A stretch of DNA of 64,000 nt from an uncultured Desulfospira sp. (lineage in GTDB: Bacteria > Desulfobacterota > Desulfobacteria > Desulfobacterales > Desulfobacteraceae). The translations under genes were made by a program, and so were the position numbers. The DNA lies in contig OY760175.1 of the NCBI GenBank assembly GCA_963663165.1, positions 1,184,001-1,248,000 on the forward strand. The letters are read 5' to 3'. How positions within the stretch are numbered: position 1 is the first letter of the stretch; every line of letters starts with the position of its first letter. Below the pieces are notes generated by a model. The model made no database searches and was not told the origin of the DNA. It was given only the letters and a program-made list of their open reading frames with translations. This document shows, one piece after another, positions 1-64,000 of this stretch.

Positions 1-547
1 TTTTGTAAAACAGGACCCGGCTGTAAAAAGCACTGGCCTTTTCCACCACAACGGCGATGTGCTGCCAGCCAATGGTCACGTCTCCGGCAGCATGGGATTC
101 CCCATGAAGGCTGACCAAATAACGATCGTCTGCAGAAAAACCGACGCTGACTATTGGTATTGAACCTGAGGATTGTTTCCCAAAAAATGTTTTCCCGGCT
201 GTGGTCCCCTGGGGGTTGACCCACAGGGACAGGGAAAAAACCGAGGGCAGGTCAAAGCTGCCGGCCTGGATATGAGCACCGGTCCCGTCAAAAGAATAGG
301 CCCTGCCGGGATTCCCGGACCGGTCCGCTGCCAGGGCGACACTATATGCAGTCCCGTCATACCCATTGGGCCCCATATCCAACACATTGCCGTCAAGGGG
401 ATAATACGAGATCAGGCCGGCCGGCAGCTCGGCGGACACCGGGACGGTTACCCCTAAAACGCTGATTAAAAACATGCCCACCCAGCAGACCGCCTGGATG
501 AAAAAAAGTTTCCCGGGGATTGATTTTATATTGCGTGTGGTATTCAT
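1..547 (-). CDS. Secreted LamG/concanavalin-like jellyroll domain protein (runs off window start)
   Basis: Translated by hand, not in ORF track: ATG at 547, hydrophobic signal-like N-terminus, then LISYYPLDGN, LSLWVNP and WQHIAVVV motifs typical of LamG_3; frame open to position 1. Confidence 0.75.
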   Translation of the reverse strand, partial: MNTTRNIKSIPGKLFFIQAVCWVGMFLISVLGVTVPVSAELPAGLISYYPLDGNVLDMGPNGYDGTAYSVALAADRSGNPGRAYSFDGTGAHIQAGSFDLPSVFSLSLWVNPQGTTAGKTFFGKQSSGSIPIVSVGFSADDRYLVSLHGESHAAGDVTIGWQHIAVVVEKASAFYSRVLFYK

Positions 548-549
548 TT

Positions 550-1422
550 TTATTTGCCTTTGCTGAGTTCCTGATTAATTATTTCCTGAACAGCCGACAA
601 ACTGCGGCCCTTCAACAGTTTCCCATTGATAAACAGGGTGGGTGTCCCTGTAACATCGGCCTTAGAGGCGTCCTGCATGTCTTTGGCCACCTGATCCCGG
701 ACCGGTGCGCTGTTCATGTCAGTTTTCCATTTTTCCATATCCAGGGCCAGGGACCGGGCAATGTCTTCAATGCCTTCTTGAGTCAACTTTTCTTGGGCAA
801 ACAGCTGATCGTGAAATTCCCAGAATTTTCCCTGATTGTGGGCAGAAAGGGCGGCCCGGGCAGCCTGATCCGCCAGGGGGTGGAGTCGGCGAAGGGGCAT
901 GTTTTTAAACACCAGCTTTACCGTGGCCGGGTTGTTTTTGAGAATCATGTCCAACAAAGGATTCATTTTCCTGCAAAAGGGGCATTCAAAATCCGTGAAT
1001 AAAGCAAGGGTGACCGGCGCATCCTCAGGGCCTTTAAACGGGGAACCGCTGATGTCAATATGATGGACAAAATCAATGGACAGGGCGGTCAGTGTGTTTG
1101 TCCGGCCGTCAATGAGGTAAAGGGTTTCAGCCCGGGGAGAAACATCAATACCGGTGACCCCTTTGCCAACCGACACCCCGCCGGCCAGCTGTCCGTCGGT
1201 GTCATAGACCAGTACCTTGCTTTCTTTGGTCAGGACAAAAACGTATTTCCCGTCATCTGAATGAACGATATCCACAGGGCTTTCCGGCAGCCGCCATTGT
1301 TTGGCCATATGCCATTCAATGGCCACGGTGTTTTCAGGTTCAGGGGATGCGGCAAGGGTAAAATCGGCCAAACAAGCCGTCATCAGGGCCGCAAGAATAA
1401 AAAAATACGGTTTTAAATTCAT
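550..1422 (-). CDS. DsbA/thioredoxin-family disulfide oxidoreductase with N-terminal beta-propeller-like segment
   Basis: FTDFECPFC (CxxC) and cis-Pro motif GTPTLFING; signal-like MNLKPYFFILAAL; start taken at ATG 1422 rather than ORF-track 1584. Confidence 0.85.
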   Translation of the reverse strand: MNLKPYFFILAALMTACLADFTLAASPEPENTVAIEWHMAKQWRLPESPVDIVHSDDGKYVFVLTKESKVLVYDTDGQLAGGVSVGKGVTGIDVSPRAETLYLIDGRTNTLTALSIDFVHHIDISGSPFKGPEDAPVTLALFTDFECPFCRKMNPLLDMILKNNPATVKLVFKNMPLRRLHPLADQAARAALSAHNQGKFWEFHDQLFAQEKLTQEGIEDIARSLALDMEKWKTDMNSAPVRDQVAKDMQDASKADVTGTPTLFINGKLLKGRSLSAVQEIINQELSKGK

Positions 1423-1555
1423 GGCGTTAAATGGTTTCCATCCATAAGCGGTTGTGTGGGGATATATCTTTAAAAATGTATAGGATAGGAACTCCCTTTT
1501 TGTCAAGGAAATGTGAAGAGAATGTGACGGATTGGCCGTTTTTAAAGCAGAAAAC

Positions 1556-2737
1556 TTAGCGCATGGCCTTGTCAATTGAGGCAAAAACCCTGTCCCAGGT
1601 ATATGCTTCCTTTGCCAGGCACCGGGCGTTTTTCTGAATCGCCTGCCACAGGGGTTTGTCCGTTAACAGGGAGTGGATGTCGCCGGCCATTTTGCCCGGA
1701 TCTTCGGATATAATCGCATGGACCCGGTCTTTGAGCGCCAGCCCCGCTGTTCCCGTCGGCGTTGTGGCCACGGGGATGCCCCGGTACAGGGCGTTAATGA
1801 TTTTAACCTTTATCCCGCCCCCGAATCTTACCGGGGCGACAAACACCCGGCATTGGTCATAATACGGGGTCAGATCCGCCACAAACCCGGTCAGGATAAT
1901 ATCTGCTTTAGACGCCACCAATCTTTGCAGTGCGTTGCCCGGGGCGGCGCCCACAATATAAAAGCGCAGCTGCGGGTTTTGGGCCTTGAGGCGGTCCCAG
2001 ACATGGGTTATAAACCAGGTCAGGCCGTCTGAGTTCGGCTCCCAGCTCAAGGTTCCCACATAAAGCAGCGTCACCTGTGTCCGGTCAAAATCAATGCCGG
2101 GCAGATCCAGCAGCCGGGCATCCCCTAAATGAAAGGTTTCATAGAATTTCTCCGGCCGGGTCCCGAGCCGTAACAAATCCAGCCGGTCATTGGGGGCGGC
2201 CAGGATGCCGTGGGCTTTTTTTCCGGCGGCTGTTTCCCAGGCCTTGATCCGTTTGGACTCCAGATAAATCACCAGTTTTTTAATGGGATTTCTTTCAAGG
2301 TGGGCCAGTTTCTCCCAGATCACATATTCCGCATTATGGGCATGCAGAATAATGCGGCCGCCAAACCCTTCCGGTATATAGGGGGCCATGATAAGGGAAT
2401 CTAAAAACAGGATATCATACCCGTCGGCAATTTGTTCGACATGGGCTTTAAACGTGGCCGAATAATTTCTGTACAGGGACAGCGGCATGTGTTTAAAATA
2501 GCTTTTCAAAAGATTCCGGATGGTCCTGGGTCTGCTCAGCATTTCCCCATAAAACGCCGTTGTTCTGATTTTTGACAACAGCATGGCTTCTCGCCGGTCA
2601 AAATTGTCCGCAAAAAACACACAAACAGCCAGGTCGTAATGCCTTGAAAGGTATTCGGCCATTTCCCACCGTTTTACGGCACCCCCGCTGACCGGCGGAT
2701 AGTCCAGCTGATGGGCAAGAAAAAGGATCTTTTTCAA
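1556..2737 (-). CDS. GT4-family glycosyltransferase
   Basis: PPVSGG N-terminal loop, VAPVRFGGGIKVKIINAL..GIPVATT motif; overlaps ABC gene by 4 nt. Confidence 0.85.
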   Translation of the reverse strand: MKKILFLAHQLDYPPVSGGAVKRWEMAEYLSRHYDLAVCVFFADNFDRREAMLLSKIRTTAFYGEMLSRPRTIRNLLKSYFKHMPLSLYRNYSATFKAHVEQIADGYDILFLDSLIMAPYIPEGFGGRIILHAHNAEYVIWEKLAHLERNPIKKLVIYLESKRIKAWETAAGKKAHGILAAPNDRLDLLRLGTRPEKFYETFHLGDARLLDLPGIDFDRTQVTLLYVGTLSWEPNSDGLTWFITHVWDRLKAQNPQLRFYIVGAAPGNALQRLVASKADIILTGFVADLTPYYDQCRVFVAPVRFGGGIKVKIINALYRGIPVATTPTGTAGLALKDRVHAIISEDPGKMAGDIHSLLTDKPLWQAIQKNARCLAKEAYTWDRVFASIDKAMR

Positions 2738-4527
2738 GGGGAAACCAGCCTTTGAAATACGGTCCTTTTATTGATCAGATCCTGGGGGGTTCCCAAGGTT
2801 TTTATCCGGCCGTTTTGAAGCAGTACAATCCGGTCACACTGTGTCAGGGCGCTCATGCGGTGGGCCACAATGATCATGGTCTTTTTGCCGTGGAGGGCAT
2901 TGACGGCCCGGGATAGATCCTGCTCGGTGTGTTCGTCCAAAGCCGATGTGGCTTCGTCAAATATGAGAAGCTCAGGGTCATGGTAAAGGGCCCGGGCAAT
3001 GGCAACCCGCTGTTTTTCCCCGCCGGACAGGGTCAGCCCCCGCTCCCCGATGTCTGTGTCCAGGCCCTGGGGCAGCGTAGATATAAAATCTTCCAGCTGG
3101 GCCATATGGACGGCTTTGGCCACTTTAGTGCGGTCAATTTCATGGGCATTGATCCCAAAGGCGATATTTTGTGCCAGGGTGTCATCGGTCAGATAGATGT
3201 CCTGGGGGACAAACCCGATTTTCCGGCGCCAGGATGCCATCCGGCTTTGAATATTCGCATCATCCACGAGAATCCGGCCTTTTAAAGGCGGTATCAGTCC
3301 CAGTATAAGATCGATAATGGTGCTTTTGCCACTGCCGGTAGGCCCCATAATGCCGATAAATTCTCCGGGATGAATGGTTATTGAAACATCGGTTAAAACC
3401 GGCCCGCGCTCCTTTTCATAGGTAAAGGAAACCTGATCCAGAACCAGATGGTGTTGAAAGGTCATGTCCGGCTGCGAATCCTGCGGGTCAGCAGATTCCG
3501 ATTCATATGTCGCTAAAAGTGCCATATCTGCGGCCAGAAGGTCTGCCTCAGCCCCGCCGTACCGGATGAGGTTGATATGCATGGACAGCCGGTTAAATGA
3601 CGGAATGGCCCGGAACCCGGCATAGGTAAAAAGGCCTAAAAGCGGCAGCACATCCTGCATCCCGCCGGCCTTTTCCATGGTTAAAAATACAATGATGAGC
3701 GGCACACAGACAAAAACGGTTTCCACCAGAAACCGGGGGCTGTGGTTCAAGGTGACCACCAGCCGCCTTTGCCGGGAAAGGGCGTTCTGGGTATGGCAAA
3801 ACATGTCATGCCAGAAGGATTCCCGGCCCATGACCTTTACTTCTTTTAATGCGCCAAACGCCTGCTGCATGGTCTTCAGGGCATTTTGCCGCATGTGTTG
3901 TTCCTGGACACCGAGCCTGGCAAACAGGCGGTGCAGCGCTATCAGCAGGGCGCCAAGCAAAAGAGACAGCAAAGAAACGCAACCGATCGTCATCATGGGA
4001 GAGGCCATGATCAGCACGGTAATAATGCCGCAAAGAATGAGGATTTCCGACAGGCCGGCGACAACGGATTCCAAGAGCAGGTGTACCGTGGCCTCCATGC
4101 CCTTGGAAGTCCGGTCAATAAGGGCGGCGGAGTTGCGGTGGAAATGAAAGGAAAACGGTGCGCCAAGATACCGCTTGAACAGGTTGGCGGACAGGAGGGC
4201 AATGGTGGTGTTGGTGAGCCGGCTTCTCAGATAGCAGGCGGTCAGCAGAAAAAAATTTTTCAGCATATAGTACAGACAGACCATTAAGACAAAGCTGAAT
4301 ATGACCGTTTTTTCATCTGCCAGGGCCAATCCCGTATAAAGCCGCGAGACCACGGGGATGTCATAAACAGCGGCCGGGTCCATCATCACCTTTAGCAGGG
4401 CATACACCGCAGCCGCGCCAAGCCCTTCGGCTGCGGCTTCTGCCGCAGAAAGCGGTATGAGGCCCGCCCAGTAACGGCGCATGGACGGCGGCAGGAGCAA
4501 AAAGGCGGTTTTTATTTGCTTAAACAC
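2734..4527 (-). CDS. ABC transporter permease/ATPase, PglK/MsbA-like lipid-linked glycan flippase
   Basis: N-terminal TM domain, Walker A GPTGSGKST, LSGGEKQR signature, FDEATSALD Walker B; flanked by glycosyltransferases. Confidence 0.85.
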   Translation of the reverse strand: MFKQIKTAFLLLPPSMRRYWAGLIPLSAAEAAAEGLGAAAVYALLKVMMDPAAVYDIPVVSRLYTGLALADEKTVIFSFVLMVCLYYMLKNFFLLTACYLRSRLTNTTIALLSANLFKRYLGAPFSFHFHRNSAALIDRTSKGMEATVHLLLESVVAGLSEILILCGIITVLIMASPMMTIGCVSLLSLLLGALLIALHRLFARLGVQEQHMRQNALKTMQQAFGALKEVKVMGRESFWHDMFCHTQNALSRQRRLVVTLNHSPRFLVETVFVCVPLIIVFLTMEKAGGMQDVLPLLGLFTYAGFRAIPSFNRLSMHINLIRYGGAEADLLAADMALLATYESESADPQDSQPDMTFQHHLVLDQVSFTYEKERGPVLTDVSITIHPGEFIGIMGPTGSGKSTIIDLILGLIPPLKGRILVDDANIQSRMASWRRKIGFVPQDIYLTDDTLAQNIAFGINAHEIDRTKVAKAVHMAQLEDFISTLPQGLDTDIGERGLTLSGGEKQRVAIARALYHDPELLIFDEATSALDEHTEQDLSRAVNALHGKKTMIIVAHRMSALTQCDRIVLLQNGRIKTLGTPQDLINKRTVFQRLVSP

Positions 4528-5750
4528 GGTCTGTCCCCATTGACTAATGATAATAGGATATTTTCTAATCGTCTTCCAAATACCGGCATAGAAAATAAGG
4601 CCTGGGCCCTTTTCTGGGCAGCTTTTCCCATGTCGGCGGCTCTGGCCGGATCAGCGATAAATGTTTTCATGGCCCGGGCAAAATCGCCGGCTGCCGGGTC
4701 ACACAAAAAACCGGTCAGCCCGTTCACGACGGTTTCTTTGGGTCCTCCCCGGTTGACCGCTATGACCGGCTTGCCGGCGGCCATGGCCTCGACAATCCCG
4801 ATGCCGAAATGTTCGTTAACACTGGTATAAACCATGATATCACAGTCCTTGAGCAAGCTTAAGCGCCGGCTGTCCGAAATGGAGGACAAAAAGACCACCT
4901 GGCCGTGCAGGTTTAACTGGTCTGCCTGTGCCTTTAAATCATCTAAGGTCTGCCGCTGCTCCGGGAGACGCTCATCACAGGCACCCGCCATGATAAGCTG
5001 TATTCCATGGAATGTCTCCGGTGAAACCGTCCCGCGAAGGGCTGCCAGGGCATCCAGGGCCAGGGCCAGATTTTTTTCAGGAGCAAACCGGTTGATGGAC
5101 AACAAATTGATCCGGCCTTTATCCGTTAATCCGGAATACATTGGCCCACTGCCCGCCGGGGTCAGAAATTGCGGGATATCAACGCCGGGATAAAGGACCT
5201 TGGGCGGTTTGCGTGAAAAATAAGGGAATGAATCTTTAAATGTCCGGGCTGTAAACTCACTGTTCACCAGGATCTGATGGGCAAACCGCATCCCAAACCG
5301 TTCCAGGCCGTTTACCGGCACCCTGTAAACCCGGTACAGCCCCTTTTTTTGAGGCGCAAGAAGGACATCCGGGTAATGGCCGTAAAACAAAATCTTTGCC
5401 CTGGATATCAGGCGGTAAAAGGGAATAACATGGGGCACCAGGTCACAAACCATAACGTCACAGCAGCGGGATGCCTGTTTCATGGCCAGGGCCATCACCA
5501 TCATCCGGGCAATGGCACAAGGGACGCGAAACCGGCCGGACAGGCCATGGGGGACGAAATTACCCGCGACCTTTATGGTCAGCATGGGGTTGCGTGTCTT
5601 CTCAAGACAATGGCAGGGATCATACCGGCCGGTAAAAATGGTAACCTCATGGCCCTGGTTCACAAGTTCAACCGCCGCATCAACCATCAGCCGTTCAGCG
5701 CCGCCAATGCCCAGATCCGGATGTAAAAATGCAATCTTGAGCCGTTTCAT
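4512..5750 (-). CDS. ALG2-like alpha-1,3/1,6-mannosyltransferase (GT4)
   Basis: IAFLHPDLGIGGAERLMVDAA, YDPCHC, LSINRF..EKNL, YTSVNEHFGI..VEAM..GKPVIAVNRGGPKETV match eukaryotic ALG2 motifs as recalled. Confidence 0.85.
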   Translation of the reverse strand: MKRLKIAFLHPDLGIGGAERLMVDAAVELVNQGHEVTIFTGRYDPCHCLEKTRNPMLTIKVAGNFVPHGLSGRFRVPCAIARMMVMALAMKQASRCCDVMVCDLVPHVIPFYRLISRAKILFYGHYPDVLLAPQKKGLYRVYRVPVNGLERFGMRFAHQILVNSEFTARTFKDSFPYFSRKPPKVLYPGVDIPQFLTPAGSGPMYSGLTDKGRINLLSINRFAPEKNLALALDALAALRGTVSPETFHGIQLIMAGACDERLPEQRQTLDDLKAQADQLNLHGQVVFLSSISDSRRLSLLKDCDIMVYTSVNEHFGIGIVEAMAAGKPVIAVNRGGPKETVVNGLTGFLCDPAAGDFARAMKTFIADPARAADMGKAAQKRAQALFSMPVFGRRLENILLSLVNGDRPCLSK

Positions 5751-5986
5751 TTTTTGTTATGTTCCAAAAAACAAAATATCCCGTTAAAAAAAGTCTCCAA
5801 GGTTAGAATACGGCCTTAGACGCGATACGGTTTCATCATGTTGAGGCAGTATCAGGTCCAAAGTCGCCCCGTCAAGAAAAAAATAGCTTGAGAAAAAACC
5901 GCTGCTTTGGTTACCATGATGTTTTGGCAAATTAAAAATAATCCAGGCACACATAACAACAAAGAAGCGTACTATCGAGGTCACCC

Positions 5987-7414
5987 ATGATCGGTCCTGT
6001 GTTTTTTTTCATCCCCCTTGTATTTATCATTTTCCTTTGGCTCTGGTTCCGGTCAAAGACCGCATGGAAAAAGCCGCGCCGGCCAAATGAAACGGTTGTG
6101 GCGTTTTTCCATCCCAATGCCCTGTGCGGCGGCGGGGGAGAACGGGTCCTGTGGATGATGATCCATGCGCTGCAAAAAAGGGATCAGGCAAACGCGGTCC
6201 GGTACGTGATCTATCTGAGTGGGCCGGCCCCAGTGTCATTTTTTGAAGCATCCCGGAAAATCAAATCCCAGTTTAACATCCAACTGAAGGACCCTGTAGA
6301 ATTTATCCCGGTTAAGAAATCACACTTGATTGACGGGGACAGATACCGCCGTTTTACAATGATCCGCCAGGCCATCGGCTCCATCCGGCTGGCCTTTGAA
6401 TGCCTGACCCGGCTTTGCCCCGATTATTACGTGGACACCACCGGGTTTGCCTTTTGCTATCCCCTTGCCCGGCTGGCCGGCTGCAAGGTCATGACATACA
6501 CCCACTACCCGGCCATCAGCGCCGACATGGTATCTGTTGTCCGCGCTAAAACCAACGCCCACAATAACCAGGCCGTCATCGCGCAAAGCCAATGGCTGAC
6601 CGGAATTAAAATATTCTACTATGGTGTGTTTTCTCTTGTATACGGTCTTTGCGGGAAATGCGCCCACCGGGTCATGGTAAACTCCTCGTGGACATGGTCC
6701 CATATTCAGGCCATCTGGTCTCCAAAGGATATTCATATTGTGTTTCCCCCGGCGCCGGTTGAGCATTTAATGAACCTGCCCCTGGGCCCGCGGCAGAACC
6801 AGATTATCTCAGTGGCCCAATTTCGTCCTGAAAAACGGCACGATTTTCAGATCCGTGTGTTTGCCAACGTATTAGAAAGGTGCCGGAAGGAACGTATTAA
6901 GGAAGAACCCCGGTTGGTTCTCGTGGGCGGGTGCCGCAACAAAGCCGATGAGCAATACGTCAGGGACTTGAAAGAACTGGCCCGGCAGTTAGGGGTCCAA
7001 AGCCATGTCGTATTTGCCCCCAACGCGCCATACGAAAAACTGACAGCGTATTTAGGGTCGTCCAAAATTGGCCTGCACGCCATGTGGAACGAACACTTCG
7101 GCATTGGTGTGGTGGAGTACATGGCCGCAGGCTGCATTGCCGTGGCTCACAAAAGCGGCGGGCCTGCACTGGATATCCTTGTCCCGGCCCATGACGGGCC
7201 AAGGGGGTTCCTTGCCGATTCCATGGAGACCTATGTTGCCGCACTGTGCCATATTCTGCTTGGGGAACGGCCCGAAAAGGACCTTGAAAACATACGAATC
7301 CGAGGCCGTAAGCAGTGTCAGAAATTTTCCAACGACATATTTATCAAAAAAATACAGCGACTGATGGTCTTTACCGGCACATCTTTGTGTTTATTCTGGC
7401 CAGCGCCATTTTAG
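5987..7414 (+). CDS. ALG11-like alpha-1,2-mannosyltransferase (GT4) with N-terminal TM anchor
   Basis: AFFHP..CGGGGERVLW, YTHYPAISADM, VMVNSSWT, QFRPEKRH, GGCRNKAD, GLHAMWNEHFGIGVVEYMAAG..AHKSGGP match eukaryotic ALG11 motifs as recalled. Confidence 0.9.
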   Translation: MIGPVFFFIPLVFIIFLWLWFRSKTAWKKPRRPNETVVAFFHPNALCGGGGERVLWMMIHALQKRDQANAVRYVIYLSGPAPVSFFEASRKIKSQFNIQLKDPVEFIPVKKSHLIDGDRYRRFTMIRQAIGSIRLAFECLTRLCPDYYVDTTGFAFCYPLARLAGCKVMTYTHYPAISADMVSVVRAKTNAHNNQAVIAQSQWLTGIKIFYYGVFSLVYGLCGKCAHRVMVNSSWTWSHIQAIWSPKDIHIVFPPAPVEHLMNLPLGPRQNQIISVAQFRPEKRHDFQIRVFANVLERCRKERIKEEPRLVLVGGCRNKADEQYVRDLKELARQLGVQSHVVFAPNAPYEKLTAYLGSSKIGLHAMWNEHFGIGVVEYMAAGCIAVAHKSGGPALDILVPAHDGPRGFLADSMETYVAALCHILLGERPEKDLENIRIRGRKQCQKFSNDIFIKKIQRLMVFTGTSLCLFWPAPF

Positions 7415-7495
7415 CGGCCATGGGGCTGGACATGATGACCGCCTTTGGGGCTGCAGCATCCTGCATCGGCAATATCGGGGGGCCCTTTTCAAATG
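7365..7495 (+). pseudogene. Remnant of a TrkH-type K+ transporter C-terminal segment
   Basis: Alternative frame reads LY..IFVFILASAILAAMGLDMMTAFGAAASCIGNIG, resembling the last TrkH pore loop (GNIGPG); boundaries approximate. Confidence 0.55.
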
Positions 7496-7506
7496 ATCCG
7501 GGGAAC

Positions 7507-8760
7507 CTACTTGATTCTTTGGATATCCGCACCCAGTTGTGAAAACTTCTTTTCAATGGCCTCGTACCCCCGGTCCATGTGGTACACCCGGGAGATCACC
7601 GTGGTGCCCCGGGCCATAAGGCCTGCGATGACCAGGGAGGCCGAGGCCCGAAGATCCGATGCCATGACCGGCGCCCCCTGAAGGGACTTAACCCCCCGGA
7701 CCATGGCGTAATTGCCGCTGGACACGGTGATTCTGGCCCCCAAGCGAATCAGTTCATTGGCATGAATGAAGCGGTTTTCAAAAATCGACTCATGAATAAC
7801 GGAATCCCCTTTGGCCACCGAGAGCATGGCCATGAACTGGGCCTGCATGTCCGTTGGAAACCCGGGGTATGGCAGGGTTTTGATGTCCACGCTTTTAATG
7901 GTTTCCTGCCCCTTTACCCGGATACGGTCCTGGCCGGTTTCTATCAGGGCACCAGTCCCTTTTAACTTGCTGATCACCCCGCCGATATGGTCCGGACAGC
8001 AGCCCTCAATGGTGACATCCCCGCCGGTTGCCGCCGCCGCCACCATAAAGGTGCCGGTTTCAATCCGGTCAGGAATGACATTGACCGTTGCCGGATGAAG
8101 GGCGTCCACCCCTTCGATCTCAATGATGGCGGTCCCGGCCCCGGACACCTTAGCCCCCATCTGGTTCAATGCATCGGCCAGACAGACAATTTCAGGCTCT
8201 CTGGCCGCATTCCTGATCACGGACCGCCCCCTGGCCAGCACTGCGGCCATCATCAGGTTTTCTGTCCCGGTTACCGTCGGGGTATCAAAGTAAATGTCCC
8301 CCCCGGTGAGCCGGTCGGCCTTGGCCTCAATATACCCGTGATCAATGGAAATCTTTGCCCCTAAAGATTCAAGCCCGGAAAGATGCATATTCACCGGTCT
8401 TGCCCCAATGGCGCACCCGCCGGGCATGGAGACCTTGGCATGGCCGAACCGGGCTGTCAGAGGACCTAACACCAGAATAGAGGCCCTCATTTTTCTGACC
8501 AGGTCATATTCGGCCTCAATCTTGTTGATGCCGGAACCGTCTACGGTGAACACATGATCTTCAAAGGTACACCGGGCACCTAAATCTTCAAGCAGAAGCC
8601 GGATGCTTTTGATATCCATCAGGTCCGGAACATTGTAAAAAGTGGTGGTGCCGTTGACCAGAATTCCTGAAGCAATCAGGGGAAGGGCCGCATTTTTAGC
8701 CCCGCTGATCTTGACCGTCCCGTGAAGTTTTCTGCCGCCATTTATCTGTATTTTATCCAT
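7507..8760 (-). CDS. murA: UDP-N-acetylglucosamine 1-carboxyvinyltransferase
   Basis: [30 protein letters not shown] (active-site Cys), [19 protein letters not shown]; start at MDKIQ. Confidence 0.97.
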
Positions 8761-8789
8761 AAGCTCCGGTTGAAACAATTTCCTTAACT

Positions 8790-9001
8790 AACGGTCACGG
8801 GCCGTCTTGGTTATCCAACCAAGCACCGCCCACAACGAATAATGAAACTGAAGATACCAGCAACGGTAGACTATAAATTGGGCACCGCAGGTGCTTCGCC
8901 CTCTTGTCTCTTGTTTCTTGTTTCTTGTCTCCAGTTTCTTATAAACGGCCACGGGCCGCCCTGGTTGTCCAACCAAGAACCGCCCACAACAAATAATGAA
9001 A
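8790..9001. repeat. Two 58-bp imperfect direct repeats (8790-8847, 8944-9001) flanking a CTTGTYT heptamer tract
   Basis: aacggYcacgggccgYcYtggttRtccaaccaagMaccgcccacaacRaataatgaaa seen twice. Confidence 0.8.
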
Positions 9002-9182
9002 GTCTTCTCAAGATGTTAGTGAGACTTTCATATAAAAAATATCAAACCATTTTTCTTGCCCTGCAACTTAGGGGATATGGACCATTTTTTCCAGAAAAAA
9101 ATTATTTTTACCCTTCATGCATTGATTTCCCCATCCTCCCCCGAAAGAATAAAGGCTCAGCCATGCCGGTCACCGGCGTTTA

Positions 9183-10802
9183 TCATGCCTCAGACGGTTC
9201 CGGGTCAGATGCCGATGGCACAGCCGGGTAGAGCGGGTTCCATTGCCCTGAAACATGAATCAGGTAATGCTCTGTGGGAAGCTGCTCCAAAAACGGCGGA
9301 TCTCCCAGCCAGCGGCGGTGTTGCTGCCAGGCGGCCACTTCCAGGGCCCCCCTTGGGCTGCGCAGGGAACCATCAGATGCGATCTCGCTGAACTTTAAAC
9401 GGTGGCTTCTGACGGGGAGATCCCCTTTCCGGAGTATTTCCAGCCGGCCGTGAACGTGAAGACCGTATTTTTCAGCGTTTCTGGCAAAATGGGTTTGTTC
9501 AAACAGGACAAAGGCGCTGGCGGTCAGACTGTTCAGGCAGTCATAGGCCCCCTGGATGAACTCAAACGTCTTTTCAAGGTCATGGTCTGTGCTGGTGGGC
9601 AGGCCAAAAATCATCAGGCCCATATTTGAAATCCCGGCCAGGCTGCCCGCCTCCAGGACCTTTTGAATATCCGGCACCACCGTTCCCTTGTTCACCAGAT
9701 CCAGCAGGCGCTGGGACCCGGTCTCAATCCCCCACCCGATCCACCGGCACCCGGCAGCTGACCAGAGAGCCATGCGGCCGGGGGTGCAGTCCCGGGTGGG
9801 GCGGCCCAGAATATGAAGGTTCACCGACAGCCCCCGGGCCAGAATCGCCTCACAGATGGCATCCATGTCTTCTGGCTGAATAAACTCGTCTGCCGAATAA
9901 AAATAGCGAACCCCCAGGGTCCGGGCATAGGTTTCAATTTCAGAAACAAAGGCCTGGGCATTTTTTTTCCGGAACCCCCCAAAGGAAAAATTATGGGAGC
10001 AGAACCGGCAGCGCCGCCAGGCACAGCCTCTGGAAAAAAGAACCGGCAGAACCGGTTCCGGGTTGAAGTATGCCTCCAGGGGAAGCCTTGAAAAATCGGG
10101 TGGCGGCAACGCTTCCAAGGAAGGGGCTGACCTGGAATTGACCTGAATCCCCCAGCCGGATCTGTACACCAGGCCGGGGACCCTGGAAAAGTCCGTTTTC
10201 CGGCAAAGGGCTGCCAGAGCGCCCTCCCCTTCCCCCTTTACGATACCGTCAATTTCCGGTACAGCGGTGAGCAGGTCTTTTACAGACAGGGCAGACATCA
10301 TGGCCCCGCCCATCACCAGGCAAGCCTTCCGGCCTGTGCCGGCCATGGCCTGATTTACTGACACGGCCAGGGCGGCGGCAAAGGGCACCTGTTCAGGGAA
10401 CAGAACCGAAACCCCGATCAGCTCGGGGTCAAAGGACAGAACCTGTTCGGTCATGGCCCCCAGCAAGGAGATGAATTTGGGGTCAGATGATCCGGCAGCG
10501 ACAAAATTTTTGGCCTGTTCCACCAGCCCGGCCATGGCCTGCCTGATCCGGTTCCAGGCTGTTTTGTGGAAAAGGGTAAGGCCGGGGTCCAGAAAATTCC
10601 CCTGCAGGCCCCGGACAAAGGCCATAAGGTCCTGACCGCCAGGGTCTTCACCTGCAGCTCTGATCCAGGCTGCGATATTCAGATCCACCAGGCGCACAGC
10701 CGTTCCGGGAACGGCCCATTCAACAAAAGGGGCCAGCGATGCAATCCCTAACGGCACATAGGTTGCCCCGGCCCCGGGCGGAAAAACAAGAACCACTCTC
10801 AA
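9183..10802 (-). CDS. B12-binding domain radical SAM protein
   Basis: N-terminal PLGIASLA cobalamin-domain start; SRGCAWRRCRFC CxxxxCxxC motif; GIETGSQRLL. Confidence 0.9.
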   Translation of the reverse strand: MRVVLVFPPGAGATYVPLGIASLAPFVEWAVPGTAVRLVDLNIAAWIRAAGEDPGGQDLMAFVRGLQGNFLDPGLTLFHKTAWNRIRQAMAGLVEQAKNFVAAGSSDPKFISLLGAMTEQVLSFDPELIGVSVLFPEQVPFAAALAVSVNQAMAGTGRKACLVMGGAMMSALSVKDLLTAVPEIDGIVKGEGEGALAALCRKTDFSRVPGLVYRSGWGIQVNSRSAPSLEALPPPDFSRLPLEAYFNPEPVLPVLFSRGCAWRRCRFCSHNFSFGGFRKKNAQAFVSEIETYARTLGVRYFYSADEFIQPEDMDAICEAILARGLSVNLHILGRPTRDCTPGRMALWSAAGCRWIGWGIETGSQRLLDLVNKGTVVPDIQKVLEAGSLAGISNMGLMIFGLPTSTDHDLEKTFEFIQGAYDCLNSLTASAFVLFEQTHFARNAEKYGLHVHGRLEILRKGDLPVRSHRLKFSEIASDGSLRSPRGALEVAAWQQHRRWLGDPPFLEQLPTEHYLIHVSGQWNPLYPAVPSASDPEPSEA

Positions 10803-11110
10803 TATCTTTATCTCCAGTTAATCCAGACGGTTACCATTTTCAAACAAAAATGGGCGATAACCTCTATCACCATTTTCAAGCTTGGGCAAGTTGAAAATCC
10901 ACTTTAATATCCGGCCCGGGTTGAAATTGAAAAAAACTGTTTAGCACATCGTTTTATGGGTGAACTTGAATCGTCCTCATTCAAAACGGCAGAACAGTTA
11001 AACCAGGGGATTTAACATGTTAAACGCCTTTTATTTCAGAACGGTTTACATGGTCTTTGAAAACAGTCTAAAATAGAGATAAACAATCTGTGAAAAGCAA
11101 AGAGGTTATT

Positions 11111-11602
11111 ATGGAGAGACGTTTCGGTCCTGAATATGCGTCCCTGGAAGATCCATCATTTATTCCCAAATACAAGGCCGCCTGTTTCTGCGGTGCCGTT
11201 CAATATGAGGTCAACGCCGACCCGGTGGATGCCAAGATTTGCCATTGCCTGACCTGCCAGAGGCTGCACGGTGCCCCGATGCAGTGGGCGGCCATTTTCC
11301 ACAAGCGTCATGTGAGATTTACCGCCGGTTTGGAGACCCTGGTGTTTTATAACAGCGAGCAGGACAGGCCGGAGCGCATTCTCCCCTGCAAGGTTCGCTG
11401 CGGCCGGTGCGGCACACCCATTGCCGATGAAGGACGCAGGATGTGGCTGGCGTTCCCGGAATTGTTTGATTTCGGATATCCTGTAAAAATACCGGCCCCA
11501 TTTAAACCAACCTGCCATATTCTATACGGCACGAGGGTCATAGAGCCTCAGGACCATCTGCCCAGGTGGTCCGGACACAAAAACCATTCCACACTGATGT
11601 GA
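11111..11602 (+). CDS. GFA family (CENP-V/Mss4-like) Zn-binding protein
   Basis: CFCGAVQY, ICHCLTCQR, CGRCGTP, PTCHI motifs; ATG 11111 preceded by AGAGG. Confidence 0.88.
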   Translation: MERRFGPEYASLEDPSFIPKYKAACFCGAVQYEVNADPVDAKICHCLTCQRLHGAPMQWAAIFHKRHVRFTAGLETLVFYNSEQDRPERILPCKVRCGRCGTPIADEGRRMWLAFPELFDFGYPVKIPAPFKPTCHILYGTRVIEPQDHLPRWSGHKNHSTLM

Positions 11603-11669
11603 CCATGCCGTTCATTGGAAGACCGTGTTTTGTGAATTCAGAATCTTTCATTACGGCCTGTTTGGGGCC

Positions 11670-11849
11670 TTATCCACTGGAAATAATATACGTTCCATCC
11701 AGCCGTTTCCACATATCCTCCAATTTCTGGTCAAGATCAGACACGGCCAGCTCATATTCTTCCGGTGTTATTTTTCCGGCGTTCAGTTTGGTCTGAATCA
11801 TGAAAAGTTCATCATCATACCATTTATCAGGATCAAAATTATAGGTCAT
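11670..11849 (-). CDS. Small hypothetical protein (59 aa, MTYNFDPDKWYDDE...)
   Basis: Hand-translated ORF below track cutoff; protein-like helical composition. Confidence 0.6.
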   Translation of the reverse strand: MTYNFDPDKWYDDELFMIQTKLNAGKITPEEYELAVSDLDQKLEDMWKRLDGTYIISSG

Positions 11850-12004
11850 GGCTTAATTGGGGTAAAGGGTTCGCTGCCTCTTCCGGCGTCAAAAAGAATC
11901 TGAGAGATATTAAAAAACCATGAGATCTCCAATTTTCAAATTCGACATCGCTGCTTACTGATTTTTATATCAAGACATGGATCAAAATTCAATCAATGTC
12001 ACTC

Positions 12005-12128
12005 CAATGTCATTAACTTAAGCGTTAATACAAGAAACTGGAAACAAGAGACAAGAGGGTGAAGCACCGTTGGCGCCCATTTTATACCCCCTGCGCGCTA
12101 TGCCAAATTTCTTAAGTTAATGGCATTG
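12005..12128. mobile_element. 124-bp MITE with IS4-like terminal inverted repeats
   Basis: TIRs caatgtcattaacttaag / cttaagttaatggcattg (17/18); flanks aatgtcactc / actgtcactc (9/10 TSD). Confidence 0.8.
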
Positions 12129-12186
12129 ACTGTCACTCTTTTCATCATGGTCGTCCCGTCCTTTTCTCGCCCCGCCATACAACGAT

Positions 12187-12331
12187 GATCCAGGGGCAAA
12201 ACCTTGGGGCTGCTGCTGCGACACCAGGGGCAGCCTTAAAAAACCGCCACAGACCCTTTGGGCAACACCACTGAATACGAATATGACGATGCCGGCAGGC
12301 GAAACAAAATCCGTTACTTTGCATCTTCAAC
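12187..12331 (+). pseudogene. Degraded RHS YD-repeat fragment
   Basis: Matches the giant RHS gene near 38395-38490 and then near 39213-39270. Confidence 0.75.
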
Positions 12332-14274
12332 GGGTGCAATCCCATTTAGTGGCATGAACTGACATGTATCCAATTTTTCCGTTTTTCATGCTGCATTGAA
12401 TACTCTGCCCTCCCAAAAAAAGCTGGACTCCTGGCTCATGAAAGGTTATATAGATTTGCATGAGCAGGACTTTAACCATTCAAGGACGTGAATTTTCAGA
12501 AGTTGATATACAAACGATACGCCATTTGATTAACGACAATCCCGCCTGGCACCGCACTCGTTTATCCAAAGAATTGTGTGCTCGCTGGGATTGGCGCACG
12601 GAAAAAGGTCTGCTCAAGGACATGGCCTGTCGAAGCATGCTGAGAAAACTTGAGCAAAAAGGGATGGTCACACTTCCCGTTGCCCGTCATAGCGGTAACC
12701 GTCAGCGGCGTATTCCCGATGTCCCCCATGATTGTAAGCCGATAGAAACCACTTTGCGTAAGATCCGCCCGATACAATTGATACCGGTATCGGGCCGTGG
12801 AGATATTGATGATTTATTCCATTGCCTTATGGATCGATATCATTACCTTGGGTGTAAAGGGTATGTCGGAGAACATATGAAGTATATGGCTTTTGATCGC
12901 AATTCTCGTCCGGTTGCCTGCCTGCTTTTTGGCTCAGCAGCATGGAAAACGGCCCCTCGTGACCGATTCATCGGTTGGGATAGGTCGGCTCGTCGCAGGA
13001 ACCTGCATATGACGACCAACAATACCCGATTTTTGATTTTGCCATGGATTCGAATTCCCCATCTTGCCAGTCATATTCTGGGTTCATGTCTTAGGCGGCT
13101 GAGCCGGGACTGGACAGCTAAATATGGTCACGATATCTGTCTGGTAGAAACTTTCGTGGATCGATCACGCTTTGCCGGAACTTGCTACCAGGCGGCAAAT
13201 TGGCAAAAAATTGGTCAAAGCAAAGGGCGAAGCCGTCAAGACAGGCACCACAGACTTCAGGTGCCGATAAAAGACATCTATGTATACCCGTTGACTTCCA
13301 ATTATAAAAAGCAGCTATGCACACAAACTTGAGGGTTTCAGTCATCGAAATGACAGGTAATTTTTCAACCTGCAATTCGAGGACTGATCATGAAACTTGC
13401 TTCCACTATAAGGGATATTCGAACCCTTCTAACAAAAGCCGTAGCTGATTTCCAAAACCATCAAAATGCTAATATCCTGTGTGAGCAGGTACGGAACGGC
13501 CTCTTCATTATTGTGGAAGCATTTCTGGTTCCCGTCATTGAAAAGGCACTGTCTGACCCGGATCTTTTATCTGAACTGAAAATTGGTGCCGGTAAAAAGG
13601 GACTGCGTTTCAACGGATACCGCCCCAGCAGCATTCGATTATTGACAGGAACTACCCTGAGCATCCGATCCCCTTACTTTTCAAAAGTTGTTTCCAAACA
13701 ACGGCCAGGCCCTAAAACAAAAAAACGACAAAAGGGGACAGGCCGCCATTTTGGGCTTGATTACCTTGGTTTTATCGGCAGGTGTTCAACGCTGTTCGCT
13801 TCGTCGGTGGTCCATGCAGCATTGCTTTGCCCCTCTTTTGAAATTGCCCGAAGATCCCTGGAAAACCATGCAATCAACTTAAATGTCAAAACCATACGCC
13901 GCATAACAATGAATCTTGCACAGGAAGCTATGCCCCTGCGTGGCCGGGTATCTTTTGGAGATACTGATCGCGTTGGTGGCAAAACGGTTCTGGTTTGTAT
14001 CGACGGCGGTCGCCTTCGAGAGCGGAGGCCAAAACGGGGACGTAAATCAAAAGGCCAAAAGCGGCAGGGATATCATGCTGAATGGAAAGAACCCATTCAG
14101 TTTGTCATACATATTGTCGATCCGGACGGCACAATATCCAAAAAACACTTGCCGGTTTATGATGCCACAATGGGCGGTATTGATGCCGCTTTTGATATTC
14201 TTGAGATCTACTTGCGTGAATTAGATATTCCCAAAGCCAAGCGTGTTGTTTTCTGCTGTGACGGTGCACGTAGA
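12332..14274 (+). mobile_element. Truncated two-gene IS element (DUF4338 protein plus ISKra4/ISLre2-like transposase)
   Basis: Begins gggtgcaatccca exactly where the RHS remnant stops; right part cut by another IS end near 14275. Confidence 0.6.
12460..13332 (+). CDS. DUF4338 (DruA-like) domain protein
   Basis: RTRLSKELC, HYLG, NNTRFLILPW, ETFVD..RFAGTCYQAANW motifs. Confidence 0.85.
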   Translation: MSRTLTIQGREFSEVDIQTIRHLINDNPAWHRTRLSKELCARWDWRTEKGLLKDMACRSMLRKLEQKGMVTLPVARHSGNRQRRIPDVPHDCKPIETTLRKIRPIQLIPVSGRGDIDDLFHCLMDRYHYLGCKGYVGEHMKYMAFDRNSRPVACLLFGSAAWKTAPRDRFIGWDRSARRRNLHMTTNNTRFLILPWIRIPHLASHILGSCLRRLSRDWTAKYGHDICLVETFVDRSRFAGTCYQAANWQKIGQSKGRSRQDRHHRLQVPIKDIYVYPLTSNYKKQLCTQT

Positions 14275-14277
14275 TAG
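13390..14277 (+). pseudogene. ISKra4/ISLre2-like DDE transposase, C-terminally truncated
   Basis: CIDGGRLRER, WKEP, and CDGA immediately before the stop; rest of catalytic domain absent. Confidence 0.7.
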
Positions 14278-14464
14278 TGCCTGACCGGAAACCCCGATTT
14301 TGAAATTTTCAGGGGGTCGATGTTTGAAAAAACCTTAAATCTTTGTTGTTCCTGTCATCACAAACCGGGAGAAATGCTTCCATCTCTGCCGGTTTTCGGC
14401 AACTTTCTCCTTTTCCGGACGCAACTGTAGTGTTTGCCGTGTTTTTTTTAAGCAATGGCCTGTT

Positions 14465-15637
14465 TTAAGCTGCTTTGCGCTGTTCAGACCCTTGCAGCTT
14501 TTTTAATCCCTTTTGTTGTATGTGATGCCCGATGATCTGGAGATTTCTTGCCAAAACCGACAGGCTCACATACCTCTTAAACCCTTGAATGCCATGATCC
14601 GGGCATCTGTCAAGACCATGATTTTCCAGTCCGTTTATGGCAGATTCCACCGCTGAATGTTTTCTTTTAAAACGAATGAAATCTTCCGCTGTTTCTTCTT
14701 CATATTCCGCCTTGTTGCATCTGCCTTTTTTCGGAAGCACCAAAATATCCAATCTGCCCTTCAGGTCCTTTTTGTTGCCTGGAGAGTAAAACCCTTTATC
14801 AAAACTGCATCCTTTGAGATCAGAAAATTTGCTTTGTGCCAATGTTACCATCGCAACGGCGACTTTATCATCGGCTTCTTTCTCCATCACCCGGTGGTGC
14901 AGGATAAAGCCATATTGGTCCTCCAGGATACATACCCGCAAGCCCAATTCCTGGGGAACACCGGCCTTGCCTTTTGAAATCCACTCCGTGTGGGGTTCGA
15001 AAATCGAAAAAATCTTGTCTTCATGGGGGATCTTTTCATCCTGTAACACCCGGCGTTTGATCAAATCAATTTGCCAAAGTGCGTAGTTGATATATGTTTG
15101 TAATTCTTCAGCTCGGGCTGCACATATAATATCGGATGCCGGTATCATTTCCACGGTCAATCGCGCCTTTTGAATATATTTTTCAGCAAGCTTGATATAT
15201 GCTGTATGGGCATCCATAATTTGCTGGACTCTTTTGGCCTTTTTCTTTTCATCCTTTGATGTGGAATGTTTCAAACGCTGGACTATTCGATAAAGCTTTT
15301 TAAATGCTTTAATATTATACGCTGATTGCCGCCACATACTCGTTCCAATGTCCTGGCTGATAATAGCGGCAATTTGAATCATTTTTCGGACTGCATCAAA
15401 AAGCAGGTTGATATCTGTGGGATCTCGAAACCCTCCACGCTTCCCTTTTTTTTGATCTGTTGAACCGACACGAACTTTATAGACCGTCCCGGGAAAGTCT
15501 TGTAATTCATCGCCTTCAAAAATTTCCTGTTCAAGTTGATCAAGCAGGGAGGATAAATCTTTTTTTATTTGAGGGTATTTTTTGGAAAGTTTTTTTAAAT
15601 CACGTTTAAACAGGCCAGTAAGTTCAATTTGAAACAT
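14465..15637 (-). CDS. In-frame chimera: RelE/HigB-type toxin N-terminus (about 71 aa) fused to the C-terminal part of an ISNCY/IS5-like transposase
   Basis: FKRDLKKL..KYP and YKVRV..KKGKRGGFR, then PTDINLLFDA, SIFEPHTEWISKGKAG, SFDKGF, HSAVESAIN; junction near 15422. Confidence 0.8.
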   Translation of the reverse strand: MFQIELTGLFKRDLKKLSKKYPQIKKDLSSLLDQLEQEIFEGDELQDFPGTVYKVRVGSTDQKKGKRGGFRDPTDINLLFDAVRKMIQIAAIISQDIGTSMWRQSAYNIKAFKKLYRIVQRLKHSTSKDEKKKAKRVQQIMDAHTAYIKLAEKYIQKARLTVEMIPASDIICAARAEELQTYINYALWQIDLIKRRVLQDEKIPHEDKIFSIFEPHTEWISKGKAGVPQELGLRVCILEDQYGFILHHRVMEKEADDKVAVAMVTLAQSKFSDLKGCSFDKGFYSPGNKKDLKGRLDILVLPKKGRCNKAEYEEETAEDFIRFKRKHSAVESAINGLENHGLDRCPDHGIQGFKRYVSLSVLARNLQIIGHHIQQKGLKKLQGSEQRKAA

Positions 15638-15638
15638 A

Positions 15639-15899
15639 TTACAGAGTCTTTAAAAATTCTCTTGCATTGGTGAGTCGTTTTCCTTGTCTTTTGGCTTCAG
15701 CTATTTCTTTTGCACTTTCAAGTAAAACTTCTCCCAAATTTTCCATATCATATTCGTCGTTATGCTCTTCGACCTCAACTGTTACTTTTAAAAATTGATG
15801 GGGTTTTATGTTGAATACTTTTTGCAATTCGGGGGGAAATTCTGCCCCTTGCATACGTCGAGTTGTAACTGGCATTGGTTGTCCCTCTAATGTTGCCAT
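15639..15899 (-). CDS. Probable type II antitoxin
   Basis: 86 aa, ends 1 nt before RelE-like start; C-terminal AREFLKTL. Confidence 0.6.
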   Translation of the reverse strand: MATLEGQPMPVTTRRMQGAEFPPELQKVFNIKPHQFLKVTVEVEEHNDEYDMENLGEVLLESAKEIAEAKRQGKRLTNAREFLKTL

Positions 15900-16049
15900 T
15901 TTAATTTAATATACCAATATAATAAGCGCATTTGCCTTATTAGTCAAATTATCTTAGAGCCACTCCCTTTTTAGATAATTGCCATTAGGCATCTCCACCC
16001 GGCTCTGCCAGGGGACTCACCAGTGTTTGACACTTCTGGGTATGCCAGC

Positions 16050-16850
16050 GCATGTCAGGTGAGAATCAAAACCATAGATCAAACTGGTTTTATTTGCCTT
16101 ACTGATATTGCAAAATCCAAGAACCCGGAACATCCTGACGATCGGATTCGAAACTGGCTGCGGAATCGAAATACCCTTGAGCTTTTGGGTATATGGGAAC
16201 AACTTTACAATTCCGATTTTAACCTCGTCGAATTCGACGGGATTAAAAAGCAGGCCGGCCTTAACAGTTTCATCCTCACCCAAACAGTGGATTTCTTTAA
16301 CAGGGCGCAATAAGATTAAGTTCCAAAGAAGGCCGTTATGGTGGAACCTACGCCCATAAGGATATCGCTTTTGAATTCGCATCATGGATATCCGTTGAAT
16401 TTAAGCTTTATCTGCTCAAAGGGTTCCAGCGGCTCAAAGAAGAAGGGGAAAGGCAGCTCGGCTGGGATGTTAAACACAGCCTTACAAAAATAAATTACCG
16501 CATTCATACGGATGCGATTCAAGAAAAACTGATTCCGCCGGAGCTGACCCAACAGCAGATCAATTTTGTCTATGCGTTGGGGGCGGATTTGCTGAATATG
16601 GCTCTCTTTGGTAAAACAGCAAAACCATAGCGGGATGAAAGTCCCGACAAAAAGGGCAATATCAGGGATTATGCCAATGTCAGCCAGCTGGTCTGCCTGG
16701 CGAACCTTGAAAACCTGAATACCCATTTGATCCAGCAGGCACTGCCCCAGACTGAAAGAATAAGATTATTGAACAATACAGCCATCCAGCAAATGCGCTT
16801 ACTGATACAAGACAGCAGCCGAATACAGTCCGGTTGGCCTGATGGACATC
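16050..16850 (+). pseudogene. KilA-N domain DNA-binding protein, frameshifted with internal stop
   Basis: ICLTDIAK, IRNWLRNRNTLELLGIWE, GRYGGTYAHKDIAFEFASWIS, KINYRIHTDAI, GNIRDYA across frames; boundaries approximate. Confidence 0.8.
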
Positions 16851-16928
16851 TACGACAGTATAGAACCGGACCGCTCAGTAACCGGTTCCATGGGGATTTA
16901 ATTTTTACAATAGGCCGATATGTTATAC

Positions 16929-18260
16929 TCAATAAGTCTTATTTTTGATGCCATATTTTTGAAGTCGGTATCGTAGTGCTCCCCTGGTGATACCAAGTTT
17001 TCTAGCCGCCTGCGACTGGTTCCAGCCGCAATGGTCCATTGCGGCCAGCATCAGGCTTTGCTCTTGCGCAGCCATATCAAAATCCCCCAAATGAAGAATA
17101 TTATCCTCGGATGCCGGCTTGGGTGTTATTATATAGGCTGGCAGGTGAGGACTCTCCACTTGTGTATCGGTGCAGGTTAATGCCACACGTTCCATAATAT
17201 TTTTAAGCTCGCGTACATTACCGGGCCAAGTATATTTTTTCAGGCATTGCAGCGCATCATCTGACACTAAAAGAGTCGGTTTGGCAAAATCTCTACAAAA
17301 TTTTTCAAGGAAAAAACAGACAAGTTCAGGGATATCAGATTTTTTTTCGCGTAATGGCGGCATATCAAGGTTGACAGTATTAAGGCGATAATACAAATCT
17401 GACCGGAATTGAGACAAACTGATCATTGTTTCTAAATTCTGGTTGGTCGCGGATACGATCTTGACAGATATACTGATCTCACGATTTGAACCTATTGGTG
17501 TAATGGTTTTTTCCTCCACCGCATGCAGCAATTTTGCCTGAAGTTCCAAGGGTAACTCTCCAATTTCATCCAGAAATAAAACTCCGTTGTCTGCACTGAT
17601 AAAAGCGCCTTTACGGTCTTGCAGAGCTCCTGTAAAAGCCCCTTTTTTGTGGCCGAACAACTCACTTTCAATAAGGTCTTTTGGAATGGCTGCACAATTA
17701 ACTTTCACAAAAGGCCCATCTTTTCTGTCAGAAGAAATATGGATGGCCCGGGCGGCAATTTCTTTGCCGGTCCCGGATTCTCCCTGAATAAGGACGGATG
17801 AATCAGTAGAGGCAAACAGGGCAATATCCTGACGAATTTTTTCCATGATAGATGAGGTGCCAAGAAGCCCATCTATCGGGTCTGCATCATAGGTATTTTC
17901 ATTTAAAGCGTGGGCGGCTGCTTCCAGAAGCTGTTTATGGTCTACAGGTTTTGTCAGGAAATCAAACGCTCCTTTTTTCATAGCATCCACAGCGGTTTCT
18001 ATAGAGCCGAATGCAGTGAGAATGATAAGGGGGACTGTTGAATAATTCAGCCGCCCGAATCTTAATAGAGCCATACCGTCCACAGGTTTCATGTTAAGGT
18101 CCGTGATGACCAGATCCGGGTGCCATTTTTGCCACAGGGACATTGCCTGGCCTCCTTCGGCTGCGGTTTTAACATCATACCCATTGTCTTGAAAAACCAG
18201 GCTAATAATCCGTAAAAGGCGCTCTTCGTCTTCGACAAGGAGGATTTTGGGTTTTGTCAT
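16929..18260 (-). CDS. Sigma-54-dependent response regulator (NtrC family)
   Basis: Receiver domain, GESGTGKE, ESELFGH, GAFTGA, FLDEIGE, WPGNVREL, Fis-type HTH. Confidence 0.95.
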   Translation of the reverse strand: MTKPKILLVEDEERLLRIISLVFQDNGYDVKTAAEGGQAMSLWQKWHPDLVITDLNMKPVDGMALLRFGRLNYSTVPLIILTAFGSIETAVDAMKKGAFDFLTKPVDHKQLLEAAAHALNENTYDADPIDGLLGTSSIMEKIRQDIALFASTDSSVLIQGESGTGKEIAARAIHISSDRKDGPFVKVNCAAIPKDLIESELFGHKKGAFTGALQDRKGAFISADNGVLFLDEIGELPLELQAKLLHAVEEKTITPIGSNREISISVKIVSATNQNLETMISLSQFRSDLYYRLNTVNLDMPPLREKKSDIPELVCFFLEKFCRDFAKPTLLVSDDALQCLKKYTWPGNVRELKNIMERVALTCTDTQVESPHLPAYIITPKPASEDNILHLGDFDMAAQEQSLMLAAMDHCGWNQSQAARKLGITRGALRYRLQKYGIKNKTY

Positions 18261-18291
18261 GTTTAGCTCCTGTATTATTTGGACAGGGGGA

Positions 18292-19563
18292 TCAATGAGC
18301 CTCGGCTCGGCTCTGGAAAACAGACGTCTTCGGCAGCCTGATGTTTGTCACAACACCACTTGGGCCGTCTGTTCTGTTTGTCATGCGGATGCTGCCGCCA
18401 TGTGCCTGAACAATTTGTCGGCACGTTGCCAGTTCCAGCCCCATTTTCTGCCCTTTGGCTGTAATAAAATTTTCAAATATTTGATCCGGGCTCCCCTCAA
18501 GGATTTCTGGGCTATTGTCCATAATCGAGACTAAAACATTTTCATTATCCTGCTCAACCGCTATGTTGATCTGCCCTCCATCAGGCATCATTTCTTCACT
18601 GTTGCGGATCAGATTACGAAGCAGTTGAGCCACTTGCCTGGTATCCGCATAGATAGTTGTCGTGCCAGGGCCTTCAGCCACATGGATATCAATATTTTGC
18701 CTGTGATCTTCACTTTCTATCCACTGATCCACAAAAAGTTGAATTATCTGCTCAAGAAAAATTTGCGAAAATTCAGGGAGAGCTTGCCGAGCCAGGTTGA
18801 GAATACCACTAGTGGATTCATTGAGCTGTGCCACTGCGGAAATTATATGTTCAAGCATTTCATGGGCCGTACTTTCAAGGTTCTTTCCAATGGACAGATA
18901 CTGGGCCGAACTATAGATAATGCCCAAATAATTTTTCAGTTCATGTGCCAAATTTGAGGTCATTTTCCCGATAAGCGCCATATTTTCGTCCTGAACTTTC
19001 TGGTCAAACAGCTGCTCAAACCGTTGTTTGCTTTTCACAAGGGCTTCACGGCAGGTGGCATTTGACAAGGCAACAGCCACCTGATTGGTAAAGCTGCCAA
19101 GCATAAGGATATCAACCTCACTGAAAATCTCACCACTGTTTTTTGATCCTACGAAAAAAAGTCCGGAAATGGTTTGGGAAATTCGCAAAGGCAGAATCAA
19201 ATTAAAGCCGTTTAGTTGAATTTCCCTGAGTTCATTTTCAAGTGCGGGGTCCTGACAGACCTGAAACGTATCAATGTACCATATTTGCGGTGCCATCAAC
19301 TCCTTTACAAGACCACTTCTATGCCAGGACAAGTGCCCGAATCGAAGGGTTTTGGGGAAGAATTGGGAATCAGTTTTATCAAATAATATCAACGCTGTAG
19401 CACCTACTTGAATGGCTTTGGGAAATTCTTCTGTCACGGTCTTTATCAGGGTTGACAGTTCCGGTGCGGCGGCGATGAGCCGGCTAAATTCATATATTAC
19501 CTTAATTAAGGAGTTATTATTCATATGATCAATCCAAATTTCATGGGCGCTCCTGTTTAGCAC
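18292..19563 (-). CDS. GAF-domain sensor histidine kinase with degenerate ATP-binding boxes
   Basis: GAF-like region, AHELKN H-box, NLIRNS N-box; G1 reads DNSPE and G2 reads GLEL; start may be 19524. Confidence 0.8.
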   Translation of the reverse strand: MLNRSAHEIWIDHMNNNSLIKVIYEFSRLIAAAPELSTLIKTVTEEFPKAIQVGATALILFDKTDSQFFPKTLRFGHLSWHRSGLVKELMAPQIWYIDTFQVCQDPALENELREIQLNGFNLILPLRISQTISGLFFVGSKNSGEIFSEVDILMLGSFTNQVAVALSNATCREALVKSKQRFEQLFDQKVQDENMALIGKMTSNLAHELKNYLGIIYSSAQYLSIGKNLESTAHEMLEHIISAVAQLNESTSGILNLARQALPEFSQIFLEQIIQLFVDQWIESEDHRQNIDIHVAEGPGTTTIYADTRQVAQLLRNLIRNSEEMMPDGGQINIAVEQDNENVLVSIMDNSPEILEGSPDQIFENFITAKGQKMGLELATCRQIVQAHGGSIRMTNRTDGPSGVVTNIRLPKTSVFQSRAEAH

Positions 19564-19799
19564 CTTAAAATCCGAAACAGGGAACCATAGGTATGATTCT
19601 GGCGTATCTTTTCAAAAAAATAATCATTATTTAAGATTGAATAGCGATTTTACCCAGCACCTTATTCGATATATATATCAATTTAGCTTCCGGAATTACA
19701 GTGATTTTAAAAGAAAAAATATCCGTATAACAATTCATGCCTTCAAAAAGCCGGTCCAATTCTTTCTTAGGGCTGTACCTTCGCTGCTCTTGAAATGGG

Positions 19800-19848
19800 T
19801 TGGCTGAAATCAGCCAATATTGGCTGCAAAAGTAGTGCAAATTAGCCA
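19800..19848. promoter_or_regulatory. Candidate enhancer sites for a sigma-54 activator
   Basis: Palindrome ttggctg-aaat-cagccaa plus a second tggct...agcca pair, 50-100 bp upstream of the -24/-12 element. Confidence 0.5.
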
Positions 19849-19900
19849 CCTTTGACGACAAATAATATTCGTAAGCGTTTATTTATCTAATACAACACGT

Positions 19901-19916
19901 TGGAACACCTTTTGCA
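19901..19916 (+). promoter_or_regulatory. Sigma-54 (-24/-12) promoter
   Basis: TGGAACACCTTTTGCA has exact GG-N10-GC spacing; about 190 bp upstream of 20104. Confidence 0.75.
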
Positions 19917-20103
19917 AGATTTCTATCCATTATGAATTTAGTGATCATGAAATCTACAGCCCTAAAGGCGATGGCGAAATCCAGACCTGGCCGGAAAACC
20001 GTATTGATGGCAGCCAAGGACAAACAAAGAATATTGGTTGGGGGTATCGAATATTACGGTACTCAGCCAAATTTTCATTAAAAATAAAAAATAGAGGAAT
20101 GAT

Positions 20104-23100
20104 ATGAGACAGACACTCCATATTATAAAAACATTGGTGGTTGTCCTTATAATTTCATTATATTCAATACCAACCGCCTTTTCAGGCGATAGTGTCTGCG
20201 CCCGGGTGAAGATCGAAATAGAGCAGGAGATCGCCCTGGAGCGCCAGGCTTTTGATGCTCATATGCGCATCACCAACGGGCTGACCCATGTTTCCCTGGA
20301 AAATGTGGAAATAGAAGTTTCTTTTTCAGATGAGGAAGGCAACAATGTCGTGGCTTCCTCTGACCCGGACAATTCAGATGCCCTGTTTTTCATCCGTATT
20401 GATACCATGAGCGGGATAGATGATGTAAGCGGTGGCGGCGTGGTAGGTCCGGATACCGTGGCCGACATTCACTGGCTGATCATTCCGGCCCAGGGGGCCA
20501 GTGACGGCCTGGAGCAGGGAACCCTTTATTATGTGGGAGCCCACCTTATTTATACTATTGGCGGCGAAGAACATATTACCATGGTCTCTCCCGACTATAT
20601 TTTTGTCAAGCCCATGCCTGATTTAGTTTTGGATTATTTTATTCCCAATGATGTATACGGCGATGATCCGTTTACCAGTGAAATAGAAGAGGCGGTTCCG
20701 TTTTCTTTAGGAGTCAGGGTAAGCAACACCGGTCAAGGCACAGCCAAATCCCTTAAAATAGAATCAGCCCAGCCCAAGATCGTGGAAAATGAGCAAGGGT
20801 TATTGATCAACTTCTTCATCCAAGGTAGTGAGGTAAATGGTCAGGAGGAAACCCCAGGACTGTTGGTGGATTTCGGTGACCTTGAGCCTGCTAAAGCTGG
20901 AACGGCAAGGTGGACAATGACTTGCTCTCTTTATGGAAAATTTGTAGAATTTTCGGCCGAACTGACCCATTCAGACGAGCTGGGCGGGGAACTGACCTCT
21001 CTTATTTCAGCTTATAATACCCATTTTTTGGTTCGCGACGTACTGGTGGACCTGCCCGGCCGGGACGGAATCAGGGATTTCCTGGCCTTAGAGGGTGAAG
21101 AGTATACTGTTTACGAGTCTGATAATATAGACACCCAGGTTACGGACCAGAGCGCATTGGCCAATATGATACAAATCGGAACCAACGGCACCCAAAGCAT
21201 TTACACCCTCACCGTTCCAGTTACGGATGGGCCTATGGTCGTCCGGCTTGACGACCCCCTGTCCGGCACAAAAGAAATCCTGTCCGCAATCCGTTCAGAC
21301 GGCAAAGCGATCTCCATGGATAATGTCTGGCTCTACAAGACCCGGACAACGGACAATCCATGGCAATTTTATTTTTATTTATTTGATGTGAATACCCCAG
21401 GGACCTATACCATTGTGTTTGAAAATTCGTCAATCCTGGCCAAAGCTCCGGTACTGCAGTATATACCGGATCGGCAGCGGGGCGAGGAAGAACAGCTGTC
21501 CTTTATTGTCGAAGCCAGTGATCCCAACGGTTCGGTTCCCTCACTTTCAACTTCATCCCTTCCGCCAGGGGCCATTTTTGTAGACAACGGCGACGGCACA
21601 GGATTATTTGATTGGATTCCCATAGAAGGCCAGGCCGGATCTTATCCCGTAAAATTTACGGCCTCCGACGGTATCCTGACAGATTCCCAGACCACCATCA
21701 TAAAAATTTGTCCCATCAACGACTCAGACTGTGACGGAATGGACGACCAATGGGAACTGGACAACTTCGGCAGCCTGGACCGGGACGGCACCGATGATTA
21801 TGATGGAGACGGTATTTCTGATCTGAATGAGTACCTGAACGGAACAGATCCCACAGGAACCGAAAATGCGCCCAGTGTTCCCGTCATCAATTCTCCTGAG
21901 ATTAATGAAATCGTATCTCTTCTCCAGCCTGAGTTGTCTGTCCTTTGCAGCACCGATGCAGATGGAGACATCCTGACCTATGAATTTGAGCTTTTTTCGG
22001 ATGCCGGATATACCACGTTGGTGGCAGGTGAAAGCGGCGTGCCGGAATCAGGCAGCATTGTCCTCTGGACAGTACCGGAAGAACTTGTTGAAAACAAGAC
22101 CTACTATTGGCGCGCCAGGGCTTTTGACGGAGTTGCTTATACCCTCTGGACCCATGGCAGGTTTCTTGTCAGCCAGACCAATGAACCGCCTATTCCTTTT
22201 GATCTTTTAACCCCGAAAGATTCAATGACTGTGGACTCCGTCCGTCCGACTCTTTTTTCAGGTTATAGTAACGACCCTGAAGATGATTCTTTGACATATA
22301 TGTTCTCAATTTATTCTGACCAGGCCCTGACCCAACAGGTGGCATCAGGGCCGGGGGAAGCAGACAAAGAAACCGGAATGGTCTCATGGCAGGTAAATGA
22401 AGACCTGACAGACGCAACCTTGTATTTTTGGCAGGTAACGGTTGAGGATTCTTCCCAAAACACCGAATCCAGTGAGATTTTTTCTTTTACAGTACAGACC
22501 GCCAACCATACGCCATCAGCTCCTGAAATACTGTTTCCATCAGCCTGCAGCCAGGTCGAAACAGTTGATCCGGTGCTGACCATTGTTTCTGTTACTGACC
22601 CTGACGGTGACAGTGTTGAATACGATTTCCAGATTGATGTTTCAAAAAATTTTAACTCAGAAAACTTAATTACATCCGGCCCGGATCAGATCATAATTTC
22701 CAATGAAAAGGTGCAATGGCATCTTCAGGGCCTCCAGGATGACACTGTATATTATTGGCGGATAAGATCAAAAGACAGCGTTTCTACGAGCAAATGGGCT
22801 TGCAATCGTTTTTTCGTAAACACATACAATAATTCCCCTGAAACACCAGTTGTTAAAAATCCGGGGAATTTATCGTGGGTGGACAGGTTAACCCCCGAAC
22901 TGTCACTTCATCCTGCCGAAGAACCGGATAATGATAGTATTGAGATAATAGTCCAATTATACACTGACAATAACCTTAACAACCTTGTGTTTGAGGGTTC
23001 TTCACAGGGGTCGGTTTTAACGGTTTCCAATGAACTCGAAGATGCCACTTGGTATTACTGGAGAGCCAGGCTGGTAGATGAACATGGTGTACCGGGCTCG

Positions 23101-25179
23101 TGGAGCGAGACTAAAGCATTTTTTGTTAAAGAAAATACACAGAATGAGTCTCCCAACATCAATGTTTATGAAGATGCGGAAGACGGTACCACCAGTGGCT
23201 GGGATATCTACGCAAACGACCCTGAGGGAGCCATAATTTCCAATGTTTACGATGCCCTCAAAGAAAGCCGGGTCATCGAATTTACAGGTTCGGGCACATC
23301 CAATGGATACTGGCTTGGAAATGATGATTTCAGTGATTGGAATGACGAGCAATTCAAGGTCATAGAATGGTCCATGTGCTATGCCGAAGACTTTGTAATT
23401 CATGTTGTCGTACAAACCAGGGACGGTTTCAGGTACCTCAAGTATACCACTGATGAAATCGATGACCTTGGTGATGGGACTTATATCCATCACGGTCTTG
23501 GCAGCTTTGCAACAGACGGCAACTGGCATACCCTTGTCAGGGACCTTGAATATGATCTTAAAGAAGCGCAACCGAACAATGAGCTGGAAGCGGTTCTTGG
23601 TTTTCTTATTCGCGGCAGCGGGAAGGTGGATGATATTAAAACCATTGGTGCTATTCCCGAGTCCCTTGATTCAGATGGAGACGACCTTACAGACCTTGAA
23701 GAAATAAACATATACGGCACCCATCCATACCATGCAGATAGCGATGGTGATGCCCTGACCGACGAAGAGGAACTTAATTATTGGGATTCTGACTGGAATG
23801 AAGATATAGACGGCGATGGAAAAATTAATCTGCTGGATGATGACTCAGACGATGATGGTTATTCAGACGGTTATGAGCTGGTTGCCGGGTCAGACCCCGG
23901 TGACGGGTTTAGTTTTCCTGATTCATTTGTTTACGAAGATGCGGAAGACGGTACCACCAGTGGCTGGGATATCTACGCAAACGACCCTGAGGGAGCCATA
24001 ATTTCCAATGTTTACGATGCCCTCAAAGAAAGCCGGGTCATCGAATTTACAGGTTCGGGCACATCCAATGGATACTGGCTTGGAAATGATGATTTCAGTG
24101 ATTGGAATGACGAGCAATTCAAGGTCATAGAATGGTCCATGTGCTATGCCGAAGACTTTGTTATTCATGTTGCCGTACAGACCAGGGACGGTTTCAGGTA
24201 CCTCAAATATACCACTGATGAAATCGATGACCTTGGTGATGGGACTTATATCCATCACGGTCTTGGCAGCTTGGCAACAGACGGCAACTGGCATACCCTT
24301 GTCAGGGACCTTGAATATGATCTTAAAGAAGCGCAACCGAACAATGAGCTGGAAGCGGTTCTTGGTTTTCTTATTCGCGGCAGCGGGAAGGTGGATGATA
24401 TTAAAACCATTGGTGCTATTCCCGAGTTCCTTGATTCAGATGGAGACGACCTTACAGACCTTGAAGAAATAAACATATACGGCACCCATCCATACCATGC
24501 AGATAGCGATGGTGATGCCCTGACCGACGAAGAGGAACTTAATTATTGGGATTCTGACTGGAATGAAGATATAGACGGCGATGGAAAAATTAATCTGCTG
24601 GATGATGACTCAGACGATGATGGTTATTCAGACGGTTATGAGCTGGTTGCCGGGTCAGACCCCGGTGACGGGTTTAATTTTCCTGATTCATTTGTTTACG
24701 AAGATGCGGAAGACGGTACCACCAGTGGCTGGGATATCTACGCAAACGACCCTGAGGGAGCCATAATTTCCAATGTTTACGATGCCCTCAAAGAAAGCCG
24801 GGTCATCGAATTTACAGGTTCGGGCACATCCAATGGATACTGGCTTGGAAATGATGATTTCAGTGATTGGAATGACGAGCAATTCAAGGTCATAGAATGG
24901 TCCATGTGCTATGCCGAAGACTTTGTAATTCATGTTGTCGTACAAACCAGGGACGGTTTCAGGTACCTCAAGTATACCACTGATGAAACCGATGACCTTG
25001 GCGACGGGACATATATCCATCACGGTCTTGGCAGCTTGGCAACAGACGGCAACTGGCATACCCTTGTCAGGGATCTTGAATATGATCTTAAAGAAGCGCA
25101 ACCGAACAATGAGCTGGAAGCGGTTCTTGGTTTTCTTATTCGCGGCAGCGGGAAGGTGGATGATATCATTTTAAAATGA
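20104..25179 (+). CDS. Large secreted multidomain surface protein (Ig/cadherin-like, FN3-like, Asp-rich TSP3-like Ca-binding repeats, three C-terminal repeats)
   Basis: RBS AGAGGA, Sec signal, DSDGDxLxDxEE/DxDGDG repeats, YYWR-type FN3-like repeats. Confidence 0.85.
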   Translation: MRQTLHIIKTLVVVLIISLYSIPTAFSGDSVCARVKIEIEQEIALERQAFDAHMRITNGLTHVSLENVEIEVSFSDEEGNNVVASSDPDNSDALFFIRIDTMSGIDDVSGGGVVGPDTVADIHWLIIPAQGASDGLEQGTLYYVGAHLIYTIGGEEHITMVSPDYIFVKPMPDLVLDYFIPNDVYGDDPFTSEIEEAVPFSLGVRVSNTGQGTAKSLKIESAQPKIVENEQGLLINFFIQGSEVNGQEETPGLLVDFGDLEPAKAGTARWTMTCSLYGKFVEFSAELTHSDELGGELTSLISAYNTHFLVRDVLVDLPGRDGIRDFLALEGEEYTVYESDNIDTQVTDQSALANMIQIGTNGTQSIYTLTVPVTDGPMVVRLDDPLSGTKEILSAIRSDGKAISMDNVWLYKTRTTDNPWQFYFYLFDVNTPGTYTIVFENSSILAKAPVLQYIPDRQRGEEEQLSFIVEASDPNGSVPSLSTSSLPPGAIFVDNGDGTGLFDWIPIEGQAGSYPVKFTASDGILTDSQTTIIKICPINDSDCDGMDDQWELDNFGSLDRDGTDDYDGDGISDLNEYLNGTDPTGTENAPSVPVINSPEINEIVSLLQPELSVLCSTDADGDILTYEFELFSDAGYTTLVAGESGVPESGSIVLWTVPEELVENKTYYWRARAFDGVAYTLWTHGRFLVSQTNEPPIPFDLLTPKDSMTVDSVRPTLFSGYSNDPEDDSLTYMFSIYSDQALTQQVASGPGEADKETGMVSWQVNEDLTDATLYFWQVTVEDSSQNTESSEIFSFTVQTANHTPSAPEILFPSACSQVETVDPVLTIVSVTDPDGDSVEYDFQIDVSKNFNSENLITSGPDQIIISNEKVQWHLQGLQDDTVYYWRIRSKDSVSTSKWACNRFFVNTYNNSPETPVVKNPGNLSWVDRLTPELSLHPAEEPDNDSIEIIVQLYTDNNLNNLVFEGSSQGSVLTVSNELEDATWYYWRARLVDEHGVPGSWSETKAFFVKENTQNESPNINVYEDAEDGTTSGWDIYANDPEGAIISNVYDALKESRVIEFTGSGTSNGYWLGNDDFSDWNDEQFKVIEWSMCYAEDFVIHVVVQTRDGFRYLKYTTDEIDDLGDGTYIHHGLGSFATDGNWHTLVRDLEYDLKEAQPNNELEAVLGFLIRGSGKVDDIKTIGAIPESLDSDGDDLTDLEEINIYGTHPYHADSDGDALTDEEELNYWDSDWNEDIDGDGKINLLDDDSDDDGYSDGYELVAGSDPGDGFSFPDSFVYEDAEDGTTSGWDIYANDPEGAIISNVYDALKESRVIEFTGSGTSNGYWLGNDDFSDWNDEQFKVIEWSMCYAEDFVIHVAVQTRDGFRYLKYTTDEIDDLGDGTYIHHGLGSLATDGNWHTLVRDLEYDLKEAQPNNELEAVLGFLIRGSGKVDDIKTIGAIPEFLDSDGDDLTDLEEINIYGTHPYHADSDGDALTDEEELNYWDSDWNEDIDGDGKINLLDDDSDDDGYSDGYELVAGSDPGDGFNFPDSFVYEDAEDGTTSGWDIYANDPEGAIISNVYDALKESRVIEFTGSGTSNGYWLGNDDFSDWNDEQFKVIEWSMCYAEDFVIHVVVQTRDGFRYLKYTTDETDDLGDGTYIHHGLGSLATDGNWHTLVRDLEYDLKEAQPNNELEAVLGFLIRGSGKVDDIILK
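23164..25166 (+). repeat. 765-bp near-identical tandem repeat, two full units plus one partial
   Basis: Units start gtttaYgaagatgcgg at 23164, 23929, 24694. Confidence 0.95.
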
Positions 25180-25209
25180 TAGACATCAAATACTGGTTTT
25201 ACCTTATTA

Positions 25210-25264
25210 GTGCCTTACTCTTCAGTTGGTTCTAAAGAAAAAAAGAAAATGGAGAGTAAGGTAC
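25210..25264 (+). terminator. Stem-loop after the surface protein gene
   Basis: gtgccttactc ... gagtaaggtac inverted repeat with large loop and no clear U-tract. Confidence 0.35.
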
Positions 25265-25486
25265 ATGGGTTTCGGATTTCCTGTTTTGTTCCTAAAATAT
25301 TTGATTTAATGGAATAAAAATGGCAAGATAGGAAATACACTCAACAATCTGAAAAAAATACAGGACCAGCTAAAGCTCGGCTCAGGATGAATTGTGATTG
25401 GAATGGCGAAATTTCGATGCCGGATTTCGTATGCCTGATATCATAAAATAGTCCACAATCCTTAAAAATAAAAACCGGAACTAATT

Positions 25487-25513
25487 AAAAAAAAAGGGGG
25501 GGGGGGGGGGGGG
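25487..25513 (+). repeat. A9-G18 homopolymer tract at the RBS position of the transglutaminase gene
   Basis: 18 G (25496-25513) end 4 nt before ATG 25518. Confidence 0.9.
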
Positions 25514-25517
25514 AGAA

Positions 25518-26480
25518 ATGCATCGCCTAACTTTAATAAAAATAGGTTTTTTCTCGGTAATCGGGCTTTCAGGTGTATTTCTATTATTGCCGGTATTAGA
25601 CTTGAGTAAACAAAAAACTGATACCGGCCGTTATTCCATCCCAAGGCAGGTCCGCTATTCTTTTACCCTAAAAAACACCTTTGGCAAATTAATCCAAAAC
25701 GCAGATCTTTGGGCTTATGGACCGGTAAAACAGACCCCTGCTCAAAAATGCATCAGTATTAAAGCGTCTCATCCCTATAAACTGATTGAAGACGAGTCAG
25801 GCAATCAGATTCTTCATTTTGTTTTAGAAAAATTGCCCCCCTATGCTAACCGGACCATTTCCATTGAGGCGGACTTAATGATGGCAGATTCGCCGAATCC
25901 CACCGGGCCTGAGAACTTACAACCCTTTATAAATCCCTCAAAATTTATTGAATGTGATGATGCAAAGGTTATAGAGTTGGCCGAAACACTCAAATCAACC
26001 AGTCCTGAAAAGACAACCGAAAACATATATCATTGGGTATCAAATCATATAACTTATACCGGTTTTTCAGGAAAAGACCGGGGAGCGCTTTATGCCCTTA
26101 AAAATAAAAAAGGGGATTGCACTGAATATACCTACCTGTATGCAGCCTTGTGCCGGGCCAATGCTATCCCGGTCCGGTGTGTCGGTGGATATATCTGCAC
26201 ACAAAATGAAATATTAAGTCCCGCTGGGTACCACAACTGGGCTGAAATTTTTGACAACAGCACCTGGCAACCCGTGGATCCCCAAAGACAGATGTTCAGG
26301 AAAAACGCTTCCTGGTTTGTTGCCATGCGGATTTTTGGAAATGATACAACAAATCCCATGGGAGAATACCACCGTTTTCGGTTCAAAGGAGACGGCCTGA
26401 AAGTGAAAATGGCAGGGACCCAACGCTGGAAAAAAAGCAATCCCCTGAAAAACGAAAAAAAATCCCCCATCTGTTCCTGA
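25518..26480 (+). CDS. Transglutaminase-like (TGc) domain protein with N-terminal membrane anchor/signal
   Basis: GDCTEY, YHNWAE and WQPVDP give a Cys-His-Asp triad. Confidence 0.9.
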   Translation: MHRLTLIKIGFFSVIGLSGVFLLLPVLDLSKQKTDTGRYSIPRQVRYSFTLKNTFGKLIQNADLWAYGPVKQTPAQKCISIKASHPYKLIEDESGNQILHFVLEKLPPYANRTISIEADLMMADSPNPTGPENLQPFINPSKFIECDDAKVIELAETLKSTSPEKTTENIYHWVSNHITYTGFSGKDRGALYALKNKKGDCTEYTYLYAALCRANAIPVRCVGGYICTQNEILSPAGYHNWAEIFDNSTWQPVDPQRQMFRKNASWFVAMRIFGNDTTNPMGEYHRFRFKGDGLKVKMAGTQRWKKSNPLKNEKKSPICS

Positions 26481-26507
26481 AAAATTATTGGGAATAAGGA
26501 GATAAAT

Positions 26508-29500
26508 ATGTGTTTCACAGGCCCTGCCGGAAATAATCATCATCAATCAATTACCATAAATAAAAAATTAAACCGGATATTTAGTCTATTGGTTATCGCA
26601 GCAACAGCTGTTTTATTGTCCTTTTCCAATGCAGGTGCTGTTTCAGGTGTATTGAACTCTGATGAGACCTGGACCGGCAACGTCATAGTTACTGGAGATA
26701 TAACGGTTGGGGAAGGCGTTACGCTTACCATTGCTCCCGGGACCGTGGTTAAATTCAAAGCACATGCCGATGATACGGCCGACGGGAATGATGCGTCGAT
26801 ATCTGAATTAATTGTTAAAGGTTCCCTGATAGCAAACGGCACTGAAGATAGTCCTATTCTGTTCACTTCGGATGCATCAATCGGTTCAGCAGGGGACTGG
26901 GGCGGAATATATGGAAAATGGAACCAGGCCGGTGAGAATATTTTTCAATTTCAGCATTGTGAAATTGGATACTCCACCGTTGGTGTGAGTTTTGAATACA
27001 CTCAAGGCATAAATGAACTTATTATTAACGGCTGCAGTATTCATGATCAAACTTATGACGCAGTTCGGACCTATTATTCTGAGGAGTTCAAAGGCGGCAC
27101 CGTTATTAACACTCAGCTTGAAATATCAGTAGATAATAACAAAATAAAAAATGCAGGCGGGTACGGGATATGGACCAATGACTACGCGGGTCTTTCAAAG
27201 ATAACAGGTAATACGATTCAAAATGCGGGTAATGCCGGCATTTACGTTGAAGCGAATACCGCTCTCGAAACGGATAATTCTCTTGATATAAGTGGCAATA
27301 TTATTTCGTTAACCAATTATTTTGGTATATGCATAAAAGGTCTGAACAATCTTCTGTTCATACAGATAAACAACAATGAACTGTATAATATAACAGGCAC
27401 ACAAAATCACCATGCCGGCATTTATTTTCAAGATTATTCCGGCCTGAATAACAAGACTGTTCGAATTACCGGAAACCAGGTTCATGACAATACCGGTGCC
27501 TGTGGAATATTCATATGGGGTTCCGGATCGAATACTGATGTCAGTATTGCCTTGAACAAAATTTACGGTAACGGCCTGGAGGGGATCTACTACACAGCCA
27601 GCAGCAGCGAGACGGCTGTAATCTTGTACAACGACATCCACAACAACGGTTCAGACGGTTTGTTCATTAATTCTGAAGCGGATGCTGTGGTTAACTTTAA
27701 TAACATTACAGATAACGGGGATGCCGGTTATGCTGTCCGCAATAACAGCACCAATACGGTTGACGCCCGGTTTAACTGGTGGGGAGCTTTGGTAACCCAA
27801 GAGATCAATGCAGGTGGCAACCCCAAGAATATCACCAGAATCTATGATACATATGATGAACGTTCCAAGGGCAAGGTAGACTACTCGGGCTGGCTGAGTC
27901 AGGCGGTGATACAGCCCACAGAGCTGGTTTCTAAGATTACATCCCCCATGGATAATGACCGGGTAAAGGCCACCGAACTGGTTATTCTGGGAGTCGCAGT
28001 TGCATCGGCCGGCGTGAAACAGGTGGAAATCAACCTGAATGACGGCACCGGCTGGCACGGGGCAAGCGGAACCGAAAACTGGTCTTACTCCTGGAGCGAT
28101 CCCGGCGACGGGACTTATACATTATTGACCCGTGTGACCGACAACCAGGGCATTGTGGAAACACCCGGGACAGGTGTGGTCGTAATCATAGACAGTACTC
28201 TTCCCACCACATCCGGCACCCTTACCACAGATGAAATCTGGTCCGGCACTATAACGCTGACAGGGGATGTAACCATACCTGACGGCGTGACCCTGACCAT
28301 TCAGCCCGGCACCACGGTTCAATGTGCCGCACTGAGTGACGATCAGGCTGGCGGCAGCGATACCTCCCGCATAGAAATCCTGGTAAACGGCAGTTTAAAC
28401 GTCCCGGGGATTGAGGGGTCTCCCATTGTGTTTACCTCGGATTCAGGCAATCCGACGTCAGGAGACTGGGCCGGAATCCGCCTGGCGTCTGAATCCGGCA
28501 ATCCAAATTTTACCATGAGCTATTGCACGGTAAGCTATTGCACAACGGCGATATATTATGAAAGCAGCGGGGATTCAGCAACCGTTGAAATAACCGGCAG
28601 CAAATTTGAGCACCTCTCCGGTAACGGACTGCACTTTTACGGAAACAGCAGCACCAACCTGGAAATTTTCGTGAATAATAATACGATAGCAGATGCCGGT
28701 GGCTACGGGATACAGTCCAACGATTATGGAAGCAATTCAAAGATAACGGGCAATACAATTCAAAATACGGGCAATGCCGGCATTTATATTCAGGAGAATA
28801 TCAGTCCGGAAACTGAAAGCAGACTTGAGATAAGCGGCAACACTATTTCGTATGCTATGGATCACGGTATGTACATAAAAACCCTTGCCAACGCCAGGTA
28901 TATACAAATTAAAAATAATGAAGTGTCTGATATAACCGGTACAGCATATAATCGTGCCGGCATTTATTTGTATGATAGTTTTGACAGCAGCAAAGTGATT
29001 AGTGTCAACGGGAACCAAGTGCATGACAATACCGATGCCTGTGGAATATTTATCATGAGTCATGGTTCGAGTACTGATGTCGATATTGCCCTAAACGAAA
29101 TATACGGCAATAGTATGGAGGGGATTGTCTGGGGAACAGTCTCCAGTAGCGAACCAGCGGAGATCTTTTACAATGATGTTCATGACAACGGTTGGGACGG
29201 TTTGTTTATATATTCCAAAGGCGGTGCGATTGTTAACTATAACAACTTCACCGGTAATGGTGCCGGGTGTTATGCTGTCCAAAATGATGGCGGTATCCCT
29301 GTTGATGCCAGGTTCAACTGGTGGGGGGCCGTAGTAACCGAAGAAATTAAAACTGGCGGCAATCCCAAAGACATAAGCCGGATTTATGATACATATGATG
29401 ATAGCTCCAGAGGCACGGTAGACTATTCGGGATGGATGGACGAAGCCATAATTACCCCTACTGAGCCCTTTTCCTGGATCATATCTCCCCAAAACGATTC

Positions 29501-32500
29501 ACAGCTAAAAGATTTTCAGCAGGTTATTCGAGGGAAAGCCGTTTCATCGGCTAACATTTTGCGGGTTGAGGTGAGTACCGACAACGGTATCACCTGGCAG
29601 GAAGCCCAGGGTACGAAAACCTGGTCCTACAATTGGACCGCTCCCGGGGATGGGGTCTATTCTCTTTATTCAAGGATGATTGACCAAAACAACGTTATCA
29701 GTACGCCGGCTGAGGTTGTGACCATCACCATAGACATCTCCCAGCCCACCACATCCGGTACCCTTACTGAAAACGAGACCTGGACCGGAGCAGTTATGCT
29801 GACCGGAGATGTGACTGTACCTGAAGGCATGACCCTGACCATACAACCCGGAACAATAATTCAATGTGCGGCGCAAACCGATGATCAGGCCGCAGGCCGC
29901 AATGCCTCCAGGATAGAATTCCTGGCCTATGGTTCCCTGGTTGCACAGGGAACGGCTGATGAACCAATTGTTTTCACTTCCGGAGCCGGGCCGGATGCCT
30001 CTCCAGGGGACTGGGAAGGCATTTATACTACAGACGAACTATCACTGGAATATGTAACCATAGCGTATGCTCAAACTGGCATTGAAGTGTTTATTGAAGA
30101 AAGCGGAAACATTTTTTCTTTTAAAAACGGAATAATTCAATATAGTGCGGAAGACGGTATTTATATTTACCGCGAAGGAGATGGAATAGCTGCTGTCAAA
30201 ATTGAAAGAAACCTAATATCAGACAACGGCCGGCATGGTATTTATACACATGTTCTTTCAGGGACTACCTCCCTGGACCTTTCAATCACTTTCAACGAAA
30301 TCGGAGACAACAGTGACACAGGAATTAACATCAATATAGGCGGCAGCCCCTCGGCCATTATAGCCTTGGTTGAAGGTAATCATCTTTATGGGAATACCGA
30401 GCACGGCCTTTCTTTTGGATTCAACTCTACAAACGGCGCGTCTGATATTAATGTGTTGAACAATGTTGTGGAAGAGAACAATACTGGCATTGATATATTC
30501 TTTTATTATGCGGATTCCAATTACTTGTTTAAAGTGGTAGGCAATGATGTCCAGTCCAACCAGACCGGTATCAGCCTGAAAAGTCATCACACAACAGTTT
30601 CACCGCAGATTGCATCCAATCGGGTATCAAGAAATTTAAAAAATGGAATTGAATGCATTTTTAGCGGTATAGAAAGCTACACTTTCCTGCCACAGCTTTC
30701 CGACAACGTGGTAACCCATAACAGTGGCAACGGGATTCATCTGAACCTTGCGCACGCTGTCAGTCTTGCCGGCAATACCATTTACGGGAATAACACCTAT
30801 GACCTTTATAATGACAGTGCCGTGGATATTGATGCAAAGGGCAACGGGTGGGGCACTGCCACCACCAATGAGATCAACCAGGGCGGTAACCCCAAAGACC
30901 TTAAAATGATCTACGATTTCCATGACGATGATGCAAAAGGAACCGTGGACTATGCGGACTGGATCGAAAGCGATTCGATCCCTGATCCCCCGACCCTTAA
31001 TCCCGTATCGTCGCCTACCACAGGAGATGACCTGGGCGGTGGCGTTCTGGGGCAGTTGATCTCAGGAACCAAAGGCGATCAAACGGCAGTGCTGTGCAAC
31101 AATGAAGTGATCGTACCCCTGGACGGCACCACAACCTGGTCTTATCCCCTGCCCCTTAATGAAGGGGTGAATTCTTTAACTTTTCAATGCATGAATTCCG
31201 ATCAGGAAGCCGGTACCAGTATCAGTGAAATCATTCAGATGGATTCAACACCTCCCCAGGTCCAATCCAGTTCTCCGGAGAATGGATCATCAGTAGATGC
31301 GGATGTGAGCCGGGTCGAAATTGTCTTAAACGAGACCGGTGTCGGGATAGATGAAACCGAAACCCTGGACAGCGCTGCCATAACAGACGAAACAGGCAAG
31401 AGCATTGAGGGCCAATGGTCGATAACCGGAAATCAGCTTTCTTTCACGCCGGAATCCCCCATGGGAGAGGGCGGTTATATGATTTCCCTTACACCGGCGG
31501 ATACTCTTGGAAATGCTCAACCGGTACAGATAGCCTTTTCAATTGTTCCAACAGATACCGTGGCACCTGAAGATGTAACAAACCTGGCCGTCCAGTGCGG
31601 CCAAACCCAGCTTATATTCACCTGGACGGCCCCGGCCGATTCCGACGGTGACTTTGCAGGCTACACCATCTATTTTAATGGGGATGCTGTTGGGCAATCT
31701 CTGGAGAAGACCCAAAACAGCTATACGGCTAACGGTCTTTCAGCAGCCGACCGGTACAATTTCACCATTAAGACCCGGGACAACGACGGCAACTTAAGCA
31801 ACGGTATCTCCCTGGACGGAGTCACCCTGCTGCCCAATCCGTCCGGTATTACCGCTACTGCCAACAGTCAATACGCAAGCGTTTCCTGGAATCCGGTTTC
31901 ACCGGCCGGCCTGGTGAAGCATTACGCCGTATATGTAAAAAATGCGGATTATGCTTCAGTGGGAGGACTGGCCCCGGAAATGACCACCACCGGCACCTCT
32001 GTAAATGTGACGGGTTTGAACAACAACCAAAAATACTTTTTCAGTGTAACCACCGTCAACCTGTCCGGCGGAGAAGATAAAGACAGCATAACAACCGTCT
32101 CGGCAACACCCCAGGCAGATATTACAGGGCCTGAGATCTCCAATGTGACATTGAACGGCGTATCCATGACCAATGCAATGGCCGTAGACAGTCGGGCGGA
32201 CATTAACTGCAATGCATCGGATGAAAGCGGCGTATCTCGGGTTGAGTTTCTGATTAACGGCAGATTGTATTCCGATACCGGCGGACCGGATTATTCATGC
32301 CAATGGGACATTGCTTCAGTTGAGGACGGTTCATATTCCATTCAGGTTACGGCCTATGATACTTTAGGCAACACCACCACAGTGTCCTATCCCGTATCCG
32401 TGGCCTTGGCCAAACCCGCTGCACCAGTCATCACCGCCCCTGCCGGAGGAGAAGTTGTCAATACGCCGTCCGTGAACATATCGGGAACCGCCCTGGAACT

Positions 32501-35500
32501 TGCCGATGTAATGGTTTATGTGAACGGGAGCGCCTCAGGCGATTGGATAACAGCAGACGATCAGGGCAATTTTAATCTTGCCATAACCCTTTTTGAGGGA
32601 GAAAACACCCTTCAGGCCGTGGCCCGGAACCGGGCAGGCCAAAGCCCGTTCAGCACTGCCGTAACCATTACCCTGGATACGGACATCCCGGACAGCCCCA
32701 CACATCTTGAAGCCGAACCTGTTGCCGGTGGTGCCGTTTCCCTGAACTGGACCAGGCCGTTGGAAAGCACGGTCAAAGGCTACAACCTGTACCGGTCCGA
32801 TACCCGGTTTTCCACCATTGCCCAGGCAGATCAAATCAATTCCGGCCTGATAAAAGCAACACTCCGCAATGATCTGCCCAATGAAGACAAAGAATATTTT
32901 TACGGTGTCACGGCCGTGGATCATGCCAGCAATGAAAGTGCTTTATCCAACATAGTCTCTGCCGTTTCCGACCGGGCAGCACCCCAGGCCCTGTCCATAG
33001 AGTACTTTCCTTCAGGTGCTTTTGATGCAGATACCGGCCGCATGGGACCCGGATTTGTCAACGTAACCCTTACCTTAAGCGAACCCCTTGCCGCTACGCC
33101 GTTTTTGAGCATCAATCCCATCGGGGCCGTGCCCATGACAGTGAATCTGACACAGCAATCCGACCTGATTTATACCGGTTTGTTTTCCATTGACCAGGAT
33201 ACACCCACCGGCACGGCCTATGCCGTATTTTCCGCCAGGGATGAAGCCGGGAACCGGGGGGATGCCATAATCGAGGGCGACACCGTAGAGATTGACACCA
33301 GCGGCCCGGAATTAACAGACATCATACTTAATCCCCAGGCACCTGTTCAAAACGATGAATCCGAACCTGTCGAGATAACAGTGGTGCTGGGACTTGACGA
33401 ACCGGTCAAGGCGGGAGAGCCCCCAACCCTGTCTTACCTGCTTTCCGGTGAGGGCCGGACAGCTACAGACATTGATACCCTGACACTTATGGACACCGCA
33501 GACGGCCATGCCCAGACCTGGCAGGCCGTATTTGTCCTTCCGGCCGATGCCGGCCTTAACGGAGCAGAAACCCTGGAATTTATCTATTCCGCCGTGGATG
33601 ACCTGGACAATGTTTCAGACAAAGTCAGTGCAGACAATGCCTTCCAGATTTACCAGGGGGATCTGCCCCCCTTAGAAGCGCCCACGGGTCTTACCGGGGT
33701 CAGTATGCCGGCAGGGGAGATCAGCCTTACATGGAATGCCGTGGATTTTGCCGCAGGATATGTGGTGTACCGGATGGCTCCCGGGCAAGCTCAGCTTTCC
33801 CTTTTAACCACCCTTGACACCACACAATATACGGACCAGCCGGACCAGGAAGGCACCTACACCTATGCGGTGGCAAGTCTGCGCAGTGAAAACGGCCAGG
33901 AAGCCGAAAGCGCCCAAAGTGCGTCTGTTGAAGTTGAGTCCGATGCCACGGCCCCGGGGGTACCCACCGGCCTTACCCTGGCGCTGACACCCCAGGGTAT
34001 CCTGGCCCAATGGACCGAACCTGCCCTGACAGAAACCGTAACCTATGCCCTGTACCGGGCCGATACGGCAGACATCTCTTCAGTGGAAGGCCTTGGGGCC
34101 GTACACACCGATATCCTGGGAACCCAGGCCCTTGATACCACCCCGTCAGAAACCCATCACTATTACGTGGTAACAGCCGTGGACCCGGCCGGTAACGAAT
34201 CCGCCCCATCCGAGCCCGGTTACCATGATTTTGAGCTGCTGCCCGTACAAACCCTGACAGTGACAAGATCCGGCCAGGATGACCCTGTAATCGCCTGGAC
34301 CCATACCGGTTCCAGCATTACCGGGTATGACATTTACCTTGGCCCTTCGGATAACCTTGTCAAGCTGAACAGCGAGCTGAACAGCGAACGGCTGACCCAA
34401 TCCTCTTTTACGGATACCGGGTATGACGGCAGTGAAAGACAGTATACAGTTGTGGCCGTGAACCATAACGAAGTGCCATCCCTGGGCCGCAGCATTATCC
34501 TGCCCGTTCTGGGCATGGATCTGCCTGAAGATGCCGTTCTCAAACGAGGGTTGATGAACCGCCTGGAATATACCGTGGCCAACAGCGGAACCAGTGCTGT
34601 GGAAAGAGCGGTTTTAAAGGTAACGGCCCAGGGCCGGGAACATATCTCACAATCCTTTGGCATTGCCCCGGGTGCATCCCAGACCGTACCCGTGGTGATT
34701 GGCGGGTACAGCGACCTGCCGGACATGGTATCCCTGGTCTCTGCCATAGAGATCACCCCCAATGACGGAGAAACCGTCCGCATCGAAAGCAAGGCCGATA
34801 TTGAGGCCGGCACCGGCATGCTCCTTCTCACCTTTACCAATGACGAACTTGTCCGGGGCACGAAAGGTGAGATTGTTTTCACCCTGGAGAACACCGGGGA
34901 TGAACAGATCGAAATAATTACGGCCCGGTCCAATGGCCACCCGTCTGCCGACATTACCCTTTACCTCAGCGATGAAGACGGCAACATCCTTTCCACAGGC
35001 ACTTACACCCAGGTATACGGCAGCAACGTGGTCAACCTGTACAACGGCGGCACCATTGCGCGCATCAACCCCGGTGAGACTTTTGAATCCCAGCCCATGG
35101 CCATTGCCGTGCCTTCAGCAGTTCCGGATGACCTTGTGCTGACCCTTGAGATCAGCAATATCTATTACGCTTCAGGAGAGCCCGAACAGGTCACCATGGC
35201 GGGGGTAAGCACCAGCCGGGACATCACGTTGATGGATACAGCCTACTACGGAGAGATCCTGGCCATCACCCCGGAAGCGTCCAACGGCACCCGGGATATA
35301 GAAATCATCGGCCGGGCCGTGGACCGCAGCGACGGCCAGCCTCTTGCGCAAGTCCCCCTGATCCTGGTGATTACCTTTGACGGATTTGAAAAAAGCGCCA
35401 AGGTCTATACCGGCAGTGACGGCAGTTTTACCTATGCCTTTGAACCCACCCCGGGCCAATACGGAGAGTATAAAGCCTGCGCCATCCATCCGGATCTGAT

Positions 35501-38500
35501 GGACCGTCCGGTCCAGGGAAGATTTACCATTGCACAAACCGTTAAAGACCGGATCGGGTTTGCCCCGGCAAGTGCTGAACTCACCACCTGCCTGCGGTAT
35601 GAACGGCAAATCGAAGTCACCGTCACCGCAGGCAGTGAGGCTTCGGCAACCAACCTCGGGTTTGTCTATGAGGCATCTGACCAGGAAGAAGAGACCCTGC
35701 CCCAGGGCATTCATGTGGATACGGGTGATCCGGTTGCCGAACTTGGTCCCGGAGAGACCCAGACCATCACCATCACCCTGTGGGCCGATAATACGGCCGA
35801 AGAAAACACCACCATAACCCTCAGGCTGGTCAGCGACGAGGCCCCTGATACCGGCTGGGGAGAATTGCCCATCCGTATCCAAACCACGGACACAGGCCCG
35901 GTGGTAACCAGTGAGCCTAACCGCATAGAAACCGGCCTTGCCCTGGACCAGAGTGTTACAGAAACCCTCACCCTCAAAAACATTGGGTTCGCCCCCCTGG
36001 TTGATCCTGCGGTGTCTCTGGTAAACCGTGACGGCACCCCGGCCCCGGGCTGGGTGTTGTTGAACCTGCCATCGGACATGGATGCCATTGAGGTCGGGGA
36101 AAGCGTAGATGCCACGGTGCTATTTTCTCCCACCCAGGCTGAAGTATCAGAAGGAGAGTATTATTTTTACATTCAGGTGCAAGGCGCCAATTATGCGGCC
36201 GTAAACATCCCTGTCCATGCGGTGGTGACCAGTTCCGGCACGGGCCATATCCTGTTCAAGGTATCGGACATCTACACCGGCACCATTGATGAAAAAACCG
36301 GCAAGATGATCCAGGGACTGTCCGGAGCCGCGTTGACCCTGCAAAACGAGAGTGCCGCAAGCATCACCTACAGCGGTGGTACAGACCAATACGGGGAGCT
36401 GCTCTTATCCGACATCCCCGCAGGCCGGTACAAGTATATCTTAAAAGCAGACGACCATGAGCAGTCCATTGGCCGGGTCTGGATCAAGCCGGGCATTACA
36501 GCCACCCAGGATGTTTTTTTAAACAACACCCTTGTCACCGTGGAGTGGTCAGTGGTTGAGACCGGTATCCAGGACCAGTATGAGATCGTATTAAAGGCTA
36601 CCTATGAGACCAATGTCCCGGCACCGGTGGTGGTGGCCGATCCCCTGTCCGTCTCCCTTGCGGGCATGTCACCCGGCGATGTCCTGTCCGGAGAAATCCG
36701 GTTCACCAATTATGGGCTGATCCGGGCGGACAATATTGAATTTGCGGCCCCTTCGTCTGACCAATATTTTAAATACGAGTTTTTAGACATCCCTGCCACC
36801 ATAGAAGCCAAAGAATCTGTCAATGTGGCTTATCGCGTAACCTGTCTGTCAAGCCTGACCGGTGAGGATGAGGGCAACGGCGGGGGGGCCGGAAGCTATT
36901 CGAAATCGGGTAAAATGAGTTACTCTGCCAAGTGTTACTCCGGGTCTATATCAGTTAATTTCAATGTCCCGGGAACCGGCAGCGGTGGTGACTGGACAAT
37001 GCCTTGGGGATCGGCGAGCAGCACAGGCTTTGGCCGTTCCAGCGAAATTCCCGAAGGAGTGAAATGCTGGCCAGGTTATGACCGTGAAGAACCATCCTTT
37101 CTTAACGCTCCAAAATCAGATCAAATCCAATGCGTTTTGTCTTCAGTGAATATGCTGCACCGGGAATATAATCGCCACAAAACCGACATCCGGGTCAAGG
37201 TGCCCGGCGGGACGATAAGTTTTGAACGGCGGTATTACGACAACCAGTGGCACCTGGATTATCTGGATGATAATTTAACCTTTCAAAGCACAGGATCGGA
37301 CTTAATTATTAAAAACGATGTTAAATACAAACCTGTCGCCAACGACAGCCGTATTTTTATCCATAAAAATTATAAAATCATCACTACCGACACCGGGTAT
37401 ACCTGGAAGGCACCCCATGGCGACTGGAAAAAATTTGACCCGGACGGCCGCATGATGTCTTACGGTGACCGGAACGGCCTGGTGGCCCAACTCATTTACG
37501 AAGATGGAGAAAATGGACGCCTTACAGGCATAGCCGATAAAAACATGCGCCAAATATTCTGGTTTGAATACGACGGGGAAGGAAACCTGGCAGCCGTAGA
37601 AGACTTTGAGAGGCGTCGGATTGAATACTCTCATGGGAATGGCCTGCTTACGGACGTCCAGGATTTACAGGGGAATACAACCAGCTATGAATACGACGAT
37701 GAGAACCGGATTATAAAGACAACTACGCCAGACGGGCATTATTCCACAGTGGTATACGACGAATACGACAATGTGACTCAATCCCTGGATGAAAATAACC
37801 AGGGGTACGGTTTTGAGTATGTCTATAGTGAATCCACAAGGCTGTCTTATGCCATGGTCACTTCTCCTGCAGGGCAGGTCAAGGAGGCCTGTTATGACCT
37901 GGACGGGTACACCCGCAGGGTTGACATAAACGGGCGTACAGTCAAGACCATTGATGTATCACTAAGAACCTTTGCCGTGACCGATGAGAACGGCAATGTA
38001 ACCATAGAAGAGTATGATGAATGGGGAAATTTAACCCGGATGAGCTACCCGGACGGCAGTGAAGTAACCTACGAATACGAACGGACCTATAACCAACCGG
38101 TCCGCAAGGTAAATGAAAACGGGGTGGTAAGCTTTTTTGAATATGACGACAACGGCAACCTGACCCAAAAGACGGAAGCAGCCGGAACCGATGATGAACG
38201 GATAACCCAACACACCTATGATGAAGACGGCAATACCCTGACCATCACCATTTTGGCGGATGCCGATACAAGTGTCTCTCAAACCGTGATGACCTATGAT
38301 GACAACGGCAACCTTGAAACCCTTACCGACCCGGCAGGCGGAATTACCCGGTTCACCGATTATGACATTACAGGCAGGCTCCTTACAAAAATCGACGCCA
38401 GGGGCAAAACCTGGGGCTATACCTACGACAACAAGGGCAATCTTAAAACCGCCACCGATCCTTTGGGCAACACCACTGAATATGAATACGATAAAGCCGG

Positions 38501-40871
38501 CAACCGGACCCGAATGGTGGATGCCCTGGGCCGTCAGACCCTGTTTGAATACGACCTCCACGGCAACCTTGTCCTGCAAACCGACCACGAGGTCAACGAA
38601 ACCCGGTTTGAATATGATGCCGGCAATAACCTGATCCGGAAAACCGATGCCCAGGGCTCCACCACCCAAAGTACCTATGACACCGAAGGCCGCATGGTCA
38701 GCACGGTTGACGGCCATGGGGATGAGACCGCTTTCGAATACAATGATACAGATACCGGCTGCTCGTCCTGCAACGGTTCCCGGGGCCTGCCCTCCAGGAT
38801 CATCTATCCCACGTTCACAAAAACATTCACCTATGACAGACGAAACCGGAAAACCGCAGAGACAGACCATCTGAACGATACCACCGAAACCACCACCCTG
38901 TTTGAATATGACAGCGCCGGCAACCTTGCCGCAAAAACCGACAAAGAGGGGCGAACCACCGCATACACCTATGATGCCCTGAACCGGATTACAAAAGTAA
39001 TTGACCCGGCCAACGGTGAAACCATTTATGAATATGACGACCGGGACAACCTGATATCACTGACCGACGCTGAAAACCAGACCACGCTATTTGAGTATGA
39101 CGCAGCCAACCGACTGGTAAAGGAGACCCGTCCCCTGGGCAATGAGACCACCTACGCCTATGACGACGCCGGCAACCTGATCGAAAAGACCGACGCCAAA
39201 AACCAGAGAACCGAATATGAATATGACGATGCCGGCAGGCTAAATGAAATCCGTTACTTTGCATCTTCAATCGATACTACCCCTGCCAAAACCGTGACCT
39301 TCTCCCACGACAAAACCGGCAACCTGACCGGCTACAACGACGGGACCACTTCAGCGGTTTACACCTACAACACCTTAAACCAGAAAATCAAAGAAACCAT
39401 GAACTACGGGGCATTCTCCCTTGAAACCGGCACCACCTATTACGGCAACGGCATGAAAAAGACCCAGACCGGGCCGGACGGCACCACCTACGGCTACCTG
39501 TACGACGCCAACAATCAACTTTCTGCTGTACAGGTCCCCAATGCCGGGTATATAACTGTGGGCGAATACCAGTGGAACCGGCCCAAGTCTTTGCTGTTCC
39601 CCGGAGGCAGCCAAAGGACCGTTGAATACGACCCACTCATGCGCATCAAGCAGATCACGGCCCGGGACCAGGCAGACAATCAAAACTTAAGCTTGGCTTA
39701 TGAGTACGACAAAATGGACAACATAACCGCCAAAGCCACGGAACACGGCTCTTATGTTTATGAATACGATGCCCTGTACCGGTTAACAAATACGGACAAC
39801 CCGGTCCAGGATGACGAGGCATTTACCTATGACAACGTGGGCAACCGGCTGACATCGTCAGAGACTTCAGACCAGTGGGCCTACAACCAGAACAACGAAC
39901 TGGCCGGTTACGACGATGTAACCTTTACCCATGACGCCAACGGCAACATCATCGAGAAGAACAATAACGGTACCATCACCCGCTTTTACTACAATATCGA
40001 AAACCGCCTGGAGCGTGTAGAAAGCGAATCCGGAACAGTAATTGCCGAATACTACTATGACCCCTTTGGCCGCCGTCTCTGGAAAGACGTATCCGGAACC
40101 CGAACCTGCTACCACTACACCGACGAGGGCCTGGCAGGCGAATACAATGCCGCAGGCAACACGGTGAAGACCTACGGCTATAAACCCGGCGGAACCTGGG
40201 GAACCGATCCGTTGTTCATGAAAGTTGGGCCTGAGTACTATTTTTATCACAACGATCACTTGGGCACCCCGCAAAAAATGACGGCTGTCAATGGGGCTGT
40301 GGTTTGGTCGGCTACGTATAGTTCGTTTGGTGAAGCTGAGGTTGATTCTGCGTCTACGGTTGAAAATAATTTGCGGTTCCCGGGACAATATTTTGATGCT
40401 GAAACCGGGCTGCACTATAATTGGTTCAGATATTATAATCCTGAAACTGGGCTGTATATCACCACTGATCCTATTGGCCTTTCAGGTGGGATTAATCTTT
40501 ATAGTTACGCCCAAAATGATCCGGTTAATTTGATAGACCCCGAGGGATTATTCTGGCAATGGCTGGCAGTTGAAACAGCTAAACGTTTTCCAAAGCCTAC
40601 GAGTCAAAATAAAATAATTCGTGAATTAGCTCAAAAAGAATTAGATGCACTAAACAAAGAATGGCCATGCGCTTCTGGATTATCTGAAAGAAAAAAACAG
40701 CTTGAAGATCTTATACAATATACGCACAAAAATGCCATAGAAAGAAATATAGATATGTTTAATAGATATAGTAGAGATTTCTATAAATTTATTACCAAAA
40801 ATCCAAATAATCACTCTACTACCGGAAATATGATCGATCGATATCGCTATTTCCACAGGCAACAAAATTAA
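26508..40871 (+). CDS. Giant (4787 aa) RHS/YD-repeat polymorphic toxin: signal peptide, three beta-helix/Ig modules, FN3/Big domains, RHS barrel, about 105-aa variable tip
   Basis: RBS AAGGAG; hydrophobic signal ending AGA; YD repeats; HNDHLGTP, LRFPGQY, DPIGL..G.NLYSYAQNDPVNLIDPEGL core. Confidence 0.93.
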   Translation: MCFTGPAGNNHHQSITINKKLNRIFSLLVIAATAVLLSFSNAGAVSGVLNSDETWTGNVIVTGDITVGEGVTLTIAPGTVVKFKAHADDTADGNDASISELIVKGSLIANGTEDSPILFTSDASIGSAGDWGGIYGKWNQAGENIFQFQHCEIGYSTVGVSFEYTQGINELIINGCSIHDQTYDAVRTYYSEEFKGGTVINTQLEISVDNNKIKNAGGYGIWTNDYAGLSKITGNTIQNAGNAGIYVEANTALETDNSLDISGNIISLTNYFGICIKGLNNLLFIQINNNELYNITGTQNHHAGIYFQDYSGLNNKTVRITGNQVHDNTGACGIFIWGSGSNTDVSIALNKIYGNGLEGIYYTASSSETAVILYNDIHNNGSDGLFINSEADAVVNFNNITDNGDAGYAVRNNSTNTVDARFNWWGALVTQEINAGGNPKNITRIYDTYDERSKGKVDYSGWLSQAVIQPTELVSKITSPMDNDRVKATELVILGVAVASAGVKQVEINLNDGTGWHGASGTENWSYSWSDPGDGTYTLLTRVTDNQGIVETPGTGVVVIIDSTLPTTSGTLTTDEIWSGTITLTGDVTIPDGVTLTIQPGTTVQCAALSDDQAGGSDTSRIEILVNGSLNVPGIEGSPIVFTSDSGNPTSGDWAGIRLASESGNPNFTMSYCTVSYCTTAIYYESSGDSATVEITGSKFEHLSGNGLHFYGNSSTNLEIFVNNNTIADAGGYGIQSNDYGSNSKITGNTIQNTGNAGIYIQENISPETESRLEISGNTISYAMDHGMYIKTLANARYIQIKNNEVSDITGTAYNRAGIYLYDSFDSSKVISVNGNQVHDNTDACGIFIMSHGSSTDVDIALNEIYGNSMEGIVWGTVSSSEPAEIFYNDVHDNGWDGLFIYSKGGAIVNYNNFTGNGAGCYAVQNDGGIPVDARFNWWGAVVTEEIKTGGNPKDISRIYDTYDDSSRGTVDYSGWMDEAIITPTEPFSWIISPQNDSQLKDFQQVIRGKAVSSANILRVEVSTDNGITWQEAQGTKTWSYNWTAPGDGVYSLYSRMIDQNNVISTPAEVVTITIDISQPTTSGTLTENETWTGAVMLTGDVTVPEGMTLTIQPGTIIQCAAQTDDQAAGRNASRIEFLAYGSLVAQGTADEPIVFTSGAGPDASPGDWEGIYTTDELSLEYVTIAYAQTGIEVFIEESGNIFSFKNGIIQYSAEDGIYIYREGDGIAAVKIERNLISDNGRHGIYTHVLSGTTSLDLSITFNEIGDNSDTGININIGGSPSAIIALVEGNHLYGNTEHGLSFGFNSTNGASDINVLNNVVEENNTGIDIFFYYADSNYLFKVVGNDVQSNQTGISLKSHHTTVSPQIASNRVSRNLKNGIECIFSGIESYTFLPQLSDNVVTHNSGNGIHLNLAHAVSLAGNTIYGNNTYDLYNDSAVDIDAKGNGWGTATTNEINQGGNPKDLKMIYDFHDDDAKGTVDYADWIESDSIPDPPTLNPVSSPTTGDDLGGGVLGQLISGTKGDQTAVLCNNEVIVPLDGTTTWSYPLPLNEGVNSLTFQCMNSDQEAGTSISEIIQMDSTPPQVQSSSPENGSSVDADVSRVEIVLNETGVGIDETETLDSAAITDETGKSIEGQWSITGNQLSFTPESPMGEGGYMISLTPADTLGNAQPVQIAFSIVPTDTVAPEDVTNLAVQCGQTQLIFTWTAPADSDGDFAGYTIYFNGDAVGQSLEKTQNSYTANGLSAADRYNFTIKTRDNDGNLSNGISLDGVTLLPNPSGITATANSQYASVSWNPVSPAGLVKHYAVYVKNADYASVGGLAPEMTTTGTSVNVTGLNNNQKYFFSVTTVNLSGGEDKDSITTVSATPQADITGPEISNVTLNGVSMTNAMAVDSRADINCNASDESGVSRVEFLINGRLYSDTGGPDYSCQWDIASVEDGSYSIQVTAYDTLGNTTTVSYPVSVALAKPAAPVITAPAGGEVVNTPSVNISGTALELADVMVYVNGSASGDWITADDQGNFNLAITLFEGENTLQAVARNRAGQSPFSTAVTITLDTDIPDSPTHLEAEPVAGGAVSLNWTRPLESTVKGYNLYRSDTRFSTIAQADQINSGLIKATLRNDLPNEDKEYFYGVTAVDHASNESALSNIVSAVSDRAAPQALSIEYFPSGAFDADTGRMGPGFVNVTLTLSEPLAATPFLSINPIGAVPMTVNLTQQSDLIYTGLFSIDQDTPTGTAYAVFSARDEAGNRGDAIIEGDTVEIDTSGPELTDIILNPQAPVQNDESEPVEITVVLGLDEPVKAGEPPTLSYLLSGEGRTATDIDTLTLMDTADGHAQTWQAVFVLPADAGLNGAETLEFIYSAVDDLDNVSDKVSADNAFQIYQGDLPPLEAPTGLTGVSMPAGEISLTWNAVDFAAGYVVYRMAPGQAQLSLLTTLDTTQYTDQPDQEGTYTYAVASLRSENGQEAESAQSASVEVESDATAPGVPTGLTLALTPQGILAQWTEPALTETVTYALYRADTADISSVEGLGAVHTDILGTQALDTTPSETHHYYVVTAVDPAGNESAPSEPGYHDFELLPVQTLTVTRSGQDDPVIAWTHTGSSITGYDIYLGPSDNLVKLNSELNSERLTQSSFTDTGYDGSERQYTVVAVNHNEVPSLGRSIILPVLGMDLPEDAVLKRGLMNRLEYTVANSGTSAVERAVLKVTAQGREHISQSFGIAPGASQTVPVVIGGYSDLPDMVSLVSAIEITPNDGETVRIESKADIEAGTGMLLLTFTNDELVRGTKGEIVFTLENTGDEQIEIITARSNGHPSADITLYLSDEDGNILSTGTYTQVYGSNVVNLYNGGTIARINPGETFESQPMAIAVPSAVPDDLVLTLEISNIYYASGEPEQVTMAGVSTSRDITLMDTAYYGEILAITPEASNGTRDIEIIGRAVDRSDGQPLAQVPLILVITFDGFEKSAKVYTGSDGSFTYAFEPTPGQYGEYKACAIHPDLMDRPVQGRFTIAQTVKDRIGFAPASAELTTCLRYERQIEVTVTAGSEASATNLGFVYEASDQEEETLPQGIHVDTGDPVAELGPGETQTITITLWADNTAEENTTITLRLVSDEAPDTGWGELPIRIQTTDTGPVVTSEPNRIETGLALDQSVTETLTLKNIGFAPLVDPAVSLVNRDGTPAPGWVLLNLPSDMDAIEVGESVDATVLFSPTQAEVSEGEYYFYIQVQGANYAAVNIPVHAVVTSSGTGHILFKVSDIYTGTIDEKTGKMIQGLSGAALTLQNESAASITYSGGTDQYGELLLSDIPAGRYKYILKADDHEQSIGRVWIKPGITATQDVFLNNTLVTVEWSVVETGIQDQYEIVLKATYETNVPAPVVVADPLSVSLAGMSPGDVLSGEIRFTNYGLIRADNIEFAAPSSDQYFKYEFLDIPATIEAKESVNVAYRVTCLSSLTGEDEGNGGGAGSYSKSGKMSYSAKCYSGSISVNFNVPGTGSGGDWTMPWGSASSTGFGRSSEIPEGVKCWPGYDREEPSFLNAPKSDQIQCVLSSVNMLHREYNRHKTDIRVKVPGGTISFERRYYDNQWHLDYLDDNLTFQSTGSDLIIKNDVKYKPVANDSRIFIHKNYKIITTDTGYTWKAPHGDWKKFDPDGRMMSYGDRNGLVAQLIYEDGENGRLTGIADKNMRQIFWFEYDGEGNLAAVEDFERRRIEYSHGNGLLTDVQDLQGNTTSYEYDDENRIIKTTTPDGHYSTVVYDEYDNVTQSLDENNQGYGFEYVYSESTRLSYAMVTSPAGQVKEACYDLDGYTRRVDINGRTVKTIDVSLRTFAVTDENGNVTIEEYDEWGNLTRMSYPDGSEVTYEYERTYNQPVRKVNENGVVSFFEYDDNGNLTQKTEAAGTDDERITQHTYDEDGNTLTITILADADTSVSQTVMTYDDNGNLETLTDPAGGITRFTDYDITGRLLTKIDARGKTWGYTYDNKGNLKTATDPLGNTTEYEYDKAGNRTRMVDALGRQTLFEYDLHGNLVLQTDHEVNETRFEYDAGNNLIRKTDAQGSTTQSTYDTEGRMVSTVDGHGDETAFEYNDTDTGCSSCNGSRGLPSRIIYPTFTKTFTYDRRNRKTAETDHLNDTTETTTLFEYDSAGNLAAKTDKEGRTTAYTYDALNRITKVIDPANGETIYEYDDRDNLISLTDAENQTTLFEYDAANRLVKETRPLGNETTYAYDDAGNLIEKTDAKNQRTEYEYDDAGRLNEIRYFASSIDTTPAKTVTFSHDKTGNLTGYNDGTTSAVYTYNTLNQKIKETMNYGAFSLETGTTYYGNGMKKTQTGPDGTTYGYLYDANNQLSAVQVPNAGYITVGEYQWNRPKSLLFPGGSQRTVEYDPLMRIKQITARDQADNQNLSLAYEYDKMDNITAKATEHGSYVYEYDALYRLTNTDNPVQDDEAFTYDNVGNRLTSSETSDQWAYNQNNELAGYDDVTFTHDANGNIIEKNNNGTITRFYYNIENRLERVESESGTVIAEYYYDPFGRRLWKDVSGTRTCYHYTDEGLAGEYNAAGNTVKTYGYKPGGTWGTDPLFMKVGPEYYFYHNDHLGTPQKMTAVNGAVVWSATYSSFGEAEVDSASTVENNLRFPGQYFDAETGLHYNWFRYYNPETGLYITTDPIGLSGGINLYSYAQNDPVNLIDPEGLFWQWLAVETAKRFPKPTSQNKIIRELAQKELDALNKEWPCASGLSERKKQLEDLIQYTHKNAIERNIDMFNRYSRDFYKFITKNPNNHSTTGNMIDRYRYFHRQQN

Positions 40872-40887
40872 AGAACCTAACTATTAA

Positions 40888-41028
40888 ATGAATAAACTAT
40901 ACAAAAAAATTTTTTATTTAATATCTGTGTTATTAATATCGGTGATACTATTTTACATTGGTTTTGAAATGATTCTGATTGTCATTACCTCGATAGTGGT
41001 TTTATATTTTTTGATGAAGAAAGTATGA
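40888..41028 (+). CDS. Putative small membrane immunity protein (46 aa)
   Basis: Hand-translated MNKLYKKIFYLISVLL...; AT-rich, directly after the toxin tip. Confidence 0.5.
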   Translation: MNKLYKKIFYLISVLLISVILFYIGFEMILIVITSIVVLYFLMKKV

Positions 41029-41227
41029 TATTGATCGGGGTATGATAGGGTGGTGTAAACGATTTCGGGGGGATAATTGGGGTCAGGTAACGATTCACTC
41101 CCCTTTAGTAAAAGGAGTGGCTTCGAACTATGATCGGGCCATAATAACTAATTGAAATAAGGAGCAAAACGTTTTAAAACCGCCCCTCAGAATATGCCTA
41201 AAATGCATTTTTGAGGGGCGTCTTTAT

Positions 41228-41360
41228 CGTGGGTCGGACCCAGCCAACCACCTGAAATAAAACAAATACCCTCCCAAAACACCCTCCAAAACTGCCTTAG
41301 GCTGGTGGTTTTGGGGCCAAAAATAACGGTTTAAGAAAAATAAGGAACCGTCTCCCGTGC
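41228..41360 (+). repeat. Diverged homolog of the 133-bp inter-cassette element
   Basis: Shares gggtcgg..cagc.aacc, aaaac.gcctta, ttttggggcc.aaaa and ggtttaa blocks in the same order. Confidence 0.55.
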
Positions 41361-41438
41361 TCAGGCTCCAGCCCGGCAAACTGCCGCCGGGCTTCCGCTT
41401 CCTGCGCCGGGAGCCGACCTTAATTCCGGGGACACGAA

Positions 41439-41571
41439 CGGTTTGGGGTCGGGCCACAGCAACCCATTGTAATATCTATAAAAGAGCTAAAAATATACCC
41501 CTAAAACGGCCTTAATCGACTCTTTTGGGGGCCGAAAACATGGGTTTAATTTTACTCTGACCCTATTTTTA
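41439..41571 (+). repeat. 133-bp inter-cassette element, copy A
   Basis: cggtttggggtcgggccacagc...tttaattttactctgaccctattttta; identical by eye to copies C and D. Confidence 0.92.
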
Positions 41572-41631
41572 GCTATAAACCCGGCGGAACCTGGGGAACT
41601 GATCCGTTGTTCATGAAAGTTGGGCCTGAGT

Positions 41632-43096
41632 CAATGTCATAAAGTTAAGGATATATACATAAAATCTTTATAAATACAGTGCATTATGCTATATTTAACC
41701 TTAATAATAACCTTAAATATTTCTTGTGAAAGGAGAATAAAATGCCTGAAAAATTCAACCAATCTGGCATGGAACCTGCTTTCCAAAATATGTGCCGAGT
41801 TAATCGACTATCTTAAAAATATTCTGTATTCCCCGGAATTTATCGCCAGACATAAAAAAAACGAGAAAGATTTCACGCGCAAACGAACGCTCACTTTCCA
41901 GACACTTTTTTTGTATTTCATAAACTTCATTAAGGGCTCATATCAAGACGAGCTTGATCATTACTTCAAGGCTTTGTTTCGACTGGATGTTCCAATAAAA
42001 ATCGTTTCAAAAATGGCTTTATCTCTGGCTCGAAAAAAACTTGAATATGACGCCTTCCTTGAGTTTAATCACCATCTACTCGAGTTTTTCTATAATCGCT
42101 TTCGAAACATGAAAACCTGGAGAGGCTTTAATCTTCTTGCTATCGACGGTAGTACGCTAAAATTGTTCAAGTACAAAGAAGTCAGGGAACATTTCGGCGT
42201 GTTGAAACCCAATAAAGGCCCTGCTTGTGTAATGGCACGGGTTTCTCAAATGTTCGATGTGCTGAATAAGGTTACAATTGATGCCATTATCAGCCCTTTT
42301 AAAGTCGGAGAACGAGAGCTGTTTCATAATCATATGCTCAATCTACTCCCGAATGATTTGCTTTTATTAGATCGTGGCTATCCGGCCTATTGGATTTTTA
42401 ATTTGATTATGTCTTTGGATAGCAATTTTTGCGCAAGAATTTCAAAACAATGGAAAATCGTTCAAAATTTCATTGAATCGGGTGCCCAGGAAGCCATAAT
42501 TGATCTTCATGCTTCGTACCAATCAAAAAAAGAATGTGAAGAAATGGGTCTTGACGCCTCTCCCTTGTGTTTGCGCCTTATACGAGTTGAACTCGAAAGC
42601 GGTGAAATCGAAGTTCTCATCACATCACTGATCGATGAACAAAAATTCCCTTATGACATTTTTATGGACTTATATCATAAACGCTGGCCGGTGGAAGTTG
42701 ATTATCTTTTCATGAAACAACGCATTGAAATCGGAAATTTTTCCGGCACAACGGTATTGTCTGTCTATCAAGATTTCCATTCAAAAGTCCTGGCAAAAAA
42801 TCTTACGTGGGTACTGGCCTCCCCAGCTCAGGAGACAGTTGAAAAGGAGGACCATGAGAAAAAGTATGAATATCAGCTGAATATGACACAGGCAATTTCA
42901 AAATCTAAAGACACACTTTTTTTGCTTTTTGAAAGACCGCGTGAAATTATCGTACAGTTGATTAAAGACCTTCATGCTCTTTTCATGGCTGCAACAGAAC
43001 CAATTAGGCCCGGGCGTAAATTCAAAAGAAAACATAAGATCAACAAGCGAGAGCATTACATGAATAATAAGCCTTGTCGTTAACTTTATGACATTG
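41632..43096 (+). mobile_element. IS4-family insertion sequence
   Basis: Perfect 16-bp TIR caatgtcataaagtta; 10-bp TSD gggcctgagt. Confidence 0.95.
41686..43083 (+). CDS. IS4-family transposase
   Basis: FTRKR.L, LAIDGS, LLDRGY, YHKRWPVE (YREK-like) motifs; true start uncertain. Confidence 0.9.
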   Translation: MLYLTLIITLNISCERRIKCLKNSTNLAWNLLSKICAELIDYLKNILYSPEFIARHKKNEKDFTRKRTLTFQTLFLYFINFIKGSYQDELDHYFKALFRLDVPIKIVSKMALSLARKKLEYDAFLEFNHHLLEFFYNRFRNMKTWRGFNLLAIDGSTLKLFKYKEVREHFGVLKPNKGPACVMARVSQMFDVLNKVTIDAIISPFKVGERELFHNHMLNLLPNDLLLLDRGYPAYWIFNLIMSLDSNFCARISKQWKIVQNFIESGAQEAIIDLHASYQSKKECEEMGLDASPLCLRLIRVELESGEIEVLITSLIDEQKFPYDIFMDLYHKRWPVEVDYLFMKQRIEIGNFSGTTVLSVYQDFHSKVLAKNLTWVLASPAQETVEKEDHEKKYEYQLNMTQAISKSKDTLFLLFERPREIIVQLIKDLHALFMAATEPIRPGRKFKRKHKINKREHYMNNKPCR

Positions 43097-43299
43097 GGGC
43101 CTGAGTACTATTTTTATCACAACGATCACTTAGGCACCCCTCAAAAAATGACGGCTGTCAATGGAGCTGTGGTTTGGTCGGCTACGTACAGTTCGTTTGG
43201 CAAAGCTGAGGTTGATACTGCATCTACGGTTGAAAATAATTTGCGGTTCCCGGGACAGTATTTTGATGCTGAGACTAAACTGCACTATAATCACGTGGC

Positions 43300-43429
43300 T
43301 TGGGGTCGGGCCGCAGCAACCTGTTGTATTATTAGGAAAAGAGCTAAGAATATGCCCCTAAAACGGCCTTAATCGACCCTTTTGGGGGCCGAAAACATGG
43401 GTTTAATTTTGCTCTGACCTTATTTTTAC
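43300..43429 (+). repeat. 133-bp inter-cassette element, copy B (diverged)
   Basis: ttggggtcgggccgcagcaacc...tttaattttgctctgaccttattttta. Confidence 0.88.
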
Positions 43430-46400
43430 AGGATATTGAGATAACCGGCCGGGCCGTGGACCGCAGCGACGGCCAGCCTCTTGCGCAAGTCCCCCTGATC
43501 CTGGTGATTACCTTTGACGGATTTGAAAGAAGCGACCAAATCTATACCGGCAGTGACGGCAGTTTTACCTATGCCTTTGGCCCCACCCCGGGCCAATACG
43601 GAGAGTATAAAGCCTGCGCCATCCATCCGGATCTGATGGACCGTCCGGTCCAGGGAAGATTTACCATTGCACAAACCGTTAAAGACCGGATCGGGTTTGC
43701 CCCGGCAAGTGCTGAACTCACCACCTGCCTGCGGTATGAACGGCAAATCGAAGTCACCGTCACCGCAGGCAGTGAGGCATCGGCAACCAACCTCGGGTTT
43801 GTCTATGAGGCATCCGACCAGGAAGAAGAGACCCCGGCCCAGGGTATTCATGTGGATACCGGCGACCCAGTTGCAGAACTTGGTCCCGGAGAAACCCAGA
43901 CCATCACCATCACCCTGTGGGCCGATAATACGGCCGAAGAAAACACCACCATAACCCTCAGGCTGGTCAGCGACGAGGCCCCTGATACCGGCTGGGGAGA
44001 ATTGCCCATCCGTATCCAAACCACGGACACAGGCCCGGTGGTAACCAGTGAGCCTAACCGCATAGAAACCGGCCTTGCCCTGGACCAGAGTGTTACAGAA
44101 ACCCTCACCCTCAAAAACATTGGGTTCGCCCCCCTGGTTGATCCTGCGGTGTCTCTGGTAAACCGTGACGGCACCCCGGCCCCGGGCTGGGTGTTGTTGA
44201 ACCTGCCATCGGACATGGATGCCATTGAGGTCGGGGAAAGCGTAGATGCCACGGTGCTATTTTCTCCCACCCAGGCTGAAGTATCAGAAGGAGAGTATTA
44301 TTTTTACATTCAGGTGCAAGGCGCCAATTATGCGGCCGTGAACATCCCTGTCCATGCGGTGGTGACAAGTTCCGGCACGGGCCATATCCTGTTCAAGGTA
44401 TCGGATATCTACACCGGCACCATTGATGAAAAAACCGGCAAGATGATCCAGGGGCTGCCCGGAGCCGCGTTGACCCTGCAAAATGAGAGTGCCGCAAGCA
44501 TCACCTACAGCGGTGGTACAGACCAATACGGGGAGCTGCTCTTATCCGACATCCCCGCAGGCCGGTACAAGTATATCTTAAAAGCAGACGACCATGAGCA
44601 GTCCATTGGCCGGGTCTGGATCAAGCCGGGCATTACAGCCACCCAGGATGTTTTTTTAAACAACACCCTGGTCACCGTGGAGTGGTCAGTGGTTGAGACC
44701 GGTATCCAGGACCAGTATGAGATCGTATTAAAGGCTACCTATGAGACCAATGTCCCGGCACCGGTGGTGGTGGCCGATCCCCTGTCCGTCTCCCTTGCGG
44801 GCATGTCACCCGGCGATGTCCTGTCCGGAGAAATCCGGTTCACCAATTATGGGCTGATCCGGGCAGACAACATTGAATTTGCGGCCCCTTCGTCTGACCA
44901 ATATTTTAAATACGAGTTTTTGAACATCCCTGAGACCATAGAAGCCAAAGAATCGGTCAATGTGGCTTATCGTGTAACCTGCCTGTCAAGCCTGACCGGT
45001 GAGGACGAGGGCAACGGCGGAGGGACCGGCGGCTATTCGAAATCCGGCAAAATGAGTTACTGGGCCAAGTGTTACTCCGGGTCTGCATCAATTCATTTTC
45101 ATGTCCCGGGCGAAACCGGCATCGGTGGTGAGGGCAGTGAATATACCGGCTTGTCAGGCGGATCAGACTTCAGCCATTCGAGTACCATAGCCCACGGTGT
45201 AATGTGCTGGCCGAATATCGTCCGGAAAGAATCTTCAGATAACACAGGTGGATCTTCGGCAAACAAGCAGACCGGAATACAGAACATGCAACCCGCCGCA
45301 GAAACAGACCAAAAGCAATGCACCCTCTCTTCAGTGAATATGCTGTACCGGGAATATAATCGAAACAAAACCGACATCCGGGTCAAGGTACCCGGCGGCT
45401 TGGTTCGTTTATACCGGCAGTATTACAACAATCAGTGGCACTGGAATTATCTTGACGGCAATTTAACTGTTGTTCCAAGTTCCGGAACCGGGGGGATTGA
45501 TTCCATTGAAAAAAATGATGTTATTTACGAGCCCGCCGCCACATCAACCGGCAATCAAATTTTTGTCCATGAAAATTATAAAATCATTGCCGACGAAGAC
45601 GGCTATACCTGGAAGACCCCCTATGGTGACTGGAAAAAATTTGACCTGAACGGCCGGATGGTATCCCACGGCGGCCGGGCAGGCCAGGTCGCCCAACTCA
45701 TTTATGAAGATGAAGAAACCGGCAAACTTACAGGCATTGCCGATAAAAACCTGCGTCAGATATTCTGGTTTGAGTACGACGGGGAAGGGAACTTGTCGGC
45801 AGTGGAAGACCTTAAAGGTCGGCGGGTGGCGTATACCTATGAAAACAAACTGCTGACAGGGGTTCTGGATCTTCAGGAAGGTACCACCAGCTATGAATAT
45901 GACAGCGAAAACCGGATTATAAAGACAACCACACCAGATGGGCATTACTCAACCGTAGAGTACGACGAATACGGCAACGCAACCCAATCCCTGGATGAAA
46001 ACAGCAACGGATACGATTTTGAATACACCTATGATGAATCCACGGGCCTGTTTTACGCCATGACCACTTCTCCTGCAGGACAGGTTAAGGAAGCCTGGTA
46101 TGACCTTAACGGGTACACCCGCAGGGTCGATATCAACGGCCGGACGGTCAAGACCATTGATGTATCACAAAGAACCTTTGCCGTGACCGATGAGAACGGC
46201 AATGTAACACTGGAAGAGTATGATGAATGGGAAAACTTAACCCGGATGGTTTACCCGGACGGCAGTGAGGTGACTTACGAATACGAGCGGACCTATAACC
46301 AACCGGTCCGCATGGTAAATGAAAACGGTGTGGCCACCCTTTTTGAATATGACGACAACGGCAACCTGACCCAGAAGACAGAAGCGGCCGGAACCGATGA

Positions 46401-49044
46401 TGAACGCATCACCCAATACACCTATGATGAAGACGGCAATACCCTGACCATCACCATTTTGGCTGATGCCGTCACAAGTGTATCTCAAACCGTGATGACC
46501 TATGATGGCAACGGCAACCTTGAAACCCTTACCGACCCGGCAGGCGGAATTACCAGGTTCACCGATTATGACATTACAGGCAGGCTCCTTACAAAAATCG
46601 ACGCCAGGGGCAAAACCTGGGGCTACACCTACGACAACAAGAGCAACCTTAAAACCGCCACCGATCCTTTGGGCAACACCACTGAATATGAATACGACAA
46701 GGCCGGCAACCGGACCCGAATGGTGGATGCCCTGGGCCACCAGACCCTGTTTGAATATGATCTCCACAACAACCTTGTCCTGCAAATTGACCACGAGGGC
46801 AATGAAACCCGGTTTGAATATGATGCCGGCAATAATCTGATCCGAAAGACCGATCCCGAAGGATCAGCCACCCAAAACACCTATGACACCGAAGGACGTA
46901 TGGTGAGTACGGTTGACGGCCATGGGGATGAGACCATTTTCGAATACGATGACATTGATTCTGGCTGCTCATCCTGCAACGGGTCCCGGGGCCTTCCCTC
47001 CAGAGTCATCTATCCCACGTTTACAAAAACATTCACCTATGACAGACGAAACCGGAAAACCGCAGAGACAGACCATCTGAACGACACCACCGAAACCACC
47101 ACCCTGTTTGAATATGACAGCATCGGCAACCTCGCCGCTAAAACCGACAAAGAGGGAAGAACCACCGTATACATCTATGACGCCCTGAACCGGGTCACAA
47201 AAGTAATAGATTCGGCCAACAGTGAAACCATCTATGAATATGACAACCGGGACAACTTGATATCCTTGACTGACGCTGAAAACCAGACCACGTTATTTGA
47301 GTATGACGCAGCCAACCGGCTGGTAAAGGAGACCCGTCCCCTGGGCAATGAGACCATCTACACCTATGACGACGCCGGCAACCTGACCGAAAAGACCGAC
47401 GCCAAAAATCAGAAAACCGAATATAACTATGACGATGCCGGCAGGCTAAATGAGATCCGTTACTTTGCATCTTCAACCGACACGGTTCCTGCCAAAACCG
47501 TAACCTTCTCCCACGACAAAACCGGCAACCTGACCGGCTACAACGACGGGACCACCTCAGCGGCCTACATCTACAACACCTTAAACCAAAAGACCAAAGA
47601 GACCGTGAACTACGGGGTATTCTCCCTTGAAACCGGCACAACCTATTACGGCAACGGCCTGAAAAAGAGCCAGACCGGGCCGGACGGCACCACCTACGGA
47701 TACCTGTACGACACCAACAATCAACTTTCTGCTGTACAGGTCCCCAATGCCGGGTATATAACTGTCGGGGAATACCAGTGGAACCGGCCCAAGTCTTTGC
47801 TGTTCCCCGGTGGCAGCCAAAGGACCGTTGAATACGACCCTCTCATGCGCATCAAGCAGATCACGGCCCGGGACCAGGCAGACAATCAAAACTTAAGCTT
47901 GGCTTATGAGTACGACAAAATGGACAACATAACCGCCAAAGCCACGGAACACGGCTCTTATGCTTATGAATACGATGCACTGTACCGGTTAACCCAGACG
48001 GACAACCCGGTCCAGGATGACGAGGCCTTTACCTATGACAACGTGGGCAACCGGCTGACATCTGCAGATACTTCCGCACAGTGGGCCTACAACCAGAACA
48101 ACGAACTGGCCGGTTACGACGATGTAACCTTTACCCATGACGCCAACGGCAACATCATCGAGAAGAACAATAACGGTACCATCACCCGCTTTTACTACAA
48201 TATCGAAAACCGCCTGGAGCGTGTAGAAAGCGAATCCGGAACAGTAATTGCCGAATACTACTATGACCCCTTTGGCCGCCGTCTCTGGAAAGACGTATCC
48301 GGAACCCGAACCTGCTACCACTACACCGACGAGGGCCTGGCAGGCGAATACAATGCCGCAGGCAACACGAAAAAGACCTACGGCTACAAACCCGGCGGAA
48401 CCTGGGGAACTGATCCGTTGTTCATGAAGGTTGGGTCCGAGTATTATTTTTACCACAATGACCACTTAGGCACCCCTCAAAAAATGACGGCTGTCAATGG
48501 GGTTGTTGTTTGGTCGGCTAGGCACAGTTCGTTTGGCAAAGCTGAGGTTGATTCTGTATCTACGGTTGAAAATAATTTACGGTTCCCGGGACAGTATTGG
48601 GATGCGGAGATGGGGCTGAATTATAACTGGCATCGGTATTATGATTTGCACACCGGACGATATATCACTGCTGATCCGATTGGGCTTGACGGCGGGATTA
48701 ATTATTATTTTTATGCGAAACAAAATCCAATCACTTTTGTTGACTCATTGGGCTTAGTATGTGGATCAGGCTGGAATGATCCGATAGTCCCTGATGAATG
48801 GTTTCTTTTTGATTTTACTGATGCATGCCAAAAACATGATGATTGCTATGGAAATTGCAAAGGCCCTAAGAAGGAAGTCTGTGATCGTAATTTTTTAAAC
48901 GACATGTTAAGCAAATGCCAAAAAGAAGGAATGTTCCAACTAGTTCTAGATTGTAAAATAAAAGCATATATCTATTATAAATTCGTTGATTGGTTTGGAG
49001 GCGGTCCATTCGATGATTCTAGGAAAAACTGTTGTAACCCATAA
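43430..49044 (+). pseudogene. Orphan RHS module 2, N-terminally truncated copy with phospholipase A2-like tip
   Basis: Homology to the main gene starts abruptly after repeat B; open from GTG 43456; tip CGSG...FTDACQKHDDCY..C..CD..F..M..C. Confidence 0.85.
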
Positions 49045-49049
49045 AATTA

Positions 49050-49514
49050 ATGATATCTAAGATGACTTTTTCTTCTACTAAATTATTATATAATTTTATG
49101 CCTATTATCATAGGTATGATAACACCATCAACCCTTCTTTTTTTTGTTCAAATTTCTATCGGTGATTATCAAATATTTCAGGCTGTTCAGGATATATGCC
49201 ACAAACAATTCGCATCTGGGTATAATTACCTTTTGCTGACTGTTATCGGTTTGTTTCCCTTTGTGATTTTAAGCATAATACTGAGTAGAAGAATAGAGAA
49301 CAAAGAGTTAATCAATACAGATGATTGGATTTTTTGCTTGGTAGGAATATTTGGAATTTTAATTTTAATGATACCTAGCCATCTGATTGTTTGGGTTCCT
49401 ATATATAGAGCAACAAGAGCGTCCTCTACATCAGTAATAGCCTTTTTTTTTGTACCATTCTATAGCCTTCTTTCTATGCTCATAACTATATTCATATTTA
49501 AAAAAATCAGATGA
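49050..49514 (+). CDS. Putative membrane immunity protein for module 2
   Basis: 154 aa, about four hydrophobic segments, AT-rich, 5 nt after the toxin stop. Confidence 0.7.
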   Translation: MISKMTFSSTKLLYNFMPIIIGMITPSTLLFFVQISIGDYQIFQAVQDICHKQFASGYNYLLLTVIGLFPFVILSIILSRRIENKELINTDDWIFCLVGIFGILILMIPSHLIVWVPIYRATRASSTSVIAFFFVPFYSLLSMLITIFIFKKIR

Positions 49515-49611
49515 TCGGGCAGATAGTTCGTTGATTTGAAAGAGGACCGTGGGTCGGGCCGCAGTAACCAATTGCTGTTTGGGGGTCGGGCCGAAAGCGC
49601 CGATGATAATT

Positions 49612-49631
49612 GGGGTCAGAGTAAAATTAAA
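49612..49631 (+). repeat. GGGGTCAGAGTAAAATTAAA motif (inverse of the 3' end of the 133-bp element)
   Basis: Exact match to 58220-58239; follows an immunity gene. Confidence 0.85.
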
Positions 49632-49702
49632 TTGTCTGACAATTCAATGCACCTCACCTTTCCGGTACTCTCTTGACGGTTGTCCCCCCAAGAGAGTACA
49701 TT

Positions 49703-50713
49703 TTAATTTCCGATAGATTTCATCAATTCAGGAATTGATTTGGCGGAAATGATTTTACCTTTCAAAGCTTTAAGACGATTGATGTCCTGGATAGTCTTGA
49801 TTTTTGTTATAATCGTTTTGCAGTCATCGCAGTCGCCAAACTTAATGCTGACAGCCAATTCAATGCCTTCGATAAGCCCTTGCTCAAGCCCTTGCTCAAG
49901 CCCTTGCTCTCGCCCCTGTTTAAGCCACTTTTCCCGGCCTTCGTTTCTTAATTTTTCAGCCAAAGTCATGATAAAGTCTCCTTTTTCTTCAGACAACGTA
50001 TTTGATACGATAGCATGGAACTTTTTTGTTGTAATATCCTCAACGTTGCTGAATAAATATCTTATCAGAGATTCAAAATATTGCAATCCGGTTTCCTGCT
50101 CGGAAAGATCTTTTAACAACATAAAAATATCGGGCAATTTACTGACCAAATCCGGGTCAAAAATATGCTTGAACAAGAGCATGGTTACCCGGGCCATGAT
50201 GGTTCCCCTGATCTGGTCGTCAGTATATTGGGACAAATCATACAGGATGAACTCAAAATCAGGGATATAGGCTGCCAATTCATCCACCGGTCCCTCAAAA
50301 AGAGATGCAAAGCGGTTTGTCCACCCGCCATTTACCTTTGCCGTGGTATAAAACAAGAGGGATAACAATAGGCAACTTTTTATTTTTGGACTGTTTGAGC
50401 CCAAGACGCCAGATTTTGGCCATATACTCAAAAAGCTGAATGTGAATCAGGCTGTCCAGATAGCTTTTATGCTCAAAAAGAAAGTATACAAACCCTTGAG
50501 AATTCCCGATCCTGACTTTATAGAGCATGTCAGAATAAAAATCTTTCAGGTCCTTGTCAACAAATGAGTCTTTGCAAATCTCAAGGGTATCCAGCCGGAC
50601 AAGATCAATGACAGCCCGGGCAGATAATTTTCCAAAAAGGATCTGGCATTGTTCAGATTGCTCCAGGTATCACGAAACAGCTTGTCATGAGTACGATTCA
50701 ATTTCTTTTTCAT
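49703..50713 (-). pseudogene. Rpn/YhgA-like recombination-promoting nuclease, two frameshifts
   Basis: HDKLFR, SFVDKDL..FYSDMLY, FEHKSY, LPIVIPLVLYHG, MTLAEKL..EG..QGLEQG spread over three frames. Confidence 0.88.
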
Positions 50714-50781
50714 ACCGGCATTTGTACCATGGCGACCCGGCGGCCGCAAGATTTTATCCGGCACCCTGCACCGCTAATACT

Positions 50782-53700
50782 GCCGTGGACCCGGCCGGCA
50801 ACGAATCCGCCCCATCCGAGCCCGCTTACCTTGATTTTGAGCTGCTGCCCGTACAAACCCTGACAGTAACAAGATCCGGTCAAGATGACCCTGTAATCGC
50901 CTGGACCCATACCGGCTCCAGCATCACCGGGTATGACATTTACCTTGGCCCTTCGGATAACCTTGTAAAGCTGAACAGCGAACGGCTGACCCAGTCCTCT
51001 TTTACGGATACCGGGTATGACGGCAGTGAAAGACAGTATACGGTTGTGGCCGTGAACCATAACAATGTGCCGTCCCTGGGCCGCAGCATTGTCCTGCCCG
51101 TTCTGAGCATGGATCTGCCCGGGGATGCCGTTCTCAAACGCGGGTTGATGAACCGCCTTGAATACACCGTGGCCAACAGCGGAACCAGTGCCGTGGACAG
51201 AGCGGTTTTAAAGGTAACGGCCCAGGGCCGGGAACATGTCTCACAAACCTTTGGCATTGACCCGGGTGCATCCCAGACCATACCCGTGGTGATCGGCGGG
51301 TACAGCGACCTGCCGGACATGGTATCCCTGGCCTCTGCCATAGAGATCTCCCCCAATGACAGAGAAACCGTCCGCATCGAAAACCAGGCCGAGATTGAGG
51401 CCGGCACCGGCATGCTCCTTCTCACCTTTACCAATGACGAACTTGTTCGGGGCACCCAGGGTGAGATTGTTTTCACCCTGGAGAACACCGGGGATGAACA
51501 GATCGAAATAATTACAGCCCAGTCCAATGGCCGCCCGTCTGCCGACATTACCCTTTACCTCAGCGATAAAGACGGCAATGTCCTTTCCACAGGCACTTAC
51601 ACCCAGGTTTACGGCAGCAACGTGGTCAACCTGTACAACGGCGGCACCATTGCGCGAATCAACCCCGGTGAGACTTTTGAATCCCAGCCCATGGCCATTG
51701 CCGTGCCTTCAGGGGCTTGCGATGACCTTGTGCTGACCCTTAGATCAGCAATATCTATTACGCCTTGGGAGAACCCGAACAGGTCACCATGGCGGGGGGT
51801 AGCACCAGCCGGGACATCACGTTGATGGATACAGCCTATTACGGAGAGATCCTGACCATCAATCCTGAAGAGTCCAACGGCACCCGGGATATAGAAATCA
51901 TCGGCCGGGCCGTGGACCGCAGCGACGGCCAACCTCTTGCGGAAGTCCCCCTTATCCTGGTGATTACCTTTGACGGATTTGAACGAAGCGATGAGGTCTA
52001 TACCGGCAGTGACGGCAGTTTTACCTATGCCTTTGAACCCACCCCGGGCCAATACGGGGAGTATAAAGTCTGCGCCATCCATCCGGACCTGATGGACCGT
52101 CCGGTCCAGGGTAGATTTACCATTGCGCAAACCGTTAAAGACCGAATCGGATTTTCCCCGGCAAGTTATCAGCTCACCACCTGCCTGCGGTACGAACGGC
52201 AAATTGAAATCACCGTAACCGCAGGCAGTGAGGCATCGGCAACCAACCTCGGGTTTGTCTATGAGGCATCCGACCAGGAAGAAGAGACCCTGCCCCAGGG
52301 CATTCATGTGGATACGGGTGATCCGGTTGCCGAACTTGGTCCCGGAGAGACCCAGACCATCACCATCACCCTGTGGGCCAATAATACGGCCGAAGAAAAC
52401 ACCACCATAACCCTCAGGCTGGTCAGCGACGAGGCCCCTGATACCGGCTGGGGAGAACTGCCCATCCGGATCCAAACCACGGACACAGGCCCGGTGGTAA
52501 CCAGTGAGCCCAACCGCATAGAAACCGGCCTTTCCCTGGACCAAAGCATTACAGAAACCCTCACCCTCAAGAACATGGGGTTCGCCCCCCTGGTTGATCC
52601 TGCCGTGTCCTTGGTAAACCGTGACGGCACCCCGGCCCCGGGCTGGGTTTTGCTGAACCTGCCGTCGGACATGGATGCCATTGAGGTCGGGGAAAGCGTG
52701 GATGCCACGGTGCTATTTTCTCCCACCCAGGCTGAAGTATCAGAAGGAGAGTATTATTTTTACATTCAGGTGCAAGGCGCCAATTATGCGGCCGTGAACA
52801 TCCCTGTCCATGCGGTGGTGACAAGTTCCGGCACGGGCCATATCCTGTTCAAGGTATCGGATATCTACACCGGCACCATTGATGAAAAAACCGGCAAGAT
52901 GATCCAGGGGCTGCCCGGAGCCGCGTTGACCCTGCAAAATGAGAGTGCCGCAAGCATCACCTACAGCGGTGGTACAGACCAATACGGGGAGCTGCTCTTA
53001 TCCGACATCCCCGCAGGCCGGTACAAGTATATCTTAAAAGCAGACGACCATGAGCAGTCCATTGGCCGGGTCTGGATCAAGCCGGGCATTACAGCCACCC
53101 AGGATGTTTTTTTAAACAACACCCTGGTCACCGTGGAGTGGTCAGTGGTTGAGACCGGTATCCAGGACCAGTATGAGATCGTATTAAAGGCTACCTATGA
53201 GACCAATGTCCCGGCACCGGTGGTGGTGGCCGATCCCCTGTCCGTCTCCCTTGCGGGCATGTCACCCGGCGATGTCCTGTCCGGAGAAATCCGGTTCACC
53301 AATTATGGGCTGATCCGGGCGGACAATATTGAATTTGCGGCCCCTTCGTCTGACCAATATTTTAAATACGAGTTTTTAGACATCCCTGCCACCATAGAAG
53401 CCAAAGAATCTGTCAATGTGGCTTATCGCGTAACCTGTCTGTCAAGCCTGACCGGTGAGGATGAGGGCAACGGCGGGGGGGCCGGAAGCTATTCGAAATC
53501 GGGTAAAATGAGTTACTCTGCCAAGTGTTACTCCGGGTCTATATCAGTTAATTTCAATGTCCCGGGAACCGGCAGCGGTGGTGACTGGACAATGCCTTGG
53601 GGATCGGCGAGCAGCACAGGCTTTGGCCGTTCCAGCGAAATTCCCGAAGGGGTGAAATGCTGGCCAGGTTATGACCGTGAAGAACCATCCTTTCTTAACG

Positions 53701-56700
53701 CTCCAAAATCAGATCAAATCCAATGCGTTTTGTCTTCAGTGAATATGCTGCACCGGGAATATAATCGCCACAAAACCGACATCCGGGTCAAGGTGCCCGG
53801 GGGGACGATAAGTTTTGAACGGCGGTATTACGACAACCAGTGGCACCTGGATTATCTGGATGATAATTTAACCTTTCAAAGCACAGGATCGGACTTAATT
53901 ATTAAAAACGATGTTAAATACAAACCTGTCGCCAACGACAGCCGTATTTTTATCCATAAAAATTATAAAATTACCACCACCGACACCGGGTATACCTGGA
54001 AGGCACCCCATGGCGACTGGAAAAAATTTGACCCGGACGGCCGCATGATATCTTACGGTGACCGGAACGGCCTGGTGGCCCAGCTCATTTACGAAGATGG
54101 AGAAAATGGACGACTTACAGGCATAGCCGATAAAAACATGCGCCAAATATTCTGGTTTGAATACGACGGGGAAGGAAACCTGGCAGCCGTAGAAGACTTT
54201 GAGAGGCGTCGGATTGAATACTCTCATGGGAATGGCCTGCTTACGGACGTCCAGGATTTACAGGGGAATACAACCAGCTATGAATACGACGATGAGAACC
54301 GGATTATAAAGACAACTACGCCAGACGGGCATTATTCCACAGTGGTATACGACGAATACGGCAATGCCATCCAATCACTGGATGAAAACAACCAGGGGTA
54401 TGGTTTTGAGTATGCCTATGATGAATCCGCGAGGCTGTCTTATGCCATGACGACTTCTCCTTCAGGACAGGTCAAGGAGGCCTGGTATGACCTGAACGGA
54501 TACACCCGCAGGGTTGACATCAACGGCCGGACAGTCAAGACCATTGATGTATCACAAAGAACCTTTGCCGTGACCGATGAGAACGGTAATGTAACCATCG
54601 AAGAGTATGATGAATGGGAAAATTTAATCCGGATGGCCTACCCGGACGGCAGTGAGGTGACTTACGAATACGAGCGGACCTATAACCAACCGGTCCGCAT
54701 GGTAAATGAAAACGGTGTGGCCACCCTTTTTGAATATGACGACAACGGCAACCTGACCCAGAAGACGGAAGCTGCCGGCACCGATGATGAACGCATCACC
54801 CAATACACCTATGATGAAGACGGCAATACCCTGACCATCACCATTTTGGCCGATGCCGTTACAAGTGTCTCTCAAACCGTGATGACCTATGATGACAACG
54901 GCAACCTTGAAACCCTTACCGACCCGGCAGGCGGAATTACCCGGTTCACCGATTATGACATTACAGGCAGGCTCCTTACAAAGATCGACGCCAGGGGCAA
55001 AACCTGGGGCTACACCTATGACACCAAAGGCAACCTTAAAACCGCCACCGATCCTTTGGGCAACACCACTGAATATGAATACGATAAAGCCGGCAACCGG
55101 ACCCGAATGGTGGATGCCCTGGGCCGCCAGACCCTGTTCGAATATGATCTCCACGGCAACCTTGTCCTGCAAACCGACCACGAGGTCAACGAAACCCGGT
55201 TTGAATATGATGCCGGCAATAACCTGATCCGGAAAACCGATGCCCAGGGCTCCACCACCCAAAGTACCTATGACACCGAAGGCCGCATGGTCAGCACGGT
55301 TGACGGCCATGGGGATGAGACCGCTTTCGAATACAATGATACAGATACCGGCTGCTCGTCCTGCAACGGTTCCCGGGGCCTGCCCTCCAGGATCATCTAT
55401 CCCACGTTCACAAAAACATTCACCTATGACAGACGAAACCGGAAAACCGCAGAGACAGACCATCTGAACGATACCACCGAAACCACCACCCTGTTTGAAT
55501 ATGACAGCGCCGGCAACCTTGCCGCAAAAACCGACAAAGAGGGGCGAACCACCGCATACACCTATGATGCCCTGAACCGGATTACAAAAGTAATTGACCC
55601 GGCCAACGGTGAAACCATTTATGAATATGACGACCGGGACAACCTGATATCACTGACCGACGCTGAAAACCAGACCACGCTATTTGAGTATGACGCAGCC
55701 AACCGACTGGTAAAGGAGACCCGTCCCCTGGGCAATGAGACCACCTACGCCTATGACGACGCCGGCAACCTGACCGAAAAGATTGATGCCAAAAACCAAA
55801 AAACCGAATATAACTATGACGATGCCGGCAGGCTAAAACAAATCCGTTACATTGCATCTTCAACCGGCACGGCTCCTGCCAAAACTGTAACCTTTTCTTA
55901 CGACAAAACCGGCAACCTGACCGGCTACAACGACGGGACCACTTCAGCGGACTACACCTACAACACCTTAAACCAAAAGGTCAAAGAGACCGTGAACTAC
56001 GGAGCATTCTCCCTTGAAACCGGCACAACCTATTACGGCAACGGCCTGAAAAAGACCCAAACCGGGCCGGACGGCACCACCTACGGCTATCTGTACGACA
56101 CCAACAATCAACTTTCTGCTGTACAGGTCCCCAATGCCGGGTATATAACTATAGGTGAATACCTGTGGAACCGGCCCAAATCGTTGCTGTTCCCGGGCGG
56201 CAGCCAAAGAACCGTTGAATACGACCCTCTCATGCGCATCAAGCAGATCACAGGCCGGGACCAGGCAGACAATCAAAACTTAAGCTTGGCTTATGAGTAC
56301 GACAAAATGGACAACATAACCGCCAAAGCCACGGAACATGGCTCGTATGCTTATGAGTACGATACCCTGTACCGGTTAACCAATACGGACAACCCGGTCC
56401 TGGATAACGAGGCCTTTACCTATGACAACGTGGGCAACCGGATGACATCGGCAGAGACTTCCGCCCAGTGGTCCTACAACCAGAACAACGAACTGGCCGG
56501 TTACGACAACGTAACCTTTACCCATGACGCCAACGGCAACATCATTGAGAAGAACAACAACGGTACCATTACGCGCTTTTACTATAATATTGAAAACCGT
56601 CTGGAGCGTATGGAAAACGAATCCGGGACTGTAATTGCCGAATACTACTATGACCCATTTGGCCGCCGTCTCTGGAAAGACGTATCCGGAACCCGTACCT

Positions 56701-57653
56701 GTTACCACTACACTGACGAGGGCCTGGCAGGCGAATACAATGCCGCAGGCAACGCGGTAAAAACCTACGGCTATAAACCCGGCGGAACCTGGGGAACTGA
56801 TCCGTTGTTCATGAAAGTTGGGCCTGAGTACTATTTTTATCACAACGATCACTTAGGCACCCCTCAAAAAATGACGGCTGTCAATGGAGCTGTGGTTTGG
56901 TCGGCTACGTATAGTTCATTCGGTGAGGCAGAAATTGATCCTGCATCTACGGTTGAAAATAATCTGCGGTTCCCGGGACAGTACTATGACTCTGAAACCG
57001 GGATACATTACAATTTTTATCGTTACTACAATCCCGAAACCGGACGATATATAACAACTGATCCTATCGGGTTTGAAGGAGGGTTTAATCTTTTTGTTTA
57101 TGTTTTAAACAACCCTTCAGGGTGGATAGATCCTATGGGGCTGAACCCTTACAAATGGGGATATTGCGGCCCTGGCTATCGAGCAGGCCCTGGTAGAGAG
57201 TGTTGGCCAACAGATGACCCAAAGTATCAATGCCCACCTGGATATTATAAAGCAGGGAAAGAGTGTTTTCCAAAGACTATGGACGAATATCCATGTGGGG
57301 CAGGAAGAATCGATGATGGGCACGGAAGTTGCGTTAAAGTTTGGCCGCCCCCTTCTCCAAAGTCTGAAGAGAAAGGAGCATATTGTGAATATGGGAATAG
57401 AATAATTTCTTGCACACTCGATGCTGCATCGGTTGTAGCTACAGTAACCGGGGCTGGGGTGCCTGTTGGCATAACTATCAACGTTATAAGTGTTGGACAT
57501 GGATTTATAGCGTGGTCTGTTTGCGGTGGAAGTACGTCAACGGGTACGACAATCGTTGGAGGAGTGGCTGGTATAATTCCTAATGCAACAGCTAAAAAAA
57601 TTAATTTAGCTATGACCGCTATAGACGCTGCTTTAAATGTTGCAGGTTATTAA
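50782..57653 (+). pseudogene. Orphan RHS module 3, N-truncated with a 1-bp frameshift near 51740; Cys-rich plus Gly-rich hydrophobic tip
   Basis: Homology to the main gene from about 34177; gacccttagatc vs gacccttgagatc; NNPSGWIDPMGL cleavage motif. Confidence 0.85.
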
Positions 57654-58161
57654 AGCAATGAACACTCTCTGCTATTCCTTTATAGTATATTACGTGTTAG
57701 GTATTGTATTAAGCCTTTTAAAAATCCCTGATGCAGATCAATTCAGTGATATATTAATTATTGTCCCTTTTTATACTTTTTTACCTTTTTTAATTATTTG
57801 TTTTTTTCTAATTAAAAGTTTTAATCTCGGTAAAAAAAAACAAGTATTATGGAATACTCTTTTGTTTTCAATAGCTTTTTCCATAGCGACAGCCCAATGG
57901 GTCTATTATTTAAACATGAATATAGGAGAACATAAAAAGATCACAATTGCAGGACAAGTTATTTCAAAGAAACCTGGAAAAGGAAACTCAAAACCGGTAA
58001 TTACGATAAAGAATACTGAAACGACTATTCATTTAGCTATAAAGCGAAGTGTATGGACGCAAATAAATAATTGGGAAGGAATCTCAATAGATTTACGAAA
58101 GGGTCGTTTTGGATTTTATTATTTACAAAAGGGGGAGCTAGCTGAAAGTATGGCGGAGTGA
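57637..58161 (+). CDS. Putative membrane immunity protein for module 3
   Basis: Three TM-like segments plus soluble tail; start 57637 or 57658. Confidence 0.7.
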   Translation: MLQVIKAMNTLCYSFIVYYVLGIVLSLLKIPDADQFSDILIIVPFYTFLPFLIICFFLIKSFNLGKKKQVLWNTLLFSIAFSIATAQWVYYLNMNIGEHKKITIAGQVISKKPGKGNSKPVITIKNTETTIHLAIKRSVWTQINNWEGISIDLRKGRFGFYYLQKGELAESMAE

Positions 58162-58219
58162 TCCGGTCGGAACTCTGATCTGGGGTCTCTGATCTGATTT
58201 GACCCGGAAAATGGAAAAT

Positions 58220-58239
58220 GGGGTCAGAGTAAAATTAAA
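58220..58239 (+). repeat. GGGGTCAGAGTAAAATTAAA motif
   Basis: Exact match to 49612-49631; follows an immunity gene. Confidence 0.85.
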
Positions 58240-58805
58240 TATTGAATTATTTCATTACAATGATAAGTTAAGCCCATGGCACGATTACAACGAATCGAAT
58301 CCGGAACTATAATTGCCGAATACTACTATGACCCCTTTGGCCGCCGTCTTTGGAAAGACGTATCCGGAACCCGAACCTGCTACCACTACACCGACGAGGG
58401 CCTGGCAGGCGAATACAATGCCGCAGGCAACACGAAAAAGACCTACGGCTACAAACCCGGCGGAACCTGGGGAACTGATCCGTTGTTCATGAAGGTTGGG
58501 TCCGAGTATTATTTTTACCACAATGACCACTTAGGCACCCCTCAAAAAATGACGGCTGTCAATGGGGTTGTTGTTTGGTCGGCTAGGCACAGTTCGTTTG
58601 GCAAAGCTGAAGTTGATCCTGCCTCAACGGTTGAAAATAATCTGCGTTTCCCGGGACAATATTTCGATTCTGAAATCGAGGCTCATTACAATTTTCATCG
58701 TTACTATGATCCAGGAATCGGGCGGTATATTACTGCTGATCCTATTGGGCTTGGGGGTGGAGTGAATCTTTTTGTTTACGCCCTAAATAATTCTATTACT
58801 TTAAT

Positions 58806-60651
58806 CCCAAAATAAGTGTGAAATAAGTAATAAAAATGAGAAAAAAGTCTCGAAACGCCTATCAATAAAGAGTATAATGAGTTTGGCAAAACGAACTATA
58901 CCAAATTGAAAGGGCGTTTCGAGTGAATAAGAATATCATCAAAAAATTGGCAAAACGCAAGAAAAAAATAAGCAAAAAACTGAACAAAAGAGATTGGACT
59001 GAGCAGCCAACTCCCATGCTAAAGGCATCCAATATCCAGTATGAGATCGACGGTCGCCTTCAGGGAATATCACATGGAGGCATTGGCCTGATCCATATGT
59101 TGGCCAAAAAGACCGGCCTTTTGAAAGAAATCGATAAAGAACTTGAGCTGCTCAAGCGCCATTTGCCATATCATGAATCTGATCATGTCGCCAATATGGC
59201 ATACAATATTCTTGCAGGCGGAACCTGTCTTCAGGACATTGAATTGCAAAGAAACAATGATGCCTGGCTTAATGCTCTGGACGCAAAAATGATCCCTGAT
59301 CCGACAACGGCAGGGGATTTTTTGCGCCGGTTTTCCCAGGAAAATATCATTACCCTGATGGATGTGAAAAATACCATACGGAAAAAAATATGGGAAAAGC
59401 AGCCTCAAAATTTCAAAGAATCAGCCATCATCAATATTGACGGAACTATCAGTGAGACAAGCGGCAAGTGCAAACAGGGTATGGACATCTCCTACAATGG
59501 TAAGTGGGGGTATGCCCCGCTGGTTGTTTCACTGGAGAGAACAAGGGAACCTCTTTATGTCATCAACCGCTCGGGCAATGCCCCGTCCCACCTTGACTCT
59601 GCCCGGTGGGTGGATAAGGCTCTTGATCTGACGGAAGGCACTTTTAAAAAATTATACGTTCGGGGAGATACGGATTTCAGCCTTACCACGCACTTTGACA
59701 AATGGGATCAACGTTGTTCCTTTATTTTTGGCATGGATGCCAGATCAAATCTAACAAAACGTGCAAATGCTCTTCCTGAAACCGACTGGGTCAGGCTTGA
59801 AAAACTGTCTGCGAAAATTAAAACTCAGCCCCGGAAACGTCCTGAGAATATCAAACTTCAAGTGGTGAAAAAGCGCAAATTCAAACGCATAGAGACTGCG
59901 TATGAACATATAGCCGAGTTTGAATACAAACCGGGAAAATGTCAAAAACCATACAGAATGATCGTTTTGCGTAAAACAATAAACGAGTTCAAGGGAGAAT
60001 TACTACTGTTCGATGATATCCGCTACTTTTTTTATATTACCAATGATTGGAAAAAACCGGCCAAACAACTGGTAGCCTTTTACCGGAAACGGGCTGACCA
60101 CGAAAATGATATTGAACAGTTGAAACATGGCGTACGTGCTATGGATAATCCTTCAGACTCTTTGAATGCCAACTGGGCCTATATGGTTATTACCTCCATG
60201 GCATGGGATCTGAAAGCCTGGTATGGGCTGCTGATGCCATATCGTGCATTAGGGCTTTCCATCATCCGCATGGAATTCAAGCGTTTTATCCAGACATTTA
60301 TAAACATCCCCTGTTTAATTTTGAAATCTGGCAGGGCTATAAAATATCGAATTATTGGCTATAACAACCGGCTCCAAAGCATGTTCAAATATTTTGATTT
60401 TATAAGGACCGTCCGGGTTACATGATGCCATTGCTCTCCGGATAGTTATTGCAAACGGGTTGCAATGGCGAGTCCAAACCCTGCAGTCTCAAAAAAGGAA
60501 TGACAAAAACATGAAACACAAGACAACTGGCAATACTCAAAAAAACTGGGGACTCGTGTTTCTACTGGATGGCAAGTTGGTGGCCAAAATAATACCTCAA
60601 ACGGCGGGTTGCTCATGAGTATATCTTTTTTGAAAACGCGCTTGTTTTGGG
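58806..60651 (+). mobile_element. IS1380-family insertion sequence
   Basis: TIR cccaaaataagtgtg / cgcgcttgttttggg; TSD tttaat. Confidence 0.9.
58923..60425 (+). CDS. IS1380-family transposase
   Basis: PDPTTAGDFLRRF, IDGT, YNGKWGYAPL, VRGDTDF, R..HENDIEQLK, ANWAYM motifs. Confidence 0.9.
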   Translation: MNKNIIKKLAKRKKKISKKLNKRDWTEQPTPMLKASNIQYEIDGRLQGISHGGIGLIHMLAKKTGLLKEIDKELELLKRHLPYHESDHVANMAYNILAGGTCLQDIELQRNNDAWLNALDAKMIPDPTTAGDFLRRFSQENIITLMDVKNTIRKKIWEKQPQNFKESAIINIDGTISETSGKCKQGMDISYNGKWGYAPLVVSLERTREPLYVINRSGNAPSHLDSARWVDKALDLTEGTFKKLYVRGDTDFSLTTHFDKWDQRCSFIFGMDARSNLTKRANALPETDWVRLEKLSAKIKTQPRKRPENIKLQVVKKRKFKRIETAYEHIAEFEYKPGKCQKPYRMIVLRKTINEFKGELLLFDDIRYFFYITNDWKKPAKQLVAFYRKRADHENDIEQLKHGVRAMDNPSDSLNANWAYMVITSMAWDLKAWYGLLMPYRALGLSIIRMEFKRFIQTFINIPCLILKSGRAIKYRIIGYNNRLQSMFKYFDFIRTVRVT

Positions 60652-61091
60652 TTTAATAGATCAGATAGGGTTATCGGTAGAGTTGGGATTCAGTGGCGAT
60701 TTTTGGATAGTCGGATGTAGCGCTCATCGTATTTATGATACATGTTGCAAAGATGGGAGAGTTATAAAACGTACAATATCAAAAGCTTGTATTAGTTTTG
60801 GACCGGCACTTGAAGCTAAGCTTGAATTGCATAATATAGTAAAAATCATTAAATACTTAACTGACAGTATTAAATATGACCCCAATAATAATGAAGGTCA
60901 CTGTGATGAAGATTCGTGGGTTACAAACCCCAATAACGAGTACGGGGGTACTTTCTTGGTATACAACCATGACTCAAGAACTGGACCTAATTTTAAAATT
61001 GGATTAGGTGGATATTGGCGTTGGTTTAAACATTGCCGATATAAAGTTGTAGATTCAGAAGAAACTGATCAATGTTGTAATACTGAATAGG

Positions 61092-61355
61092 TTGTATGAG
61101 ATGTATTATTTAACATTCAGCGGCTATGCTACAATAATATGTTTAGCTATTTTCTTTTTAACATCAACTTACATCTTAATTAAGCTCGGTATAAGGAATA
61201 TGGCAATATATGAATCTTACATTATTATTTTTCCCATTTTTATTATAAAGTACATTATTCAAGAAGGCACCTGGAAAAGTTTCTCAATAGTTTTCACTAA
61301 TATTATCTCTATTATTTTATGGTTTTTTCTCGGCTTTATGGAAAAGTCATTTTAG
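61092..61355 (+). CDS. Putative small membrane immunity protein
   Basis: Hydrophobic, AT-rich, abuts the module 4 stop. Confidence 0.6.
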   Translation: MYEMYYLTFSGYATIICLAIFFLTSTYILIKLGIRNMAIYESYIIIFPIFIIKYIIQEGTWKSFSIVFTNIISIILWFFLGFMEKSF

Positions 61356-61361
61356 TCGAGG

Positions 61362-61664
61362 ATGGAAAAGGGTATTTTTTATATGGAAGTTCTTATGCAG
61401 TTAACCTTACCATTGTCTGCTCTTGTAACAGTAATAACTTATTTAAATTTTTTAAAACAGATTAGAAACAACATTGATCGAATTGATGTCAATATTGATA
61501 ATTTTTTCGTTTTAAACTTTCTATCAGTGTATAAATCATATATTAGAACTCGAAAATTAGATAATTTAAATATTGGGGTTATGTTTTATGTTCATTTTAT
61601 TTTTTTATTTATAATGATCATTTTAGCCTATTTGCTCGACGGGAAACAGGTTTTCATAATTTAA
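61362..61664 (+). CDS. Putative second/orphan membrane immunity protein
   Basis: Two TM-like segments; GAGG before ATG. Confidence 0.55.
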   Translation: MEKGIFYMEVLMQLTLPLSALVTVITYLNFLKQIRNNIDRIDVNIDNFFVLNFLSVYKSYIRTRKLDNLNIGVMFYVHFIFLFIMIILAYLLDGKQVFII

Positions 61665-61764
61665 TTCGGTGACCGGGAGATAATTGGTCAAATGCGCTGG
61701 GCTTTTAGCGCAGCTTGATCCTCGATTCCCTAAAATCATCTTGTATGGCCTTTAAAACCGACTT

Positions 61765-61897
61765 CGGTTTGGGGTCGGGCCACAGCAACCCATTGTAATA
61801 TCTATAAAAGAGCTAAAAATATACCCCTAAAACGGCCTTAATCGACTCTTTTGGGGGCCGAAAACATGGGTTTAATTTTACTCTGACCCTATTTTTA
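61765..61897 (+). repeat. 133-bp inter-cassette element, copy C
   Basis: Identical by eye to copy A. Confidence 0.92.
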
Positions 61898-62009
61898 CAT
61901 GGCGACTGGAAAAAATTTGACCCGGACGGCCGCATGATGTCTTACGGTGACCGGAACGGCCTGGTGGCCCAACTCATTTACGAAGATGGAGAAAATGGAC
62001 GCCTTACAG
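61898..62009 (+). pseudogene. Short internal RHS fragment followed by AT-rich hydrophobic remnant
   Basis: catggcgactggaaaaaatttgacccggac...gccttacag matches about 37416-37527. Confidence 0.8.
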
Positions 62010-62266
62010 TTGACAAAGAAATATTCAATTATTTTTATTTTAATAGAATAATGTTAGAATTAAGATATGAAATTATGACAAATATTATGCTTATTTTCAT
62101 TGCACTCCTTATAATTTTTTTAACTTATATAAGACGAAAAAGAGTATCGAAGAGTATCGAAGCCGGGCGAAGCCGGGTCGGACCGAAAGCGCCGATTAAA
62201 ACCGGTAAAGGATAGAGAATGAAAAATGCGAGCCGCCGAGCCGTATGATGTGTTCGGTTTGCCACG

Positions 62267-62399
62267 CGGTTTGGGGTCGGGCCACAGCAACCCATTGTAA
62301 TATCTATAAAAGAGCTAAAAATATACCCCTAAAACGGCCTTAATCGACTCTTTTGGGGGCCGAAAACATGGGTTTAATTTTACTCTGACCCTATTTTTA
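62267..62399 (+). repeat. 133-bp inter-cassette element, copy D
   Basis: Identical by eye to copy A. Confidence 0.92.
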
Positions 62400-62407
62400 C
62401 TATTTTT

Positions 62408-62617
62408 AGTGTTGGGCGTTGTTTAGTCGCTGAAGAGGCTAAGTGCCAAAAACAACAAAACTGTGCTTTAAGAAACAAATGTCGTTTTAATGCTCATGTA
62501 AAATGCTATACAAAATATGTATTTGTTGATCCTTTTAATCCTTTTGGCCCAGGCTTTCCAGAGGGTGGGCCGGAATTAGGATGGGAAGAACTTTTCCCAG
62601 ATTGGTGGGAAAATTAG
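62408..62617 (+). pseudogene. Probable orphan toxin-tip fragment (Cys-rich, no start codon)
   Basis: Open 69-codon frame SVGRCLVAEEAKC...FPDWWEN*, followed by hydrophobic ORF starting at 62634. Confidence 0.5.
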
Positions 62618-62754
62618 AAGAAAAAACAGAAAGATGCTTAAACTATATGTTATTCACTTTTTTACGGTTTCAATCGGCTATCCTTTAATTAACGCTTATT
62701 TTTTCTTTGGTTTTTATGGATTTATACTCTATGACCGCAAATGACGGTTGGTAT

Positions 62755-64000
62755 TTATTTTGCATCTGCTGGACAAAACAGCGTTGAGATTTTTACCGTT
62801 AATTCAGTATCCCTTATCATTTTTTTGATCCCCGGGAATATTTTGCAATTGTTTTCAGCCGCCTTGGTCAGCTCTTTTTGTACCAGATCAGCATCAATTT
62901 GTGAAAACCTTTCTGCCAGGTTGGAACATCCATTGAGAATAATCTCCATATACTTGTCGTTTTTTAAATTTTGCACCAGCGGCGTGTCGGCAAGGACCGC
63001 TTTTAGCATTTTGTTCAGCGATCCCATGCCGGTTTTTTTCCGACCTCGTCGTTTTTCATCCCGGAAAAATCTCTCCAGAAGGTTATTCGTCCTCTGTGGT
63101 TGGACCGTAAAAATTCCGTCCGATGTGACGACTGGTATCGGGTCGGCAAAGAGCTTTTCCCAGTATTTGTCAATCTGTGCCACCATGTTAGCATAGGTTT
63201 TTTGTCTGTGTTTATTCTCAAGGAGCCAGTTCCTGAATTCAGTCACTTTTTCTTCAATACTTTTCATGTTCATGGAATCGCCATTATCATTAATGCCATT
63301 TTTGCCATCAGGAAGGGCAATTCGCATAGCACAACGCAGCTTGTCAAATACGGCTGCCTTTGATTCCATGTTTTTGGCAAGATCATTAAGACGCTTATCT
63401 TCTACGACTTTTATGACTACTTTATATAATTGGGAAAAGGCTCTGTTTAAATTTGCTGCCTCACTGAGGTTCACGGTCATGATTTGTTCCAGCAACCGGA
63501 GAACATCTTGAAGACGTCGATAAAAATCAAGGTATGGACGGTCAAAAGGGAAACCATATCCGTTGGATTGATTTGGATAGTCAAATATCCAATGGATTAA
63601 AGCATATGCCATAATCGTGGGGATATGATCGAAATCAGTTGCCTGCCAATTCCCACTTTGAAGGCTCTCAATAATTTCATCAATATCCTTGCCGACCGGA
63701 TCAATTTTTTTCTCAAGATACTTGGCCTGCCTCCTCAATGCAGGTCGAACCTTGAGTTTCTTTAACCGTTTCTGCAAAAAACTATATTCATCAGCTAGCA
63801 GGTCTTTGCCAATGTCACGCAGGAAATGAAAATGACATATAAAATCGGGTGTCCCTGGGAAAACTTCCTCCACCGCACTGACAATCCCTTTACCCATATC
63901 GTGTACGAGTGCCCTTGGTTCACCATACTGCTCTTTGATGCTACGGAAAAATGGGATGAGCTCATCTTTTTTCTCTGAAGAAATTTTTACCGTATCAAGG
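62755..64000 (-). CDS. Transposase, IS256/MULE-like (runs off window end)
   Basis: LVHDMGKG, ICHFHFLRD (CxxH) and RTNNLLERFFR motifs; frame open to window edge. Confidence 0.75.
   Translation of the reverse strand, partial: LDTVKISSEKKDELIPFFRSIKEQYGEPRALVHDMGKGIVSAVEEVFPGTPDFICHFHFLRDIGKDLLADEYSFLQKRLKKLKVRPALRRQAKYLEKKIDPVGKDIDEIIESLQSGNWQATDFDHIPTIMAYALIHWIFDYPNQSNGYGFPFDRPYLDFYRRLQDVLRLLEQIMTVNLSEAANLNRAFSQLYKVVIKVVEDKRLNDLAKNMESKAAVFDKLRCAMRIALPDGKNGINDNGDSMNMKSIEEKVTEFRNWLLENKHRQKTYANMVAQIDKYWEKLFADPIPVVTSDGIFTVQPQRTNNLLERFFRDEKRRGRKKTGMGSLNKMLKAVLADTPLVQNLKNDKYMEIILNGCSNLAERFSQIDADLVQKELTKAAENNCKIFPGIKKMIRDTELTVKISTLFCPADAK

Follow-up and report, generated by a model that had tools for sequence, protein, structure and literature searches.

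A true ALG11 orthologue, as judged from its sequence, is encoded in the genome of an uncultured Desulfospira sp., next to and divergent from genes for an ALG2-like protein, an ABC half-transporter and a further glycosyltransferase, GT4c. The four genes probably form a module for lipid-linked mannosylation and flipping that serves N-glycosylation. Eukaryotic ALG11 is the GDP-Man:Man3GlcNAc2-PP-dolichol alpha-1,2-mannosyltransferase, a GT4 enzyme, and, to our knowledge, ALG11 has otherwise been described in the assembly of N-glycans in eukaryotes. Its presence in a bacterium beside an ALG2-like protein and a candidate lipid-sugar flippase suggests that bacteria may have a natural route of their own to mannose glycans like those of eukaryotes. 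The layout of the locus in the window, that is, the whole 64,000-nucleotide stretch that was analysed, is as follows.

550–1584, minus strand: DsbA-like thioredoxin-fold protein (Pfam Thioredoxin_4 and DSBA)
1556–2737, minus strand: GT4c, a Glyco_trans_1_4 (Pfam) GT-B glycosyltransferase, 393 aa (P0003)
2734–4527, minus strand: ABC half-transporter (TMD and NBD; Pfam ABC_membrane and ABC_tran), 597 aa (P0004), candidate LLO flippase
4512–5750, minus strand: ALG2-like GT4 mannosyltransferase candidate (Pfam Glycos_transf_1 and Glyco_transf_4), 412 aa (P0002)
5751–5986, no strand: intergenic region between the two divergent transcription units, where promoter-like sites stand back to back, facing the ALG2-like operon (minus) and the ALG11-like gene (plus)
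5987–7414, plus strand: ALG11-like GDP-Man alpha-1,2-mannosyltransferase candidate, 475 aa (P0001), with an N-terminal TM helix, ALG11_N and a GT4 C-domain

The open reading frames of the four genes (1556–7414) lie where the original prediction placed them, and every motif it quoted was recovered from the translations: HPDLGIGGAERL, SINRF, NEHFGI and GGPKETV in the ALG2-like protein, and FFHP..GGGGERVLW, HYPAISADM, NSSWT, QFRPEK and MWNEHFGIGVVE in the ALG11-like protein. The E-x7-E pair is intact in both. With starts assigned mechanically to the first start codon, the ALG2-like and ABC genes overlap by 16 nt, the ABC and GT4c genes by 4 nt, and GT4c and the DsbA-like gene by 29 nt. The core of the intergenic region is conserved in three genomes, between which protein identity over the coding regions is only 72–86%. 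It contains three sigma-70-like sites against 0.8 expected, among them putative sites at 5875–5848 (minus) and 5888–5917 (plus), all of these being consensus matches only. The DsbA-like gene has the same orientation as GT4c and is conserved beside the four-gene unit only within the genus; it adjoins the unit in L003 (93.5% identity), is absent from that position in L004, and is possibly an operon passenger.

The identity and orthology of the ALG11-like protein are read directly from several comparisons. It matches Pfam ALG11_N with 240 bits (E = 3e-71; cut-off 29.8), is 43–46% identical to named animal and plant ALG11s at 84–97% coverage, and carries EHFGIGVVE in its C-domain. Its N-terminus is hydrophobic (mean Kyte-Doolittle 2.59 over residues 1–19), and the same scale reveals no comparable N-terminal segment in the ALG2-like protein or GT4c. 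The top matches are three prokaryote-type relatives (86, 73 and 51% identity), after which all source-named entries among the best 120 matches are eukaryotic ALG11s with 38–47% identity. There are 729 cluster representatives matching at E ≤ 1e-30; when 20 of them were looked up, seven bore organism names, and all seven were eukaryotes. In a tree with ALG2-like outgroups, the protein falls within the ALG11 clade with an SH-aLRT support of 100. Its mean identity to 42 eukaryotic or unnamed ALG11s is 38.9%, and the mean among those 42 is 40.4%; by this measure, it is about as distant from eukaryotic ALG11s as these are from one another. The domain match, the identities and the tree all bear out the predicted grouping with eukaryotic ALG11 rather than with generic bacterial GT4s.

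The ALG2-like protein has a G-rich loop, GIGGAER, and the E-x7-E motif EHFGIGIVE. Its bacterial relatives at 45–54% identity bear the JGI name alpha-1,3/alpha-1,6-mannosyltransferase, and its closest Atlas clusters, bacterial and eukaryotic, are labelled "ALG2 family", in line with its predicted placement in that family. It is not, however, the eukaryote-type oddity that it had been taken for; its sequence places it in a large, widespread bacterial clade from which active ALG2 homologues have already been reported. For the ABC protein, the top NCBIfam match is PglK (294.7 bits; cut-off 1000), followed by MsbA (285), and no half-transporter in the PDB scores higher than C. jejuni PglK (247–249 bits). 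This agrees with the PglK-like flippase that had been proposed and suggests a half-transporter of the PglK/MsbA class, a candidate flippase for a lipid-linked oligosaccharide. The protein first described as a third GT4, GT4c, had to be reassigned. A classical GT4 was rejected for it, as it lacks the E-x7-E pair, in place of which its family has invariant R304, K310 and K312, and it is a GT-B enzyme of the Glyco_trans_1_4 type. BLASTP finds no significant similarity between GT4c and the ALG2-like protein. GT4c is TIGR03087-like (171 bits; cut-off 316), its closest Atlas clusters are generic bacterial GTs, and, in several phyla, its homologues lie on what appear to be the same contigs as ALG2-like homologues.

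Several parts that the original prediction had listed as missing from the window are encoded elsewhere in the genome, and their presence is directly observed. A PglB-like protein matches Pfam STT3-PglB_core (53 bits) and C. lari PglB (E = 1.7e-18); its WWDKGY pairs with WWDYGY, and its HDGY, DTD, TVPE stretch and GIRFT align with the C. lari counterparts. The gene forms an overlapping pair, or operon, with an extra MurG-like gene, whose product scores 223.6 for TIGR01133, below the cut-off of 250.25; the true murG scores 268.6 and lies within mraY-murD-ftsW-murG-murC. The genome also encodes a WecA-like enzyme and three ManC. No ALG1-type beta-1,4-mannosyltransferase was identified in it.

We propose that the four-gene module extends a polyprenol-diphosphate-linked glycan with mannose at the cytoplasmic face and then flips it. 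The sugar specificities and the order of steps, as we infer them, would be these. A WecA-type primer enzyme and the extra MurG-like GlcNAc transferase would build a HexNAc-HexNAc core, to which the ALG2-like enzyme would add the core alpha-mannoses; the ALG11-like enzyme, anchored via its N-terminal helix, would add alpha-1,2-mannose, and GT4c may carry out one further step. The PglK/MsbA-class half-transporter would transfer the product to the periplasmic face, where it would most likely be used for N-glycosylation by the PglB-type oligosaccharyltransferase described above. The ALG2-like, GT4c and ABC genes would be an old bacterial module, into which a eukaryotic ALG11, gained long ago and by now fully ameliorated, was inserted head-to-head with the ALG2-like operon. 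This full model, with its mannose extension and flipping module, PglB sink, old bacterial trio and eukaryote-acquired ALG11, is one we lean towards by a little over an even chance. Against it stand the score of the ABC protein, far under the PglK equivalog cut-off (294.7 vs 1000), the G in place of V in the E-x7-E motif of the ALG2-like protein and the lack of an identified ALG1-type enzyme. Of the hybrid pathway first predicted, a probable mannosylation and flipping module with an ALG11 orthologue stands, and a branched oligomannose on GlcNAc2 as its product is something that we only infer.

It is extremely improbable that the ALG11-like gene is an assembly artefact, from a eukaryotic contaminant or chimeric joining, or an insert that has lost its function and is decaying. 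The source genome was assembled as one contig of 6.74 Mb, and the same four genes are found in the same arrangement in three further assemblies (L003, L004 and L018). An 8,822-base contig from an independent public run covers positions 1–7422 of the window with 0 differences, spanning the DsbA-like to the ALG11-like gene. GC3 and codon usage of the unit fall between the 17th and 74th percentiles of the host genome, dN/dS is 0.13–0.35 across all four genes (0.13–0.29 for the ALG11-like gene), and the motifs are intact; the four genes are under purifying selection and have host-like codon usage. Synteny, codon usage and the independent contig exclude the contamination or chimeric join that had been named as a way for the prediction to fail, and, with dN/dS, already refute the artefact or decay reading for this genome. 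Nothing was found in its favour; genome G078, which retains only the last 50 residues of the ABC gene and has no ALG11, shows that the unit can decay. A much more serious competitor, though still an unlikely one, is that the product of the module is a mannose-containing polysaccharide of the cell surface, part of an LPS or a glycolipid, which is flipped by the ABC protein and, with no role for PglB, ligated or released; the module would then occur together with PglB because a few genomes share ancestry. By contig coordinates, 4.8 Mb separate the ALG cluster from the PglB pair, and the two are also separate in G113 and G057; indeed, the cluster and the oligosaccharyltransferase are never adjacent in the Desulfobacteraceae. 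Genome G198 has an ALG2-like gene (45% identity) within a cluster of polysaccharide type, together with GT2, GT17, Wzy_C/O-antigen-ligase-like and sugar-nucleotide enzymes, and GT4c resembles PEP-CTERM-system and PslH-named transferases. The distribution among 161 family genomes, itself a direct observation, is nested: six have PglB with the MurG-like gene, four of these have the ALG2-like gene, and three of those four have the ALG11-like gene. That all four ALG2-like and all three ALG11-like genomes fall within the six PglB genomes argues against the polysaccharide, as does the fact that three genomes have no polymerase, ligase or Wzx/Wzm-Wzt gene within the unit or adjoining it. However, the counted genomes are kin, so the co-distribution amounts to about two independent events, and G024 and G110 have PglB and the MurG-like gene with no ALG gene; PglB can therefore do without the module. 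The PglB link of our model is deduced rather than directly seen.

Both origins offered by the original prediction, horizontal transfer and an ancient prokaryotic lineage, were considered for ALG11, and transfer is the better fit to the sequences; acquisition from a eukaryote is most likely, the direction being our reading of the trees and range. The converse, that the bacterial clade is a relic of the prokaryotic lineage that gave rise to eukaryotic ALG11, seems improbable to us. ALG11_N was found in three of the 161 Desulfobacteraceae genomes, and 400 genomes sampled from the rest of the phylum yielded none. A pattern scan that took a single genome for each of 185,579 species gave only two loci, and the bacterial four-gene synteny occurs at one of the 80 best metagenome loci. 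In a quick LG+C20 tree, the bacterial clade and two metagenome proteins group together (99); their sister is a set of three unnamed ALG11s (98), and they are nested under nodes with supports of 90 and 80. No branch separates eukaryotes from bacteria: forcing the eukaryotes to be monophyletic gives them a stem of length 2.6e-6 and a tree that is 67.8 log-likelihood units worse, although, with AU p = 0.084, this tree and with it an ancient prokaryotic lineage are not rejected. Rooting is unstable, in that the outgroup attaches at a different point in each analysis, but it never attaches to the bacterial stem (0 of 3 rootings). The relic reading also draws on the full amelioration of the gene, on the depth of the bacterial clade (51–53% identity to P0007) and on the bacterial ancestry argued for ALG1 and ALG2 in the available text of a preprint (bioRxiv 10.1101/2025.10.15.682550). 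By inspection, P0377, a metagenome member of the bacterial clade, has long, eukaryote-like low-complexity inserts, which speak against a relic.

Compared with eukaryotic ALG11, the protein is full-length collinear and shares ALG11_N, the N-terminal membrane helix, E-x7-E and a depth like that of the eukaryote crown. It differs in lying on a bacterial chromosome with bacterial codon usage, in that the carrier would be a bacterial polyprenol, not dolichol, and in having no identified ALG1 partner. For ALG2, the closest precedent is the work of Xu et al., who, in the text available, report active bacterial ALG2 and ALG1 homologues, the ALG2 homologues with the GIGGAER loop making Man3GlcNAc2-PP-phytanyl in vitro (bioRxiv 10.1101/2025.10.15.682550). 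The ALG2-like protein shares that loop and E-x7-E, and falls in the same kind of bacterial clade, one that is rich in MAGs and takes in Deltaproteobacteria, Binatia and Nitrospira. In contrast, its E-x7-E has G at a position that is V in the published consensus and at which V-to-A reduced activity (same preprint), and no ALG1 homologue was found in this genome. In a term search of the accessible part of that paper, ALG11 appears as background only, and "gene cluster", "PglB" and "operon" are absent.

The Campylobacter pgl system likewise has cytoplasmic GT-B enzymes, an ABC half-transporter, for which PglK is the best solved relative here, and a PglB-type oligosaccharyltransferase, whose catalytic motifs align. 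Here, however, the oligosaccharyltransferase is at a separate locus, bacillosamine genes are absent, the transferases belong to the ALG-type mannosyltransferases, and the NCBIfam PglK and PglB equivalog cut-offs are missed widely. The Desulfovibrio PglB systems share the phylum and the single-subunit PglB-type enzyme, and the proteins described here come from another family of that phylum. In the portions of the two reports available, an ALG2-/ALG11-type mannosyltransferase is not described, and the sequon is a relaxed N-X-S/T (PMC4894442, PMC12229607). Desulfovibrio gigas HmcA carries N-linked HexNAc3 (PMC4894442), and the MurG-like GlcNAc transferase beside PglB in the present genome fits such a HexNAc-based core.

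The window's genome is a single 6.74 Mb contig. Near the start of the window, an ALG11-like gene is transcribed divergently from three minus-strand genes, which encode an ALG2-like GT4, an ABC half-transporter and a third GT-B enzyme, here called GT4c. The layout is as follows.

Genes of the ALG11 locus in window coordinates, from mechanical ORF calling, with the PglB-type gene on the same contig (G000:C1).
5987–7414, plus strand, ALG11-like protein, 475 aa
4512–5750, minus strand, ALG2-like GT4, 412 aa
2734–4527, minus strand, ABC half-transporter, 597 aa
1556–2737, minus strand, GT4c, third GT-B enzyme, 393 aa
550–1584, minus strand, DsbA-like protein, next after GT4c
after the DsbA-like gene, minus strand, Laminin_G_3-domain protein
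G000:C1:6027307–6029493, outside the window, PglB-type oligosaccharyltransferase, 729 aa

The spacer between the divergent ALG11-like and ALG2-like genes is 236 bp long (5751–5986); its core is strongly conserved, and the spacer contains promoter-like hexamers, as sequence matches, placed back to back. Under a first-start rule, the minus-strand genes overlap by 16, 4 and 29 nt. The motifs quoted in the original prediction were all found in the ORF translations, so the underlying observation is borne out.

Contamination or a chimeric join, a doubt raised at that time, is ruled out by the following evidence. The four-gene unit is collinear in three loci of relatives (L003, L004 and L018), with protein identities of 72–92%, while its flanks are kept within the genus only. 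The pairwise dN/dS of all four genes is 0.13–0.35 and dS is similar across the genes, as expected of a unit that has been inherited together. By GC3 and codon-usage distance the four genes are host-like: relative to the genome's 2,094 long ORFs, they fall at percentiles 17 to 74. In a public sequencing run, a contig spans window positions 1–7422 with 0 differences, and the stretch occurs in runs of two studies; this contig is non-independent support, since the best run may be the source sample itself.

The region beyond the ALG11-like gene differs from that of the congener. In the window, murA (the sole murA of the genome) and a B12-binding radical SAM gene, at 7507–10802, lie between the ALG11-like gene and a GFA gene; in the congener's locus, L003, the GFA gene directly follows the ALG11-like gene. 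The difference is a genus-level rearrangement bounded by a repeat element. The repeat, at 8790–9045 in the gap between murA and the radical SAM gene, consists of two GC-rich units of ~55 nt flanking an AT-rich core, and has about 220–265 BLASTN matches genome-wide. It resembles a MITE/REP-like element. It interrupts short-read assemblies, with a summed contig depth of ~25,000 versus 150.

Farther along the window are other features. A 290-aa ORF at 12460–13332 matches the Druantia DruA family (125 bits); with Pfam, nothing else of a Druantia system was identified in its vicinity. At 20104–25179, a 1691-aa protein has Ig-like domains and three matches (114 bits) to Glce_b_sandwich, the beta-sandwich domain of D-glucuronyl C5-epimerase. 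The segment 26508–57653 encodes three large RHS-repeat proteins of 4787, 1862 and 1962 aa whose C-terminal tips differ, one of them being a prokaryotic phospholipase A2 domain; DDE transposases occur among the RHS-repeat genes at 41686–43083 and 58923–60425. The RHS genes are a polymorphic-toxin array with low-GC tips.

The ALG11-like protein scores 240.2 bits on Pfam ALG11_N (cut-off 29.8), over profile positions 2–209 of 209 (242.9 bits in a search of the whole genome), and Glycos_transf_1 follows as the C-domain (82 bits). Its E-x7-E motif, EHFGIGVVE, is intact, and both glutamates are invariant in four bacterial or metagenome members. The N-terminus is hydrophobic, as in ALG11, with a mean Kyte-Doolittle hydropathy of 2.59 for residues 1–19. 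In phylogeny, the window protein falls within the ALG11 clade, which an SH-aLRT support of 100 sets apart from four ALG2-like outgroups. On its domain content and phylogeny, the gene is a true ALG11, the assignment that the original prediction had made from motifs. The genome holds a single paralogue match, at 24% identity. No ALG11, ALG2 or ALG1 chain was detectable by sequence in the PDB.

A search of 5.8 billion proteins gave 3,017 matches (E ≤ 1e-10), of which the best 120 were examined. The top three are prokaryote-type relatives of 86%, 73% and 51% identity, encoded on contigs of 5.3 Mb, 205 kb and 2.2 kb, respectively. Among the remainder of these best 120, all the source-named matches are eukaryotic GDP-Man:Man3GlcNAc2-PP-Dol alpha-1,2-mannosyltransferases, from animals, plants and a green alga, with 38–47% identity at 84–97% coverage. 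HMMER against 1.84 billion cluster representatives found 729 with E ≤ 1e-30. Twenty ALG11 representatives were looked up: seven have organism names (Diplonema, Carpediemonas, Sanchytrium, a pedinophyte, Chlorokybus, Spongospora and Porphyridium), another two are transcripts from MMETSP, and no prokaryotic name is present among the 20.

In bacteria the gene is rare. ALG11_N was found in three of 161 genomes of the family Desulfobacteraceae, namely the window's genome, one of two congeners, and one of 51 genomes of another genus; neither 400 further genomes sampled from the whole phylum nor 14 control genomes contained it. Scanning one genome from each of 185,579 species for peptide patterns, a method that picks up close relatives only, yielded two ALG11 loci. 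A metagenome scan gave 402 stretches encoding ALG11 relatives, and among the best 80 of these just one, L018, on the 205 kb contig carrying the 73% relative (P0006), has the bacterial neighbours around ALG11. ORF coverage was obtained for six of those 80 loci; it is 62–86% in three and 17–25% in the other three, as would fit eukaryotic DNA.

The position of the bacterial ALG11s was analyzed with a FastTree of 154 rows (150 ALG11-family and four ALG2-like outgroup sequences) and an IQ-TREE quick search under LG+C20-PMSF with 51 rows and SH-aLRT supports. The two agree that the three bacterial ALG11s and two metagenome ALG11s, P0007 and P0377, form one clade (99 SH-aLRT). Rooting the C20 tree on the four ALG2-like proteins makes three unnamed ALG11s the sister group of the bacterial clade (98) and nests that clade under nodes of 90 and 80. 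The root itself is unreliable, because the ALG2-like outgroup branch is 2.3–8.7 substitutions per site long and attaches at three different places in three analyses: on the green lineage, on Carpediemonas, and on the unnamed P0389. The last placement, with the branch of 8.7, comes from an incomplete 34-row LG+C20 tree and is a sign of the unstable root only. In none of the three does the outgroup attach to the bacterial stem.

Forcing the 42 eukaryote and unnamed rows into a single clade costs 67.8 log-likelihood units, and the AU test does not reject forced eukaryote monophyly (p = 0.084; the test and constrained trees used LG+F+G4 with a fast search). In the forced tree, the branch uniting the eukaryotes is 2.6e-6 long. 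Mean identity of the window protein to the 42 others is 38.9%, versus 40.4% for those 42 among themselves. The negligible forced stem and the similar identities together place the bacterial clade at the radiation of the eukaryotic supergroups, with no eukaryote-specific stem. Given that placement and the narrow bacterial range, we favor transfer of ALG11 from a eukaryote as the most economical reading, and a probable one. Lombard 2016 (PMC4973528) describes ALG11 as a clade of eukaryotes, with GT4s from TACK archaea as the closest prokaryotic sequences.

The ALG2-like partner has a different standing. It contains the G-rich loop GIGGAER (HPDLGIGGAERL, residues 10–21), and its E-x7-E motif, EHFGIGIVE, keeps both glutamates, with G where the consensus E-H-F-G-I-V-P-L-E has V. 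In the Atlas, its neighbours are bacterial as well as eukaryotic clusters of the "ALG2 family". Its loop and nearest clusters make it a probable member of the ALG2 family. The original prediction also called the gene eukaryote-type, and that part is not supported: hundreds of relatives at 43–54% identity come from bacteria and metagenomes, including MAGs of Desulfatiglans, Nitrospira, Binatia and deltaproteobacteria, and a large number of them bear the JGI name alpha-1,3/alpha-1,6-mannosyltransferase. The gene occurs in 4/161 family genomes and in 2/401 genomes of the phylum sample. A 2025 preprint (bioRxiv 10.1101/2025.10.15.682550) defines the ALG2 GIGGAER loop and EHFGIVPLE motif. It reports activity of bacterial ALG2 homologues, either as complementation of yeast alg2 or as synthesis of Man3GlcNAc2-PP-phytanyl, and a reduced activity after a V-to-A change in the E-x7-E motif. 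By a term search of the preprint, ALG11 appears as background only and "gene cluster", "PglB" and "operon" do not occur.

Two other settings of ALG2-like genes were seen. L099 (G198:C44:233001–253000) comes from a different family of the phylum; here the ALG2-like gene, of 45% identity, is grouped with genes for a GT1, a GT2-like protein, a Glyco_transf_17 protein (GnT-III family), an 850-aa Wzy_C/O-antigen-ligase-like protein, a UDP-glucose dehydrogenase and an epimerase. At L100/L017 (G078:C118), GT4c adjoins the ALG2-like gene, the ABC gene between them is cut down to its last 50 codons, and there is no ALG11; this genome still keeps PglB and the MurG-like gene. Near the four-gene unit in the window's genome, there are no counterparts of the G198 GT1 or of the unknown neighbours in the family genomes G057 and G078.

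GT4c lacks the E-x7-E pair, and its residues R304, K310 and K312 are invariant. Its matches are generic bacterial glycosyltransferases only. Homologues of GT4c and of the ALG2-like protein lie on equal-sized contigs (98,378; 40,857; 31,960; 96,389; and 14,122), and from these matching sizes we infer that the pairing is conserved across phyla. That GT4c substitutes for ALG1 is a guess.

The ABC protein joins ABC_membrane and ABC_tran in a single chain of 597 residues, as a half-transporter of the type-IV fold. The original prediction of a PglK-like flippase stands as regards this build and the closest solved half-transporter: PglK (5c73/6hrc; 247–249 bits, residues 77–576) is the only half-transporter among the best 60 of 388 PDB matches. 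It does not extend to equivalence with PglK, since the NCBIfam PglK equivalog, although the top match, scores 294.7 bits where its cut-off asks for 1000; MsbA scores nearly the same (285 bits).

The genes that the original prediction had proposed to look for elsewhere in the genome are there in part: a PglB-type oligosaccharyltransferase and three ManC-type genes for GDP-mannose lie outside the window, and a profile search of the genome found no member of the Alg14 Pfam family. The PglB-type protein scores above the cut-off for STT3-PglB_core (53.1 bits versus 23) as well as for STT3 (28.6 versus 24.5), and aligns with Campylobacter lari PglB (5ogl; E = 1.7e-18), its WWDKGY pairing with WWDYGY and the HDGY, DTD, TVPE and GIRFT stretches being paired too. 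Its score against the NCBIfam PglB equivalog, 77, is below the cut-off of 1300. An overlapping gene encodes a 383-aa MurG-like protein that scores 223.6 against the murG cut-off of 250.25; the genuine murG scores 268.6 and lies in mraY-murD-ftsW-murG-murC at 2.70 Mb. The pair is found in six of the 161 family genomes, adjacent every time. Apart from MraY, the genome's sole member of the MraY/WecA family is a WecA-like phosphotransferase of 546 aa (168 bits, below the cut-off) at L107 (G000:C1:583001–588000). It is encoded in a PEP-CTERM-type locus, beside a gene for a PEP-CTERM-system TPR lipoprotein; a ManC gene and a paralogue of GT4c, at 26% identity, are found within 25 kb.

What the genomes record is a gene inventory, orthology, synteny, selection and co-distribution, from which we infer all of the chemistry that follows. 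A WecA-type primer would form HexNAc-PP-undecaprenol, and the MurG-like enzyme would attach a second HexNAc. This HexNAc-HexNAc core fits published findings (PMC4894442 and PMC12229607), in which a Desulfovibrio gigas cytochrome bears an N-linked HexNAc3 and Desulfovibrio PglBs use relaxed N-X-S/T sequons. A further enzyme, for which GT4c is the sole candidate in the unit, would supply the acceptor of the ALG2-like protein. The latter would add the core alpha-mannoses and ALG11 would then add alpha-1,2-mannose, after which the ABC exporter would flip the finished lipid-linked glycan and PglB would move it onto Asn. In a tentative reading that we rate well below even, undecaprenol would serve a free-living bacterium as the natural carrier of a eukaryote-like N-glycan of the oligomannose kind (up to Man5GlcNAc2-type), which a PglB-type enzyme would transfer to proteins. 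Such a pathway would have arisen by adding a eukaryote-derived ALG11 to a PglB/MurG-like core and an ALG2/flippase module of earlier, bacterial origin.

The co-distribution on which this PglB pathway draws is nested among the 161 family genomes: PglB and MurG-like (six genomes) enclose ALG2-like and GT4c (four), which enclose ALG11-like (three), and a fully complete congener lacks all of them. Because the carriers are kin, these counts amount to about two independent events. The main alternative is that the module instead makes a mannose-containing surface glycan independent of PglB. We regard this as rather unlikely, yet it keeps appreciable weight because the ALG1-type step of the PglB pathway has no recognised gene, the ALG unit and the PglB locus are physically separate, some PglB carriers are without ALG genes, and in G198 the ALG2-like gene sits inside a polysaccharide-type cluster.

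Bacterial N-glycosylation, bacterial ALG1 and ALG2 homologues and PglK-type flippases are already known. What is new is that bacteria have a bona fide ALG11, complete with the ALG11_N domain, and that its origin is likely eukaryotic; also new is its insertion head-to-head with the gene for the enzyme that precedes ALG11 in the eukaryotic pathway. Literature searches, including ALG11 with Desulfobacter/Desulfospira, with PglB plus Deltaproteobacteria, and prokaryotic ALG11/ALG2 homologues, found no report of a bacterial ALG11. An ALG11 under selection in bacteria gives a clear example of movement between domains by an enzyme of the ER pathway. For glycoengineering, the gene is intron-free and friendly to soluble expression, and comes with natural ALG2-like, flippase and PglB partners. 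The unit also offers a concrete system in which to ask whether bacteria make oligomannose N-glycans, a question with consequences for how the eukaryotic pathway came together. The proposed bacterial pathway, if true, would be the natural counterpart of E. coli strains engineered for "eukaryotic glycosylation".

Follow-up and report, generated by a model that had tools for sequence, protein, structure and literature searches.

TIRtrons, described in 2013, are the elements of TIRYT, a little-studied family of single-stranded DNA transposases. In the available portions of the reports that define them, a Y1/HUH gene lies between TIRs whose first bases resemble GGGGWSAS, with no REP hairpin (Di Nocera et al. 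2013, PMC3733652), TIRs form small families of solo or paired copies, and the protein, of about 233 aa, carries the motifs NHVH, WE, and YIELNP (PMC3733652; Quentin et al. 2018, PMC6006769). Our literature searches found no published TIRYT activity data. For TnpA_REP, the part of the work available to us models amplification as a nick, extension of the 3'-OH, and attack on the Tyr-5'P linkage (Ton-Hoang et al. 2012, PMC3333891, Fig. 7B). In picocyanobacteria, it was proposed that a subclass 2.1 enzyme diversifies a gene family of antagonism type (procA-tnpA_REP; Laurenceau et al., 10.1101/2020.03.09.984088); that study found no inverted repeats, and its causal claim was later withdrawn.

In Rhs C-terminal displacement, core-tip-immunity cassettes truncated to differing extents lie behind an intact gene (Jackson et al. 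2009, PMC2935791; Kirchberger et al. 2017, PMC5361080). The accessible sections of these papers ascribe Rhs joints to homologous recombination via circles or to homology-facilitated illegitimate recombination, and leave the non-homologous joint of polymorphic-toxin arrays without a named enzyme. Our searches found no TIRYT-Rhs link in the accessible text of the literature, including PMC8125069, PMC5727410, 10.64898/2026.07.13.738213, and PMC5581495, nor any RAYT link to Rhs toxin-immunity genes.

Results

The locus studied here lies in the window, the whole 64,000-nucleotide stretch that was analyzed (Table 1), and is an Rhs orphan array: an intact Rhs gene, then same-clade truncated core, tip, and immunity cassettes. 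Save for a phospholipase A2 (PLA2) Pfam match, toxin and immunity functions are putative and read from sequence. The locus has also gathered IS4, IS1380, IS256-like, and Rpn genes. A minor joint, 45718 to 49583, occurs in X21 and X23.

Table 1. Features of the Rhs array, in window coordinates.
Feature	Position	Strand	Remarks
Intact Rhs/YD gene, 4787 aa	26508..40871	+	Donor reference for all downstream fragments
Short hydrophobic ORF behind main gene	40888..41028	+	Putative immunity
A-type tail GATAATTG + GGGTCAG	41072..41086	+	Partial end
E-type TIRtron left end + leader	41224..41345	+	Earlier "diverged homolog"
D-type TIR end remnant	41420..41438	+	Adjoins element 1
Hybrid mini-element copy 1	41440..41571	+	Start also read 41439; E-type end + leader, A-type TIR + 8-nt tail
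Rhs core remnant	41572..43295	+	Matches main gene 40177 to ~40425; flanked by TIR tails
IS4-family element	41632..43096	+	10-bp TSD; clean insertion, contrast case
Hybrid mini-element copy 2	43296..43428	+	89% identity; right junction common to C1:912984 and G012
Orphan cassette	43429..49514	+	5'-truncated Rhs 43456-49044, phospholipase A2-like tip; putative immunity gene 49050-49514 downstream
Three stacked left-type ends	49544..49632	+	E2 49551, E3 49583, A 49613 (tail at 49605)
Broken Rpn/ISNCY-like gene	49703..50731	-	
Orphan cassette	50779..58161	+	No TIR at 5' edge; Rhs 50779-57653, putative immunity 57637-58161
Stutter + A-type TIRtron left end + leader + first TIRYT codons	58206..58292	+	Fused to Rhs fragment; ORF 58276 starts MARLQRI
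Orphan cassette: core fragment, tip, two small hydrophobic ORFs	58293..61664	+	Interrupted by IS1380 (58806-60651, with TSD)
Degenerate end/stutter remnant	61670..61690	+	
Hybrid mini-element copy 3	61765..61897	+	
112-bp Rhs remnant	61898..62009	+	100% identical to main gene 37416-37527
Stuttered E3-type end	62148..62200	+	Core at 62175
Hybrid mini-element copy 4	62267-62399, within 62255..62408	+	Stutters at both ends
Cys-rich tip-like remnant	62402..62617	+	No Pfam match

The 133-bp Element Is a Hybrid of Two TIRtron Ends

A sequence-only reading had reported four copies of a 133-bp element, three of them identical, with a common terminus. Both observations hold: the copies lie at 41439/41440-41571, 43296-43428, 61765-61897, and 62267-62399, the first, third, and fourth are identical over 133 bp and co-oriented, and TTTAATTTTRCTCTGACCYTATTTTTA is the right terminus in 4/4. 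The genome holds only one further full copy, making five. It belongs to the TIRtron/TIRYT family as a hybrid mini-element: the left ~110 bp, which align with TIRYT leaders, consist of an E-type end and leader, and a TIR of a second TIRYT type (A) forms the right end. The element and its accompanying "inverse motifs" are ends of TIRtrons, the elements of TnpA-Y1 subclass 2.1-type HUH transposases. At 41228, previously taken for a diverged homolog, the left end and leader are present and the right TIR is missing. Against the consensus GGGGWSAS, the A-type TIR starts GGGGTCAG and the element's right end reads AGGGTCAG; the E-type left end, GGGGTCGG, is one position off, yet it heads Y1 genes.

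The label "REP-like" did not survive folding, which gave no hairpin better than shuffles (z -0.79 to 0.04 in 4/4 folds); with five full copies and no GTAG-tagged high-copy stem-loop, a REP/BIME-RAYT system (groups 2 and 3) was rejected. A classical DDE MITE was likewise rejected: ordinary target-site duplications (TSDs) are absent from 4/4 copies and 0/5 informative sites are clean, in contrast to the TSD-bearing IS4 and IS1380 of the same array. As to any resemblance to an integron, the element has no significant fold, 0/31 window ORFs scanned contain an integrase domain, and the closest tyrosine recombinase lies at C1:1253279.

The same reading had envisaged a Y1/HUH transposase flanked by the same ends, and we found one at two loci in the genome (C1:3023522-3024298 and 4947520-4950175) and at the 10 homolog loci listed, where a TIR lies downstream of the gene in 10/10 and upstream in 9/10, the remaining locus being cut by a contig end. 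The protein's motifs, NHVH, W[EQ] (WE), and YIELNP, match subclass 2.1, with HUH and Tyr motifs conserved. It scores 74.8-78.4 against NCBIfam REP_Tyr_transpos, under the cut-off of 80, and 4ER8 (E 0.0027) is its sole PDB match by sequence. Both genomic copies of the A-type gene carry a frameshift, and the gene is intact in relatives, so A-end events are either past or catalyzed in trans. No Rhs core was found near the TIRYT gene in 14 A-type homolog loci.

Element Boundaries Coincide with Rhs Cut Points

The proposed fixed element boundary and variable cargo boundary are borne out: cargo after copies 1, 2, and 3 starts at 41572, 43431, and 61898, corresponding to main-gene positions 40177, 35294, and 37416. 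These three junctions contain 0-2 unexplained bases, fall in the stutter register of TIR ends (see below), and show no microhomology (zero at 41572 and 61898). Rhs sequence directly follows three copies as claimed; after 62399 come a 9-nt stutter and a Cys-rich open frame lacking a Pfam match, which is therefore only putatively toxin-like. The 43431 join recurs at C1:912984 and in the sister genome G012. A complete toxin-immunity cassette follows copy 2 alone; behind copies 1, 3, and 4 stand, in turn, a ~250-bp core remnant split by IS4, a remnant of 112 bp, and one resembling a tip. Of 28 free Rhs-fragment ends, 6 fall 4-12 nt outside a TIR core, versus 1/400 random positions, and about half touch no TIR. 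Single-end junctions without a partner copy occur at 49613, 58221, and C1:1262586.

Cassettes such as 43430-49611 had been regarded as bracketed by inverted ends. The ends adjoining this cassette point away from it rather than inward and are parts of two different neighboring elements; the cassette therefore does not form a composite unit, and a composite transposon was rejected. Ends behind immunity genes are co-oriented; 41080 has the tail and GGGGTCAG without the claimed AGTAAAATTAAA, and near 61685 the motif amounts to a tail and GTCA at 61679.

TIR Ends Carry Stutters in a Fixed Register

TIR motif families matched the genome 133 times; three genomes shuffled locally gave 1, 0, and 1 matches. 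Tandem stutter copies occur at 66/133 ends versus 339/13,737 control sites, a rate inflated by families written partly by eye from stuttered sites; the four gene-seeded families alone give 41/85. Most stutters (48/66) start at -7 to -9, i.e., 7-9 nt outside the TIR core, peaking at -8 for A ends and -7 for E ends, which match the element's right and left boundaries, respectively. Family C has 23 distinct tails among 26 ends and still starts at about -8; A, D, and H ends have conserved, AT-rich tails. The 66 stutter joints comprise 22 with overlap, 19 blunt, and 25 with extra bases, showing no excess microhomology, since by our calculation about 44% of blunt joins would overlap by chance. No replichore bias is evident (41/76 lagging versus 25/57 leading ends).

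TIR Loci Are Enriched at, but Not Confined to, Rhs Arrays

TIR loci are enriched ~15-fold behind Rhs cores versus ~3-fold for the IS control, and the excess over that control persists with the window locus left out, in line with the predicted association. Each of the four multi-cassette Rhs loci contains 5-8 TIR loci, versus a single TIR locus in 1/5 single-gene loci, and an E end with leader heads whole Rhs genes at C1:1778185 and 1784771, as in G053. Yet 66/85 TIR loci lie outside the 5-kb stretches behind Rhs cores, including all those of families B and C (0/20 within), and low-GC DNA, 12% of the genome, holds 40/85.

The genome comparisons rest on assembled contigs. Between G000 and G012, 5/5 informative polymorphic sites are replacements or deletions, with 0 clean insertions; in G012, TIR joints mark toxin-tip loss and a 14.5-kb Rhs deletion. 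Orthologous ends in the two genomes bear different stutters, and two joints have target-derived tails, which requires a second cut register. The fusion of TIR, leader, and TIRYT start to Rhs recurs in G181, and G414 has junctions near the -8 register. Similar punctuation appears in 4/17 and 4/11 sampled genomes of two other groups, with repeated TIR-type ends absent from 16/20 and 15/20 sampled arrays; among the family's other genomes, only 2/11 inter-core intervals read contain TIR-type ends. One TIR lies in Rhs arrays in 4/5 copies in G181 and 6/9 in G404, counts biased by patterns taken from those arrays. Genus g18 has an end in 5/5 genomes and an Rhs core match in none, and ends in relatives mostly adjoin ordinary genes. 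Of the earlier proposal of an enzyme system that captures, truncates, and shuffles cassettes, truncation at ends is thus seen in the sister genome, and dedication to toxins is not upheld: most TIR loci lie elsewhere, and Rhs-specificity was rejected for families B and C and for g18.

Discussion

That element edges lie where Rhs genes were cut and rejoined suggests TIRYT as a candidate for the enzyme behind the unexplained joints of toxin-immunity arrays. On sequence grounds, TIRYT probably nicks outside its end and joins that end one-endedly to other DNA, trimming or capping cassettes. The enzyme would bind the TIR, nick the GGGG strand ~7-8 nt outside the GGGWC core, or sometimes at the TIR edge, and stay on the 5' end as a phosphotyrosine. 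Brief extension of the freed 3'-OH before rejoining would create a stutter unit; should another 3'-OH be joined instead, the product would be a one-ended junction (a deletion, replacement, or cap) whose element boundary is fixed and whose partner is arbitrary. Rhs arrays may be a favored, tolerant substrate, which would leave many orphan cassettes trimmed or capped at TIR ends. Tip swapping itself is probably the work of RecA, with tips exchanged onto the full-length gene by homologous recombination through multi-kb core arms, as in the established model. A wider reading, possible though rather doubtful, makes TIRYT a general one-ended DNA joiner cutting at a ruler distance outside the TIR. 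It would supply the non-homologous joint of Rhs C-terminal displacement, a core-tip-immunity cassette recombining by homology on one side and having its TIR end ligated to an arbitrary resident-gene point on the other, and would build toxin-immunity arrays in at least two phyla.

The ends could instead be passive scars, left when TIRYT mini-elements made clean two-ended insertions into non-essential islands and neighboring copies later recombined through RecA, deleting the intervening DNA and leaving mismatched flanks. The three identical, co-oriented copies, the insertion sequences and Rpn genes collected by the locus, the concentration in low-GC DNA, and the ordinary neighbors of ends in relatives would all fit, yet we consider this account unlikely: clean insertion was seen at 0/5 informative sites, IS enrichment is only ~3-fold, many single-end junctions lack a partner copy, and the account explains neither the stacking of ends from different families nor inner fusions (58292). 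Host repair at a protein-bound TIR, with fork stalling, polymerase slippage, or microhomology repair yielding stutters and deletions without HUH catalysis, is highly improbable; overlaps at 22/66 joints and the conserved AT-rich A, D, and H tails are offset by an overlap rate not above chance, zero microhomology at 41572 and 61898, a start register fixed across unrelated tails, and conserved HUH and Tyr motifs.

A domesticated system dedicated to capturing and shuffling toxin cassettes, with ends as attachment sites for new toxin-immunity pairs, would account for the TIR-rich multi-cassette loci, the co-oriented ends behind immunity genes, the E ends heading whole Rhs genes, and the (biased) G181 and G404 counts. 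We find it distinctly improbable given the 66/85 loci elsewhere, the 0/20 of families B and C, the Rhs-free ends of g18, the many sampled arrays without repeated ends, and the G012 joints, which mark losses of toxin tip and Rhs DNA. One-ended joining by TIRYT, the reading we prefer, yields base-precise predictions: the substrate would be the TIR plus 8 nt outside, the nick would fall on the GGGG strand at -8 for A, -7 for E, and occasionally 0, and the products would be stutter units and one-ended joints. TIRYT activity and the origin of illegitimate toxin-array joints are both now directly testable with an intact enzyme, and were only the passive reading true, the ends would still be useful markers of rearrangement history.

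IS91/ISCR one-ended rolling-circle transposition also uses HUH chemistry and joins one fixed end to variable-length adjacent DNA; here the enzyme family is another, the two TIR ends are equivalent, and most products are short stutters or deletions. TnpA_REP/RAYT with REP/BIME shares the catalytic superfamily, and its model, as given in the available part of PMC3333891, would produce the tandem units seen here, which differ in lacking a hairpin or GTAG, in their variable unit ends, and in a cut register apparently set by distance from the TIR rather than by a CT dinucleotide. Compared with procA-tnpA_REP, the ends here map to base-precise junctions. Published TIRtrons share the Y1 gene with TIRs, the missing hairpin, the key motifs, and the small TIR families; to the features described in the available portions of PMC3733652 and PMC6006769, this genome adds fixed-register stutters, hybrid mini-elements, one-ended junctions, and the Rhs link. 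The layout is that of Rhs C-terminal displacement, with many joints here carrying TIRYT ends.

Element copies and the identity of their ends

A 133-134-bp element occurs four times in the Rhs locus, as the sequence-only reading had claimed; three copies are identical and the fourth, at 43296, is 89% identical. A genome search located a fifth full copy, which an Rhs fragment likewise follows, and four additional matches that retain just the first 85-103 bp. Truncated Rhs copies lie downstream of the intact gene (see table), and Rhs homology starts directly past the element's tail, ATTTTTA, at three distinct positions of the main gene. The two sides share zero bases at junctions 41572 and 61898, and no target-site duplication (TSD) was found around the element in 4/4 copies, unlike the array's IS4 and IS1380, which have clean TSDs. 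Contigs of sequencing run X20, possibly the source sample, match two window intervals with zero differences and bridge the immunity/49544 junction; at the 41440 and 49605 boundaries their short side is 29-30 letters, below the bridging threshold.

Coordinates of features. Window positions correspond to C1:1184001-1248000 of the source genome (G000); C1 is its contig, L numbers are compared loci.
Feature	Window	Genome or locus
Intact Rhs gene, 4787 aa	26508-40871	
Truncated Rhs copies (starts)	41572, 43431, 50779, 58293, 61898; further ones past the window	
A-type left end, leader and first transposase codons	58219-58292	
X20 contig matches	40700-41468; 48516-49634	
Rhs/E3-type joint in X21 and X23	45718 to 49583	
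57-nt inverted repeat	8872-8943; 12029-12086	
Isolated Rhs fragment	12190-12330	
DruA-like gene; ISNCY transposase	12460-13332; 14465-15637	
Fifth element copy		C1:913121-912991
Copy of array pieces, 1.5 kb		C1:911581-913121
A-type Y1/HUH gene		C1:3023522-3024298
Second A-type gene copy		C1:4947520-4950175
E-type TIRYT gene		C1:804.6-806.1 kb
Palindromic mini-elements		C1:596422-597311; C1:2974052-2974104
Whole Rhs genes with E-type leader		C1:1778185; C1:1784771 (L137)
End of shrunken island, sister genome		L028 ~13900-14500 (G012:C1 ~4617900-4618500)
D-headed modules, sister genome		L117 1456-2279; L119 664-1701

The ends of the element are terminal inverted repeats (TIRs) of TIRYT, an HUH/Y1 transposase family. 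On the right, the element ends in the TIR of an A-type Y1/HUH gene, of which a second, IS-interrupted copy exists; compared with intact homologs, each copy has a frameshift close to its start. Among the homolog loci shown (Desulfobacter, Desulfobulbaceae and Pseudohongiella appear in the record titles), the same TIR lies downstream in 10/10 and upstream in 9/10. Over its left ~110 bp, as far as a shared TTTAA, the element aligns with an E-type TIRYT end plus leader, and it is therefore a hybrid. Open-frame genes of four other TIRYT types are present in the genome. Elsewhere in the array, an A-type left end with its leader and first transposase codons is fused directly onto Rhs sequence. An E-type TIRYT gene is split by an IS200 element and is uninterrupted in the sister genome, G012 (L126). 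A REP-like hairpin was rejected, as predicted folding of the element was no better than that of shuffled sequences.

Several further features were observed around the array. Element, two Rhs fragments and A, C and E ends recur together 300 kb away. A 57-nt inverted repeat, itself carrying a short tandem stutter, flanks a radical SAM gene region, which an isolated Rhs fragment adjoins, and a piece resembling window 8932-9046 is found again in four Rhs-region loci of G012. A DruA-like (PF14236) gene and an ISNCY transposase lie upstream of the Rhs operon.

Stutters at TIR ends

We catalogued by eye, from genome matches, 133 ends in 85 loci; the catalogue motifs gave 1, 0 and 1 matches in three shuffled genomes versus 133 in G000. 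Stutters, partial upstream copies of an end's own terminus, accompany 66/133 ends versus 339/13,737 other GGGWCR sites, and in 48 of the 66 the copy begins 7-9 nt out from the GGG core. Families built on gene-flanking TIRs have stutters at 41/85 ends. The register peaks at -8 for A ends and -7 for E ends. The boundaries of the element on its right and left lie at these positions, and stutter register and junctions coincide. Family C keeps its register across 23 different tails among 26 ends, and no excess microhomology was found at stutter joints. A ends in relatives are stuttered in 19/45, and stutters at orthologous ends differ between G000 and G012. Short palindromic mini-elements also occur whose outside tails are identical but inverted, as if one end had been copied back onto itself.

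Association of TIR loci with Rhs

TIR loci lie ≤5 kb behind an Rhs core in 19/85 cases, such zones being 1.4% of the genome (15.6-fold), compared with 7/147 multi-copy IS-like repeats (3.3-fold; Fisher p 1e-4), or 12/77 versus 5/143 with the window locus left out (p 0.0025); counted by region, the figure is 6/43 against an expectation of 1.9 (p 0.006). Because TIR loci are clustered, these p values overstate the significance. For families B and C the count is 0/20 loci. Four of four multi-cassette Rhs loci hold 5-8 TIR loci each, and one of five single-gene loci holds one. Among 28 free Rhs-fragment ends, a few of them copies of one another, six sit 4-12 nt beyond a TIR core (1/400 random positions), about six more reach a TIR via a stutter run or from inside (by eye), and about half touch none.

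At L137, two complete Rhs genes of ~2000 aa, hydrophobic at the N-terminus, have a stuttered E-type end and leader ahead of them and so occupy the position expected of a TIRYT gene; L026:4170 of G053, from another genus, is arranged likewise. This leader could be a portable promoter.

Comparison with the sister genome and other genomes

The orthologous stretch of G012 is about 5 kb versus about 76 kb in G000. It retains the 43431-type junction and has three other element/Rhs joints, all also present in runs X21 and X23, and no toxin tip is covered by any of its matches to G000. We compared 33 G012 TIR loci and inspected roughly a dozen of the junctions visually. All five informative sites (four where the two flanks could be mapped and just one genome carries the end, one from a separate comparison) are replacements or deletions; they range from about 0.1 to 14.5 kb, and the longest takes out most of another Rhs gene. 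The L117 joint keeps the carried tail exactly at -8; tails at L104 and L010 are target-derived, which implies that the edge of the TIR is a second register.

By eye, the shrunken island ends with an integrase-like fragment and tRNA-like sequence, which suggests a tRNA-anchored island as the setting of the Rhs locus. In G012, small accessory modules headed by D-type ends, one resembling a toxin-antitoxin pair (by eye), are found where G000 has other DNA. Assembled contigs of X21 and X23 contain a low-depth joint of Rhs sequence into an E3-type end, absent from the G000 window and the G012 loci examined.

The exact A end occurs in 11/61 family genomes, including all five of genus g18, in which no Rhs core was found and A ends mainly adjoin ordinary genes. 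Many genes in relatives (L031-L047) stop no more than about 20 nt from an A-type end, whose tail includes a TAA codon. Repeated TIR-type ends were seen by eye in 4/20 Rhs stretches (4/17 genomes) of a phylum sample and 5/20 (4/11 genomes) in the class of G310, which we take to be Gammaproteobacteria; these stretches were chosen for multiple cores among the matches listed, and the counts describe Rhs stretches alone. One genome (G181) has a TIR-leader-TIRYT-start/Rhs fusion twice, and another (G414) has -8/-9 stutters, with Rhs boundaries no more than about 3 nt from the tail.

Proposed mechanism and relation to known systems

Recombinational tip exchange via core homology is the established model, and the 5-6 kb of core homology retained by the two long orphan cassettes is enough for it. 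In the mechanism proposed for the TIR joints, TIRYT would nick at -8/-7 outside the TIR and stay attached to the 5' end, and the TIR end would be joined one-endedly to other DNA. Such joining might, speculatively, supply the non-homologous joint when an incoming cassette displaces an old tip. Left-type ends behind immunity genes all point downstream and right ends abut older remnant, as cassette displacement needs; deletion after duplication predicts the same arrangement.

Judged from sequence, the joints carry a genuine enzyme-type signature of TIRYT, a transposase family already described. The system is not a dedicated toxin system, and its effect is often destructive. TIRYT ends in an Rhs cassette context were not found in the literature searched. 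The homolog protein motifs agree with subclass 2.1 in Table 1 of PMC6006769, which equates that subclass with TIRYT, itself described in PMC3733652. The stutter pattern fits the nick/extend/rejoin model drawn for TnpA_REP in PMC3333891, which by analogy may hold for TIRYT.
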